Assembly (NCBI GenBank): GCA_965644295.1
Contig: CBFFRP010000277.1
Location: forward strand, 1-64,000
Origin: Paraphysomonas bandaiensis
Taxonomy: Eukaryota > Protista > Chrysophyceae
Length of the DNA: 64,000 nucleotides
Direction: 5' to 3'
How positions within the stretch are numbered: the stretch's first letter is position 1; every line of letters starts with the position of its first letter. Positions 1-64,000 of the stretch are shown here, one piece after another. The notes beneath the pieces were generated by a model. It was given only the letters and a program-made list of their open reading frames with translations. It ran no database searches and was not told where the DNA came from. Both the position numbers and the translations under genes were made by a program.

Positions 1-795
1 ACAGACTGCCCTCGAAACACGAAGCGATTTGGAGCAATTGTACACCAATCTCTACCTACAAGGTGACATAACCTTTATTGATATGATCACCGCAGGAGGT
101 CGATCAGGCAAAAGGTGTCGAAAAGAAGGCACCGACGAAGTAAACATGAATTCTACTGCTGATGAAAATGAGGTGTGCAGCTATCCCAAATGTGGCAAAC
201 GGGGTCACTCACAGAAATCGTGCTGGAAGAAGAAGAGATCTTAAGATTGCGAAATTAAGAAGGCAGGGAAAGAGTCGTGTTGCTAGGAATCGATCTGAGA
301 GTCGCAGAGACAACAACGAGAGAAGAAAAAAATCAGATGGCTGTTATGTATGTGGAGACACCAGACATCGTGCGTATAAGTGCAAATTTCGTGCTCAAGT
401 ACGTAGTGACTCTGCCCAAGGAGACAAAAACCGGCCATTTTTGGACGAAAAGCCTCACAAAACACTGGAGATTGAAGATCGTTTTGCAGGAGAGAGGAGC
501 AAGAGGAAGATTCGGACTCTGTGAATATGATTATGTATGAGGAACCGCATGATGATTCATGTGTCTCTGAAGAGGTGCTACACACTTCCGATGAACCCGT
601 GTATTTAGACAGCTGTGCCTCTAATAAACTGTTCATTGTTAAGGACAGAAATTTCCTTCATACGGTCAAGAAGGAGGATGGAGATATACAGACAACCAGA
701 GCTGGATCCAGTTTACACTATGAGGAAACTGGAGGCTTTGGCGATTGGACTGACATCAAGGTCTGCCCTGGATCAGTCAAGAATATCTTTTTAAG
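1..795 (+). mobile_element. Degenerate Ty1/copia LTR-retrotransposon gag-protease fragment
   Basis: Two CCHC-type zinc knuckles (CSYPKCGKRGHSQKSC, CYVCGDTRHRAYKC) followed by the copia-type protease motif YLDSCASN. The frame is broken by stops and frameshifts and gives way to AT-rich DNA near 800. Confidence 0.8.
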
Positions 796-1584
796 GACTC
801 ATGTCATTTGCCGCGTAGTATACATTGTAGTCATGCCGTCCATCATAAGAATAAACAAATTATAATTTACTAGAAAACCTACGTCAATTAATTGTTACCC
901 AGCTCTAGGCACACAGCATTCCAATTCTGATTAATATGCATATTAGAGAGTGATTACATTACCGAAATTACTAATTTGATGCCACCTAAAAATAAGATTA
1001 TAAGATATGTATATATTATATTATTTAAGGACATCATACTATTGAAAGAACACGATATTGAATGATATTTCAAGGTCAACACCAATGAAATATTATATGG
1101 AAATCTTGGACTTAGATGTATTCAAGCCTCTGGTGGGTAAGGTGATTGTTTTTGCCACCAATTTCACCTTTCATGTGCAGATATTAAACATGATACTGGA
1201 GATGGGGTTTCACATTTGCAATAATTGACCGCTATTAGCTTCTATCTATCGGAAGTTGCGATTATGCGGGATTGATTCTGACGTGTTGAGTCTAATTCCA
1301 AGTGAAGTAATAACGCATGCCAAGCTTGTGAAAATATTACGGGACGACTAGAAATTATTATTTCAAAGTGAGTGCCGCCTCTTGATATTGTGTACCTGGA
1401 GACAAAATTAAAGGGCTTTACGCTTGTAATATGATTCCTTCGAAACAACTAGCACATTTATGCCATAAAAAGTAAGAATAAAGAACCTGCGCAATATTCG
1501 CATATCATTATATACAAGATATGCGGAGGATACACTGTCTAATCTATTTGTTCGCAACAGAGAACTCTAAACCATATACACGCA

Positions 1585-4500
1585 CTACTTAAAGCTATAT
1601 TCACCATTCATTATGTTCAAAAAAAGGCCATCCCATCCTCTCGTCGTTCGGCGATATTCATGCGTCGCTATAAAGAAATCCACCAAGGCCATCTGGATCA
1701 ATCGACTAGCCACCATTGCCATTAAAAACCATAAAGTATACAATGGAGCATGGTTGGACCACGAAGCATACACAACGAACAGTGTGATAATGGAAAAGCG
1801 GGCCAATCGTGACCAGCATGCATATTGCCTAGCAACCCTTCCAGTGGGAGTGAGGATAATTGATATTAAGCCGATCAAAGGTGACATTACCAATGCAGCA
1901 GGCCAGATAACCATGGGAAGAATGACACCACTGTGGTCGTCACACTCTGTACTATCCCCCCAAATACACCACATATTCATGCATACAACGCATGTGCATC
2001 CTATGTCAGCAACGATTGTCGATAAAATGGCTACGCCTGCTAGCTGCCTGACAATTTTAGACAACGGACTTCTATTGGTACCATGACACAACAATCGTCC
2101 GAGAACTATGAAAATGCCTAAGAAAATTTCAATGTTATGAAGCTGGTGTATCTTTTTCGCACCATTTGCGAGGTACATTGAACTCCCTGAATCTCGAAAC
2201 GGAAACCGGACATCACAGCAGGTTGATAGCAGAGAAAAGTTTCCCGAGTCAACCGTGGGTAACTGAGTTATATCACCAGCTACTACTTTAGTTGGTTTTG
2301 CAGTACATTCGTCCCATTTCCAAACAGACACAGGAAAGAGATGTCCGGATGATATCCGGCTTTCAGCCGCCTCAGAGTTCGCAGCTATTTCTAAAGAATA
2401 CGGTGAAAACGGCCTGAACGGTGTACCTGATTGGTCCGGACTTTTATCGCCATCTGAAATGGAATGACTGAACTCTTTCGATTCAATGGGTCCGCCGTCC
2501 GACTCTATCGGGTTCGACATTTCTACAGATGAAGAATCACCACGATTAGTGGTTGGAGAAAAAGAGACCGATCTAGGCTTGAGATTCTCCGAGTCCATGG
2601 AGATTGCCATACCAGTAGTATCTTTGTTTTCCCCTGGCGTGTCAGAATCCTTGTTATTGTCGCGGGTTTTGTCTGCTTTGCGGACAATTTTGTAGAACTT
2701 CGCCAGTTCATCAGCTCGGTCACCATACGCATCGCGCGCATTTGTCGTCAAACCAACTGAGTCACTACGTTCTCTAACAATATCGGTGCTGTTTCCCGTA
2801 GTGTCTTCATATCCGGCCTTGACACCTGTGTCATGTGCGTTATGTGGTTCCTTTGATGCTTCAGGAGAAAGATGTAGCTCGCACTTGGTAGATAAGTTAT
2901 CAGATAAGACATCCTCAATAGAAGTTGACTCGTGAAATATTACAATGCCAGGAAATCGAGAGCCATTAAATAGTCCATCACACAAATCGCCAAAAGATAA
3001 TTCAGACTCATTCCCTTTGTAATATTTTTCTTCAACTCCCCTGTCCCGCTCATCACCCTCAGTTGGTTCTTTTTGAAACATATCGGCGAAATAATTACGC
3101 CTTAGCATTGCGGAGTTCCTTCCAAAGGTAGATCTCGTATCATCCGCAACTTGGTCATTCGATTTCGGATACTGCCATGACAATATACCGCTTCGTGGAC
3201 GTCGTGATTTATCAGTAGCCTCTACAGGTTGCACATCATCAGATGGTCTAACATTCTGATTCCACATAAATCCCATGAGTCCGCCAGAGTCATTCTTCGA
3301 AAGTTTCTCGGGATGACTACTAGCCACTTGAGCAAACTCCGTCAATTGGCTCCGACTCGAACCCAATTCGGGATCAATTGCATCAGTGGGAGAATTAGCA
3401 GCAGTCATGGACGAACTAGTTCGCTCTGCGGACCGATGAATAAAGCTACAAAAGTGAATTATAAGGCCACCAAGTGTTCCCACTCGCCGTTCATCTGTTA
3501 AAAACTTCAGTAACTTCGGTAAATCTGAGCGTAGCCTATGCCTCCGAATCGTTTTGAGCAAACTATTCAGTTCAATAACAAATATCATCCAGGCCTTGTC
3601 GATAAAAACAGATATCTCGCTTGACTGAGATATAGCTTGCACTAGAACGTCGTTGGTATCAATATACCACGGGGAAAAGTAGGTACCATGCCCGCATATT
3701 CTGAGAACAATAGGAAAGCGGGGTTGTCCAAGTCTGCTCTGCGGTCGAAGCAGTGATTGAGTTCCTTCGTCACAAAGGATATCCACATACGCAACCGTAA
3801 GGTCAGGTGATATCCCTACTCTAAGGGAATTGAGCAGTTCCCGCTGGCGATTACTCTTAAAGAAGGAATAGTTACATGTCGCGATTAAGTCCATCAGCAA
3901 CTTAGATTTTTTCAAACGGCACCAAAGCTGCAGCAGTAGTGTGAACACAGCATACAAATCATAGGTTACATACCATATACTCATCAGCGTACGGCGGAAA
4001 GCACAAAGACAACAAAGAGAAGATCCATGCATCCCAGCCAAACGCATCCCAGTACAAAACGCTATTTACATGAGTTACAAACGCATCATACTCAGGTTTT
4101 CTTAGCATTGGTCGCAAAGGGTACGGAATTTCGAGCGGCCAATGCCACGGTCCACCTGCACCATTTAAATTCACGCTCAGTGTACGAAATATATGTTCAC
4201 CACAATGACCTTCGTATAAAAATGGACTGTTACTTCCCCATAAATATATGCGAGCGGCATGATGAGGTAGATCTTTATCTGCCATGCGATTCTGCACTCT
4301 GAGCTCCTGAAATGATAACACTTCCCTTCCGCTCTGCAAACGAACTGCGACGCAGTTACATGCAATCCAAAATCAACAAGCCAAACATACCACGCGTATC
4401 TATAGGGGCCTGCAGACTTTTGGTGCGATTATTACGCGGAGACGGAGAAACTGCAGAATCAACTGACTTTTCGAAAAGAAGGTTTTCGCCGAGAACAGGA

Positions 4501-7500
4501 TTCATCCAAGTACTTGACGAACCATCTGAAGAAAAAATACTTCCAAATATATGGTTTTTCTTTTCCAGTTGATTTTTCTGGTTATATTTTCGAATATTTC
4601 TTTGAGTTCTAACGATTAAGAGCGGAACAAACAATAGAAAACATGAGGATATCACTATTGCAATGAATGCGTTTTCTCCTCCTATCCGCCTCATAAATTT
4701 TTGAAGCGGCGTGATACAATCACTCCCGACATAGCTTGAATCGCATTCATAATCGCATTTATGCGACGTCATACCATTCGTAGTATAGTCGGAATGAGTT
4801 GGCTTGTTCTTGCAGGTTTTGCACTCCTCGCCATTATACCCTTCCTTGTAGAGTCCCACCTCGCACTCAAAGCATATACTGTAAGTCGCATATGTATTAC
4901 CAATGCCCGGTGCACAGATGGGCCACTCGATTATACCAGATTCTCCTACCTCCGGGTAGGTAGGGGAAGTATAGAACTGTGCGACCTGTGCGGAAGCGAT
5001 TCCACCACCAGTAAGATTCATGACACCGCCGAATGTGTAAGAGTTTGAATCACCAAGGTTATCCATGACCACTACACCTCCTCCACCGCCACCACCGCCA
5101 CTCTCACCACCAAGGCCTCCGAGAGCTTCAACGACACCAGACCCAGTTAAGCTTACTGCAAACAAAGCCACCATGCCACCAGATCCACCTCCTCCGTTGC
5201 TCGAAGCAGCCCCACCATTCGCAGATAAAACACCATCCAAAACTATAGAATTCGACGAATTGACCATAATCAAACCACCCCCCGCACTGAAATTGCTTGG
5301 TGCTTCCATTAAAGCACCTCCACCACTGCCCACAGAGAAAGAATCAACTCCAGTGGAGTACGTTACTCCACCAGGAGATGATGACGACCCAGCTCCACCA
5401 CCCCCTCCAAAACCACCACCCCCTCCTCCTCCACTCTGCGACGACTGTGGAGGTGTTCCAGCCCCAAGACCATTATTGGCTGGACACCCTCTGGCATCGG
5501 TTGAAAGTGTCGCATTCTCCCTGATATATATATGGGGCGAACAGAAAAATATCACGGTCGCAGCAATGCTTACATCACTACCTACTACAATCGAGTGTAC
5601 ACTTGCCAAAGTGACAGAATTAAGTGCCCCAGTCAAGAATTGTGTTCCTGTTGTATTACTGTAAAAGTTTGAACATGACAAATATTCCGTACTCATAGTA
5701 TCAAAGCAACTGGAAAGGTTGTATATAGAAGGAACACCGAGGAAAGGACCATGAATGTATATAAAGGTCGAACCTATAAATATATTTTGTGCACGCGCGG
5801 AAGTTATGGACACGTTGTATGTCTGAATTATCAGTCCCACCAGGCTACCAAGTTTAGAGTACGCACTGCAATACGAAGGAGGGTATATCTGATCCATTTC
5901 ACCGTCCAGTGTAACCCGAGAAGATGCATATACTGTCGCAACGCAACCGTAGCTAGCCACGGAATCTACATTCACTATGAACTCTTTTGAGTCAATATAA
6001 AGATAAAACGGAACATCTAGACGTGACTGGTGTAAAACAGAAACTGAATCTGCGGACAGCTCAATCCCTGTAGAACCTATAGAGTCACCAGATAGGCGAT
6101 AGAGACTAACCACTACTGAATTTATCGAAGTAATATACGAATGACATTGCGAGCGAGAAGGGCATTGCTGTGTTAATTTCAACTTCTTCACAGCAACAGT
6201 AGCGCGATTCTGTAGTCCTACTCCTTTCAACTGAGCGGCGAGTGAGGGGTCCTCAATGACTGTTGCGGCATCAGCAACTTGGTTATTGTTGTCAACAATA
6301 AGGATAGCCGTATTGTAGTTGTTAGGGACAGTTGTGAGGACCGTGGAATAGACAGCTGTGCCACCAGCACCCGACAGACAAGAATCATCATCTACAGCCC
6401 CCCCCTGGTAAGAAAATACCGCCCCTGTGAAATCAAATGTTTTGTACTAATAACAGGCGTTAATTGGCCAAATGGAATATAAAAAAACGGTATCACCTGC
6501 AAATAAATCCTTCCGCCCCCTCCAGCTGCAATTTCATAAGCCTTGGATCCATCCCCACCAACCGCTGACAGCTCCGCGCCAACGGCAACCAGGTTATTGC
6601 ACAGGATACTTATAGAGCCTCCTGATCCACTGCCTAACCCAGGATTAGGGCTTGTGGCTCCATCAGTCATAATATGCCCCTGTGTGATATTAACCACACC
6701 TCCTCTTAGAACCACCATTCCACCTCCAGTACCTCCTGTATCCCCAGAGTCACTCACCCCTCCTCCGGATCCGGAGACAACGCCCCCTCCACCAGTATAG
6801 TTAGTTGCAATTAGATCGATTGTGACATTCGCGCTGCCGATCTGAAATAACACGTCTTACAATCTGGGGCAAATATATTTCGGCAAGGATAACATCACGC
6901 ACCTGGTAGTCATAATTTGAATATATATCTCCGGGAGTGCATGATGGGTCGCCACCACTACCACCATATGTACCACCCAGACCGGAGCCTCCACCTGAGC
7001 CTGCCCCTTCAATAGGCCCTCTACCACTTGTTATAAGCGTTCCCTGAGCTTTTATACCATTTACAGCAAACATACTTATGAAATCAGCCTAAAGGGAGCA
7101 GGTCAGAAGAAGTTATATGCACATCATTATATATTTTATTTACGCACCGTGATTGTGGTGCCCAGGTCAATGTGAATGGAGCGGTTGGCGTATACGACGA
7201 AGCCACAACTCGGGTCGACAATAATATTAGTGCCACTCAAAACGGCGAAAGTGTCTACTTCGTATGTACAATGCGAGTCAGATGAACACTTTGTTCACAA
7301 CATGAGACGACAGAGTGTGCATATCGGTTCGCGTACCTCTAGATTAACAGTCTCAGAGAAAAACTCACATATACCGTCTTCAATTTTCTGACACTCTCCA
7401 CATTGCATAGATCGGGGCATGGCCTGTAGAGTAGGGATGATCGTAGGAGAACTAGGTGCAAATGACGGGGGCGCACTGGGTGCGAATGACGGCACGAACG

Positions 7501-7910
7501 ATGGAACCGCACTGGGAGTGCCACTTGGACTGGTGGGAAGAAAAGTAGGAACACACGTTGGACTTCTAGTTGGTTTTCTTGTGGGGTTACAAGTAGGCAT
7601 AAATGTCGGCTCAGTGGTAGGTACATAAGTTGGACTTCTAGTTGGATTTCTTGTAGGAGGTAAACTGGGTGTCACACTTGGTACATGTGTGGGGAATGCA
7701 GTAGGCTCAGGAGTTGGAAATTCAGTTGGAGAAAGCGTTGGAGAAAGAGTTGGGGCGGGGGAAGGATTAGAAGTTTGAGTCGGTGTGTTTGTGGGGGCCG
7801 ATGTTCCATAAATTTCCTGATTACATATCAGCACATGAGGTAAAACGTATGGGGTTACTAACAATAATTAAAATCGACAGCGTCAGCCCTAAACAAAAAC
7901 ACCGATTCAT
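1585..7910 (-). CDS. Large multi-exon secreted/membrane glycine-rich protein (plant At4g32920/At5g11700-like): signal peptide, PT-rich mucin stalk, GGxGG repeats, Cys-rich domain, TM, C-terminal multi-TM region
   Basis: ATG at 7910 (MNRCFCLGLTLSILII). ORF pieces 7295-7864, 6801-7073, 6392-6853, 4356-6230, 3959-4339 and 1585-4047 join via short GT-AG introns. Family motifs: GGGGGGRI, CKNKP...CDYEC...CITPLQ, RIYLWGSNSP...GPWH, SPDLTVAYVDIL...RFPIVL..GHGTYFSPW. Confidence 0.8.
7420..7800 (-). repeat. PT/PS-rich tetrapeptide repeat (mucin-like stalk) within the gene
   Basis: PTxx/PSxx repeats (PTLSPTEFPTPEPTAFPTHV...PSFAPSAPPSFAPS) in ORF 7295-7864. Confidence 0.85.
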
Positions 7911-8987
7911 TCAAAGTAAACACGAATATAGTCGACTAGCACTATGTAGTGGAATATAACTGAAATTAATTGATTGGCTTTGAAATGTTGTCAGTTGAAC
8001 AGGCTAGTTACTATGCCTCAACACGAATATGAGCAACTTCTCAGTTCTGTTGGAACTTATAATCACAAGGGTACGATGTTTTCAACGCACTATGATTTAT
8101 ATGGCCCGAGTGACCAGAGATGAATTGAGCTCTATTTATAACCATGTGCAGCTCAGCTGATCAATGGAAAGATTTTATTGGCAAGACATGATGAGGTGCG
8201 TGTGCTCAACTACAGCACACAGCAGTGCTATACATTGGTGGCCACTGCATCCAGAGCCAAAAATAGGTGCAAATATGCAAATACTTCGTAAAATGGTTTA
8301 TACAAATACCCCCACTTTCTTTACAATACTAGATCTCTGTAGGAATATCTAGACCAGTCCTGCTGCTCCTCCTGCTCTATAGTGCTGTACACAGCAGTAT
8401 GCAGATCTTCTCCACAAACTGAAAAAATACATTTTTCACATTCAACTCAACTTATTGGAAATGACGAACGTGAGTTTTGACATCATTTCGATTTTAAAGA
8501 CACCACAAGGCCAAGCTACTATTCATTGTGAATTGGCAATATCAATGGTATTTATGATGGAATGGTCACTAACCGGTTAACTGGTTTGTAATCTCTGTTC
8601 CATTTATAGTAAGTTATTGTTCCAAATCAAGTTAGAGGTATCTGAAAAGTACCAGTTTCCCACTAAAATATATCTAAAAAACCGAATTTATAATTTTTAC
8701 TATGTATTTATACTCATACCGTTTTAGCAATGTCCAAATTTTTGGATGATGAACTGAATGCTGAAGAGGACGTAGGGAGGAGAACTCCTCGACTCATATG
8801 ATGTTCAAGCGTCCTGTGAGGGGGTGAAATCTTCCCATATAAACTCCACAGCAATACCATCCTGTCTGTTAGTTGCATATATTCTTATATGATATATATT
8901 TCTTTCTGGACGATTGTGTCTAGAGAACTATATCGTTATGATGATTTAATTTGAAGACTGAGACAGTGATTAGATCGGATCCTCATC

Positions 8988-11900
8988 ATGGAGAAGTCGT
9001 ATAACACAGCGAGAGATTTCTGTGTCCAGAGAAATAAGGACAAGTTCGCGAACTATATGCGTTTCTTCCCTCCAAAGACCAGGGAGAAATTGAGCACTAT
9101 GGTTGATGCGGTGAGTGCAGTTGAGTAGATTGATTCAACTTGTTTCATTTTGTCGCAGGATGGTAAAACTCTCATCAGACACGCCCTTCAAAGCCGGGCA
9201 CTGAATATTGTAGAGTATATGCTAGAGTCTAAATTTATAGGCGAACATATAGATGACATTTTAGATGATTGTGCTGCACAAGAGGACTGCGAGGCGCTAA
9301 CAGTTTTTATGCGCCAGCGTCCGAATGTCTTCACGGTAAGAAGCATGAATTTAAAACTGCGTGTGACGAAATGTAATATTGTATACAGCAAGATATGAAA
9401 GCACGACTTATTGACCAATCTGGTGGAAGTTTTGCTGTGATTAATACGTTCAACGTTTATGATTGTAAATTCGGTCACACCCAAAGAGATATGCGCCATT
9501 CCCGTAATGACCACACGAACAGTACATCCCAATCTGGGATGGACGATAGCATGAGTACGGCGTCTATGTATAGTGCTCATGACTACGATGCGGAAACTTA
9601 CCACAAGGACAGCCAGTCAACTCATGTTAATGCTGGAGGTGTTGATATTGAGGTTAGTCACACATTCCGTAAACATGATGCTGCCCGACAGAACAACCCG
9701 ACACTATTGGGGATCTCATTAGGAGGACAGAGACAGTCGAATACCTCTGCCCGGGCTTCCAATTCCCCTGTGCTCCCAGTACATGCTGAATCATCTAATG
9801 TCGATGGGTGGACTAGCACCCGCACCGAAACAGACGACAGTAGAGAGCATCCTTCGTTTACTAAAGCGAGTGCAGTACATGACGGTCAATGGGACCGCGA
9901 TCCAATGCCTCACAAATATACTGCTAGCAATATGGCTTCTGTTGCTACTTCGTACCAAGGTGATTCTGCATTTGGTCCAGTTAATCATGTCCTTCCCACT
10001 GGGAGTAAGTACGACCAGTACAGGCATGTTACTACAGACATACATATGCCGAATCCTGTCGAACCGGATACGACAGTAACTTGTACCGCGAAAAGCGTTG
10101 CCTCCGAGTGCGAGACAGAAACATACCCTATTGATAGTAGTACTCATAGCAAGACGTCATTAAATGTGTCACCCACGCACCACACAGAGACACTTCCAGC
10201 AGCCGCTTCACTCTGTTCAGATAAGGTCTCACACACGACTGCTTCAGACCAAAACAGTTCTATCAAACGAACTGATATGTGCTCATCTGTTGTTTCTAGT
10301 GATATAACCACAGAATCTCTAAAGGCGATTGCGGACACGCGTAGCAACACTGCATTGCAGGGGAAAGGAAAATACAGCACTGTAGTCACCTCCACAGCTG
10401 CGGTTCGAGGAGATAAGGATCAGGAGGAAACCCGCTCGAAGCGTGTGAAAGATAGAATAAAGTCATTCGAAGGACTTACTGATACGGCAGCTACATCAAA
10501 TACACCAAATTCAGCGAAACCTACGGGTGACACGAGGCGCGAAGCACCACAAGGAAAATGTAATGATCAAGCGTCGAATTCGATTTCAAATGTAAGTTCT
10601 AAAGGTGTTAAATTTGTGAAAGTTAAGACAAAGAGTACCAAGAAATTAGAAAAGAGTGATGTAAATGAAAATGCGGAAGCTGACAAGACTAAACCGCAAC
10701 AGACCCGGAAGGTTTCTTTTAGTGAGATTGAAGAGAATCCTGAAAACGTTTCAACCGGTAGCATCAAATCAGAAAGCACACCCGAAGATAGCCTAACAGT
10801 TGCGGAAAGAAAACTGACTAGTGTGTACTTCAAAATGGCGAAGTTGGGTATACCATCGACCCATATTCACCAGAAGATGTCCCTCGATGGCCTTCCTCTT
10901 TCACTGTGCGAGAAAGTGATGATTGCCATGGGAACCACTGGAACAGAAACACAACCGGGAACACCAGAGAAGATTGGGAAGGATGTACGTCGCAGTGCCA
11001 CCTTGACGTCGAGAAAAAAATTGCTCCGACTTCATTGGAAGCCTTTGAATGCGAGTTCTCTGTCTGCATCGTCGTTATGGTCGGCTTCTGCTTTGGATGA
11101 GGAGAGTATTTCACCTGACGTAGACGAGATAGATGAAATAGAGAAAATTTTCGGGGCAGTTCCACACAAGACCCTTACATCCAAGTCCAAGGTAAAATTT
11201 GGGACTTGTAACTCCGCCCATATGCCCAAGGTGCTGGATCCACAGCGGTCTACCAATATATCAATTGGAATTGCAAATTTTAGAAAAGTTGGGTCGATGC
11301 GATGCATTCTGAATGGAGTGTGCAGCTTGAATGATATGCGGAGACAGCTCACAGTCGACAGGTTGCTGAATCTTTCAGCTATGATGCCTTCGATTGCGGA
11401 GGCTAAGGCATTGCAGAGTGTAGACACTCTTAATAAGGCTGAGATGTTTTGCAAATTAGCGATGGAGTATTATCCACACCTTGCTGGACGTCTGTCATGT
11501 TTCTTAACATTATCTCAGTTTGAAGAAACACAGGCATCTGTACTTCCAAAAATGCAGCTATTTGTCAATGCGTTGGACAACATTATGCAGAGCAAGCGGC
11601 TTGCTCTTATATTAAACAAAATTCTTGTGATTGGAAACACTCTAAATGAAGGCACTGCAATGGGATCAGCGGCCGGATTTACTATTGGATCTCTTGCCCA
11701 CGCAATGACGCTGAGAGGCGGCTCTGATAAGAAAGTGTCTGTGTTAGACTTTGTTGTGAAAACACTTCGAAGAAAAGGACATGATGACATACTGCAAGTA
11801 GTAAAAGACATTGAATTGGTGGATGATGTGTGCAAGTTATCAGTCCTTGCTATTACTAGCGAAGCAAGCGAAGCGGATAGAGAGTACGAGGACCTCAAGT

Positions 11901-14900
11901 GCCAACTCAAAATCGCAGAGGATTATTTGCTGTTTTATTACCAGGCGGCATTGGAATCCTGGCAGCAAGCGACGACTCTGGGGTCGAAGTATGTGGTCAA
12001 GGAAGAAGATATCGTGGACACTCCTTTTGGGCCTGGCACAGTTAAGGAAATACGGCCGAATGATATTCTAAAGGTGCGGCCATCTAAATGGCACTTGGTT
12101 GGTGAAGTGGCACACTCTATGTTCCTTCATAAAGATGAAGTATCAGTCAGGTCTCCTTTTGTAGTTGGGGATATCGTTGAAACCCACCATGGTCCAGGCA
12201 CTGTGGTAGAGATACGTCAACAAGATAGTATTGCTGTAATTCAGCCACTGACCTGGAATAAATCGTCAGTCAATACTCCTGTTGTGTACGAACCAATAGT
12301 TGGTTTACGACCTCTCTATGACCAGTCTGATTACGCTGTGATGCCGTCAAGTGATTCAGATATGCCAAAACTTACAAGAAGATTCATAAATACTTTACGG
12401 GCTTTCATTAATTCTTCAAGCGAAAAAATTGTTGAAATGAAGCGGCTAAAAGAGAAAGTAGAATGTAAAGTGCAGGAGATCTCAGCGTATTTCGGAGAGC
12501 ACAATGACGACGGCGTCAACATAAATGAAATGCTGGAAGTGTTGAGGGCGTTCAGATATGCTTTGCTGCCCTTGTATGAAGCACAAGAAAAGGAAAAGGC
12601 GAAAATTGAAGCACACAAAGCATCATCGGCTTCAGCTACTCAAAGTGATTATGTCAATGGGTCACGGCATACTCGATGTGCACCGTCGAAGATGAATTGG
12701 AAACATAGAATAGTAGAGAATAAGAAGTACAGAAATCCTTATTGTTTGCGCACAGGAATGAGGATTTTGGAAATGACACGGCCTATGGTGCGGATTGAGA
12801 GAAGAGTACCCCGACTTGTAATCGCAAAATACCGCAAGAAACTGCGCTCTGTTACAACCATTCTCGAAACACCTGTTGCTCATACCAGTGATAGTGTTGT
12901 ATCGAAGTCAGCACTTCAGGCGTGGGCAGATGAAGAAGTCACAGCAATGAAATCAGTGAAACCCCTGTTTGTTACGGTTGCAGAAGATTCTTCTGATAGC
13001 AGCTCTGATGAAACGTCAAGTTCCTCAGATATCGATGAATTTGATCACTTTGATGATTATGAGAAGTGGCTAAACCAGTATTATGATGATCTCAAAGCTG
13101 AGGCAGCAACACGTGGTCGCACAGCTTCCGGTAGTCTGATGTTTCCTGCGGCTGTTGATGTCACTCCTTCTGAAGTCAAGCGATGTTTTAATCCTTCTAC
13201 AGCACTCATGTCAGGCGAAGGTTGGAGCGCGCATGCTAGCAAAGTCCTTGGATTTGTGGATCGCCTGAATTTCATTCACACAAAAAAGATTGATCAAAAA
13301 AAGTCTTCAGCTTTGACTCAATCGAATGTGCCTGAAAAATTTAAAGACTTTTCGTTTGCAGACAACATCGAAGAATTAGTAACTAGAAGAGAGAAATTTG
13401 GGCCTCAAGCCCTTACCTCTTATGAATTGGAGGCGCTTGATTACTTTTATTCCAACAATTTGGTTGGGAGCAGGGACGTGCCCGATGATAGTAGCGAGCC
13501 GTTAATTTTACAAGGGGCCGATATGATGTTACAATCTCATGTCCATGGGTATTCAACACCTCGGCGGAACTCCTATAGTTCGGATACAGAAATGCCATTA
13601 TCACCTGAGAAATTTAGTGGATTTTCGTTTGAAGGTAATATATCTGAGCTGGTATCCAGGCGGGATAGATACGGAGAAGACTCCCTCACATCCGTGGAAT
13701 TGGAAGCTTTGCAATACTATGAGGACAATACCGATGCTAAATCGAAAACTGCGTTGACCGAGAGAGTAGATACATTTGATGTCCCTGTGTTAGACGTAAA
13801 CCTACAAAAGGAGTGTAGTGACCAGTTTTCAGCTTTGCGGTCGCTGCTACAAAATGATACGACTGAAAGAGCCGATAGCTCTAGTCCCCAATATATAGTA
13901 GTGGATGACAGTGATGCTCTGTCTAATAGATTCAAAGGATTTTCGTTCTCGGACAACCTCATGGAGTTGGTGCGAAGACGAGATTTGTGCGGTGAGGAGT
14001 CGCTTACATCTGTGGAGCTGGAGGCACTAGAATATTATGCAGATGTCATTGAAAACTGTGTTGTGAGAGCGGACAATGCGCCAGATGCAATGGACGAAAA
14101 TACCACAGTGATACCATCAACCGATGCGAACGCTATTCGGTCAGCTACGGACTCTGTGCACACCCTTCTTGAGCATGTGAAGCAACGCTCTAGCTACTTG
14201 CAGTCAGTCGATGTCGATGACAATTTAGACCCCGACACCGACTATTTGCTGGAGGTAATACGAGCACGTGTCAATGCAGAGAAGCTGATGGCTTCAACAC
14301 GGCACTTGTTAGAGTCTGAATCTGATGATGACGTAAAAGATGAGGCAGAGAGAATAATGATACGTATAGAGAGAGAAAGAGAAATAGAGGTTCGTGAGTT
14401 ATTAGAGCGACTCGACCGAGAATTAGCTGAATCCGCCGATATTCCGCGTGAGGATAGTGAGGACTCTTGTGCTGACGCAATGAGCACATGTCTTGACGCG
14501 GATAATACAGCTAACTCTGAAGTAGAGGGGAAGAGTAGTGTATCCACACCCAATGATCATCAGGAGGAAAAACTATCTATAGCGCAATCCTCTGCTGCTG
14601 ATGCCAGGGCCATAGTATGTAGTGAAGAAGGAATAACAATTCCAAATGAAGTAGAATCCGATCATTCTGGCAGTGTGAGTGTAGATGCCGATGTCGGTGC
14701 GGCCAATGAGGATGAGATTGTCGGTGCAGAAGTGGTGCCCATCGATGATGAGTGTACCTCTACACCATCGCGGGACGACGGGGACTCAAACACTGATTCT
14801 ATTACCCCAGCTGATGAAAGTACGGCCAGTAATTTTGAACATATATCAGAATCACCTGTAGCTAATGCCAGTAGTGAAGAAGGAATAACAATTCCAAATG

Positions 14901-17161
14901 AAGTAGCTCCTGATCATTCTGGCAGTGTGAGTGTAGATGCCGATGTCGGTGCGGCCAATGAGGATGAGGCCGTAGCTGCAGAAGTGGTGCCCATCGATGA
15001 TGAGTGTACCTCTACACCATCGCGGGACGACGGGGACTCAAACACTGATTCTATTACCCCAGCTGATGAAAGTACGGCCAGTAATTTTGAACATATATCA
15101 GAATCACCTGTAGCTAATGCCAGTAGTGAAGAAGGAATAACAATTCCAAATGAAGTAGCTTCTGATCATTCTGGCAGTGTGAGTGTAGATGCCGATGTCG
15201 GTGCGGCCAATGAGGATGAGATCGTCGGTGCTGAAGAGGTGCCCATCGATGATGAGTGTACCTCTACACCATCGCGGGACGACGGGGACTCAAACACTGA
15301 TTCTATTACCCCAGCTGATGAAAGTACGGCCAGTAATTTTGAACATATACCAGAATCACCTGTAGCTAATGCCAGTAGTGAAGAAGGAATAACAATTCCA
15401 AATGAAGTAGCTTCTGATCATTCTGGCAGTGTGAGTGTAGATGCCGATGTCGGTGCGACCAATGAGGATGAGGCCGTAGCTGCAGAAGTGGTGCCCATCG
15501 ATGATGAGTGTACCTCTACACCATCGCGGGACGACGGGGACTCAAACACTGATTCTATTACCCCAGCTGATGAAAGTACGGCCAGTAATTTTGAACATAT
15601 ATCAGAATCACCTGTAGCTAATGCCAGTAGTGAAGAAGGAATAACAATTCCAAATGAAGTAGCTTCTGATCATTCTGGCAGTGTGAGTGTAGATGCCGAT
15701 GTCGGTGCGGCCAATGAGGATGAGATCGTCGGTGCTGAAGAGGTGCCCATCGATGATGAGTGTACCTCTACACCATCGCGGGACGACGGGGACTCAAACA
15801 CTGATTCTATTACCCCAGCTGATGAAAGTACGGCCAGTAATTTTGAACATATACCAGAATCACCTGTAGCTAATGCCAGTAGTGAAGAAGGAATAACAAT
15901 TCCAAATGAAGTAGCTTCTGATCATTCTGGCAGTGTGAGTGTAGATGCCGATGTCGGTGCGACCAATGAGGATGAGGCCGTAGCTGCAGAAGTGGTGCCC
16001 ATCGATGATGAGTGTACCTCTACACCATCGCGGGACGACGGGGACTCAAACACTGATTCTATTACCCCAGCTGATGAAAGTACGGCCAGTAATTTTGAAC
16101 ATATATCAGAATCACCTGTAGCTAATGCCAGTAGTGAAGAAGGAATAACAATTCCAAATGAAGTAGCTTCTGATCATTCTGGCAGTGTGAGTGTAGATGC
16201 CGATGTCGGTGCGACCAATGAGGATGAGGCCGTAGCTGCAGAAGTGGTGCCCATCGATGATGAGTGTACCTCTACACCATCGCGGGACGACGGGGACTCA
16301 AACACTGATTCTATTACCCCAGCTGATGAAAGTACGGCCAGTAATTTTGAACATATATCAGAATCACCTGTAGCTAATGCCAGTAGTGAAGAAGGAATAA
16401 CAATTCCAAATGAAGTAGCTCCTGATCATTCTGGCAGTGTGAGTGTAGATGCCGATGTCGGTGCGGCCAATGAGGATGAGATCGTCGGTGCAGAAGTGGT
16501 GCCCATCGAAGATGAGTGTACCTCTACACCATCGCGGGACGACGGGGACTCAAACACTGATTCTATTACCCCAGCTGATGAAAGTACGGCCAGTAATTTT
16601 GAACATATATCAGAATCACCTGTAGCTAATGCCAGTAGTGAAGAAGGAATAACAATTCCAAATGAAGTAGCTCCTGATCATTCTGGCAGTGTGAGTGTAG
16701 ATGCCGATGTCGGTGCGACCAATGAGGATGAGATCGTCGGTGCAGAAGTGGTGCCCATCGATGATGAGTGTACCTCTACACCATCGCGGGTCGACGGGGA
16801 CTCAAACACTGATTCTATTACCCCAGCTGATGAAAGTACGGCCAGTAATTTTGAACATATATCAGAATCACCTGTAGCTAATGCCAGTAGTGAAGGAGGA
16901 ATAACAATTCCAAATGAAGTAGCTTCTGATCATTCTGGCAGTGTGAGTGTAGATGCCGATGTCGGTGCGGCCAATGAGGATGAGATTGTCGGTGCAGAAG
17001 TGGTGCCCATCGATGATGAGTGTACCTCTACACCATCGCGGGACGACGGGGACTCATCAAACACTGATTCTATTACCCCAGCTGATGAAAGTACGGCCAG
17101 TAATTTTGAACATATATCAGAATCACCTGTAGCTAATGCCAGTAGTGAAGAAGAGTATTGA
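8988..17161 (+). CDS. Giant formin-like protein (FH2 domain, no FH1 polyproline) with N-terminal ankyrin-like exons, CCDC53-like helical motif, inserted repeats and an acidic tandem-repeat tail
   Basis: Exons 8988-9110, 9159-9335 and 9389-17161 are in frame with GT-AG introns. FH2 motifs: KKLLRLHWKPL...SLW, LDPQRSTNISI, ILVIGNTLNEGT..GSAAGF, SVLDFVV, YFGE. YFKMAKLGIP..HIHQKMSLDGL lies at ~10820-10895. Confidence 0.85.
14621..17152 (+). repeat. Coding tandem array, 10 x 252 bp (84 aa, acidic; last unit 255 bp)
   Basis: AGTGAAG(A/G)AGGAATAACAATTCC unit starts at 14621, 14873, 15125, 15377, 15629, 15881, 16133, 16385, 16637 and 16889. Units are near-identical. Confidence 0.97.
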
Positions 17162-17630
17162 TTGCTCAATATGTAGGGAGAAGGCTGAAATTCATGAACA
17201 TTCACCTGTCGTGGAGTGTATCGATGTTTGATGTACTAGCATTACAACTACCACTGGCAGTATCACAGTAGAATTTGCCACAACTGAAGTTGTGGGTATT
17301 GACGAGATTCAAGGTTCAGAAATGCCTCCGTGGGTCTGAAAAGTATGGAAGATGATTGTGAATAGTGGGTAAGGGGCATCGGAAGGTGAATTTGGATCTG
17401 CGTTACCATAGTTACCGATGAAATTGTTGACATCGTTATAGCCTCCAGTGTATATGACAGCATTTATGAGTTTTAGTTTTTTGATCAATTTCATGTTAAT
17501 AATATAATTATTGTACTTATTGGCAATCTAGCATATTTAGTCAGCGTATTTCACGTGAGATGTCGTACATGAGATGGTGCATTGCTATGCAGTCACGTTG
17601 TGATAATTTAGCTAGCAGTACGTTGCATGA

Positions 17631-18058
17631 TGTTGTTTATGAGTTATATATATAATATGAGAATTAAATATTGAGAGATACTTATGATTACAAATCTATG
17701 CCACATTAGTAACTTTAGTCAAGTGCTTGTAACATAGATTTACTGTTTTGTGACAGAATTTGACATGGAGCAATCGAGGTATGTAACTGAACTTGATATA
17801 CAAGTACTCTTCATTAATTAAAATTGTGATAATCATTTCTCATATACGTTCTTTCACAATCAACATTCGACACTACCAACTAATATTCGACAACCTTAGG
17901 TTGACAGTCTTGTACAGTCAACCTATTTCAGTTTATCTAACTTAGTTCATAGTTCATAGTATTTCATTAAACCCATATCTCATATAGTACTGTGTTCAAG
18001 TACTGACTACTGTATTCTAAAAACATTGAAATTGCTCATCAATGAGCAAAACTCAACA
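17631..18058 (-). repeat. Candidate 3' LTR (428 bp)
   Basis: Bounded by TGTTG (17631) and CAACA (18058), adjacent to the PPT at 18059-18068. No second LTR in the window to confirm the boundaries. Confidence 0.6.
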
Positions 18059-19430
18059 CACCCTCTCAATTCAAAGTTGTAGATTGATCTTTCACACAAC
18101 GAGACATAACTGACTCATACCCAACCACCGAAAACCAACTTGAACAAACTGATGCGCGTCTGACTCTGACATTACAACTAACATCTCCAGAGTCAGAGTT
18201 CTAATGATTTTCTACATCATTAGGCTAATGACTTCCATAAAGCTTTACCGCTATCTGATCACCAGTGTAGCAGTATAGAATCGACCATCCGGATCTACGT
18301 GTACTTTTCCCCAAAGTTATTTGATCTCAATGCGCTTGGAACGTTTATCGTATACTATGGCGTGGGATCGAACAACCCAACTTACAACATCCTCCGAAGT
18401 CACACACATCATGCATACCTGCATACATCACTTGACATTGAGTTTAGACTGATGACGTTGAAACTGTGGACTGTAAAATCAATTGCCAAGTAAGCGGTCC
18501 TCTAGTCGTGGATGTGCGAAAATCTGTGTCTCAAAACAATCCACATCAGTGAAGATATATATATGAATGGTACCCCTGACATTCTGTATTAAGTGAGTCA
18601 TTAGCTTGCACGTAGCCAGAGTTGACTTAGCAGAGTAACGAGAAAACAAGCCAATAGCATAGGCAGTATCAGTTCGAGTATTCATCATCGTATATAACAT
18701 AGCTCCCAATCAACTACAATAGGGAAACTTCTCTACTCCCTCTCTCACAATGGTAGGAAGATGTTTTAGGGCTGGTTGATACTGTCCATTTCATCTGTGG
18801 GCAAAAGTAATCATTAGCCGGTCCAACAAACATCTTTTACTCATACTGAAGATTTTCAGCAAAAGTCTTCTGATTGAGTTTGACGTACCCTTTACCTTGA
18901 GTGACTCTCACATTTAGAAGATGCTCGATTTCCGCATGTCGAACATATCAAATTGGTCAGCATATGCTAGAATACTGTCACCTGCGGACGCATCTACAGC
19001 TCACTCCTCCCGCAGGTACATCAACCCTCACAGTCTAATATAAAACCATGTGTACAGCCTTCTTCCTTTGGGTAGTACTTCCGTGATGTTCATAGAGTTG
19101 ATGAATCAGTCAATCGTCTTCCACCATGACCGCGGGAACTTCTTAGTCCATACACCTTTATAATTCGAAACTGTATCCTGATAGGAGGCCGAAGTCAGGT
19201 GTCGGCTCCATGTAAGTATCTCCCTCGATCTTGGCGTAGCAGAACACGCTGTCAACATCAGTTGATGTACATACATGTTGCAGTTATAAGCCACAATACA
19301 TTCAACTGGAGTGTGGTTGGCATCATGCTCGTAGATATACGCATAGCTTAGTTTAATCAACGCCGACACATACCAGTCCACACCCTCATTATAATAAACA
19401 GCGTTGATGTGGGGAGGATTAGCATACCTG
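17631..19430 (-). mobile_element. Degenerate Ty1/copia retrotransposon 3' part (RT/RNase H relic, PPT, 3' LTR)
   Basis: Minus-strand RT relics MYVHQLMLTAC (YVDD equivalent), QFDMFDM/EIEHLLNVRVTQ and GAMLYTMMNTRTDTAYAIGLFSRY, with many stops and frameshifts. A purine tract (GAGAGGG) lies immediately before the TGTTG LTR start. Confidence 0.8.
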
Positions 19431-19494
19431 CACAGCTGAGCGATCTGGGCGATCTGATCTGAACGGTCTGAAGATATCAGTCGATCTCCCTGCA

Positions 19495-19586
19495 TAGATA
19501 CCCCACATTTTCTATCTAAATAATCTCCTAAATGAGGAATATTGAGAATGAAAATTGATTTTTTGAGAGAAAATGTGGGGTATCTA
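19495..19586. mobile_element. Small MITE-like palindromic element
   Basis: Perfect 19-bp inverted repeat TAGATACCCCACATTTTCT (19495-19513) / AGAAAATGTGGGGTATCTA (19568-19586). The outer TA could be a Tc1/mariner-type TSD. Confidence 0.6.
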
Positions 19587-19891
19587 CATGTACTGTATAT
19601 TTTGTAGCGGGGCTATTTCAATGATGTGGTGCTCGTGATGATTAATATACTCTGTATTGTGTTGGAATACGTTCCAACTGAACTATTGCAGCAACGAGTT
19701 GCTTGGGAGATGCTGCCTGATGTACGTGCGTAGAGTATATATGCACATACCGCATACGCATACACACATTGCGATACATGTACTCCATCTATACATAGGC
19801 GAGTGTTGTCATTGATGGATTGTGACCTCAACTGAAACAAAACTATTCAAAACATATTTGGCAAGTTCATTCACTCAAGTAGGTCGTGAGA

Positions 19892-20950
19892 ATGGCTGCC
19901 GGGAGTTCCTCTTCTGCAGCATGGGTGTATATAACCTTCTGGATAACATGCAGCTGCACTATGGTAATAGTAGCTACATAGAATCATGTGACGCGATTAA
20001 CCTCACATTAATGAATGCAGATTCTATTCAACAAAGCTGTAATGAGCACTCTAGATTTTCCGTTTCCCATGTTTTTGACGACGTGGCACATGGTGCTCGC
20101 CACAGTCATGACTCAGCTGCTATCAAGGACCACGAATTTACTACCCGCTGTTGCCGAGGTAATTGTTGCATTGAGCTATGAAATGCGTAATATATTCTCC
20201 TAGAAAAAAGTTGACACCACGGTGTTACAAACACAAATTTTCCCTGTATCTCTCTTTTTTGCTGTCAGTTTAGTTTTGTCGAATAAAGCCTACATATACC
20301 TCTCTGTATCGTATATACAGATGCTGAAAGCGTTTACTCCAGTCGCAGTGTTGATATTTTCATTTCTAATGGGCCTTGAAAAGTCCTCTTGGAACGAGTT
20401 ATACATCGTTGTTGTGATTTGCGTTGGAGTAGCCATGACATCAGCCGGCGAGCTCCAGTTCTCAATGACTGGCTTCGTCTTTCAGTCAGCTGCCATTGTC
20501 GCCGAGGCCTCCCGTCTTGTTCTAACCAACATCCTCTTGAAGCAACTCAAGCTAGACCCTCTCTCATCTTTGTACTACATCGCCCCTATGTGCTCTGTAT
20601 TCATAGCCATTGCCTTTTTCGCATTTGAATATGACTCTCTTCCCTGGGACACTATGCTCACACCGAACTTTGCTGGTCTGATGTTAATCAACGGTGCCGT
20701 GGCATTCAGCCTCAATATTGCTGTGGTGATGCTCATCTCCAACACCTCTGCTCTCACACTTACCCTGGCGGGTATATTCAAGGATATCCTTCTCGTTGCT
20801 CTCTCGGTGGCCGTTTTTCAGTCACCAGTAACAATGCTACAGCTATTCGGGTACTCTGTGGCGTTAGTCGGCCTTAATTTGCACAAGGAATATAAAAAGA
20901 ACCCTGAGAGGGTCGCGGAGCTTCTTAAATGCTGCCGTGGAGGGACGTAA
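19892..20950 (+). CDS. Triose-phosphate/nucleotide-sugar transporter family (TPT/SLC35E-like)
   Basis: 3 exons. Motifs ILFNKAVM..LDFPFPMFLTTWHM, SNKAYIYLSVSYIQMLKAFTPV, LDPLSSLYYIAP, TSALTLTLAGIFKD. Confidence 0.93.
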
Positions 20951-21373
20951 TGCCTGACGCAGTGGTATTTATTGTGCTTGTGTTTGGTTTCCATATGAAC
21001 ATAATAAGTTCTAGTTCTGACCTCTTTTAAATTCGAATGAAGTGTTTGATTTCACTGGCGCAGTGGTAGTGGGGCTGTTTTGTTTGACAGAATTCGTTCT
21101 TCATCTTTAGCGCTTTATAGAAATTCATTACCGCATGAATTAAGCTACATTACAACAAACGGGGAATAAACTACTTAGGATGTTGAAACTATGTACTATG
21201 TTTCCAGACTCTACGCCACTAGGTATGCTTCACTATGCAATCCTTTGAGAATGGAAAGTTTATGTTACAATCTGCATGTCCTTTTTTATCAAGGCTCTGT
21301 AGCAATTAATTGAAAATCAATTAATTGCCATGATTGAAATAGGGACAACAAATCATAATTACAGTAATAATTG

Positions 21374-23087
21374 GATTCTCTGCCCTACGATGGCAAATAC
21401 AGTCCAACATAAAGTTTCACCCTATTAACCAGCTCCAAGCCCAATGTCTCTATTGAGACCGTGGCTGAGTCACATCAGTGTGCCCAGGGCCTTTTACACT
21501 CCCTTACTGCTGCATTTTGTTGACCACCACGCTTCCGACAAATTACCTGTCACACCATGTTGTACACGCTCCAAGCCCCCCTGCCTGGCCTTGCAACCTT
21601 CACCCTACTCAACTACTTCAGTTAAACCACGTGCCTGCACCAATGCAGCGCTGACCGCACCTATGTGCTATCCCCTCAGCAGACAACTTCGTCTCACCCA
21701 TCGCTTTCTACGGCTACAACCTCTCAGAACATGGCTCGTGCGAGCAGGCTCACGAAAACGACCCCCATGGACCCCCTATGCAATCACTGAATACTCTCGA
21801 TCCCTCTCAACTGTGCAACAGGGCTGCCTTCTGCCGCCCACTCAACCCAACCCAACATGGTTTGTCTGTGGTCTATGCACCCAGCAGGCTACCCCCTCAC
21901 CCTGTTCACCTATCACCCCCACAGCCCATCCATCTCATTGGATAGACACTGTATTCCGCATACGGTATACTCGACTACTGTACTACTGTGTCCTACAGGA
22001 TGTATACCATTCCGTGTACCTGTCTACCTGTACTGTTGGACACATCACCATGTCCATGTACCTGTCTACCTGTACTGTTGGACACATCACCATGTCCATG
22101 TACCTGTCTACCTGTACTGTTGGACACATCACCAGCTCTCTCTCTCTGTCCAACACACTCATATCATCACTGCAGTGTCATACACACACACAGTACACTC
22201 TACCTCCTCCTAGAAAACCCCCGGACAAACTATCGTCTCTCCCTTCGTCTCTGATACCTTGCCGTCATCTTCCTTACACACACTCTCTATGCCTCAGTCT
22301 GTACCCCCCTGCACCAACACAGACACTGACAAGGGCAGCTGAGGACGTCCGAGTGTCTCTTCCAGACCATCATCATCATCACGATCATCTCGTGCATAGG
22401 GCTATCAGAGTACTCGACCTCAGTGACTCTTGTTCTGTTGCGCAGTCTCACTCTCCTCAATCAGATGTTGCCTCTCTTGCACCATCACACTCCCTCTCGA
22501 CTCCCTGTAGCTGGACACACCGGATGACCCTCACATCCCACCCCTGTACAGCTATACACCCTCTTGCATGTGTTCTCTACCGCTGGCTAAGACAGCAAAA
22601 GAGCCGATTTCGACGCTTCTTCACAGTAGGCCATAACCTTTTGCAAGACCTTCATCCACATACCTCCGAGCCACTTGGAACAATGCCTAAAGGAAGGCCA
22701 CCAGATCGCCAATCTCAGAAGGGCATATTACTGTTTCCCCTAACTGCCATAAGGCTAATAAGACAGTCCCCGTGAGGTACATAAGGCTATCTATCATATA
22801 GCGAGTGGAGTCTCATCCCAAGAGGAGACCTCCAGATCACACGCGCCGGTGAGTCCCAGGACACACGATCATGGCGAGCCTCATAACACACACTAAGAAC
22901 GGAAGTGGTTGCACCTTGGTGCTTGCGGCGACGCACAAGCAGCTTCTGTAGCGTTAAATAGTAGGATAAAAGAGTTTGTATTGATTAGTTGCGGGTAGTA
23001 GTCTAACTAGTATGACTAGCATTCTTCTAGCCACTAATTGGTGCAGGCTTTCAACGCCTATTGCTAAATAATCAGACATTCAATATA
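21374..23087 (+). mobile_element. 5'-truncated non-LTR retrotransposon-like copy 1 (ORF C-terminal relic + conserved 3' UTR), 14-bp TSD
   Basis: TACAGTAATAATTG at 21360-21373 and 23088-23101. ORF relic with RKPPDK, PKGRPPD and PKRRPPD motifs. Family core at 22899-22967 and terminal block at 23054-23081. Confidence 0.8.
22015..22134 (+). repeat. 42-bp tandem repeat, ~2.8 copies, inside copy 1
   Basis: TGTACCTGTCTACCTGTACTGTTGGACACATCACCATGTCCA repeated. Confidence 0.95.
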
Positions 23088-23914
23088 TACAGTAATAATT
23101 GTATGCAGCTTGCTTACAAAAATAATACCGTCACTTTGACACTGTGGCAAGATATAGCTGGAGTGCGTATATTAGTTATTACACATAATGATAAGCGGTA
23201 GCAAGTTAAAAGTTTAATCATTAACATGTGTTCATTTATTAGGATTCATCTTAACATACATACACATGCATGCGTTTGCTGCAAATTAACGACAAATCTT
23301 AAGCATATATAAATTTCACCTAATCTCATAGTTCATTACAGTACCATCTAGTTCTCATCATTGCTTGCGCATGTAACAGAAGAGCAATAACTGTACACAC
23401 AATGAATGAACTTATAAGATAGTATATGTGAAATATAATGTTCAATGAAATATATCATGGACTGAATTAGTGATAGTATCTGTTGAGTATACGTAATCGT
23501 CATCATCATAATTGTCATTACTTTTAACTATTCCGTTGTGTGTGATGTTATATTCTGCATTATTATTCACTGTTCTACATTACTATGTTCATCACACTCT
23601 AATAATCACAACATTCTTATTATTACAACAAAGCTTAATTCTGCACTTTCATATGTGCCCATTCTGAAACTGAGAGACAGGTTATACAGTTTGCGGAGCT
23701 TTTGGAAGAAACTTAATTGACGATGTCTACCAGTATGTCAGATCTCAATCATTCCATCATTGAAAATAGTCATTTTTAACATCGAAACTGTTTTAGTACA
23801 AATAATAACAAATCAGACCTGTTGTTAGTTGTTAATGGAACATCATTTTCTGTTGTGAAAATACAATTGGTTTTCTCTCTCTATATCTACTAATTTATTT
23901 AATTCATCAACAAT

Positions 23915-24452
23915 ATGAGCGATAAGAAGCATATATGTACCAGAAGTAAATGTCTTATTATTAGCAAACTGTACCAGAAGTCACTGCGCGAGTTTTATTT
24001 AATGATTTGTTCCTGCAATTCAACTCTAAAGAATGCGAGGAAGCTTTGTAGTCAAACAAGATATCAGCAGCACATGGCAGATAACACATGCTGTGTTAAG
24101 TCTAATTCCAAACGACCTAGAGCATGCCAAACTGGTAAAATTACGGGACTTGAAATTCATTCAGTGTGTGTCAATAGAATTGCAGGAGGAAGATGAACAC
24201 CAGCTCGACCTCCACAGCGTTAAGCGTTCGTACATTGTTTGGCGAATACATCGCATATAGCACCCGATTGTCGGGCGTCATCTGGGCGACAATTCTGTTA
24301 TTATTCATAATGCTGCTTCGAAAAGGCAGTTATGAGGATTCAAGGTGGCAACAAATCCTCACTTACCCGGACGGAAAAGGATCGAATTAATATATCGTCG
24401 CCTCTGGGATGAAATTACTGTTGAGCAAGCTAAGTTGGCAGCTAAAGTGTAG
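23915..24452 (+). pseudogene. Possible decayed ORF of unknown family, interrupted by the 22-bp insertion
   Basis: Coding-like composition across overlapping short ORFs with several stops and frameshifts. No family recognised. Confidence 0.3.
23948..23969 (-). mobile_element. 22-bp extreme 5'-truncated copy 2 of the retro family, 12-bp TSD
   Basis: AAATGTCTTATTATTAGCAA is identical to the 3' end of copy 5 (51460-51479). Flanked by TGTACCAGAAGT at 23936-23947 and 23970-23981. Confidence 0.8.
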
Positions 24453-24788
24453 TGTATAGATACTTGAGTACGTAGTTTAGTACCAATTAAATTTCAATTC
24501 AAGTAATTGGGACAGCAAGTAATAATTGCAATTATAATTGACTGCAATCAGTGTCAATAATTACGCTACCCTGTTTTACACACTGAACCATACAGTACAA
24601 TACTCAATACTCCACAACTTTAACAAGCAATTTGGACTACGTTTCATATGCCGTCCTATTTTCAGGCAACGAAAAATAAGTTTATTCATATTACTTGTCA
24701 GTACATGTTACTATGTGTTACACTATATATGCATTATATAAAATATTACATGCTTCAACAAAAACTACTACTCACACACACATCTATA

Positions 24789-26451
24789 CTATTCTGTAGC
24801 GGACGAAGAAATAGTGGATACAAACTGACCAGCAGAAACGCCACGAATTCTCTTGTGTGAGTGTTTACTTCTCTGCCGAGGTCGTCCTTTGGGAATAACA
24901 TGGTTTGTCATACCAGGTCGTAGACTCAGACGGTACGACGCATCTCCACGCAGAGGTGCATGGGTGGCATCTGTCTCCACGGTGTCCTCCGGCTCTTCTA
25001 GACAGATATTGGGGGGGTTGAATTGATCCACATGATTCGTTAAGCAGGGGTCTGTATGACGAAGAAACCTGTTAACATAAACGACATCAAATGGCATATA
25101 AGACTATGACAATCGCAGCACGCACTCCCGTATCTCATCCACATTTGACGCCATCGCTGAGAGTTTATTGGAACCCTGTTTAACGTATATAGTTGATGTT
25201 GACTTCAGCTCAACTCCCACTAGTCTAGATATTACGCCAATGGTCTAATTGAAAGTTCATTAGAAGACCAATCATGCAGCCGATACTATTACACGCCCTA
25301 CCTCAGCAGGTCTCTCATTCAAGTCTTCATAGTAGACGACAATATGAGGTAAGCCGAGCGCGGCTGCAGTCTGCGCACAATTTTAGCCACCTCAGACGTA
25401 TATTGAAGACACTGACATGTAGCAGTTCGCTGGTCTTGGACCTAATCCTCTGTATATTTCGCTGGAGCTCTTTGAGGTCCAAGGGAGAGCTGTAAAGTTC
25501 ACGCTGCGCCTGCCCACATACCGCCTCCCATCCCGCCTGATCAACCTGCAGTACATCGTAATACACTTTTTAAGTGCAATTTCAAAATCTCCACACCTTT
25601 GACCATCCGTGTGATCCACACTTATCGGCTAGTTGCACAGCTCGAATCATAGAAACGGCCTGGAAAACATAATTCTTGCGAATCAATACCACCACACTGC
25701 AACGCATGAGGGCATAATCATCACACAAACTGGAAACATAAACCAACTGTACCGGTAGTTGTTATTTAAAAGATATGACGAAAACGACTTCAGTACGGTC
25801 GGATGACTGGGAAGTATGTACTTGGGACTAAAAAACTTCTCGTTAAATCCCACCAGCCGGAGGGACTTGTCAGCTGACAGCTTCGATACACTAGATACTA
25901 ATAAATTCAACTCATTAACAGCTGAAACCTCTTTCAAAGGGTTATTTTTATGCTGTCCAGCCAGAGACACCAAAGGCTCAGCAACTAAGCTTACGCCCGT
26001 GTTGTTGTTCAACATCGCCGTTAACCTGAATGATAAATATAACACGCTACGCCACAGTCACAGTAACAGAACCAACCATGTGCTTCCACTTCGCTCTAAG
26101 CATAGTATGGCAAGATGGCTGACGATATCAGTAGCCTGATTTGTCTCGTCTTTGTTTCGGGACAATAATTCGTGTTTTTCACTATAAAACGGAGGCGCTA
26201 TGGTGCATACAAGAAGACTGGATGCTATGAACACTCCCACTAATATCGCCAGAACAGTGTCGGAATGCATATCTGTATAATTCAATCACAACATCATGTG
26301 AGTGTATTGCACCTGAACTTCTATGACATCCAACGCACTCCAACAGCAACTGATGACAGATCGACAGACAGCAGCAGTATGGTATGCCGTATGCGATCAT
26401 ACATACCCGCATACCACAGCTATAGACCTGACTTCTATTTTTCTTCACCAT
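24789..26451 (-). CDS. Membrane-anchored sulfotransferase (Stf0/P-loop-like), multi-exon
   Basis: N-terminal TM (VLAILVGVFIASSLLVC). The 5'-PSB motif LCLERSGSTW|LTAMLNN is spliced across a GT-AG intron. Downstream ORF pieces 25683-26045, 25327-25566 and 24789-25097; exon structure approximate. Confidence 0.65.
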
Positions 26452-26815
26452 ACTGGAGAACGAATTCAGGTATTTGCTGTTTGTCTGAATAAAAAGCCGT
26501 AAAAAAATTGTGGTTTCAAGAAGTGTGATATTAAAAAGGCGGGTATTCGGTATTTCGTTATTTTACTTCTACAAAGTGAATACTGTAGTATCAAACCTTC
26601 GTGTATACCCACCTTATTTATGTGCTCGTTAGTAGGCATGTACAGTATCCTGTTTTTTTGAATCCTCAGCATGCGTACAGCTGAGAGTGTATGTTGTATA
26701 GGTGCCTATATGTGGAATGGCAGACCTTAACATCTCCAGTTCCATAGTTTAAACTAACAAGTAGCAGTGTTCCTGCCTCAGATTGAAATTGCTAATCGAT
26801 AACTATATCTTAGCT

Positions 26816-29800
26816 ATGTCATCATGGACAGGGGCCAGTGTGTGGTGCATGACCGATGTCCCGAACGGCAAATGGATCGCTTCAACAGTTATTAAAGCGG
26901 ATGATTTCAGCAGTGAAGGTAGCGGATGGGCCTTCTTGGTGTCCCTTGAAGATGGTGAAACAACAACTATATATACCAAACCAGTTGATAGATTTAATTT
27001 GGAGTTCGAGTGGATCAAGAGGCGTGAGGTCGATAGAGTAGATCACGTAAAGATAGACGATATGACATCTTTGACTCACCTCAATGAACCAGAAATAATA
27101 GAGTGTCTTTGGCAACGTTATAAGAAAGACTTTATGTACACTTCTACGGGGCCTATACTGCTGGCAGTGAATCCATATAAGCAGTTGCCGATTTATGACG
27201 AAACTACAATTGACAAATATTTTGACGCCGGTGGAAGTCAGGCAACTACAACGTCGGCGCTTTTTCCCCACGTGTTTCAAATATGCGACAATGCCTATAG
27301 AAAAATGCTTTACGATAAATTTAATCCTTACAAGCGTGAAAATCAGTCTATCCTTGTCAATGGTGAATCAGGTAGCACTTCTATATATTCCTGACAAAAA
27401 CTTTGTCTTAACAGTTAGAAACTATTCAGGGGCCGGAAAAACGGAGTCAACGAAACATTGCCTTCATTATCTGGCAGTTGTTTCCTCCAAAGTTGCTTCT
27501 TGTATGGGCTTGGACTCTGAGAGTGGTGATATAGAAAACCAGATACTGGCTTCTAATCCTATCACTGAATCACTTGGAAATGCGCGCACCACTCGCAACA
27601 ACAACTCGTCCAGATTCGGAAAGTTTATAGAGCTTGGGTACACTGCAGATGGTATAATTGATAGTGCCAGCATACGCACGTATTTGCTTGAGTCTGTGAG
27701 GGTTGTATCTCATATGGAGGGTGAACGGAATTTTCACGTGTTCTATGAAATTGCAGCTGCCTTGCCACCTGCCAAGCTGCAGGAGATGGGGTTTACGTCG
27801 ATAGCAGATTTTAAGTATACTAACTGCACTGTGAGTTCGAGGACGGTGGATCCAATGGGTGAGGAGTATCAGCATGACAAAGCGAACTACGAGGTATTCA
27901 TGGAAGCGCTTCAGACCATGAACGTGGACACTGACATCCAGGAAATGATTGTGCGTACAGCTGTGGCGGTCCTGCACATCGGCAATCTCACATTTACTGA
28001 GTCCTCTGCAGCAGGTGATGAGTCAGCACTATACGCCGCGGAGGCGATGAATCACGTTCGGCAAGTGTGTGACCTATTGGAGATCGAGGACGAGAACCTA
28101 ATGAGTGCAGTGGGGCGGAGGAGCATATCCGTTGCCGGTACAACCACTACCAAGACTCTAGGAGTGCAAGATGCTATGCATGCCAAAGATAACTTCGCAC
28201 GACATGTGTACAGTAATTTATTTGCCTGGGTACTTGCGGCGGTGAATGATGCTCTTCAGTCATGTTCAGGTGAAGCCATAGCCTCGCATATAGGTGTGCT
28301 TGATATATTTGGATTCGAGTTTTTCGAGAAAAATTCTTTTGAGCAATTATGTATCAACTATACGAACGAGAAACTCCAAGTGAGTAATTTGTTTGCAATG
28401 TATTGACACTAACGTCCTCTCAGGACCACTTCAACAACACTATATTTCGTACAGAGCAAGAATTGTATAAACAAGAAGGCATCGCTTGGACATTTGTCGA
28501 ATACCCCGACAATTCGCAGCGCCTGGATCTTCTAGAAAATAAGAAAACTGGCATATTCGCACTTTGTGACGAGAGATTGAAACTCAAGTCTGCCGTATCT
28601 CATGAGGGACTAGCAAAAGATATGTATGTGAAATGCGCCCACAGCCCTTTTTTCCATGCAAATGCACAGCAGAAGCGGCAACACCAATTCGTGATGCGAC
28701 ATTTCGCTGGAGATGTGCTTTATGACACAGCACTGTTTCTGGAGAAGAACCGGAGCGAGGTCGCACCGGAATTGGGGGATTGCCTGCGAGCCTCCATGAG
28801 CTCATTCGTACGCGAGCTAGCAGATGGATTTGACTCCGGTGCAGAATACAGTAGTCCCAGTCGGTCACTTTCATTTCGACTTAATTCCCCTGTAATGAAG
28901 TCTCAAAGTGAAAAAGTGATTGGAGGGCGACATAGTCCTCGATTCTCAGCCCCTTCTGCCTTAACGCCTGTGAAGGGCAAAGTATCGTTTCTTAAGGAAG
29001 AGGAGGGAACACCAACCCCAGGCAAGGGTATCACCCCTCCAGGCAAGCGTACCCCTGTGAAGTATAGCCCGGGTCTGTCACGTGCAACGAGCGCTATCAT
29101 GGGTACTGCCACCAGAGGACAGATGCGTTCCGGTCAATCCCCTAAGTTGATGCCTCTTCGAAGGAAACGTTTAAACACAGTGCTTTCGCAGTTTACAAAG
29201 CAGCTCCACGACCTGATGGTCTCAATCCAAGCAACCCGGAGCCACTTCATTCGGTGTATAAAGCCTAACGTATGGATGAAGCCTGACTCATTTGACCGCC
29301 AACTTGTCATGTCACAGCTTCGATGCGGGGGTACATTGGGGGCGGTGCAAGTTTTTCGGGCTGGATTTCCAAATCGCTTTGAATTTTCTTCCTTTGTCGA
29401 TAAATATTCTGCGTTAGCATTTGTGTCTGGAACTAATCCGCTTACGAAGGACTTTTATAAGCTGAGAAAACAAGCTATTCTAACAGGACAGGACTTTTTT
29501 TGGAGCGCTGCTAGCGAGATTCTCATGCGACTTGTCCCTGTAACGGAAGCCATTCTCACTGCTCTTGGGGTGTTACCACACAGTGGGAGTGCAGATTCCA
29601 TTCAGGGTGAACACAGTAGCATTGGTACCATCGAGCTCTCCTACTCGATGTCTGATGTGGACAACAGCAGACATGCGTTGGTCCAAGAAGGAATGTGCAT
29701 GGGTCGTAGCCAGATCTTTCTCCGTGCCCCAGTGTTTGACTACCTGGAGCAGTTGCTCCATCGATCATGTACGCTTGTTGCACAACTCGTACAGAGGCGG

Positions 29801-30764
29801 TGGCGTGCTCGCAGAGAAGTGAGAGGTGCAGGCACGAAATCTGCGCTGCAACTGGAGCGGAGCATGTCGTCTGTCAGCCGCATTGCATCAGCAGTAGCTT
29901 CTTTTTCAGAAAGAAAGCGACATTTGGCTATACACATCATTGCTTCCGTAGTCATAATTCAACGCAGGTTGCGAGTGTTTATTGCTTCGATTAGGTTAAG
30001 ACGTGCACGATTCATGAGCGTGTGGGTCTCATCTCACTACCGCGGATACCGAGCACGTGTTGGCGTACGACGTCTTAAGAACATCAATGCGGCATCTATC
30101 CAACGAGTTTGGCGTGGTCTAGTGCAACGTACCTGGTACCGGACACTGAAGAGAGGAGTGACAATTATTCAGCAGTGGGTACGCAGGATAAGGTACAGAA
30201 TTTTACGACGCAACGAGATGGCCCGGATGATAAGGGCAGAGTGGGGAACCACTCGTCTGCAGTCTCTGTGGAGGAGAAAGTCGGCTAGACGGACATCGTT
30301 GTCGTTAGCAGCGGCAAAGGTTGATATGCACCTGTAGTGAAGCGTAATATAAACTTTTGTTTAATGTTCAGGAGAATGAGATGAGAATAAAGAGAGAAGA
30401 AGAAATTCAGCGACGCGAGCAGATATTGGTATGTGTAGCTATTTCCAAATTGGTGTGTTTCACTTGGACTCAGGGACAATTGATCAAGAGGTTCGACGCA
30501 AACCCAAAGTTGATGGAAGCATTTATGCACGATGACTCTCTGGTCGATACTCTGGTTGCTCATGCTACTAAAGCTGAAGATTCCATTGAGACTAAACCTC
30601 CTGTTCGAAGTCCTCTACATATTGATTCTCAATCGTCATCGTCCCCACCATCGGATGATGTCGCTTGCCTGAAACAACAAATAGCAGAGTTGGAAGCTCA
30701 CGTGGAAAGCCTACAAGAACAGTTACAACGCAAACGTTCTGTTTTTTTCAGTTGTTGCACATAA
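26816..30764 (+). CDS. Myosin heavy chain (unconventional; motor domain, multiple IQ motifs, short coiled-coil tail)
   Basis: DDMTSLTHLNEP, P-loop GESG|AGKTES across an intron, switch I NNNSSRFGK, switch II DIFGFE, HFIRCIKPN, IQxxxRG repeats. 4 GT-AG introns. Confidence 0.96.
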
Positions 30765-31183
30765 CGACAATGTTTAGACTTTAGACATATATACATAGCT
30801 AGTCATTTTCTTCCTACTGAAGTAAAGCCAATCAATTGAATAGTTATTCATCTCTTGGTGTGTCAAGCCGTTATTTTTACTTCTCTCTAAGAGATACATG
30901 TAAAATGTAAAGTGATGATATCATTGCCAAGTAACAAATATTATTATTACGATGCTGGTTCAAGCTTTGTTGTTACCTCAGAAAGCTGTACAAATTTACA
31001 CTAGGTCCTTCAACTAATTGACTACATTTTTACACCAATTCTGGTGTGACTAGGAAATTGTATCTATTAGGCTACGTCCAATACTACAACCCAATTTACA
31101 AAGATAAATCATTTTAATAAAACTACAGTTTTAATAACTATCGCAACGTAGTCATTAAATGTAGCTTGTATGACTGAAATATT

Positions 31184-32582
31184 CTATACGTCACTCTCTT
31201 CGTCAGACCTATAACTATGACTACCATCATAGCCATATCTACCAAACTTCGAGTTGTCTAAACTATTGGTCGCATCATCATGAGGACAATTTTCATGCGA
31301 ATGATCAGGTTCACCACAATAATCGCATACAACCGGTTTGTGCTTCTTCGTACTAGATGTCTTGCGAGACGACTGGGTTAATTCATCGTTCACAAACCCT
31401 GCAGGTTGTAGGGGGTCGATTCCGAGACGGCGCAGGATATCGAAGTGTTTCTTTTCCCTTTCTTTGAAGCTCTAATGTGGTTACAATATAGGCCATATTA
31501 AATAATGACACAGACAATAATATATAATACCTTGGCTTCCGCCGGAGAGCTCGCTTGCTGCAGAAGATATACGATGCTGTCTAAGTTCTCAGACCGATAG
31601 TATACACTCCCTCGCCGCTTATCGCCTATGTATACGCCACCATCAAACGCATGATGCACCACTGTTATCGGTCAAACCTCTGTCATTGCATATAGGACAA
31701 ATGGACCCCCCCTTCTTCATATGGCTTTCGATACAGGCTCGGCAGAATCCATGAGAACAACTGCGTATGTCAGTCAGTATCATTACTACATGGAAAAAAG
31801 AAGTAGTACTCACCTCATCACTACGGCATCCAGCAAAGTGAGGTGACATATAGCGCACTTAAGCATATCCTGTAGTGCGGAAAAGTCTATTACACAAGTA
31901 GCTAACGAATCCTTTCGTCTTTCTTCAGATGCCTTTTTTTCAGCTTCCTCTAGGCGGCTACACGTTTCCAAGTACTTCTGTTGCAATAAGAGGTAGGCTT
32001 CGCTTTCCTCCGGAATAGAAGGGGCAACAGAACTCGACAACTTCACTTTCTTGCCGGAAGAGCTTCGTTTACCGTCTCCACTGCTCGTTATATTAGCCTT
32101 TACCGTGTCATTACTACGTAGCGGAGTGCCGCGTGTGTATGAGAATCTGTAGCGTGCATTCTCTGCAGAACATTTCAGCATTTTTCCCACAGGCACTTTA
32201 GCCACACCACCGAACTATTTCTTTCTGTTAATGCATAATACAACTCTGTATTTGACGATACCTGTACAATGTCTCCGTCCTGCAGAGTGCATGAGTCTAT
32301 TCGACAGGAGTTAACGAACACGCCATTAGTGGACCCTAAATCACGAATAACATAATCGCCCTGTATAGTGCCGACTACTTCAGCATGAGTCCTGGATATG
32401 ACTTCTTTATCATCTACTCGAATAGACAGCACAGCATCAACTGATACATTAGGAGAGCCTCTGCCTATGATGAGCCTCCCTTTCGATAGCTTAATCACAG
32501 GGGGTACGCTGACAGCACCAGATATATCAGAGGAATCACCTACAAGCGTTAAATAGGCGCCATGATCTCTGGATCGCTTCAT
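31184..32582 (-). CDS. FHA-RING E3 ubiquitin ligase (CHFR/RNF8-like) with C-terminal CCHC zinc knuckle
   Basis: FHA motifs IIGRG...ISRTHA...DLGSTNGVFVN. RING CAIC...CSHGFCRAC...CPIC is split by an intron. CDYCGEPDHSHENC in the last exon. Confidence 0.85.
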
Positions 32583-33150
32583 TCTAAAGATGTGGCAAAT
32601 TAACCACCTTAATAATTATAGCATTTCTTGTTCTGTGTATCCATACTGTGAACTGTGCTGATGTACTCTCTGCAGATGTGGTGCTTGTACTGCTGTGTGA
32701 CTGCAGCACTGTGTACACACACAGAGTACCAGTATGTACGAACTGAAAAAATAGAAAAAAAAACTTCTCTATAAAAGAGACAAAAACGGACAGTACCCGG
32801 ACTTCGCACGTGGTCACCCACCGTACTACTAACCGGGCCAGATGCAACTTAACTTCCGCGAGCGGAACGAGAGCGGGTGCGGTTTGCATTGTATGACCGT
32901 CCATACCGACTAGACCTGATTTTAGATATAGAAATACAGTGTTTGCTGCTACATTCGTACAGGTACTGTAGGTAGGTACGATGTTGGTAGGTAGGTAAGT
33001 ACGAAGATTGGGAGACATCAACAAGAATATCGGGAGCAGTGATCAGTGTATCACTTCGATTAGTCCAAGATTACTTATTGACCTGCTGATGGATGGAGTT
33101 AAGATATACGTATATAACCGCACATAGTGACGGTATATCTGTATAGACTG

Positions 33151-34943
33151 ATGTCATCGGCCTACAAGGATGAGCACGAGGCCTTTGTGAGTAACCTCAA
33201 GGGGACATCTCTGAGCTGCGTACTTGTATGCTTAGCACATGTTCCTGCCTGTATATTATTGCTTAAGCTCGTTCAGGTAATATACTGTGAATTGATAGAT
33301 GCTCTCATCAGTGGTATGCGTATAGGCGTGGAGGAGACCCCGTATACTGAGAGATCTCTTTGTTCTTGTCTACCCCCTTATGTTTAGTCTTACTATATTT
33401 TCTGGACATGGATACTGGAGCTTACCGAGCCTTTTTTCGATTGCTTTCATGATATCTCAATTGAAAGGTGATCGCCGGGGTGCGGGTCTTAGCTCCGATC
33501 ACTTTGGTTCCACCACTCTGGAGGATTCTCAAACTAAATTGTCTTATTTATCTCTATTTAAAGGAAGCAATATGCTACTTACTTGTATTTGTATATTGGC
33601 GATTGACTTTAAGGTGATGTTGATATACGCTGCATTTTCTGTGCGTTATGGGTATTTCGTAGATATTTCCTCGGCGATTTGCCAAAACTGAGAATTTTGG
33701 AATTAGCTTGATGGATGTTGGTGCCGGGACATTTGTAGTTGCTTCCGCTATAACTTCCCGGTATGCTCGTGGTAAAATTTCATTACCCAGTGTGTCTGCG
33801 GACGCAAGGAAGAGCTCGAATATGCTTGCAGGGGTCTGGCAAAAAGTCGCAGTCCTTTGTCTGGGGGTGGGACGTATGATAATTGTCAAAGTGATGAACT
33901 ACCAAGAACATGTCTCTGAGTATGGTGTGCATTGGAACTTTTTTGTTACTCTCTTCTTCTTGTGGGTACTAGCTGATGGGGCACACTGTATTCTCCCTCG
34001 AACTGGTTGGAGTATTCCTATCTTCTCTCTCCTGATGTTGCTGTCCTACCAGCTCTTGCTTACTCATACCCGACTGACAGATTTCCTCCTCTCTGCTCCC
34101 CGCACCACATTTCTTTCGCAGAACAGGGAAGGTATATTCTCTCTTCTGGGGTACCTGCCACTTTACCTCCTATCAGAGTGGTTCGCCGCACGGGTGTTCT
34201 TTGATAGAGCTTCTCAGAAGCCACTCTCCGGTCAACAAGAAGGAGACACGCTCGTGCGTGAGGAAAGTGCAGGAGCATTTACCCGACCGCTTGAAGAAAT
34301 AGAGGCTGCACGAGGGACTGTTGTCGTAGGAGGAACATCTTCCTCTCATCAACGCACACATAGGGCGGATTCCGGTTCTTCAACGGGTGATATCCACCCT
34401 GTTGTGATGGGTTCTGCCCCATCTGTCACGTCTGTTACTGTCCAGGGTGAAGATGAAACTGACCCAGCAGCAGATGATGAAAATAACAAAATCAAGGGAA
34501 ATGGAGACCCACTGGGATCTAGGTGGAAGCAGCTCACAATTCAACCAAAGCGACGAATTCTCAATCATATACTGGGCGGATTAATTGTGTGTTTCACTTT
34601 GTGGGTTGTAGGAACCACAATGCAGCCAACATCAAGACGATTGGCAAATCTTCCGTTTGTAGCGGTGGTGCTGACCATTTGCTTGTCGATGATTGCATTT
34701 TTAGTAGTGGTAGATACGATAGGTCAGCCGAGCGTGCATATCATGACTCTGATAGCGATGAGCGAGCACCAACTCCCTATTTTTTTGGCAGCCAATGTAA
34801 TGACTGGTGTGGTGAATATGGCTTTTAAAACTATATATGTACCACAACATATGGCTCTTTTGATATTATTACTCTATACAACATTGCTAGTTATAATAGC
34901 CTGGATATTAAAATTTTTAGCAACCAAAAAGAACGATGCGTAA
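33151..34943 (+). CDS. PIGW: GPI inositol acyltransferase GWT1/PIG-W
   Basis: YKDEHEAFVSNLKGTS, LAIDFK|IFPRRFAKTENFGISLMDVGAG, YQEHVSEYGVHWNFF, NREGIFSLLGY, SRRLANL. 2 introns. Confidence 0.95.
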
Positions 34944-35584
34944 TAATATGACAAACATAATTTTTAGTTGATACATTTCAGTGAAGCAACGTTACTTCGA
35001 CTGCAACTTTGTGATTATGTTGACATAAACCACAATCCTGATATCTAATACTATATAATTCGTATATAATGTAAGTTATATATAATACAGAGCAGTTGAT
35101 ATATTGAACGACTATTCAGTTCAGATATCAAACTCAAAATCTCGGAGTTGCGTAAACGAATGTTCGATTGGCTTTCGTTGCGAGTATATTCACTTCCTGT
35201 AAGGAGGTTAAATTATTATACAAATTAGATTTAAGGTTGGTCTTGGTATTTAGTAAGGATACACTTGGTATATATTATTAGAGATAAAGATTGAATGATA
35301 AGGCCTAGTAGTATAATAGCAAGACACGTTTGAGCAGAGCGTTAGCACCACACATATGTGCGTATCTTGTACAGTCGCGTATCATGTATAGTTTGGTAAT
35401 TATTCAGTCTATTTGGTATTTCATTGTATACATGTGTTGTATTCACGCGTTAAGGGATATACGTGAATCAATGACTCTTAATATATACTTTGAAGTCTAT
35501 AATTTCATAGGCGACCACAGACTACTGGGATGCGATCCAGATATATAATTTGATCTTTTTAACTCATTACATACAAATATAAAC

Positions 35585-36406
35585 TCATTTTTTCTTCGCA
35601 TTATTTTTGTACAAAACTGAATCAGTAACATGCTCACCATCATTGGGTGGTTCCCAATCTTTATCAAACGTCTTAACCAATTTCTTCCTTCTTTCTTCAT
35701 TAATGCTGGCTTGATCCACTGCAAACTCCAAGCACCTGATTGAGTTTGCCCCACGCATTTTATCGTATCCACAATTAATAAGCGGCTCAATATGTGCCTC
35801 GTGTAAAGTCATTCCATACGGAATCGAGCCAAGCCTATCCTTCTTAAAAATAAATTTAGGCACAGGAAAATTGGCTTTGAAAGGTTTGACAAAGAGAGTT
35901 GCTTCAGGACGGAAGGCATAGGATGCTGCCAGTTTCTGTCGAAGGTCCTCCACTTCCACATTAAGTTCATCATCTTCGTCATCTCCAGCAGCCATAAATC
36001 TCTTGTATACCTCAATGAAGCCATTGTTTTCATATTGTGTTGCTAATTCAATCGCTGTTTTACTATCCTTGCAACGCACATTCACATCTACTCGCATTGC
36101 CATTAATATAAATGTAATGTCTCTAACGCTTTCTTCAGGGCAATCCATCGCCGCAAGGTGAAGCGCTGTATAGCCACTACTAGACTGCATATCCAGTGAA
36201 GACCGCTTCTGACCACTAGCACTGACTCCCATATCATTAGACACCAATAACTTCACGCACTCAGTATGTCCATTCCACACAGCGTACATGAGTGGTGTGA
36301 TGCCGTACTCGTCAGCAGTGCATGTATTCGCAATTCCCACAAGACTATCTCGGAGCCTTTCATGATCTCCCTCTGTTGCTGATGTTCTGAGGCTATCAAA
36401 ACTCAT
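35585..36406 (-). CDS. Ankyrin-repeat protein
   Basis: GITPLMYAVWNGHTECVKLL, GYTALHLAA, KTAIELA. The start may lie in a short upstream exon. Confidence 0.85.
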   Translation of the reverse strand: MSFDSLRTSATEGDHERLRDSLVGIANTCTADEYGITPLMYAVWNGHTECVKLLVSNDMGVSASGQKRSSLDMQSSSGYTALHLAAMDCPEESVRDITFILMAMRVDVNVRCKDSKTAIELATQYENNGFIEVYKRFMAAGDDEDDELNVEVEDLRQKLAASYAFRPEATLFVKPFKANFPVPKFIFKKDRLGSIPYGMTLHEAHIEPLINCGYDKMRGANSIRCLEFAVDQASINEERRKKLVKTFDKDWEPPNDGEHVTDSVLYKNNAKKK

Positions 36407-38089
36407 GCTCCACCTCAAGAAGGATCGATGAGACGAACCAACCTGCTGGTCGGCAATGTAACTGTGCAGATAGCATACTGTACATCGCTCGTAAACACAA
36501 CAACGAATAGTGCCGTTTTTTTCTCATTGTTCTTTTTCGTAATCTGAAATCATGGTATAAATATTCTAATTTTTAACAAAACCTCTTATATTTGTATTTT
36601 GATGGAAAGTGCTTTGATGAGCTTTGCTTGTGGTATACCGCCATACATAGTCATGGATATGGTTATAGGCATCTTCAAGAGTGGAATGAGATCTTCCTGC
36701 TGTCTGTACATGACTCATGACTCTTGTATATACTTATAGATATACCGGTGAGGTTTATAAGCGTTATGATAAGCTTAACTTGATAGTTATATTATTGCAA
36801 CGACTTCACACATGTCAACCTCCTCTTCACATCCTTTACATGTACAGCACAACACACGTATAGTAGTAGCGTGCTGGTAAGTTCAAACAGTAATTAGTTC
36901 TTTAACACTTTGATACACAAAAACAAGACTTTTTCTTTGAATTCATTTTAACAATAGTGATGTAACTTCTGCATACTACTTTAGAATAACTGTTCGATTT
37001 ACCTTATACATAAGCAGTATCACTGAGATACGATCAGTGAATGGCCTTTGTCGGCTTGATTAAACTTTAGAAGGTCCACGCTCTTTAAACTCATCACTCG
37101 TTATGGATTTTTAAGCAGTACTTCGAAGCAGAGGTATTTCTTGAGAATAACAGCAAACACTGCACTGACTTAGACGGCAAAGTTTTTGGGTTAACATGAT
37201 TATTATCGTGTCTAATAAACGATACCGATTATTAAGTTGTACAAGTGAAACCGATGAATTACTAAAAGTTATAAACTTTTTTGACGCATACAAAGTAAAA
37301 GGTCACTGTGATACATGTAAACGTATTCGTCTACTGAGAGCGGTACAGCCGATTTAAAGTTTAGAAAGCACACCAGCTCAATGATATTTATTGAGATTTC
37401 AACGACTGAAAATCATTTAGAGCATGGGTACATTGCAATGATGACCAGGAGCTTGAAACCCGACAGGGTAGCAAGATTTTAGACTACTTCAAAGGTCGAG
37501 TGTCCCTCGAGAGCTGAACAAAATTTTTAGTCAACAGAGATGAACGTGAGTGTAAAGTCTGAAGCGATAGTTGAGCGCGTGAGAATTTCACTCAGCCATA
37601 ATCGTACCCTCTTTGAAGCCGTAGCATAAGAAAAGCAATAAAGCTTACAATGAATTAGAATATGATAGAAGGACCCCGAATAGCTTCTGTATCATATTAT
37701 ACTTGTAATTTACCACTACAATCTAATCGTCGAATAAAGTCAGTAGTCAGTGCGCTAACATACAGCACATAGAGAGTATTGTTATTTATCAGTTCATTTG
37801 GGTACGAAAAGAAACTTATATACCCCATTAAAAACTCCACCTACATTTTGAAAACTTGGAAGGTGATATAGATAGCAATGGCATTGCAATATATTAATTC
37901 TCGGTCCTCAAAGAGGCACTTAGAATATTTTCGACAAAATAAACAGTTATGGGTCAGCTAATAACTATTTGCTTTGCACTTGTACTACTATATTAGCTAC
38001 TGTCGAGAAAGCAGTCGGCTGAACGACTGTATACGCTACTACGAGAAGGCAGTCGACGGAACGTTCTCTGTCACATGTCCCATCTGCAT

Positions 38090-39107
38090 TTAAAAAGTAG
38101 CCATCTCTGCTCCACCATCACCAGATAAAGAAGAGTACTGGGGGGCATTCTCCAATAACTTTTCCTTGCGAAGCATTGTCACTCGGTATATCATAAAGGA
38201 AACGATTCCCGTCAATGCGATAGTAATCACAAGGAGTGTTACCAACAATCCAATTTGCACTCCCAATCCATCGTAAGAGTCACTGCTTCCACTGGAATCC
38301 TTGTCAGAACACGAGCTTCCAGAATATCCACTGTTGCAGTAGCAATATGCTTTCTTACTTTTGCTATCAAATGCGCAATGTCCATGCGAGTTGCACAGGC
38401 CGTGCTTAGTAATGGGGCACTCCTGCACAACATGTCAGAAAACTGTACTGAACAACTACAGAAGTTCACAACCTTGGGACACCCATAATAACTTCGCATA
38501 ACCATATGGTAATTGCATACATCTGGCTCCAGGGCGGATTCTATCACGCTATCAACGTTGTCGCACACAACATCAATCGTTGCGGATCGGAATGCACCAT
38601 TGGGACACATCTCTCCCAGAGGGTATGTCATGGACACCCCTTTGGTAGGATTTCTCTCGTCAAGAAGATTATAGTCTAAGTCATCTTTTGAACTATCGTA
38701 ACGTCCTATAACGTGGCATTCCTTGTAGTCATCATTAGTCCTATCTAGGAACTGAATTACCGCTCCTTTCTCAGTTGTTGGATCACAAACATCGGATGAT
38801 GGCATAGATTCTGCAGTAACCGACGAACAAAAATTCCATAAATACGAATATGTTGGCTCTTCTTCTGGTGTACAAGGTATATCGCCATCCTTTATGTAAT
38901 AGGATTTTTGACCTTCTTTTCGTATAAGTGGCTTTAAATCGAAGTGAAGACCAGTCAAACTCTTCCACTCACACTGCAACAGTTAACAATGAAGTAAATA
39001 TATGTGCAATTTTTAATACAAGAATCACTAACCGGGACGTCTTTATACTTTGATTCACAAGTAACGACATAAGTACATAGAGCTGATACAAATAGTAAAT
39101 GCTTCAT
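38090..39107 (-). CDS. Type I membrane receptor with mannose-6-phosphate-receptor-homology (CD-MPR/ATG27-like) domain + EGF domain
   Basis: Signal peptide exon (MKHLLFVSALC...). MRH motifs FDLKPL, YLWNFC, KGVSMTYPLGEMC, RSATIDVVC, EPDVCNY..RSYYGCP. EGF CNSHGHC..CYCNSGYSGSSC, TM, cytosolic YSSL. Confidence 0.85.
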
Positions 39108-39637
39108 ATTGCGGGATCAATAGCGGCTAATTCAAATTATATTTCGTTATGATATTGTAATGGCATAAATTAAGGAATTGAAAGGATTTCAATCAGCACA
39201 TTCCTGGTCGATGTGCGTTAATATCGATATGTAAACTGTCAGAGGTATATATGATAATATATACTGTACATATAGGTATGTATGTATGCATGTGTGTATG
39301 ATGTATATGTAGGTGCGATTGTGCGGCAACTATTCACTGATTGATTCCTATAGACCCATGTAAAATACAGACTGTAGTATCCGTAGTTGCTCAAAAGAAT
39401 CTCAGCCGTACTACAATTATACAGTATAATACAGTAAAAGTTCCAGAACGATTGTGATAATTGTGCAGCTATGTGTGACAGGAGTCTGTACATGGCCGTA
39501 CACGTGGAAACACACTTGACCTGTGCTCTCGCCCAGCACATCAACATCATTTAGCGGTCCTGGTTTTAACATACATAGATCTTATATCCTTAGAGTGCTT
39601 CACACATATATCATTATAATTGAATAGCTATTTATCA

Positions 39638-41370
39638 ATGCGGGTATTAACTTTCGCAGCAGCTATAGTGGGGCTTTGCTCTGCTTCTATTCGAGATAAG
39701 TTAATCTTCTCGGAAACCTTTGACGACGAAGATGTATTCTCATCTGGGAAGTGGGTTAAAAGTTCAAATGAGAAGTATAGAGATCAGCCAGTGATGATAA
39801 AGCCTGCTATTGGAGCACCACCTGAATTATCAGATGATAAGGGGGTGGAGCTGACCCAGGAAATGAAGGTCAAGATATAGTAGTGTATTGTTTTTGCTCT
39901 TAACACTTCCAAATAGTTTTATGGGTTCGGCGCGGAATTTGCAGAACCTATAGTGGTTAAAGATAGCGACTTCGTTGTCCAGTATGAGGTCAAAGTAGAA
40001 CACTTTCAGTGTGGTGGTGCCTATGTGAAGCTTCTTCGTTCTGGCGACAACTTCAGCATGGAAAACCTTGATAACAACTCTCCCTACACTATTATGTTTG
40101 GCCCTGACCGTTGCGGGTCAAACAACAAAGTTCACTTTATCCTTCAGCACCAGAGCCCTATTACACAGGAATGGGAGGAAAAACATTTTGAGGATGCTCC
40201 TGCAGCGAAAGTAGACAAGAACACTCACCTCTACACTCTTGTAGTACGCAAGGACAACTCCTTCGAAATGTACATCGATAAAGAACTTCAGAGCAAGGGT
40301 AATCTATTGTCATCTATGACCCCATCCGTCAACCCCCCTGCGACTATCGACGATCCCACAGACCATAAGCCTGCGGACTGGGTGGATGAGGCGAAAATCC
40401 CTGACCCGGAGGCTACCAAGCCGGAGGACTGGGATGAAACCCAACCAGCCATGATTCCGGATCCTGATGCCAAGAAGCCGGAGGGTTGGTTGGATGATGC
40501 TCCTCTTCAAATCCCTGACCCTGAGGCTGATAGACCAGAGGACTGGGATGATGACGAGGTGACTATGGTCAATCTGGTATGATATTACTCTTTATGACCA
40601 TTCACAGGATGGTGAGTGGGAAGCTCCTGTCGTTCCAAACCCTGCATGTGAAGCGGCCGGATGCGGTCCCTGGTCACCCCCAAAGATTCACAACCCTCTT
40701 TACAAAGGAAAGTGGTCTGCCCCTATGATTGACAACCCCGACTACATAGGTGTGTTTAGAACCATAATATCCTTCATTTCTGAATGTGGTCATATGCGTA
40801 GGCGAATGGCAACCGAAGCAGATCCCTAACCCGAACTTCTTTGAAGATCTGCGCCCAGCTGATATGGCCCCTATGGCAGGTATTGCGGTGGAAGTATGGA
40901 CCACAAACAGCGGTATCCACTTCGACAACTTCGCCATTGCCTCTTCTCTGGAGGACGCATTTGCCTTTGCCGACGAAACGTTTGTTGTTAAGGAGACTGC
41001 TGAGAAGGCTGCGGATGTGAGGGCCAAAGAAGAGGCTCGTAAGAGAAGCAGAGAAGAGAAGTTGGCTGAGGGGGGCTTCACCAATATTGTTTCCGTGTAC
41101 GCGGCAGAGGCTATCGAGTTCCTCGCTCAACAACCGCCTGCTGCCATCGCTGGGACTGTTGTTGTGCTTCTGGCCACTTTATATTTCCTTCTTCCCTCTA
41201 AAACCCAAGAACGGGCCCAGGCCCCTTCAAGCGAAAGTGAATCGAAAGAGGAAGTAAAAGCCAGTGAGGCCGAGGATGAAAGCTCTAAAGCGGAAGACAG
41301 CGATGAAGACGATGAGGACGAGAAGACCTCTAGGTCTGCGTCGAAACGCAAGACAAGAAAAGCAGATTAA
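39638..41370 (+). CDS. CANX: Calnexin
   Basis: VVQYEVK...[19 protein letters not shown]-domain repeats KPEDWDE/IPDPEA, TM, acidic tail ending RKTRKAD. 3 introns. Confidence 0.97.
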
Positions 41371-42185
41371 GTCTTGATGATTGTACAACTGGGTAACTTT
41401 GTTACAGCTCGTAAGAATAGATTAGAAGTCTTTTTAAAGATAATCGACTTCATATTCGATGATACAAGCATGAGAAGTTATCCGTTGACACTAGTAATAA
41501 TTAATTCAATTATTTTAGCCTTTTATAGTAATTTTATTCGATAATAGTACCTCAGTTACTAGTTTCTGTGTCGAAAGATCCGCGTTGTGGCAATCAAGAA
41601 GGAGTGTATATACAATATGTAGTTTTGTATATTGCAAGCACTGGTTGTATATCTGTAAACTTTTTTGTATTCGCTCAGTACGCAGCTCACTTCAAAACTA
41701 TGAACATAAATTCAAGTGAAACCCGTGACGCCTCCGCTAGCACACTAGGACACCCACATGCAATGATACCCATATTTTCGTCAGTTGAATATCCCTATTT
41801 ATACAACTCAAAAATCCAAATGAAACCGTGTTTTATTTTTTAATTGTTTTGAAATTTAATAATCAAAGAGACAAAACAGTTAGTAAAGAATAGAAATTCT
41901 TGCAATAGGGTTTCATTCATCTTTACAAAGAGGTACTAATAATTGCTAAAAAAACGACAAGTAGACTAAAATTTAGCATATATAGCTGTAATTTTGTGTC
42001 GGTTTTAGAAACTTATAATAAAATTAGTGTGTTATACTAACGTAAAATAAAAAATACGGCAAATTCATAATGTGGCGTATTAAAAAAGTAAGCACCACAA
42101 TTAGACGTAGGCTTATGGATGCGTTTCTTCAAATATATGATGAACTTACGTAGCGTCATTGAGCGAAGATATTTTCATAATCGAT

Positions 42186-42656
42186 TCACTGATACTATAT
42201 TAGAAGACGTTTTATACTAGAATTATCGGACGCTTACCTCAGCTGCCGGCAGTTTGACATTGCATTCTCTTGTAAGTCTTCCAGTGAGTCCTTTTTTCTT
42301 ACACATTCTTCAAGCAGTGTCTCCGCGTCATAACTTATTTCAGAAGCCAGTTCTTCACAGCGCTGAATTTTCTAATTTGCAGTACAACTCTCACTGTATA
42401 TGTCGCTATATGAACAATATTACCTGACAAAAATCCATCGCCAAACCTGTATATCATACATGTGATAATGCATGTAATAATACAACAACTCACCATGCGA
42501 GTCCGTAAGATATGCGTTCATGATAACGCCCAGTGCTGATGCCTCCATATCACTGTGCTGATCAAACTCGTCATCATCTGTACTGGATTCAACTGGAGAT
42601 TTTACAGGGTCATTATTTCCCTCGAACGATGTCCTTTGTCTCTTCTCAGCAGACAT
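42186..42656 (-). CDS. Hypothetical multi-exon protein (may extend upstream through 42736-42985)
   Basis: ORF MSAEKRQRTS... continues through short GT-AG-bounded exons. No family recognised. Confidence 0.4.
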
Positions 42657-43379
42657 GAGTGCAGTTGAATGCTATAATCTAGTCTTAATCTCTTATATTA
42701 GACAGCGACATATGACAGATGCTGGTAACTACATGTCACTTATTACAATAGTACTCCACAGCTACTTCATCTGTTCCGCCTCGAATAGTATTCATCATGA
42801 CGGCATTAGAGTCTGTTGATTGGACGGAAGTGAAGGCTACCTTCTCGTGGAGTGTTCGATTTATGAACTTTCTTTCTTCCATGACTTCGTGTCGTATCGG
42901 CATCCTTTGTATATTTTTGTTCAAAGATGTCTCTAATATTGAGTCAACAATTATCTGTATTCCAGCCGTAGTTGTACTCCAGTAATATAGAGTATTTTTG
43001 ATTCAATTTATTCCCGAAAAATTAGATGCTGACTGCCGATACGGTCGCCTTTGGACTGATATAATGATGAACTAGACTACGAAGAACTACCGTCAATTTA
43101 GTCATGTATACCCTCCGTCCGTATACACATGCTGCTGTATACTACTGTATATCTAGATATGATAAGAAGCCCCACTGCATCGTAGCTGGTGTGTGTGTTT
43201 GCTGGTGTGTGTAGGATTCATACCAAGATCCTCTACGAGTGTCTGCTAAGAATAATTAGAGTTCACTCCTATCTACTTTGTACTCATTTTTTCATCCTGA
43301 CTGCGTCCTTTCTCTTCATGCCCCTTGATAATATCGTATTCTAGGTCTAGATACATATACATATATATATAACTGCAAG

Positions 43380-44927
43380 ATGAATTGCAAGCTGTTGATT
43401 CATTTAATGCTCATATGCTCAAATGCACTGATCGGGACGGCTAGCGTTACAGGACGCATCAAGCATTTAATAGTGCTCATGTTGGAAAACAGGAGTTTCG
43501 ATCATATGTTGGGGTTTTTGAAGTCGATAAATAGTGACATAAACGGATGTCTGCCCGATGAGCCTGATTGTGATAATCCCATCAACCCACAAGATACGGG
43601 GTCAGAAACTGTTACTGTCGATGATACCGCCATAAATGTTCAAGTCGATCCTCACCACTCAATATCATGGACCACAGCACAGATATATGGCACGAATAAC
43701 GACCAACTACCTGCAACTATGGATGGTTTTATATCAGCCTATGCTGATGAGTTTCCTGATTCTCCGTCTAAAGGAAATGATATCATGAAGTGCTTTTCCC
43801 CTGAACATTTGCCTATACTGACCAACTTATCCTTGGAATACGGAGTGTTTGACGGGTGGTTCGCATCTGTTCCTGGTCCGACAATGGTGAATAGGGCATA
43901 TGCTGCCAGTGCAACTAGTAACGGAATGGGAACTAACGACGTGGAAGTTATAGCTCGTGGTATGCCTCAAAAGACAATGTTCAAGCAAATGCGCGAAATG
44001 GGGTTAGACTATCGAGTGTATTTTCAGGACATACCACATGTGTTAATGTTCGATGATATGCGAGAACCCGAAGCACTCCAAAAGTATCGGCTATTAGATT
44101 CACTGTATAGTGACCTGGAAGAAGGAAACCTTCCAGAGTTTGTTTGGATTGAGCCGGCATACCTAAATTCCGACACTCAAATGTCTACTGATCAGCATCC
44201 CGATCACGATGTGTCTTTAGGAGAATCGTTAATACGAGATATTTACGAAGCTCTACGAGCCTCTGTATTGTGGGAGGATTCTGCTCTATTGATTACGTAC
44301 GATGAACATGGTGGCTTTTTTGATCACGTTCCTCCACCCACGGGTGTTCCGAACCCTGATGGAAAAAACGCGACTGACGACCCATTTGACTTTACACGAA
44401 TAGGTGTACGAGTACCAGCTGTCTTGATCTCCCCTTGGGTTCGGAGAGGATCCGTATATCATGCTGCCTGGACCCCTGCGTCCGCAATGTCACCAGGTGC
44501 CTCTGCGGATCGTTCACATCATATTTTACACCAGCACAACGCCCCGAGTCAGTATGAGCACTCCAGCATTATCTCCACAGCTGTGCATGAATTGTTTCCC
44601 CCTAGCGCTGGGTACCCCTCACCAGAATACTTGACGAAGCGTGACGAGTGGGCACTGTCATTTGGCTGGGTTTTTGATGAACTGGATGTAGTCCGCACAG
44701 ACTGCCCTGAAAAGTTGCCTGCCGTGTATAACGCAACCAAGACTTCTCAACTCCCACAGCAAGATGGAAGTGCTCAGCTGTCTGATTTGCAACAGGAATT
44801 GCTGGCTTTAGCAGCTGGAGTGGACGGGAACATTACGATGGTCCTTGAGGATAAGTCGTCATGGACTGAGCGTGAAGCTGCAGCCTATATTAAGCGCGTA
44901 ATTGAAAACAGAGTTCTATTTCTTTGA
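43380..44927 (+). CDS. Non-specific phospholipase C / phosphoesterase family, secreted, intronless
   Basis: Signal peptide; IKHLIVLMLENRSFDHMLG, WFASVPGPTMVNR, DQHPDHDV, ITYDEHGGFFDHVPPP, RIGVRVPA, YEHSSI. Confidence 0.95.
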   Translation: MNCKLLIHLMLICSNALIGTASVTGRIKHLIVLMLENRSFDHMLGFLKSINSDINGCLPDEPDCDNPINPQDTGSETVTVDDTAINVQVDPHHSISWTTAQIYGTNNDQLPATMDGFISAYADEFPDSPSKGNDIMKCFSPEHLPILTNLSLEYGVFDGWFASVPGPTMVNRAYAASATSNGMGTNDVEVIARGMPQKTMFKQMREMGLDYRVYFQDIPHVLMFDDMREPEALQKYRLLDSLYSDLEEGNLPEFVWIEPAYLNSDTQMSTDQHPDHDVSLGESLIRDIYEALRASVLWEDSALLITYDEHGGFFDHVPPPTGVPNPDGKNATDDPFDFTRIGVRVPAVLISPWVRRGSVYHAAWTPASAMSPGASADRSHHILHQHNAPSQYEHSSIISTAVHELFPPSAGYPSPEYLTKRDEWALSFGWVFDELDVVRTDCPEKLPAVYNATKTSQLPQQDGSAQLSDLQQELLALAAGVDGNITMVLEDKSSWTEREAAAYIKRVIENRVLFL

Positions 44928-45465
44928 ATGTGACTTGCGAATGGGTGGGCACATCAGTTTCATTATGCAGCCCACGACTTCTCATCAATATTGTTATTTT
45001 TATTTTATGAAATGATTAAGCCACATTATTAGCCAGGCTATATATTTCCAATTTAATACTTATTAAAATAATTATATATTTCATTATCAATGTGTTTCCG
45101 TGTTTTCGTAACAGATTTTTACCTCAATGGGTAATGGGTAGTCTTATATTACTATCATCGCATTCAGAGACTCATAAAAGTTAGATATTTGACGTCGGTA
45201 TATGACGTGAGTGAACTTGAACAAGACAGATATGTATGTATTTGTAATAAATGTCTGTTAAATTTTGCCGCATAGTATATATTGTGCAGTTGAAGGGAAC
45301 TAATAATGCGCGTGAAAGGTGAAACCAACCCAGAGTAGATAGTAGGATATAGGAAGGGTAAATATTCAGTTACTGATATATATCCACATCAGTGTAATAT
45401 ACTTATAAAATTGGAATTGTCAAAGTATGCCTAATGTTAATACGGTGATCATAAGATAAACAGAT

Positions 45466-45890
45466 GTAGTAAATGTCTAATTATTAACAAAATAGGCGTG
45501 TAAGAGTCAGAACTATTTAAGTAACTAGCGCTTAACTCTGACAGCCTACTAATTTGTGCCACGAAAGCTGCTTGTGCGTTACCGCAAGTACGAAGGTGCA
45601 ACCACTTCTGCTCTCTGTCCTTTATGTGACCCAGCCCAGATGCTTGACTTCAGTAGGCAGCCCTTGAGGGGGGGGGCATTCCCGGATATCTGTTTATTCG
45701 TCAAGGACCAAAGACGTCTACACACGTGTCCCTGGTACCTGGTACCACACAAGCATTTGGCTATGAGTGGGCAGAACAATACCTGCTGACTGACTATGTA
45801 TGCGGCTCACGTTAGTTTATCGGAGATATATCACCGGTAATTATTCCCCAAAACACAACGAAAAAGTGTGAGTCGGACTTTGTTGAGGGA
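45466..45890 (-). mobile_element. Retro family copy 3 (subfamily A, ~425 bp, candidate non-autonomous element)
   Basis: 3' end AGACATTTACTAC (minus strand) and core at 45544-45612. Colinear with copy 7 along its length. No TSD found. Confidence 0.8.
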
Positions 45891-46858
45891 CATATGTAAA
45901 TGTTGCATAAAAACTGTGTGAAGCAACAGTTTTTTCTTTATAAGGTGCTTTGTATGTTACTATGTTACAAACAACACAACATCATATTGAAAGGTTAGAT
46001 GCGATAATACGTCCCTAACACGACCGTATATCTTTATCACATATTTAACTTATGTACTGTGTGTATAGTCTATGTGTTTTTATTGCAACCTTATAATCAC
46101 ACACACATCAAAGAAACAAAAATCAGTGTTATTGTTGAAGTAGCTCAAAGAACATTTGCAACATTTAGTAGGAACAAATAGAAAACTTAGTAGGTTTAAG
46201 AATGACACCGCGTGTTATAAAATAGAATTACGGAATTGTCATACTTCCCATACATGAATAGTACATCAAGGCTGTCTATTAATTCGTAGCAACAGCAAGA
46301 AAAAATTGCAATTATAGTTAACTTCAACTTGCGTCGTCAATTAATTGACAACTAATTGATACGCATTAACTTTCACGGGCATTAATTCTGCGTGTAGTCA
46401 TATAGATCATTAAGTCAAATAGCTACTAGCTTATCCCTAAACTTAATAGAATCGGAAGATTATCTAAATCATGGAAGACTCTTGTGTTGCATATCGCTAC
46501 GATTCCAAAACTCAGAGTCAAAATTCAATGGCATCATGTATCACTGAGTTTTAGAGAGTGCGCATTATACTTAGGGTATTGGGAGTATAGCAACAATTTG
46601 ACAAAGTTTATTAGCCATTACGATGCAAGCACAGAGTTTTCATACGATAACTGAATTAAAGAATTAACCACATTATAATCAATATAGAGCGCGAATGCAG
46701 TTCTCACTGAACAACGAGAAACATATAGCACCACCAAATTCCCTGCGATTGCATCAACAGCGAGAAGTGATAACGTATGATCCCTTTCAGAAAGCTACAA
46801 TTGCACACCCCTGTCAGGGAAGTCGACTATACTTTTGTATACCCGGAAATGCAGCAAG

Positions 46859-47698
46859 CTATATATCACTGGAAACAACAGAACGAATAGCTCGTTTCGT
46901 TGCTTTGATGGGTAGCCCTCGGATTGAGTCAAGCTCCCCCTCTATGCGATCAACATATTGGACAAAATCCGCGTCTTCAATTAGGAATGCCCCCGCACTG
47001 TGGTATATCATATCCTTGGTAGCCAGCAAATGTTCCACAGCATCATCAGGAATACCGCTCCAGTGAATAGTGGAAATATCGACCTCGGCACTCTGACGAC
47101 CGGTGGGAACATGTGTGGCGACCACTGCACTGACAGTCTGCACGATCTTACCTTCTTGGTAGGACAATAGGAACTCCCGGGCCTCATCTTCATTAGCTGG
47201 TTTACCCCTTACTTCTCTCTCAAAGAGTACAATTTGATCTGAAGTAATGATAACAGTCGGAGTAGTCGTACCATGAACCTCACCCAGGATGGATGTCGCC
47301 TTCGCTTTGGCAATCAAGACAGGCAGTCTAAAGGGATCTCCACACGATACTGACTTCTCATCAATACTAGGATGAATACAACGAAAATCCCAGCCTAGTT
47401 CTCGGAGAATATCAGCCCTAGCGACCGAGGAGCTCCCTAATATAATCTCTAAATCTTCTGGAGGGTTCCAGTATTCTATGCTGTCCTCGGATATTTTTTT
47501 ACTACGTTTACGTCTCAATTTCTTTGAACAGGGAGAGAGCAATTTATCAGTGGGTGAAGATGGGTAATCTTTGGCTGCTACTTGTTTAGCAAAATTTGTA
47601 GCAAGACCAAATGGCATTTTAGTATCAGGGTCATACTTTGACATCTTCTTCGCGTCAGGGGGAGAGATAGGCGGTCTACCGTCACCTTTAGCCTCCAT
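46859..47698 (-). CDS. maf: Maf-like nucleoside triphosphate pyrophosphatase with N-terminal Spo12-like motif
   Basis: IILGSSSVARADIL, IDEKS, AKAKA, IITSDQIV...RGKP, SAGAF.IE, DSIRGLP. N-terminal SSPTDKLLSPCSKKL. Confidence 0.92.
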   Translation of the reverse strand: MEAKGDGRPPISPPDAKKMSKYDPDTKMPFGLATNFAKQVAAKDYPSSPTDKLLSPCSKKLRRKRSKKISEDSIEYWNPPEDLEIILGSSSVARADILRELGWDFRCIHPSIDEKSVSCGDPFRLPVLIAKAKATSILGEVHGTTTPTVIITSDQIVLFEREVRGKPANEDEAREFLLSYQEGKIVQTVSAVVATHVPTGRQSAEVDISTIHWSGIPDDAVEHLLATKDMIYHSAGAFLIEDADFVQYVDRIEGELDSIRGLPIKATKRAIRSVVSSDI

Positions 47699-48245
47699 CA
47701 CCTTTTACCTAACAATAAATAACCACAGAGATGAGTTTTATTTCAAAACACAGCCTCCTTAGTGCTGTGGATAGTAGGAGGGGGAGGTAACAGAGCACTG
47801 CCAAGTGTGGTCTGATATTAATAAAATAAAATAAAATCACTGCATTTATTTTTGGGGATCATTTTCTGTGAACTATTCAAACGAATCTTAAACAGACAAA
47901 TGAAATTATTCTTTAGAAGGAAGTGGTTTCATACGGTAGTGTGGCATATACAGGTAGACGGATACTGCTGCTGCTGCTGCTTTGCTGTACATCTACTTTT
48001 CCATTTACTACAGCCTGTAGTTTGTACCCTACAGTGTATGGATTCTTCCGTTGAGTGACGAAAAAAAAACTGAAGAGACTGTGAGTTCGTAGTTAATGTA
48101 CACATACATATATATGAGCACTGGATGGGATCACAGGCTGTTAAGGAGGCAGCTCTGGCTACAGTGTCATTCCGACTGCTCTCTATCATGATTCATAACC
48201 CTAAGATTCTATAGATCATCGGGGATATATTGCGATAGAGCAAAC

Positions 48246-50018
48246 ATGCTTCTAGTCCTCTTAGCAGTGTGTGTGTGTGTAGTTGAGTGTGTGTGGATGA
48301 AATATGACTATCAGGTATCATCACAGTTTACGAAACCCTTTCAGATCATTAACAGTGCTCATGGTAATGGACCAACGTTACCCGAAGGCGCAATGTTTGG
48401 CTTTTCAGTTGCCAATTTGGGCGATCTCAATGGTGACAGTGTTGAGGACTTTGTTGTCGGAGCAATCGGGGAGTCGTGCAGTGATGATGATGGTGCAGAG
48501 TTAGTCAGATGTGGGGCTGTTTATATTCTTTTTATGAGACAAGGTGCATTAGTGGAGAGTCATGTGCGGATAACAAATCTACTTAATGGTGGACCCCAAT
48601 ACCTACAGGCTAATGACAATTTTGGCCATGGTGTGGCACCTGCCGGGGATGTGGACGGAGATGGTATTGTAGATCTAGTGGTAGGCGCTCCAGGTACCTA
48701 CACAGGTGGTTCTCTGTATGTCTTTTTCATGAATTCGAATGGCACTGCTAGAAGTCATACTCTCATTCGAGGGGCTGAAAACGGCAATGGACCTCCTGTG
48801 AAACATATGGGGAGGTTTGCAAGTTCCATGGCAAATATAGGTACAGTCCAATTGTACAAGCTGATTTTATCATAACTATTTCACTAATGATATTTATATA
48901 GGTGACCTTGATCTGGATGGAAAGGACGAAGTTGCTGTCGGCATGGCGGACTTTGCTTCAGGGAGAAGTCGAGTGTATATTTTATCGTTTCACACTAATG
49001 GCACGGTCAGCACCTATAAAGAGCTCATTCTCCAGAAATTTGACGGATCAGTATATACCCCTCTAATCAACACTGATTTTGGATATGCGATAGCTAACGT
49101 AGGAGATATTAATGGTGATGGGATCGATGATGTCGCAGTTGGTGCTCGAAAGAACACAGACCCCAAAGGGGTTGTTGAGGGGGGGGCGATATACGTTTGC
49201 ATGATGAATACTAGCAAAGAAGTCCTAGATTTTAATATTCTCACTGATGCTTCACCTGAAGAGGCGAAGCATATAGCCCTTGAGGTATGTAGCTCGATGC
49301 CTTCACATATATACGTGGTGTATGTTTTTTTTTCTAGCATGTGTTTGATGTTCGCTTCACGTAGGCATATGACTGGTGTGGTGCTGGCATCGCTTCTATC
49401 GGCGACTTCAACAGAGACGACCTACGTGCCAGGTATCCCAACCGTGCACGCAAGCCGAGTGACCCACACTTTGGGCAACCATCTATTCCCGACATGGTTG
49501 TGGGGTGTCCGCAGACCGATTCGCTTGGTGACAGCGGCAAATACAAACTCTTCTTCATGGCGGAGGATGGCGTGCACTATGACACCATAGAGCCTCCCTA
49601 TAAGTACCCTGAAAGAGCGCCACAACTGCGGGCACAAGAGTCGTTTGGTGCGGCTATTGCGAAAATGTCAGATTTGGATGGAAACGGTCTGCAACAGTTC
49701 ATGATCGGAGCTCCTGGGGGTGTAGGAGAGTTTCCTGGTACAGGATCGCTTTATGTAATATTTCTCAGACGGCGTGCTCACCACCCTCCCTCCTTCAATG
49801 TACTTATGTACTGGCTGCAGATAATCGGCCCGCTGTTTGGACTGTGTATGTGCTGTATTATAGCAACTGTAGCTTTCTTCATATATTTCAGACGCAAACC
49901 GACCGATATTGAGTTAGCCGTCAAGAATGCTGGTTTAGAAATAGGACTTCAAAGAAAACGAGAAAAATTAGTTAAACCCGTTAAAGTAGCTGCAGTATAT
50001 TCTGATGATTATGAGTGA
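48246..50018 (+). CDS. FG-GAP repeat (integrin-alpha beta-propeller-like) type I membrane protein
   Basis: Signal peptide; repeats FGFSVANLGDLNGDSVEDFVVGA, FGHGVAPAGDVDGDGIVDLVVGAP, FGYAIANVGDINGDGIDDVAVGA; TM followed by YFRRK. 2 introns. Confidence 0.9.
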
Positions 50019-50096
50019 TAATAGCCGTTATTTTGTGGTATATGTATTTTTAGTTGTGCGTTTAGATAACTAATATGTGTTGTGACCTATATGCAT

Positions 50097-50452
50097 ATTG
50101 AATGTCTTTTTATTTAGCAATAGGCGTTAAAAACTCGTTCCGATATAGCGGCTAGTTGAATACTAGTCTACTAGTAAGCCTCTACCCATAACTAATCAGC
50201 ACAAATTCAATTATCCTACTATTTAACGCTACAGAAGCTGCTTGTGCGTCGCCGCAATCACCAAGGTGCAACCACTTCCGTTCTTGATGTTGTGTGTGAG
50301 TTCGCCCTGCTCGTGTGTCTGAGGACTCACTGGCGCGTGTTGTCCGGGGGTCTCCCCTTGGGATACGGTTCCGCCTGGCTCTGAGGTACCGGGTTCTGTA
50401 TTAAGGTCCTGAGTGTACCGAGCACTAGATGTGTGGACTGAGAGGTTGATGA
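50097..50452 (-). mobile_element. Retro family copy 4 (subfamily B, 5'-truncated) with perfect 71-bp TSD
   Basis: 50026-50096 is identical to 50453-50523. The minus strand encodes ...PKGRPPDNTRQ*, then the core (50213-50281) and 3' end AGACATTCAAT. Homologous to copy 1 at 22808-23085. Confidence 0.9.
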
Positions 50453-51454
50453 CGTTATTTTGTGGTATATGTATTTTTAGTTGTGCGTTTAGATAACTAA
50501 TATGTGTTGTGACCTATATGCATGTGGAAGTATTTGGATGCTTTTCTTTTATATTTAATTCAAGCTGCGTGTGTCCCCCATTCCGTGAGTGTATATCTAG
50601 GGCAGAACCTATTTGGCGGCTTCTGATAGCACAATGCTGAGGCTTGCAGATTGTAAGCAATGAAAAGCTGTAGTTTTTGTAGGTATTAGAATTATTACCG
50701 TTAATCGTAGAACACTGTATTATGAGAACTGATGTTGTGATAGTGACTAAAGACTATCATAATTGAAGCTTATTGTGAAGCTAAAATATATTTAATATTG
50801 ACCGTATAAGATCGTGGCTATCTAGAGCGTATGAAAATGATTGGTAGTTGATAGTTGAGATGCATAACATGAATTTGTCTAATGCCAATGAAGAATATGT
50901 AAGAATGATTATAATTTATATAATTTAAACATTGAGTGTATATCAACTTCAATTATTTAAGTTAAAATTGACACACTATACATTTGGTAGGCTACATGTC
51001 GCAGTAGTACTGTTGGTCAGAGTGGTGTCAATACAATTGCGATAGTGTTAGTGTTGTAATATATATCTACTATATAGTGAGAAAGCCACTCATAATTACA
51101 TCATAGTTAGAGTACTAATCACTCCATAACCGATTCCTCAGTGTGTGTATGTTATTCTGGAGCTTCCTTACAAAACAAAGCAAATACCTATATACCTAAC
51201 TTGTTTGTAGCTGCCCGAGGTTCTAGGATAATAGAGGTGGTGGCGTATAGCCGACACCATCATATAGCTCTCTGCATATTTTAATGTGAAGTTTATATCG
51301 AGCTCTATAAGTTCTGCGAGGAAACGCGGCAAACATCGCAATCGTAATAACCATCTCTCAGGTTATTTAATCAGGGCTGTGGGCACGCTGTTTGGACTCG
51401 ATGAGCCAGGTCTGAATACCCTAGTATCATACATACAATGAAGCAAAGGCCTCA

Positions 51455-52207
51455 GTAGTAAATGTCTTATTATTAGCAATAGGCGTGTAAAAGTCAAAAC
51501 TGTTGTAGTATTGCAATTAAACTACTGAAACTATTATTTAACTCTGATATCCTACTATTTAGCGCTACGAGAGCTGCTTGTGCTTTACCGCAAGCACCAA
51601 GGTGCAACCACTTGCAATCTATTACTCAAAGCAAACGCAGTGAGCAAGCAGAATGTTGGTACACCTAACTTTGAGCCCTTAAGTAAGTGTGAGAGCTGTC
51701 CACGGACGTTCGTGTAGTCCTTCAGTGTCAAGAGGCACGGTTAATAAGGGGGGCCCCTTTAAGGTGGCGGGGTCCACGAAGCATAAGGGAGAGTCAGAGT
51801 GATGTGAACGAACGATAGTGTTCCGAGTGAGATGGTGCGAGGTAGAGGCGTAGAGTCTGTAGAATCTGTATAGACTGCAGTGTATCTAAGTTGAACGTAA
51901 ATAGAGCTGGTGGAGTCTCCTACTCTGGGGTTCGCGTGGGGGGGGTGAGAGTGTTAGAGGAGTATAGGAAATATGTTCATTCACTCAACTGTTATTCTCT
52001 GTTGAGGCGCCATCGGGTCCGAAGTTGGCGGACTTATGGGTTGTGAGGGATACTTGGAGCCCGAATTTTGGAGGGTTGTTGGGTATAAGGCACAAACCAT
52101 CTAGTCGATCCTAAGAGTCGGAGGACCAGCAATTGTCTTCTTCGTCGGATTCGCTGCTTACTACGTTTTCTGGAAGAAAGTCTGGCTAGAACCCTCGATA
52201 CTGGGTT
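51455..52207 (-). mobile_element. Retro family copy 5 (divergent, 5'-truncated), imperfect ~35-40-bp TSD
   Basis: 3' end AGACATTTACTAC and core at ~51549-51613. Flanks are AATACCCTAGTATCA..CAATG.AGC.A.GGCC at 51415-51451 and 52208-52240. Confidence 0.8.
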
Positions 52208-52261
52208 AATACCCTAGTATCACGCAATGCAGCGAGGGCCGTTATCAACGATTAAACCATC

Positions 52262-52387
52262 GACGCACAAGCAGCTTTCGTAGCGTAGAATAGAAGGATG
52301 TCAGAGTGAAGCACTAGTTAGCTAAATTGTTGTACTGCATCAGTTTTCCTCTTACACGCCTATTGATAATAATAAGACATTCACTAC
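52262..52387 (+). mobile_element. Retro family copy 6 (126 bp, truncated inside the core), imperfect ~42-46-bp TSD
   Basis: GACGCACAAGCAGCTTTCGTAGCG...ACGCCTATTGATAATAATAAGACATTCACTAC. Flanks 52220-52261 and 52388-52433 are direct repeats. Confidence 0.8.
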
Positions 52388-52794
52388 TCACACAATGCAG
52401 CGAGGGGCGAGGGCCCTCAACGATGAAACCATCAATGTCATGGCCCTTAGGTCAAGAATAAACTGCAGCACCTGAATTTTATCTATTTGACTTCTAGTAA
52501 GTCCAGCCTTTGGAATAGGATAACATTGCAATAAAAATATTTGTCGTAATATAGTAGTGCAGTAGCTAGTTCCATTTAGTAAAATAGAGTAGAAATGTGT
52601 TCTCGACTTTGTCAAGCTATCAAATTTAATACATCATACAATGTTGTAATTCGTGAAAAGATAAAAGAAAAGGAATAATAGTACATAAAACATTCCTTAA
52701 TTTTCACTCTGGATCAATTTCTGCTTATAATAATGGTTTGTGTAAGTTCACGAATCATATTGAGCACATTTTTTACAATTTAAGTACAATAGAA

Positions 52795-52940
52795 GAATCC
52801 GCCATTTCAACAAGCGTAATATGCTTAAAAAGTTCAGAAACATTAAAGCATTTAGTTTTCACCCAGGGATAAGTAGACTCGCAGAATGCACATCCTGGCT
52901 ACTTACCATAGGATGTTGCATTAGGTCCATGTTGCAACCA
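52795..52940 (-). pseudogene. Degenerate tandem duplicate of the C-terminal Cys-rich domain of the 52950-53747 gene, downstream of its stop
   Basis: Clear similarity to 52972-53124 (GCAFCESTYPWVKTKCFNVSE vs GCTFCKSTYPRVKTNCFDVSE), with a stop and frameshifts. Confidence 0.8.
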
Positions 52941-52949
52941 AGCACAAGT

Positions 52950-53747
52950 TTACACGTCACATACAAACGAATAATCCGCCATTTCAACGCTTACAATATG
53001 CTTCAAAACTTTGGCTTCAGAAACATCAAAGCAGTTAGTTTTCACCCTGGGATAAGTGGACTTGCAGAATGTACATCCCGGTAGCTTACCACAAGATTCT
53101 TCATCAGGGGCCATGCTACAACCTATATCGGTCTGAATATCAAATTCTGTTTTCCTGTACTCACAGAAACTACCATCCACAAGAAATGGCTGAACAAGGT
53201 CGGTAGCCCGAGTTGAATTAATTTCGATCTGTAGTCCTTCCAATTGAGACGAGCACGCACCCCACACTGCACTTGTCGCATAACCATTATCGTTACCGAG
53301 TTCTTGATATGGTTTGGCGTTTAAATCCAGAGTATCTTGAAATGTGCAAGTGCACCACGCGTCGTTCTGATAATCACAACATTGCTGCACATTCTGGGGG
53401 TGATGCTTGGGACAAGCAGAAAGAATAGTCGCGGTGGCTTTCTTTCCATCCTTAGTTATACACACTTTCTGTCCGCAGGCCGTTGAGCAGGAGGGGGCGA
53501 TATAGTTGCTGCAGACAGATATGGGATCTCCCTTATAAGTGCACTTCTGTGTTGTGCTTCCATCTCCACTGCAGTGGCAGCTCGTTCCGAACAATCCCTC
53601 TGTTGGTGCTAATATATCATCAGAGTACTGTCCACATACCGAGCCGCACTCTTCTTGATTGTGACAGGTGGTAACATAGGCTCCAGAGACACCTGCTGAT
53701 ACCAGCCCGCTCATAGATGATATCAGGACGATGGCAATGGCTATCAT
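52950..53747 (-). CDS. Secreted Cys-rich protein with double-psi beta-barrel (RlpA/expansin/barwin-like) domain and small C-terminal Cys domain
   Basis: Signal peptide; CGQKVCITKDGKKATATILSACP...LDLNAKPYQELG. Confidence 0.75.
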   Translation of the reverse strand: MIAIAIVLISSMSGLVSAGVSGAYVTTCHNQEECGSVCGQYSDDILAPTEGLFGTSCHCSGDGSTTQKCTYKGDPISVCSNYIAPSCSTACGQKVCITKDGKKATATILSACPKHHPQNVQQCCDYQNDAWCTCTFQDTLDLNAKPYQELGNDNGYATSAVWGACSSQLEGLQIEINSTRATDLVQPFLVDGSFCEYRKTEFDIQTDIGCSMAPDEESCGKLPGCTFCKSTYPRVKTNCFDVSEAKVLKHIVSVEMADYSFVCDV

Positions 53748-54907
53748 CGCGTTGAGATGTGAAGAAACAGTGAGAGTGTCATATGGGTGAAGAGGGCGGC
53801 TTTGTTACAGTGATTCCAGTGCACAGAGATGGGGGTGTACAGTATACCATCGTATACACTGCTGTATATGATTTACTACACAATATCACTGCTGTGCACT
53901 GTGTATACCGTATACGGCGGTTTATACAGTACATGACTACGTATAGTGTCTTGAGGATATCGCTCATCTGCTGGATCTATGCAGGTATCCACAGCACCAC
54001 AGATCCAATGCAGTGGTTCACTGCATGTTCATTGCATCTCACTATATATGAGTATCTGATTGCTGCTTTGATACAGTGTACCTGAAAGAGGACAGAAATA
54101 GCTAACAGGCAACGTTTCTCTATTCTGTGGATACTCTATTCTCCTGAGCCCTCACTATCGAACTCAGCGTAAGGCGTGCATTCACTCATCTTGAGATTCC
54201 ATACGACACATGCCTATTCTACACTCACCGGATCATATCTCTGAGAATTATAATCATTATTACATGTTGCAAATATTTCATTTTCAAAGTAAGTAACAAA
54301 TGTATGTAGCATGTAGTATTAGTACGTCTAGTTTTGGCGTGTATATCCTTAACCATAGAGTATATACTTTAAAATTGAATAAGATACACTCTCTGCTATA
54401 TTCTGTATATTGTAGGTGGGTTCTACTAATGATAAAATGTAAATAATAATGATGCTATATCAGTGTCATCAGCAAGCCTTGTTACTTCATACTTGTTTTT
54501 ATTAAAAAGTATAAACAAATGCACTGTAATAGACTTTATATATTTAGCTTAACAGTTAGTGTGTAGCTATAAAGTAGAATTTGTACTATCAAACTAACTG
54601 GACTAGAAATCTTTCTCTCCGGTTATAGTGTGTACAGGAAGTTAACAGCAAGCTATCCATAACTCATCAGGAGGTGCACATATAGATGCTGCCGTAAATA
54701 AGCCATGAAGGGTTTATACCAGCGTATAATTACATAGCATTGTTAGCTCCCACCTATTCACTCGCTATAAAACTACATCAGCAGTACAGAAATAAAATTG
54801 ATACAATTTCACAGCATTCATAATTCATAACTACACACTAGAATAAACATTATCGGCAAGATACACCCATACATACTACTATATGTGATCCAAAAATATT
54901 CAGTTGC

Positions 54908-57093
54908 TTAAGGGACAAATCGTCGTGGAGAAAAGGGGGGCGGGAATAGCTCATTGAACACACACCTTGCATCATGTACTGGCATACCCTTAGTGATAGG
55001 TGACAAAACGTTACTCATCTGTTTAATTTTCTCCCGTCTTTGTTTTTCCACTAACTGTTTGGCAGACATCAAACTCTCTGCAGCAGAAGAAACAGATTCA
55101 GTTGCGTCTGCTTCGCCTCCCGTGAGGGTTGAACCCATGATACTGTCGTCGGACATCAAAACTGATGTTGACGGTGCAGATGCAGGGCGGCGCTGACGGG
55201 GTGAGCGAGACCGATTAAGATCAGGTAATACTGGACTACGGGCTGTGTCTGGGCGGATAAAAGTACTTCGAGACCGTGATAGACAAGTTTTGAGCTGGAA
55301 ATACTGGCCGTGAAGTCCCCTTTTAGGAGACAGCAATGCAGTGGAACTGTCTTCCTTTAAATTTAACATATGAAAAATTTCTCCAGTTGAACTATCATTT
55401 TTCGACTCCAATTCAAGTTCAAGGGTTGATTTTTTTCTACCCCGAGGAGCAGTAGTTGGACCGTTGCGCTTATACCTCGAGCCTTCTCGTGATGGAGCTC
55501 GACTTTCACTCTCGGTTCCAAATACTTCAGTACGAGAGTTTTCTTTCTTTTCAACAGGTACGAACATCAATTCATACATTGTGCCGCTACAGAACCCAGG
55601 ACAGTACAATTTCGTTCCACCGTAGAGACGCAGTACAGCGTGCGGATACAGCTGAGCACGCTTCGGCGGAAAAGTTGGGACACGACGACTGACTATTCCC
55701 TTACGCTGCTGGGTAGTCTTGTCCTCAACTTCAATCGCTTGTAGCTGGATGGGGTTATCAATCGTAAGAACACAAACCTGGTTAATACGCGCTTCCGGTA
55801 CGTCAGTTTCATCTGAATAAGAGTTTGCAACTTCGACCTCAGACAATTTCATGGTTTCTAAATTCAATTTGAGTAGAGTAGCTGGTACGAACTCATTTTT
55901 AGAGTATGAGTACATTCCAACTTCATCTGTACGGCGGCCACCAAATATATACAATTCTTTGCTATTCAATGGACTCAATGTGATGGAGTGGCCAATCAAA
56001 TTGATGCCTGCAACCCCACACCCCGGCGGAAATTCGGATGTATTATCTACTTTCATGTGGCTCCAACACATTGTCGCTAAGTTCAAGATTGATATCGAGT
56101 TTTGTCCTAACGTTTCTTGTGCCGATTCTTGTGACACAGAAGCTATAGAATAGTCATCCGAACGACCCTTCCGTTTTGATGGCTTAATTCTATCTGTAGT
56201 AAACAAAAATGATGATTAGCCTGTTATCATGAGTAGTTCAGAAGTCATGTGCAAATAGAAGCAATAATACAAGTGGTAGCATATATCACTGTTGGAAAAT
56301 TTATATGACTCATACCTCTTGTGGACTGTACAGGTCCAGCATTTTTGTTAGGCACTACGTTTCCTCCAACAACCACTAACCAATTCTCCACTACCTCAGC
56401 ACAATGACCATATACAGGATGTGGGAGAATTCCATCGCACGTCATTTCTTTCCACGTTCGGGTCGTGAGGCAATACACCCATACATCATTAGAAGCACGT
56501 TCAAAGCCCGTCTGAATATCCAAGCATGACCCTCCAAATAGGATCAAATACCCGAGTTTTGACTGATTGTCACTGTCATTCCCATTGTTGATGCCTTTTA
56601 AAGGTACATCATATTTCACATATTTCATACAGTGTCCTCTACGGGCCAATGGGCGAACTTTACGCCGAGGCATAAAAGTCCATCTACGAGTTTCGCAATC
56701 AAACTCATACATATCGTCATACAACTGTCGCATAGATAGGTATTTCACTTTTCCGTTCTCTGTTCCTCGCTCACACACACCACTATCTAATAAATTTCCT
56801 TGTCCACCAAATACAATAAATTTAGTTGGAGATACTTTAGTAAATGAATGTCCATCACGTGGAGGTGGGATTTCACTTCCTTCAATTTCGATAGCCTCCC
56901 ATTCTACATTCGACGCCGAAAAACGCCAAATGTCATTAAACTGATTGGCGCCCTTGCCTCCAAATATCCACAAGTCATTCTCAATCGTCGCACCGGCTGA
57001 GCTGCACTTAATTGACGGTATCAACATAGACCGAGAAACCACTCTTCGCCATTCCAAATAATACTCAGGCTCTTCTTCGAATGCTGGTTCCAT
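54908..57093 (-). CDS. Kelch-repeat protein with low-complexity C-terminus
   Basis: LWIFGG, PPPRDGHSF..FIVFGG, PLARRGH..LILFGG, YGHCA..VVVGG, GHSI..LYIFGG. Intron at ~56222-56313. Confidence 0.9.
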
Positions 57094-58531
57094 TGTGTCA
57101 AATCAAGCTATCAAGTGCGCAATATCGATAGCGTTACAGTGATATCTGTAGAATACACAGGCACTAACCACAGACTGATAACCCGCAATGTAACTTATTT
57201 CACGTCATTTAAAATTAACACCATGGCACAACGGTCATAATGTAACTACAATGTGCAGATGATTGACTTGGGCCTGATAATCCATTGCGATCTATAGCGC
57301 ATGTTCTGCCTATCGTACACAGCAGTATATCGTCGTTATCTATTGCACCAGCATACAGTAGCTGCAGTATTGTTCAACAGCGTACCGTATGACACTGAAA
57401 CTCTTTCAGTTTCATTTTTTGAGTGTGTGACAGTTCTACAACGTATACACTGTATACCAGTATCAATAGACAGATGCACCGTATCTTGTGGAGAGATCGA
57501 AGAGTAGCTGGTATGTCTTGATATTCATGGATATTTCCACCTTTTGACGTTCATGGGCGGATGTGGGAAAGGGAAAGTACCTAGAGCACATGTATGTACA
57601 GTAAGAATTTGTTACTGAGCATGAAAAGTTAAAAAGCAGCGTCCACACACTTTCCATCAACAGGTAAACATGTACAATCTAAACGAAGCGACTACAAATT
57701 AAAATTTGATACGAACATGAGCTCTTAGTTCGCATTTAAGTTATTGGCACGATTCACTCTTCAAAGTTATTTTCGTACATTCCTTACATGTGTACTTCGC
57801 TGCAACTTATCTCTCATGACGTTTGTCCTTTTTGTGAATGGATTACTACACCACCAACCAATGTCGAGTGCTTTGTCTCTGAATAACCATCGTTATGATG
57901 AATATAAGAAGAAGGCAGCAATTGGTCGCCACGCCTAGAATACACATACAAGACGAAGTCTTTTATATTCGAATTCATAATATATAATATACAGATGTAC
58001 AGATTGAATGAGACTTATCTCATCGCGTACTATGTGCTTGGAAGTCGGCTGTAGAATCCTGACTAAACTTTCATTTATTTATCTACTATTGGCTCTATGA
58101 TAGCAATTGCACGCATAATATACGGTATTGAACATTGAACAAGTACTTGTACAAAGATTCTTATTCTCGCGACTATATTCGCTCCAACACGATAAATTCT
58201 GATAGCAGTTTTGAATAAGTTAGTTAAGAGTAGCAAAATATTCTTTCGTATAAGGTAGATTATAACTGTTGAATTGTGACACAATTGCTGCGTATAATAA
58301 AGGTGGATCATATGTTATTAGCATCATGGGCAAATTGCATCTCAGAATTCAAACGCTATAATAGAAGACAAACTGGATAGCAGCTAGTATTATTAATTCC
58401 TGAGACAGCAAAATGTCATGGGGGCTCACATTAAATAAAAGGACGTATGTTCATTAAAATGCTGCACTTATGGCCAGTCAATATAAGAATTAATAGTGTC
58501 ATACTTCCCGGTCCAAACACACCCAACGACA

Positions 58532-58911
58532 TTAATTTGGATTTCGAAGAACCAAAATAACAGAGTCTCCTCTTAGAAACATTTTACTGATATATCTATC
58601 TTTATTCACAGGGCGCGCCTTCTTGGCACCTTTTCCTGTCTTGGGTATTTCAGTCCACATTTCTTTGACATTTTCCAGGACCATGTTACAATGTCTATCA
58701 AATGCTTTCACTCTAGCAAGCAGTTTGTGATTATTTCTGCAATTAATCAATACCTACGTTCAAGTTATTACATTGAATGAATTTAATTTTTTTCATTTAC
58801 CTGAGTGTTTTGCTTGACACTGTGCATCAGAATTGACAGTGGTCCTGTTTCAAATTCCTTTTCCTCATCTTTGTCAACCTTAACTGAGTAAAAAGATTCC
58901 TTTGCTGCCAT
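58532..58911 (-). CDS. SNRPD2: Small nuclear ribonucleoprotein Sm D2
   Basis: [22 protein letters not shown]|[33 protein letters not shown]...[15 protein letters not shown]. One intron. Confidence 0.98.
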
Positions 58912-59339
58912 TGGAGTACTGAGGCGACCGAATAGTGACAGTGGGGTCCGCTTAAAAGTAACCAGCATCACTGCAACAGACCAGCACTGACCGGTATAAA
59001 TGTCGTATACTCTGTATACAGCGGTATACTTATAGATTCGTAGGTGAACCTCCTGTGATCCCCGATTCAAATCCCTACAATGTATATAACTCCGTATGTG
59101 ACTGTATAACGTTTATGGTCTGCTGGTCGTCGAGTAATTTTTCCTTCCCATCACTCTAGAACTCCACACGACTACGTCGTACATCGAACTACATACATCC
59201 ATATGATATGATTGCACTTCATCTACAACGATCTGCACACTAGTGTTTTTATCTGTGTGTGTCTCTTGTCGCATACTTTTGTCCTGAAAAGTTTAATGTT
59301 ACATACTAGGAACCATACGTAACATACTGTCACAGAAAT

Positions 59340-61027
59340 ATGTTTGCTTGTAAAGAGATTATGCGGGCGCCTGAATTTATGAGAACATTAGTTATTGATG
59401 GTGTTGATGAGATGCGGAAGGTGTATATGGGCGGGGAGATGTGGATAGAATCTAATGAGTGGAGGTAAGCTCTTACGGATATATTCATACGATAACATGA
59501 CACGAATTAATTTATTTCAGATCGACTGATTTGGGAGATATTCTTCTACTCTCAGAAAATAAAAATGAGAAGCTTGACGTGGTGCGTACCTGTGAGCTGT
59601 TAATAATAAGGGAATAATCATATATGTATCAGGGGGTTCTAAATATTGATGTATCTGCCTATGGGCATGTTCGCGTGAAACTGTCAATCAAGAGTCCTTC
59701 AGAGAAAAATGAAATTTTAGTTGGACAGGTATTCCGTGTCTATGTGCCCAGCTTGGGTTTTGTTAGTCGCACGCGCTTGCGTCTGGAAAAATTGGAGTTC
59801 AAGATGGAGAATTATGAGGAAACAAAGTCGACACAATATATAAAAACTTCCCCAAGAGTATACAAACAGTTTGAGTTTAGTGTAAGAGATAGTGATGGAA
59901 TTATTTCACATCCAGGCTTGGACGGCGTCGAGTTTTCATTAACATTGTTGTTCGCGGACAATAAGCAACCAGTTCCTCCTACAAACCATACTTCCTCTCA
60001 AAAAACTGTAGCCGTAAAAAGAGTTAAACTTCTAAATGGGATATATATAGTTACACAACGACTCAACGAAGTTGCTGGCAATCACGACAACAGAATGTTT
60101 ATGAGCCGTATCAATATCAGAGCTTGGGGCAACAAATGGTGTTTTGAATCTGCACCATATTTTGGCAGGACGAGACAAGGACCATCTGATAAGAAAGGAC
60201 AGGAGAGGAAAAGAATGGCTCAGTTCAGAAGGGAATTGAAGGCTCACCAGTTGCAACAGATACGAAGTCAGGTGCTGGGGAAACCGGAAGAAGCTAGAGT
60301 TGACGAATCATCCGTGCAGAAGACGGCATTGGCCGATATGTATGAATCGCTTAATTCCCTTTTGGTTGTGTATCACAACTTGATGAGTTCTCCAAATCAA
60401 TTTTTATTTCTAGCTAAAATAGAGGAGGCAAAAGCTGATGTTCGAAGAGCACATGCACTTCTTGACCAAGCAGTGAACAAGTTATTTAAGTTTCCTCATT
60501 CTTTTCCTGAAACAACCGCGCCGAGTGATGATATCTGCGAAGATGATTGGGAGCGCCAAGCAGTAGCCCAGTTAGTGAAGCTGAATCAGTCTCGTAGTGA
60601 TGCAACACTTTCTGATGATGTCGACAAATCGGATGTAAGTCATGATTCTGCAGTGCAGAACCTAAAAGTACAATTTCGAACAGCCCTGCCTACTGAAAGC
60701 CGTGTTTCGTGCGACAATATTAGGCTCCCGCCCAATGATACAACCAGATTGTTATGGGGTGAGACTTGCAATGGACATCAAAAGCCAAATGCCTATCTCC
60801 TATCTCAATTTCCAGCAAATGAATCACAGGAATCGTCATCACAGGAGTCATATGTGGATTCCCAACAAGGTTCTCATACACAGAAGCGGAATCAGCCTTC
60901 TACAAATAATGATATCGCTGCGCCAATCGACAAACAGTGTGAAAATGGCCAGTTGAAGCATGTCGCGCTCAGCGACGACAAAGATCATGAGCATGATGTG
61001 AAACGTCAGCGGCTTCAGCATCAGTGA
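59340..61027 (+). CDS. Hypothetical protein, possible CudA/p53-like Ig-fold DNA-binding domain
   Basis: Two short upstream exons plus a long ORF. FSLTLLFADNKQPV...RLNEVAGNHDNRMF resembles CudA-like domains (recollection, not searched). Basic NLS-like segments. Confidence 0.6.
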
Positions 61028-61931
61028 GCCAAGACGTATCGTAGTTACTTTTTTTTTGACACATGACTGACGCACACAGTTCAATTTCAATGTGATCCAG
61101 ACCCACTATCATCTTAATGTGAAATGATGCACAACCTCTACACCTACACGGGTGTCGTCTGGAATCGCAAGCTACCATATTCTATGTGCAATAAAGTCGT
61201 TTTGTGAACAATACGAAGTTGCTCTGTTTACTGTAGTGTTATTTAATGATATATTGTATTATATGTAGTCGTGATAGCTTTTATAACGCAGAATTGTCCT
61301 AGGACGACGTGAAACCCACCTAAAAGTTACCGCAATGTTGCACTCAATGCTGTATCGAGTGTTGGTACTGTCAATGGGATAGTTTAAAGATGAAGAATTA
61401 TCAAGAGTTTATTATGAATTAGGGTTGCGATGACGCACTTCATTTTGCAGATCGTTGGATGGTATTATCTGGTGCCTTTCTGGCACATTTATCAAGTTTC
61501 ACATATTCTAATTAGGAACATAGATCGTATCTGTGAATTGACTTGTGTTTGGTGTTGGCCTTGATATTGTAGTATTCGGCGGTCCTACATGGACTGTGAA
61601 AGTGGCATCAATCATTTGTTTGGATTATAATTATGACGAGATATATGATTATCCCCATTTTGTCTCAAAAAAGTTTTTTTTTACCTGATTTTGTCTCATC
61701 ATGGCGCTCATATCAGCACCGGGCAAATATAGACATTCAACTTCAATATTCTGTTGAACAGAAGCTCACTTCTATCTTTATTGTGATAATGACAGTCGTA
61801 TGTATGTATGTGATTTCATTATAGTACACAATTATAGAGAAACCACAATCATGAGCCAACTATCAAGAGCAGATCAGCTAACACTCAAGGTTATATTCCA
61901 TCCTTCGATTGCTATAGAAGATAATAACAAG

Positions 61932-63000
61932 GTCAGTGCAAGCGATCTATCTTCATATCGGACTTCGAAACAACTTCAAGAATATTACAGGAGAGTTTAA
62001 GTGCCATATCTGATGCTGTATATAGGTGGTTAAGAGCAGTGGCATCCAGGAACCCACTAAGGAGTGGGTAGACACAGGTGCAGTTGATTCTGCTTCTATT
62101 ATTACTGGTAAACGTACCAGAAGTTCAGTTGATTATCGCTTGTAAGTATAGATAGCACTTTGTAATATATATAATAGTACTATCTATAGTATGCATGTAT
62201 TAACCGTTACATTAACCGTTACATTCTCACTTTTTGGACCTGTAACTAATATAAAATTTATTAAATGTTTCTAAAAACATGTTCTCTTTACACCTACTAC
62301 ATTATTTATTGCAAAACATATAAAGATATAAAGAACACAACTTAAATCGGCATTTTCAAAATTTCACCAGGTTTAGAGCGTTTCTGCAGGTTTGTTCATA
62401 ACATCATATTAGATGAATGCTAGAAAAAACTAATTAGACCTCTACCTGTGACTAATCAGTACACACTTTATTTATCCTACTATTTAACGCTACGGAAGCT
62501 GCTTGTGCGTCGCCGCAAGCACCAAGGTGAAACCACTTTCGCTCTCTGTCCTTAAGGCTTAAGGTGAACATCCCGGATGCTTGACTTCAGCAGGCAGCCC
62601 AATACCCCGGTCACCCTTCAGGTGGGCTCTGTCCCGGATACCCTTGAGGTGGGCCTATTCCCGGATGCCTGTTTATTCGTTAGGGCCCAAAGACGTCTAC
62701 ACAAGTGAGACACTTATTGGTGTCCCTTGTACCACACAAGCATTCGGCTATGAGTGGGCAGAAGAATATCTGCTGATTATGTTTGTGGCTCACGTTAGTG
62801 TCCCAGAGAGAGAATCTCTCCGGTACTTATCCCCCAGATCACCACGAAAAGGTTCGAGTCCGACATTGTTGAGGGGATGTCAGTGCAAACGATCTACCTT
62901 CCTAACCAGGACTTCGAAACAACTTCAAGAATATTACAGGAGAGTTTAAGTGCCATATCTGATGCTGTATATATGTGGTTAAGAGGGCAGTGACATCCAG
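61932..63000 (+). repeat. ~120-bp direct repeat pair (61932-62049 and 62879-63000)
   Basis: GTCAGTGCAA.CGATCTA.CTTC...GGACTTCGAAACAACTTCAAGAATATTACAGGAGAGTTTAAGTGCC...CATCCAG occurs twice. Confidence 0.93.
62374..62878 (-). mobile_element. Retro family copy 7 (subfamily A, ~505 bp, candidate non-autonomous element)
   Basis: Core at 62475-62542. Colinear with copy 3 and sharing its 5' end. Internal ~27-bp duplication at ~62615-62668. The 3' terminus is degenerate, so the left boundary is approximate. Confidence 0.8.
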
Positions 63001-63933
63001 TTGTTTCAGGGTTCGGGTTACATATATATTGTGCTGATGAGGATATTGTGCACCTCATATCATACACACATCATTCAATCAGGTGTACTACTAGCAGAGG
63101 TAAGCGTATTGTATATAACTGTAATGATGATACTATAATTAAAAGGCAATAAAAAGCCTTTCGCCCGACTCCACTCTTCATATTTCATATCAATCACCAC
63201 ACTTATGTACGAGTTTCAACACCTCGCAGTTGCCATATTCCCTCAGTATCCTTCTGTGATAGGAGTGCATTTGTTGTAGCTATTATAATATATATATATA
63301 AATTTGGGGGTTTATTGTTTGAGTTGAACTATAGTGCAATTGCTATTCTCAAAGCATACACAGTATACACATTAAATATGAATTCTCAATGTTAATTTTC
63401 TTTCTAAATGCTAATCAGGAAACACCTAGGCTATTTCTGCCTTCTTACAGCAAGCACGCTACTAACAGCTATACAATTTAATATTAAGTTTTCAACATCC
63501 TGAGGATATATATAAGCTACAATAATTTAACAGAGGGATAATGAGAAGCGTCCCTTCTTGTCTAAACTACAAAACTCGGGCATTTTGCCCTCGTTTCAAA
63601 ATTTCGAGCGGTGGAGGATATATATATATTATTATAGCCTTCTTATTTCCCGTGTGATTAAATATATCTATAATAATTAGTGTTCTGCATTGTTGTAGTT
63701 AAGTCGAGGTAATACCAAAACCTGGCTTTTGATGTAAAACCTGGTGAAATTTTTGATGATGGTTGGAAAAGGGTATAACTATGCACAATAAGTAACTATG
63801 AAGATAATAACAGTATGAAAAGTATTATTTACAATATTTTTTACTAATTTCTTCCATATTACTTCAGTTTTACAGCAATAAAAGTCACCGACTACACATA
63901 TATATTACATACAGTTCACAAGTATGAACTATA

Positions 63934-64000
63934 ACCATCTCACTATACACCACTTTACCATCTCACTAAACACCACTATACCATCTCAAAATACACCCAC
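63934..64000 (+). repeat. 23-bp minisatellite, ~3 copies, running to the window end
   Basis: ACCATCTCACTATACACCACTTT-type units at 63934, 63957 and 63980. Confidence 0.85.

Follow-up and report, generated by a model that had tools for sequence, protein, structure and literature searches.

Giant LINEs are represented in green algae and cryptophytes by Dualen/RandI, which have a very long single ORF and accessory domains. Stringent LINE/SINE pairs, in which the partners have a common 3' tail, are known from the work of Ohshima/Okada and of Kajikawa & Okada; in the eel they are exemplified by UnaL2/UnaSINE1, and Rfam lists the 'UnaL2 LINE 3' element' as RF00436. An example of the Dualen/RandI kind has 2,543 aa (PMC5029228), and the Ambal clade of Repbase is protist-only in one account (PMC4438587) and is named in two others (PMC5753468; PMC4455052). 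Retroelements have also captured chromatin-related domains: DNMT occurs in retrotransposons of dinoflagellates and charophytes (PMC5890265), and MBD in Copia elements of arthropods (PMC6673714).

Here we consider seven repeats in a 64,000-nt stretch of DNA from Paraphysomonas bandaiensis (the window). They are very probably TPRT insertions by a young, giant APE-type LINE family of this marine protist, with shorter elements sharing its 3'UTR. As in UnaL2/UnaSINE1, a LINE and shorter elements carry a conserved 3' block with a predicted stem-loop and a simple-repeat tail without poly(A), and their insertions are 3'-anchored, 5'-truncated and flanked by direct repeats (TSDs). Unlike that pair, they show no sequence or structure match to RF00436 or any other Rfam family, and one of the partners is a 1.7-kb ORF-bearing mosaic. 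The partners also have no tRNA, 5S or 7SL head, and hence are not canonical SINEs. A 3' tail shared between a LINE and shorter elements is textbook, so the system offers a new example and not a new principle.

Seven copies in the window

Sequence inspection and BLAST of all family members against the window recovered the seven copies of the original prediction, each where it had been placed, and none beyond these. Six share a 3' end as claimed, a terminal box (ACGCCTATTG..AATAA..AGACATT) followed by a short tail of CAATAT(AT)n or YACTACT, and copy 7 is indeed degenerate at this end. Direct-repeat flanks, described for most copies, were found as TSDs on five of the seven (12, 14, ~35, ~40 and 71 bp); none was found in the flanks of copies 3 and 7. 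Copies 1/4, 3/7 and 5 have no detectable mutual similarity upstream of the core, in agreement with at least three dissimilar subfamilies, and an RT search and BLAST against the window confirmed that no RT lies within it. TSDs span 10 to 71 bp in the data checked, which suggests unusually variable spacing of the first- and second-strand nicks.

Copy 1 (21374-23087, + strand) is a full-length, non-autonomous element of 1.7 kb with LINE-derived ends and a perfect 14-bp TSD (TACAGTAATAATTG; left 21360-21373, right 23088-23101). Over its 5' 872 nt it shows 98% identity to the 5' module of a long LINE1 variant, and over its 3' 277 nt 91% identity to the 3' end of LINE1; a stretch of 560 nt in the middle is unique, with no blastn or tblastx similarity to the fetched LINEs. 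An ORF at 21444-22775 (+) encodes 443 aa of low complexity; it has its ATG in common with the long LINE1 variant, a PKGRPPD motif lies near its end, and no Pfam domain was found in it. Copy 1 also contains a 42-bp tandem repeat (22014-22135, +), which is present in the long LINE1 variant and differs in repeat number between copies. The conserved 3'UTR core lies at 22899-22969 (+) and the terminal box ACGCCTATTGCTAAATAATCAGACATT at 23054-23080 (+), followed by the tail CAATATA (23081-23087). Six other copies have the same 5' end as copy 1, and the 443-aa frame is open in 11 of the 17 copies that retain its start. Among copy-1-type elements, identity over the 3' 198 nt is at least 99% in 40/40 scored matches, nine elements have 10-14-bp TSDs, and 5' ends are either common or truncated. 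In a near-identical organism, one contig ends at 21359 with 94 letters left over and another of the same depth covers 23143, as would be expected if the copy-1 site were empty in that organism. In a probable RNA run, contigs extend over copy 1 but not over its flanks.

Copy 2 (23948-23969, -) is an extreme 5' truncation with just 22 nt of the terminal box left, set between perfect 12-bp TSDs (ACTTCTGGTACA at 23936-23947 and 23970-23981). Copy 4 (50097-50452, -) aligns with the last 356 nt of L063, a member of LINE family 2, at 97.5% identity; on this alignment it is a plain 5'-truncated LINE2, with a perfect 71-bp TSD (50026-50096 and 50453-50523). Copy 3 (45466-45890, -) is of an old SINE-like family and consists of a ~280-nt body, the core, a short-type 3'UTR, the box and a TACTAC tail. 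Copy 7 (62374-62878, -) has a body of the same family but a long-type 3'UTR. Copy 5 (51455-52207, -), also of an old family, has a ~590-nt body, a core with a GTAA loop, a short-type 3'UTR, the box and a TACTACT tail, and its TSD is imperfect, at about 33-38 bp (about 51415-51452 and 52208-52240). Copy 6 (52262-52387, +) is of the short type, its 5' truncation falling within the core; its TSD, again imperfect, measures about 37-41 bp (52225-52261 and 52393-52433). The TSDs of copies 5 and 6 overlap, and two insertions therefore occurred at one site.

The bodies of copies 3/7 and 5 match neither LINE family. Judged by sequence, copies 3/7 and 5, with which copy 6 may be grouped, belong to older families that are unrelated upstream of the core. 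Genome relatives of copy 3 have 73-79% identity, and of its 39 other top-scoring matches 38 begin within positions 1-4; relatives of the copy 5 body begin at many different 5' positions. The whole window gave no Rfam match at gathering level, and the 5' ends of copies 3 and 7 gave none even at E up to 10. Nor did the Rfam models of HDV-like ribozymes, a class that sequence models detect poorly, match the element strand of these two ends at E up to 10.

A giant SET-bearing LINE as autonomous partner

Elsewhere in the genome, RT-encoding elements do end in the core. One class of RT matches is found on the same strand as a core and 2.37 kb upstream of it, and in the LINE copies that were fetched (9 loci, from a genome with 309 RT candidates) APE and RT are encoded by open frames of 2,795-3,021 aa, whose stop codon lies about 55-65 nt before the start of the core. 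These ORFs end in ...HPKGRPPDQ, the PKGRPPD motif of the original prediction. The proposal of a LINE clade plus non-autonomous partners with one 3' module is thus supported. As to which copies are partners, it stands for copies 3/7 and 5/6, whose bodies are unrelated, and has to be given up for copy 4, a truncated LINE, and qualified for copy 1, a LINE-derived mosaic.

There are at least two LINE families, with 66% amino acid identity between them and each about 8.7-9.4 kb long. In the single ORF (~2,800-3,000 aa), three diverged N-terminal repeats are followed by SET, APE and RT, and these by a series of RNase-H-like motifs and CCHC. In Pfam, RVT_1 reaches 55 bits, where the cut-off is 29.6; for Exo_endo_phos, N-terminal to RT at residues 1067-1304, the scores are 38.6 and 30.5 bits and the cut-off is 24.5. 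The copy L062 (8,701 nt) has an open 2,823-aa frame and an 11-12-bp TSD, and L065 has the same 5' end in a different flank. LINE1 copies have five different start points, with truncation at four different 5' points, and one common 3' end; 10-14-bp TSDs flank three of the 5'-truncated copies, and four LINE1 copies have a TSD overall. The two ends of the element are unrelated to each other, and it has no LTRs or TIRs. With an RT, an APE, a common 3' end, variable 5' truncation and TSDs, it is an APE-type non-LTR element (LINE).

The SET domain scores 34.8 bits against a Pfam cut-off of 22.4 and aligns to the SET domains of KMT2C/D. Residues N963, D964, N972, E994, E995 and Y1000 are invariant in five proteins whose identity to the reference LINE1 protein is 30-66%. 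Of the SET signature (NH..N; EL...Y), the Tyr of EEL..(x)Y and both Asn are invariant, but all five proteins have Asp in place of the His of NH. Its fold and signature motifs point to a putative SET-domain lysine methyltransferase. Relatives at 30-35% amino acid identity likewise combine SET, APE and RT in 2,805-3,392 aa, and end in a similar box, CTAATAATAAAAGATGTT.

The RNase-H-like motifs FTDGS, YAYEL, (S/T)DC, SHPE and ADA are invariant. No Pfam or PDB profile match to RNase H was obtained in the LINE (AlphaFold pLDDT 40), and hhalign against true RNase H domains gave a weak match with D-E-D aligned (probability 7.9%, E 0.0044). In the last 724 aa of the ORF Pfam finds no family, a second (restriction-like) endonuclease included, and what follows the CCHC knuckle is a low-complexity tail rich in Pro and Arg. 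For the N-terminal repeats there was no Pfam match at E up to 5 and no PDB profile match, and Foldseek returned nothing (model pLDDT 55). An OTU-like cysteine protease was considered for these repeats and rejected, as only the motifs IPxxGYCxY ... W ... H(F/Y) speak for it, with no profile or fold match.

The order APE, RT, RNase-H-like motifs and CCHC, together with the short-repeat tail, is that of RNase-H-bearing APE LINEs (I/Tad1/Ingi/Nimb), from which the present element differs in having one giant ORF with about 1,000 extra N-terminal residues, SET among them, and an RNase H that neither Pfam, a PDB profile nor AlphaFold confirms. Like Dualen/RandI, it is a very long single-ORF protist LINE with accessory domains; unlike them, it has no C-terminal restriction-like endonuclease by Pfam, and its accessory set (SET) is different. 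With Ambal, whose diatom elements the original prediction proposed as a possible likeness, it has in common that both are protist non-LTR elements. The nearest named protein, from Bipolaris maydis (2,773 aa; RVT_1, Exo_endo_phos_2 and RNase_H), is remote (E 2e-14, 13% of the query), and the closest solved structure is human LINE-1 ORF2p, over the RT region only (E about 1e-7).

The shared 3' module

A 25-nt core pattern, allowing at most one mismatch, has 1,443 matches in the 62.5-Mb genome, and the reversed pattern used as control has 0. Core and terminal box occur together at fixed spacing in 744 elements (gap 100-125) and in 128 (gap 60-95) versus 0 for controls, giving at least 872 cores at one of two fixed distances from the box. 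Chance does not account for these numbers. No copy of sufficient length lacks the ~65-nt core, as had been claimed; as a measure of what is shared, however, it is too short for long-type elements, which have the whole ~195-nt 3'UTR in common. The short-type 3'UTR (~150 nt) shares just the core and the terminal box with the long type. In the LINE, the 3'UTR ends in a box, ...CTAATAATAAGACATT, and a short simple-repeat tail, with no poly(A). In related strains or species, depth is much higher in the core bin than in the element body, and much higher in the body than in the unique flanks; in related organisms, at least four different sequences lead into the core from upstream.

In copy 1, an outer helix (P1) is predicted between 22899-22906 and 22942-22949; inside it are two small hairpins, one of them GCGA-capped, and the conserved GTAGCGTTAAATAGTAGGATAA block comes next. 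On such models it is plausible that the core is a structured RNA, but the original prediction went too far in calling it structured outright, as covariation is weak and folding energies are no better than those of shuffles. In the core alignment, 93% of cells are paired, and both-side changes affect only 3 of 19 pairs, a number equalled by 32 of 500 shuffles. The RNAalifold covariation term is 0.04 kcal/mol, and the z-scores for folding are unremarkable, lying between -1.7 and +1.2. In P1, many of the apparent compensations are changes expected from CpG decay, as are all GNRA loop variants; this is a process that mimics compensation and so confounds the covariation signal. The core matches no Rfam family, retroelement RNAs included.

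In the 3'UTRs of distant relatives the core is absent and the terminal box is retained, and hence the box, not the core, may be the recognition site. We infer that the LINE RT recognises the core and/or the box on the RNA, as a 'stringent' LINE, and mobilises the shorter elements in trans. The box holds AATAA-like strings and could instead act in 3'-end processing.

Origin of the repeats

In the mechanism that we favour, giant LINEs of at least two subfamilies would supply the machinery for insertion by target-primed reverse transcription, and elements with the LINE 3'UTR would be copied into new sites. Those so copied would be LINEs with a 5' truncation (copies 2 and 4, perhaps also copy 6), a 1.7-kb mosaic both of whose ends derive from a LINE (copy 1), and older families, at least two in number, whose bodies are unrelated (copies 3/7 and 5). 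The system is young and probably still active, given 98-100% identity between copies, open ORFs, perfect TSDs and a site in a sister strain that is probably empty.

The observations comprise the shared 3' modules, the partner that encodes RT and APE, the anchoring at the 3' end with truncation at the 5' end, the TSDs and the high copy number. An alternative is that the repeats are dispersed host functional RNA genes or DNA transposons and not retrotransposon insertions. Such an origin might be read from a core unlike the known retroelement RNAs in Rfam, but no Rfam family matches at all; the copies are 3'-anchored and 5'-truncated, the TSDs are of variable length, terminal inverted repeats are lacking, and an RT/APE ORF is physically joined to the core, which makes it scarcely credible. 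A quite improbable account, though far less so, dispenses with any SINE-like partnership and takes every copy as a truncated or internally deleted piece of LINE, with the bodies of copies 3/7 and 5 coming from unsampled subfamilies. Copy 4 and the ends of copy 1 fit this account, the scattered 5' positions among copy 5 relatives are truncated-LINE-like, and the LINE sample covers 9 loci of the 309 RT candidates. However, the uniform start of copy 3 relatives indicates a discrete short unit, one 5' end recurs in six independent copy-1-type insertions with a 560-nt middle unlike the fetched LINEs, and the match of the 3/7 and 5 bodies to neither LINE family also tells against it.

The core might, alternatively, serve element expression (stability, export, termination/re-initiation or 3'-end processing) and leave recognition and priming to the box and tail. 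Its constant distance from the LINE stop codon would suit such a role, as would the retention of the box alone in distant relatives; copy 2, with its 22 nt of box and a TSD, marks where reverse transcription starts, not what was recognised. Yet the non-coding families (copies 3/7 and 5) keep the core with no ORF to terminate, and core-box spacings are fixed in 872 elements, so that we consider this role unlikely.

Implications of a SET-bearing LINE

With insertion by the giant LINE as the preferred reading, the short repeats of the window are now tied to an autonomous partner and form a good natural system for the study of 3' recognition in protists. The unusual part is the SET-bearing LINE itself, in which the in-frame SET architecture is conserved. 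As in the DNMT and MBD retroelements, a chromatin-modifier-type domain is fused in frame into a polyprotein and retained across deep divergence; what differs is that here a SET domain (lysine methyltransferase type) sits in a LINE. Few epigenetic enzymes are known to have been captured by retroelements, and histone-methyltransferase-type domains now join them. The literature searched yielded no account of a LINE with SET, which is not proof of novelty. A wider reading, which we offer tentatively and regard as doubtful, is that of an undescribed giant-LINE lineage whose chromatin toolkit (SET plus tandem Cys/His-motif protease-like repeats) has been under selection as far as the 30-35% relatives. 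The toolkit might mark or unmark chromatin at insertion sites or allow escape from silencing, and the 3' RNA handle (core plus box) might be parasitised by at least three unrelated non-autonomous lineages with more than 1,400 copies. As to the host, one protein of the window points to a non-diatom ochrophyte.

Autonomous elements ending in the shared core

The short repeats of the window are linked to a LINE that carries SET, APE and RT domains. The mechanism is a known one, and this autonomous partner is unusual for its kind. A Pfam RVT_1 search of the assembly containing the window (62.5 Mb, 669 contigs) gave 150 scored matches, among them a class scoring about 60 bits and 879–885 nt long. 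In all cross-checked cases (contigs C11, C15, C25 and C28 of the same assembly), matches of this class have the conserved 3′UTR block, hereafter the core, 2.37 kb downstream on the same strand. Nine stretches of 10 kb containing LINE loci were fetched and examined. Open frames reach 2,942 aa inside these stretches (3,021 aa in the genome RT search), and the stop lies about 55–65 nt upstream of the core in all eight stretches that extend to it. SET, Exo_endo_phos and RVT_1 domains score above the curated Pfam cut-offs in two of the frames, and hence the RT-encoding partners postulated in the original prediction do exist, with frames that stop just before the core. The ‘PKGRPPD’ ORF end noticed in the window is explained as well, as the LINE ORF terminates in ...HPKGRPPDQ. 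Papers name the Ambal clade, to which the original prediction likened this ending, and describe neither a sequence nor features of it.

Two families of these giant elements were distinguished. In the first, LINE1, the copy at locus L062 measures 8,701 nt, contains an open frame of 2,823 aa and has a target-site duplication (TSD) of 11–12 bp, with only about 16 nt preceding the first ATG; its 5′ end recurs at L065, where the flank is different. Other LINE1 copies have four different 5′ truncation points and one common 3′ end, three of the truncated copies are flanked by TSDs of 10–14 bp, and LINE1 copies are 98–99.7% identical to one another. The locus L063 represents the second family, LINE2, with a protein identity of 66%; alignment of the DNA is confined to the final ~358 nt, where identity is 80%. 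Candidate ‘ORF1’ genes upstream in L070 and L071 are of low complexity and mutually unrelated, and were taken as spurious.

The seven copies in the window

When every family member and the fetched LINE loci were compared with the window by BLAST, all seven proposed intervals were recovered and no eighth was found. The repeat family first reported from the sequence is thus real, and its interpretation as LINE-like was right in substance. The terminal 3′ motif, or box (ACGCCTATTG..AATAA..AGACATT), followed by a short tail, ends six of the seven copies, the 3′ end of copy 7 (62374–62878, − strand) being decayed, and the core is retained, as claimed, in every copy of sufficient length. Perfect TSDs flank copy 1 (21374–23087, +; 14 bp), copy 2 (23948–23969, −; 12 bp, around merely 22 nt of element) and copy 4 (50097–50452, −), where the duplication measures 71 bp (50026–50523 including the copy) and was confirmed on checking. 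Imperfect TSDs of about 33–38 bp and 37–41 bp flank copy 5 (51455–52207, −) and copy 6 (52262–52387, +), and these overlap (51415–52433), which indicates that the same site was hit twice. No TSD was found at copy 3 (45466–45890, −) or copy 7. Across this system TSDs are 10–14 bp, about 35–40 bp, or up to 71 bp (perfect) in length, and this unusual variability suggests that the spacing of the two nicks is loose.

The copies differ in what lies upstream of their common 3′ end. Copy 4 matches the LINE2 3′ end at 97.5% identity and is a 5′-truncated LINE, and copy 2 is a truncation down to 22 nt. Copies 3 and 7 have a common body of ~280 nt that is unrelated to both LINE families and has relatives in the genome at 73–79% identity. 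Matches to this body begin at position 1–4 in 38 of the 39 other top-scoring cases, and it is therefore regarded as a discrete short unit. No tRNA, 5S or 7SL head was detected on this family, and the 5′ ends of copies 3 and 7 gave no Rfam match to an HDV-like ribozyme. The family of copy 5 is old, with 67–77% identity among members, which are 5′-truncated at many points.

Genome-wide abundance and 3′ anchoring

The genome-wide core search, using a 25-nt pattern with at most one mismatch, returned 1,443 matches against none for the reversed control, which is more than chance would give. The box follows the end of the core at a gap of 100–125 nt in 744 cases and of 60–95 nt in 128, with no such pairs in the controls; family proportions were derived from the pattern listings of cores. 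These two spacing classes indicate two discrete 3′UTR architectures and show that copies throughout the genome are anchored at their 3′ ends. The long type, of ~195 nt, is common over its whole length to both LINE families and copies 1, 4 and 7. Copies 3, 5 and 6 have the short type, of ~150 nt, which has only the core and the box in common with the long one. Nested insertions were seen on contig C15 (L066, 5461–5679 and 9578–9925), where a 5′-truncated LINE1 has inserted into a copy-7-type element, within the core of the latter. The 14-bp TSD of this LINE1, AAGCACCAAGGTGC, corresponds to core sequence in reverse complement.

Distant relatives

Searches of ENA, JGI and Logan assemblies identified three proteins of 2,805–3,392 aa with SET, APE and RT domains, at 33–35% identity over query residues 880–2100. 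All three align over their full length with both local LINE families, with hundreds of invariant columns. The core is absent from the contigs of these relatives. Two of the contigs reach the 3′ end, which reads CTAATAATAAAAGATGTT plus an AAT-like tail and is close to the local CTAATAATAAGACATT. As the distant relatives have the box without the core, the terminal box is the older of the two. Among JGI metagenome contigs the core turned up only twice, by chance, in bacterial contigs rich in GC, and no core-bearing relatives were found outside the P. bandaiensis genome.

Domains of the giant LINE protein

The SET domain of the LINE aligns to those of KMT2C/D, keeping both Asn residues as well as the tyrosine of the EEL...Y motif, and in each of the five proteins Asp takes the place of His in the NH motif. 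The roughly 870 residues preceding SET consist of three diverged repeats with the motifs IPxxGYCxY ... W ... H(F/Y), and the Cys is confined to the third of them in the local LINEs. By their motifs these repeats look like a papain/OTU-type protease. However, the OTU assignment was not supported by Pfam (E up to 5), a PDB profile search or Foldseek, and the AlphaFold model was poor (pLDDT 55). Downstream of the RT there is an invariant D-E-D-H-D series followed by a CCHC motif. This RNase-H-like region has no Pfam or PDB match and its AlphaFold model was unusable (pLDDT 40); profile–profile comparison with genuine RNase H domains gave a weak match in which the first three catalytic motifs line up.

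An exhaustive search with the N-terminal part plus SET gave only two matches to the N-terminal part, one of them a fragment from the same organism at 97%, and also retrieved about 125 ordinary SET proteins. Among the latter were two retroelement polyproteins of the representative library: P0148, of 3,923 aa with RNase H, RT, SET, OTU and Ulp1 protease, and P0227 (1,195 aa), a Ty3/Gypsy-type pol that bears SET at its C-terminus. These two further SET-bearing polyproteins imply that SET has been captured by retroelements more than once. A search of a paper library for a SET-bearing LINE, or for SET capture by retroelements, found no description of either.

The core as a possible structured RNA

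From 15 distinct cores, RNAalifold predicted P1, an outer helix in which CGGAAG pairs with CUUCUG, together with a tiny hairpin and a GNRA-capped one. Under this model 93% of cells are paired, versus 35–49% with the partner slid, a control that is biased in that the structure was derived from the same sequences. Pairs change on both sides at 3 of 19 positions, which 32 of 500 shuffles matched, the covariation term is 0.04 kcal/mol, and the folding energy is no better than that of shuffles (z −1.7 to +1.2). In a listing of 100 full cores, two P1 pairs pass through G-C, G-U and A-U at the family level, which is what a maintained helix predicts. Copy-level A-U ‘compensation’ in P1 was rejected as proof, because CpG occurs on both strands and double decay mimics compensation. 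The GNRA ‘swap’ was likewise set aside, as the changes from GCGA to GTGA, GCAA and GTAA are CpG-decay transitions that keep GNRA automatically. Since CpG decay alone yields apparent compensations and all of the loop variants, the structure of the core is graded as unproven; a structured RNA is plausible on this modelling. No Rfam family matches the core or the 3′UTR.

Copy 1 and its open reading frame

Copy 1 is a mosaic. Over its first 872 nt it matches, at 98% identity, the 5′ module of a long LINE1 variant (L067 and L061; 9.4 kb); the final 277 nt match the 3′ end of LINE1 at 91%, and the middle 560 nt have no match among the fetched sequences. LINE1 has two alternative 5′ modules: the long variant carries one of 910 nt (L067, oriented 180–1089) where the L062 type opens with one of 215 nt (L062, oriented 512–726). 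The 910-nt module contains a 42-bp tandem repeat and is common to the 1.7-kb non-autonomous family, whose start codon comes from the module. The 5′ end of copy 1 is common to six independent insertions, other family members being truncated. The ORF of copy 1 (443 aa) starts at the ATG of the LINE and has no Pfam domain. It is open in 11 of 17 copies, about what is expected from youth alone, and as divergence is just 1–2% this count is uninformative on coding selection.

Activity and sister organisms

For the 3′ 198 nt of copy 1, all 40 scored genome matches, from 1,917 first-look candidates, are 99–100% identical. Contigs of four public runs were aligned to window positions 20300–24300. In two other organisms (31-mer sharing 0.91 and 0.46), depth is far higher in the core bin than in the element body, and far higher there than in the unique flanks, these depths not being copy numbers. 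At least four different sequences enter the core from upstream in the public-run contigs. In the organism with 0.91 sharing, one contig matches the window as far as 21359, the position directly preceding the left TSD copy, and has 94 further letters, and a contig covering 23143 has exactly the same depth; an empty copy-1 site would fit these contigs, a fit that is only suggestive. Contigs from a probable RNA run cover copy 1 and none cover its flanks, which suggests that the family is transcribed.

Other features of the window

Host genes lie between the repeats, including a formin (FH2) of 2,588 aa (9395–17161, +) and a phospholipase C/phosphoesterase (43380–44924, +). The best named homologues of the latter belong to Paraphysomonas (51%), followed by Triparma and Bolidomonas (47–49%), with no diatom among the closest. 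On this slight evidence the host would be a stramenopile of ochrophyte type and not obviously a diatom; the sequencing runs that contain it are marine. A myosin motor (27195–30337, +), also a host gene, lies in two frames, and an intron probably accounts for the split. The 5S rRNA gene at 32785–32904 (−; Rfam RF00001, 100.7 bits) is complete and is unrelated to the repeats. Another high-copy repeat follows copy 1 a short way downstream (23248–23650) and reaches 100–400 times the flank depth in sister-organism contigs, and positions 23417–23642 also match sequence flanking one LINE locus. At 63700–63794 a short stretch, probably yet another dispersed repeat, resembles part of the flank of a fetched LINE locus.
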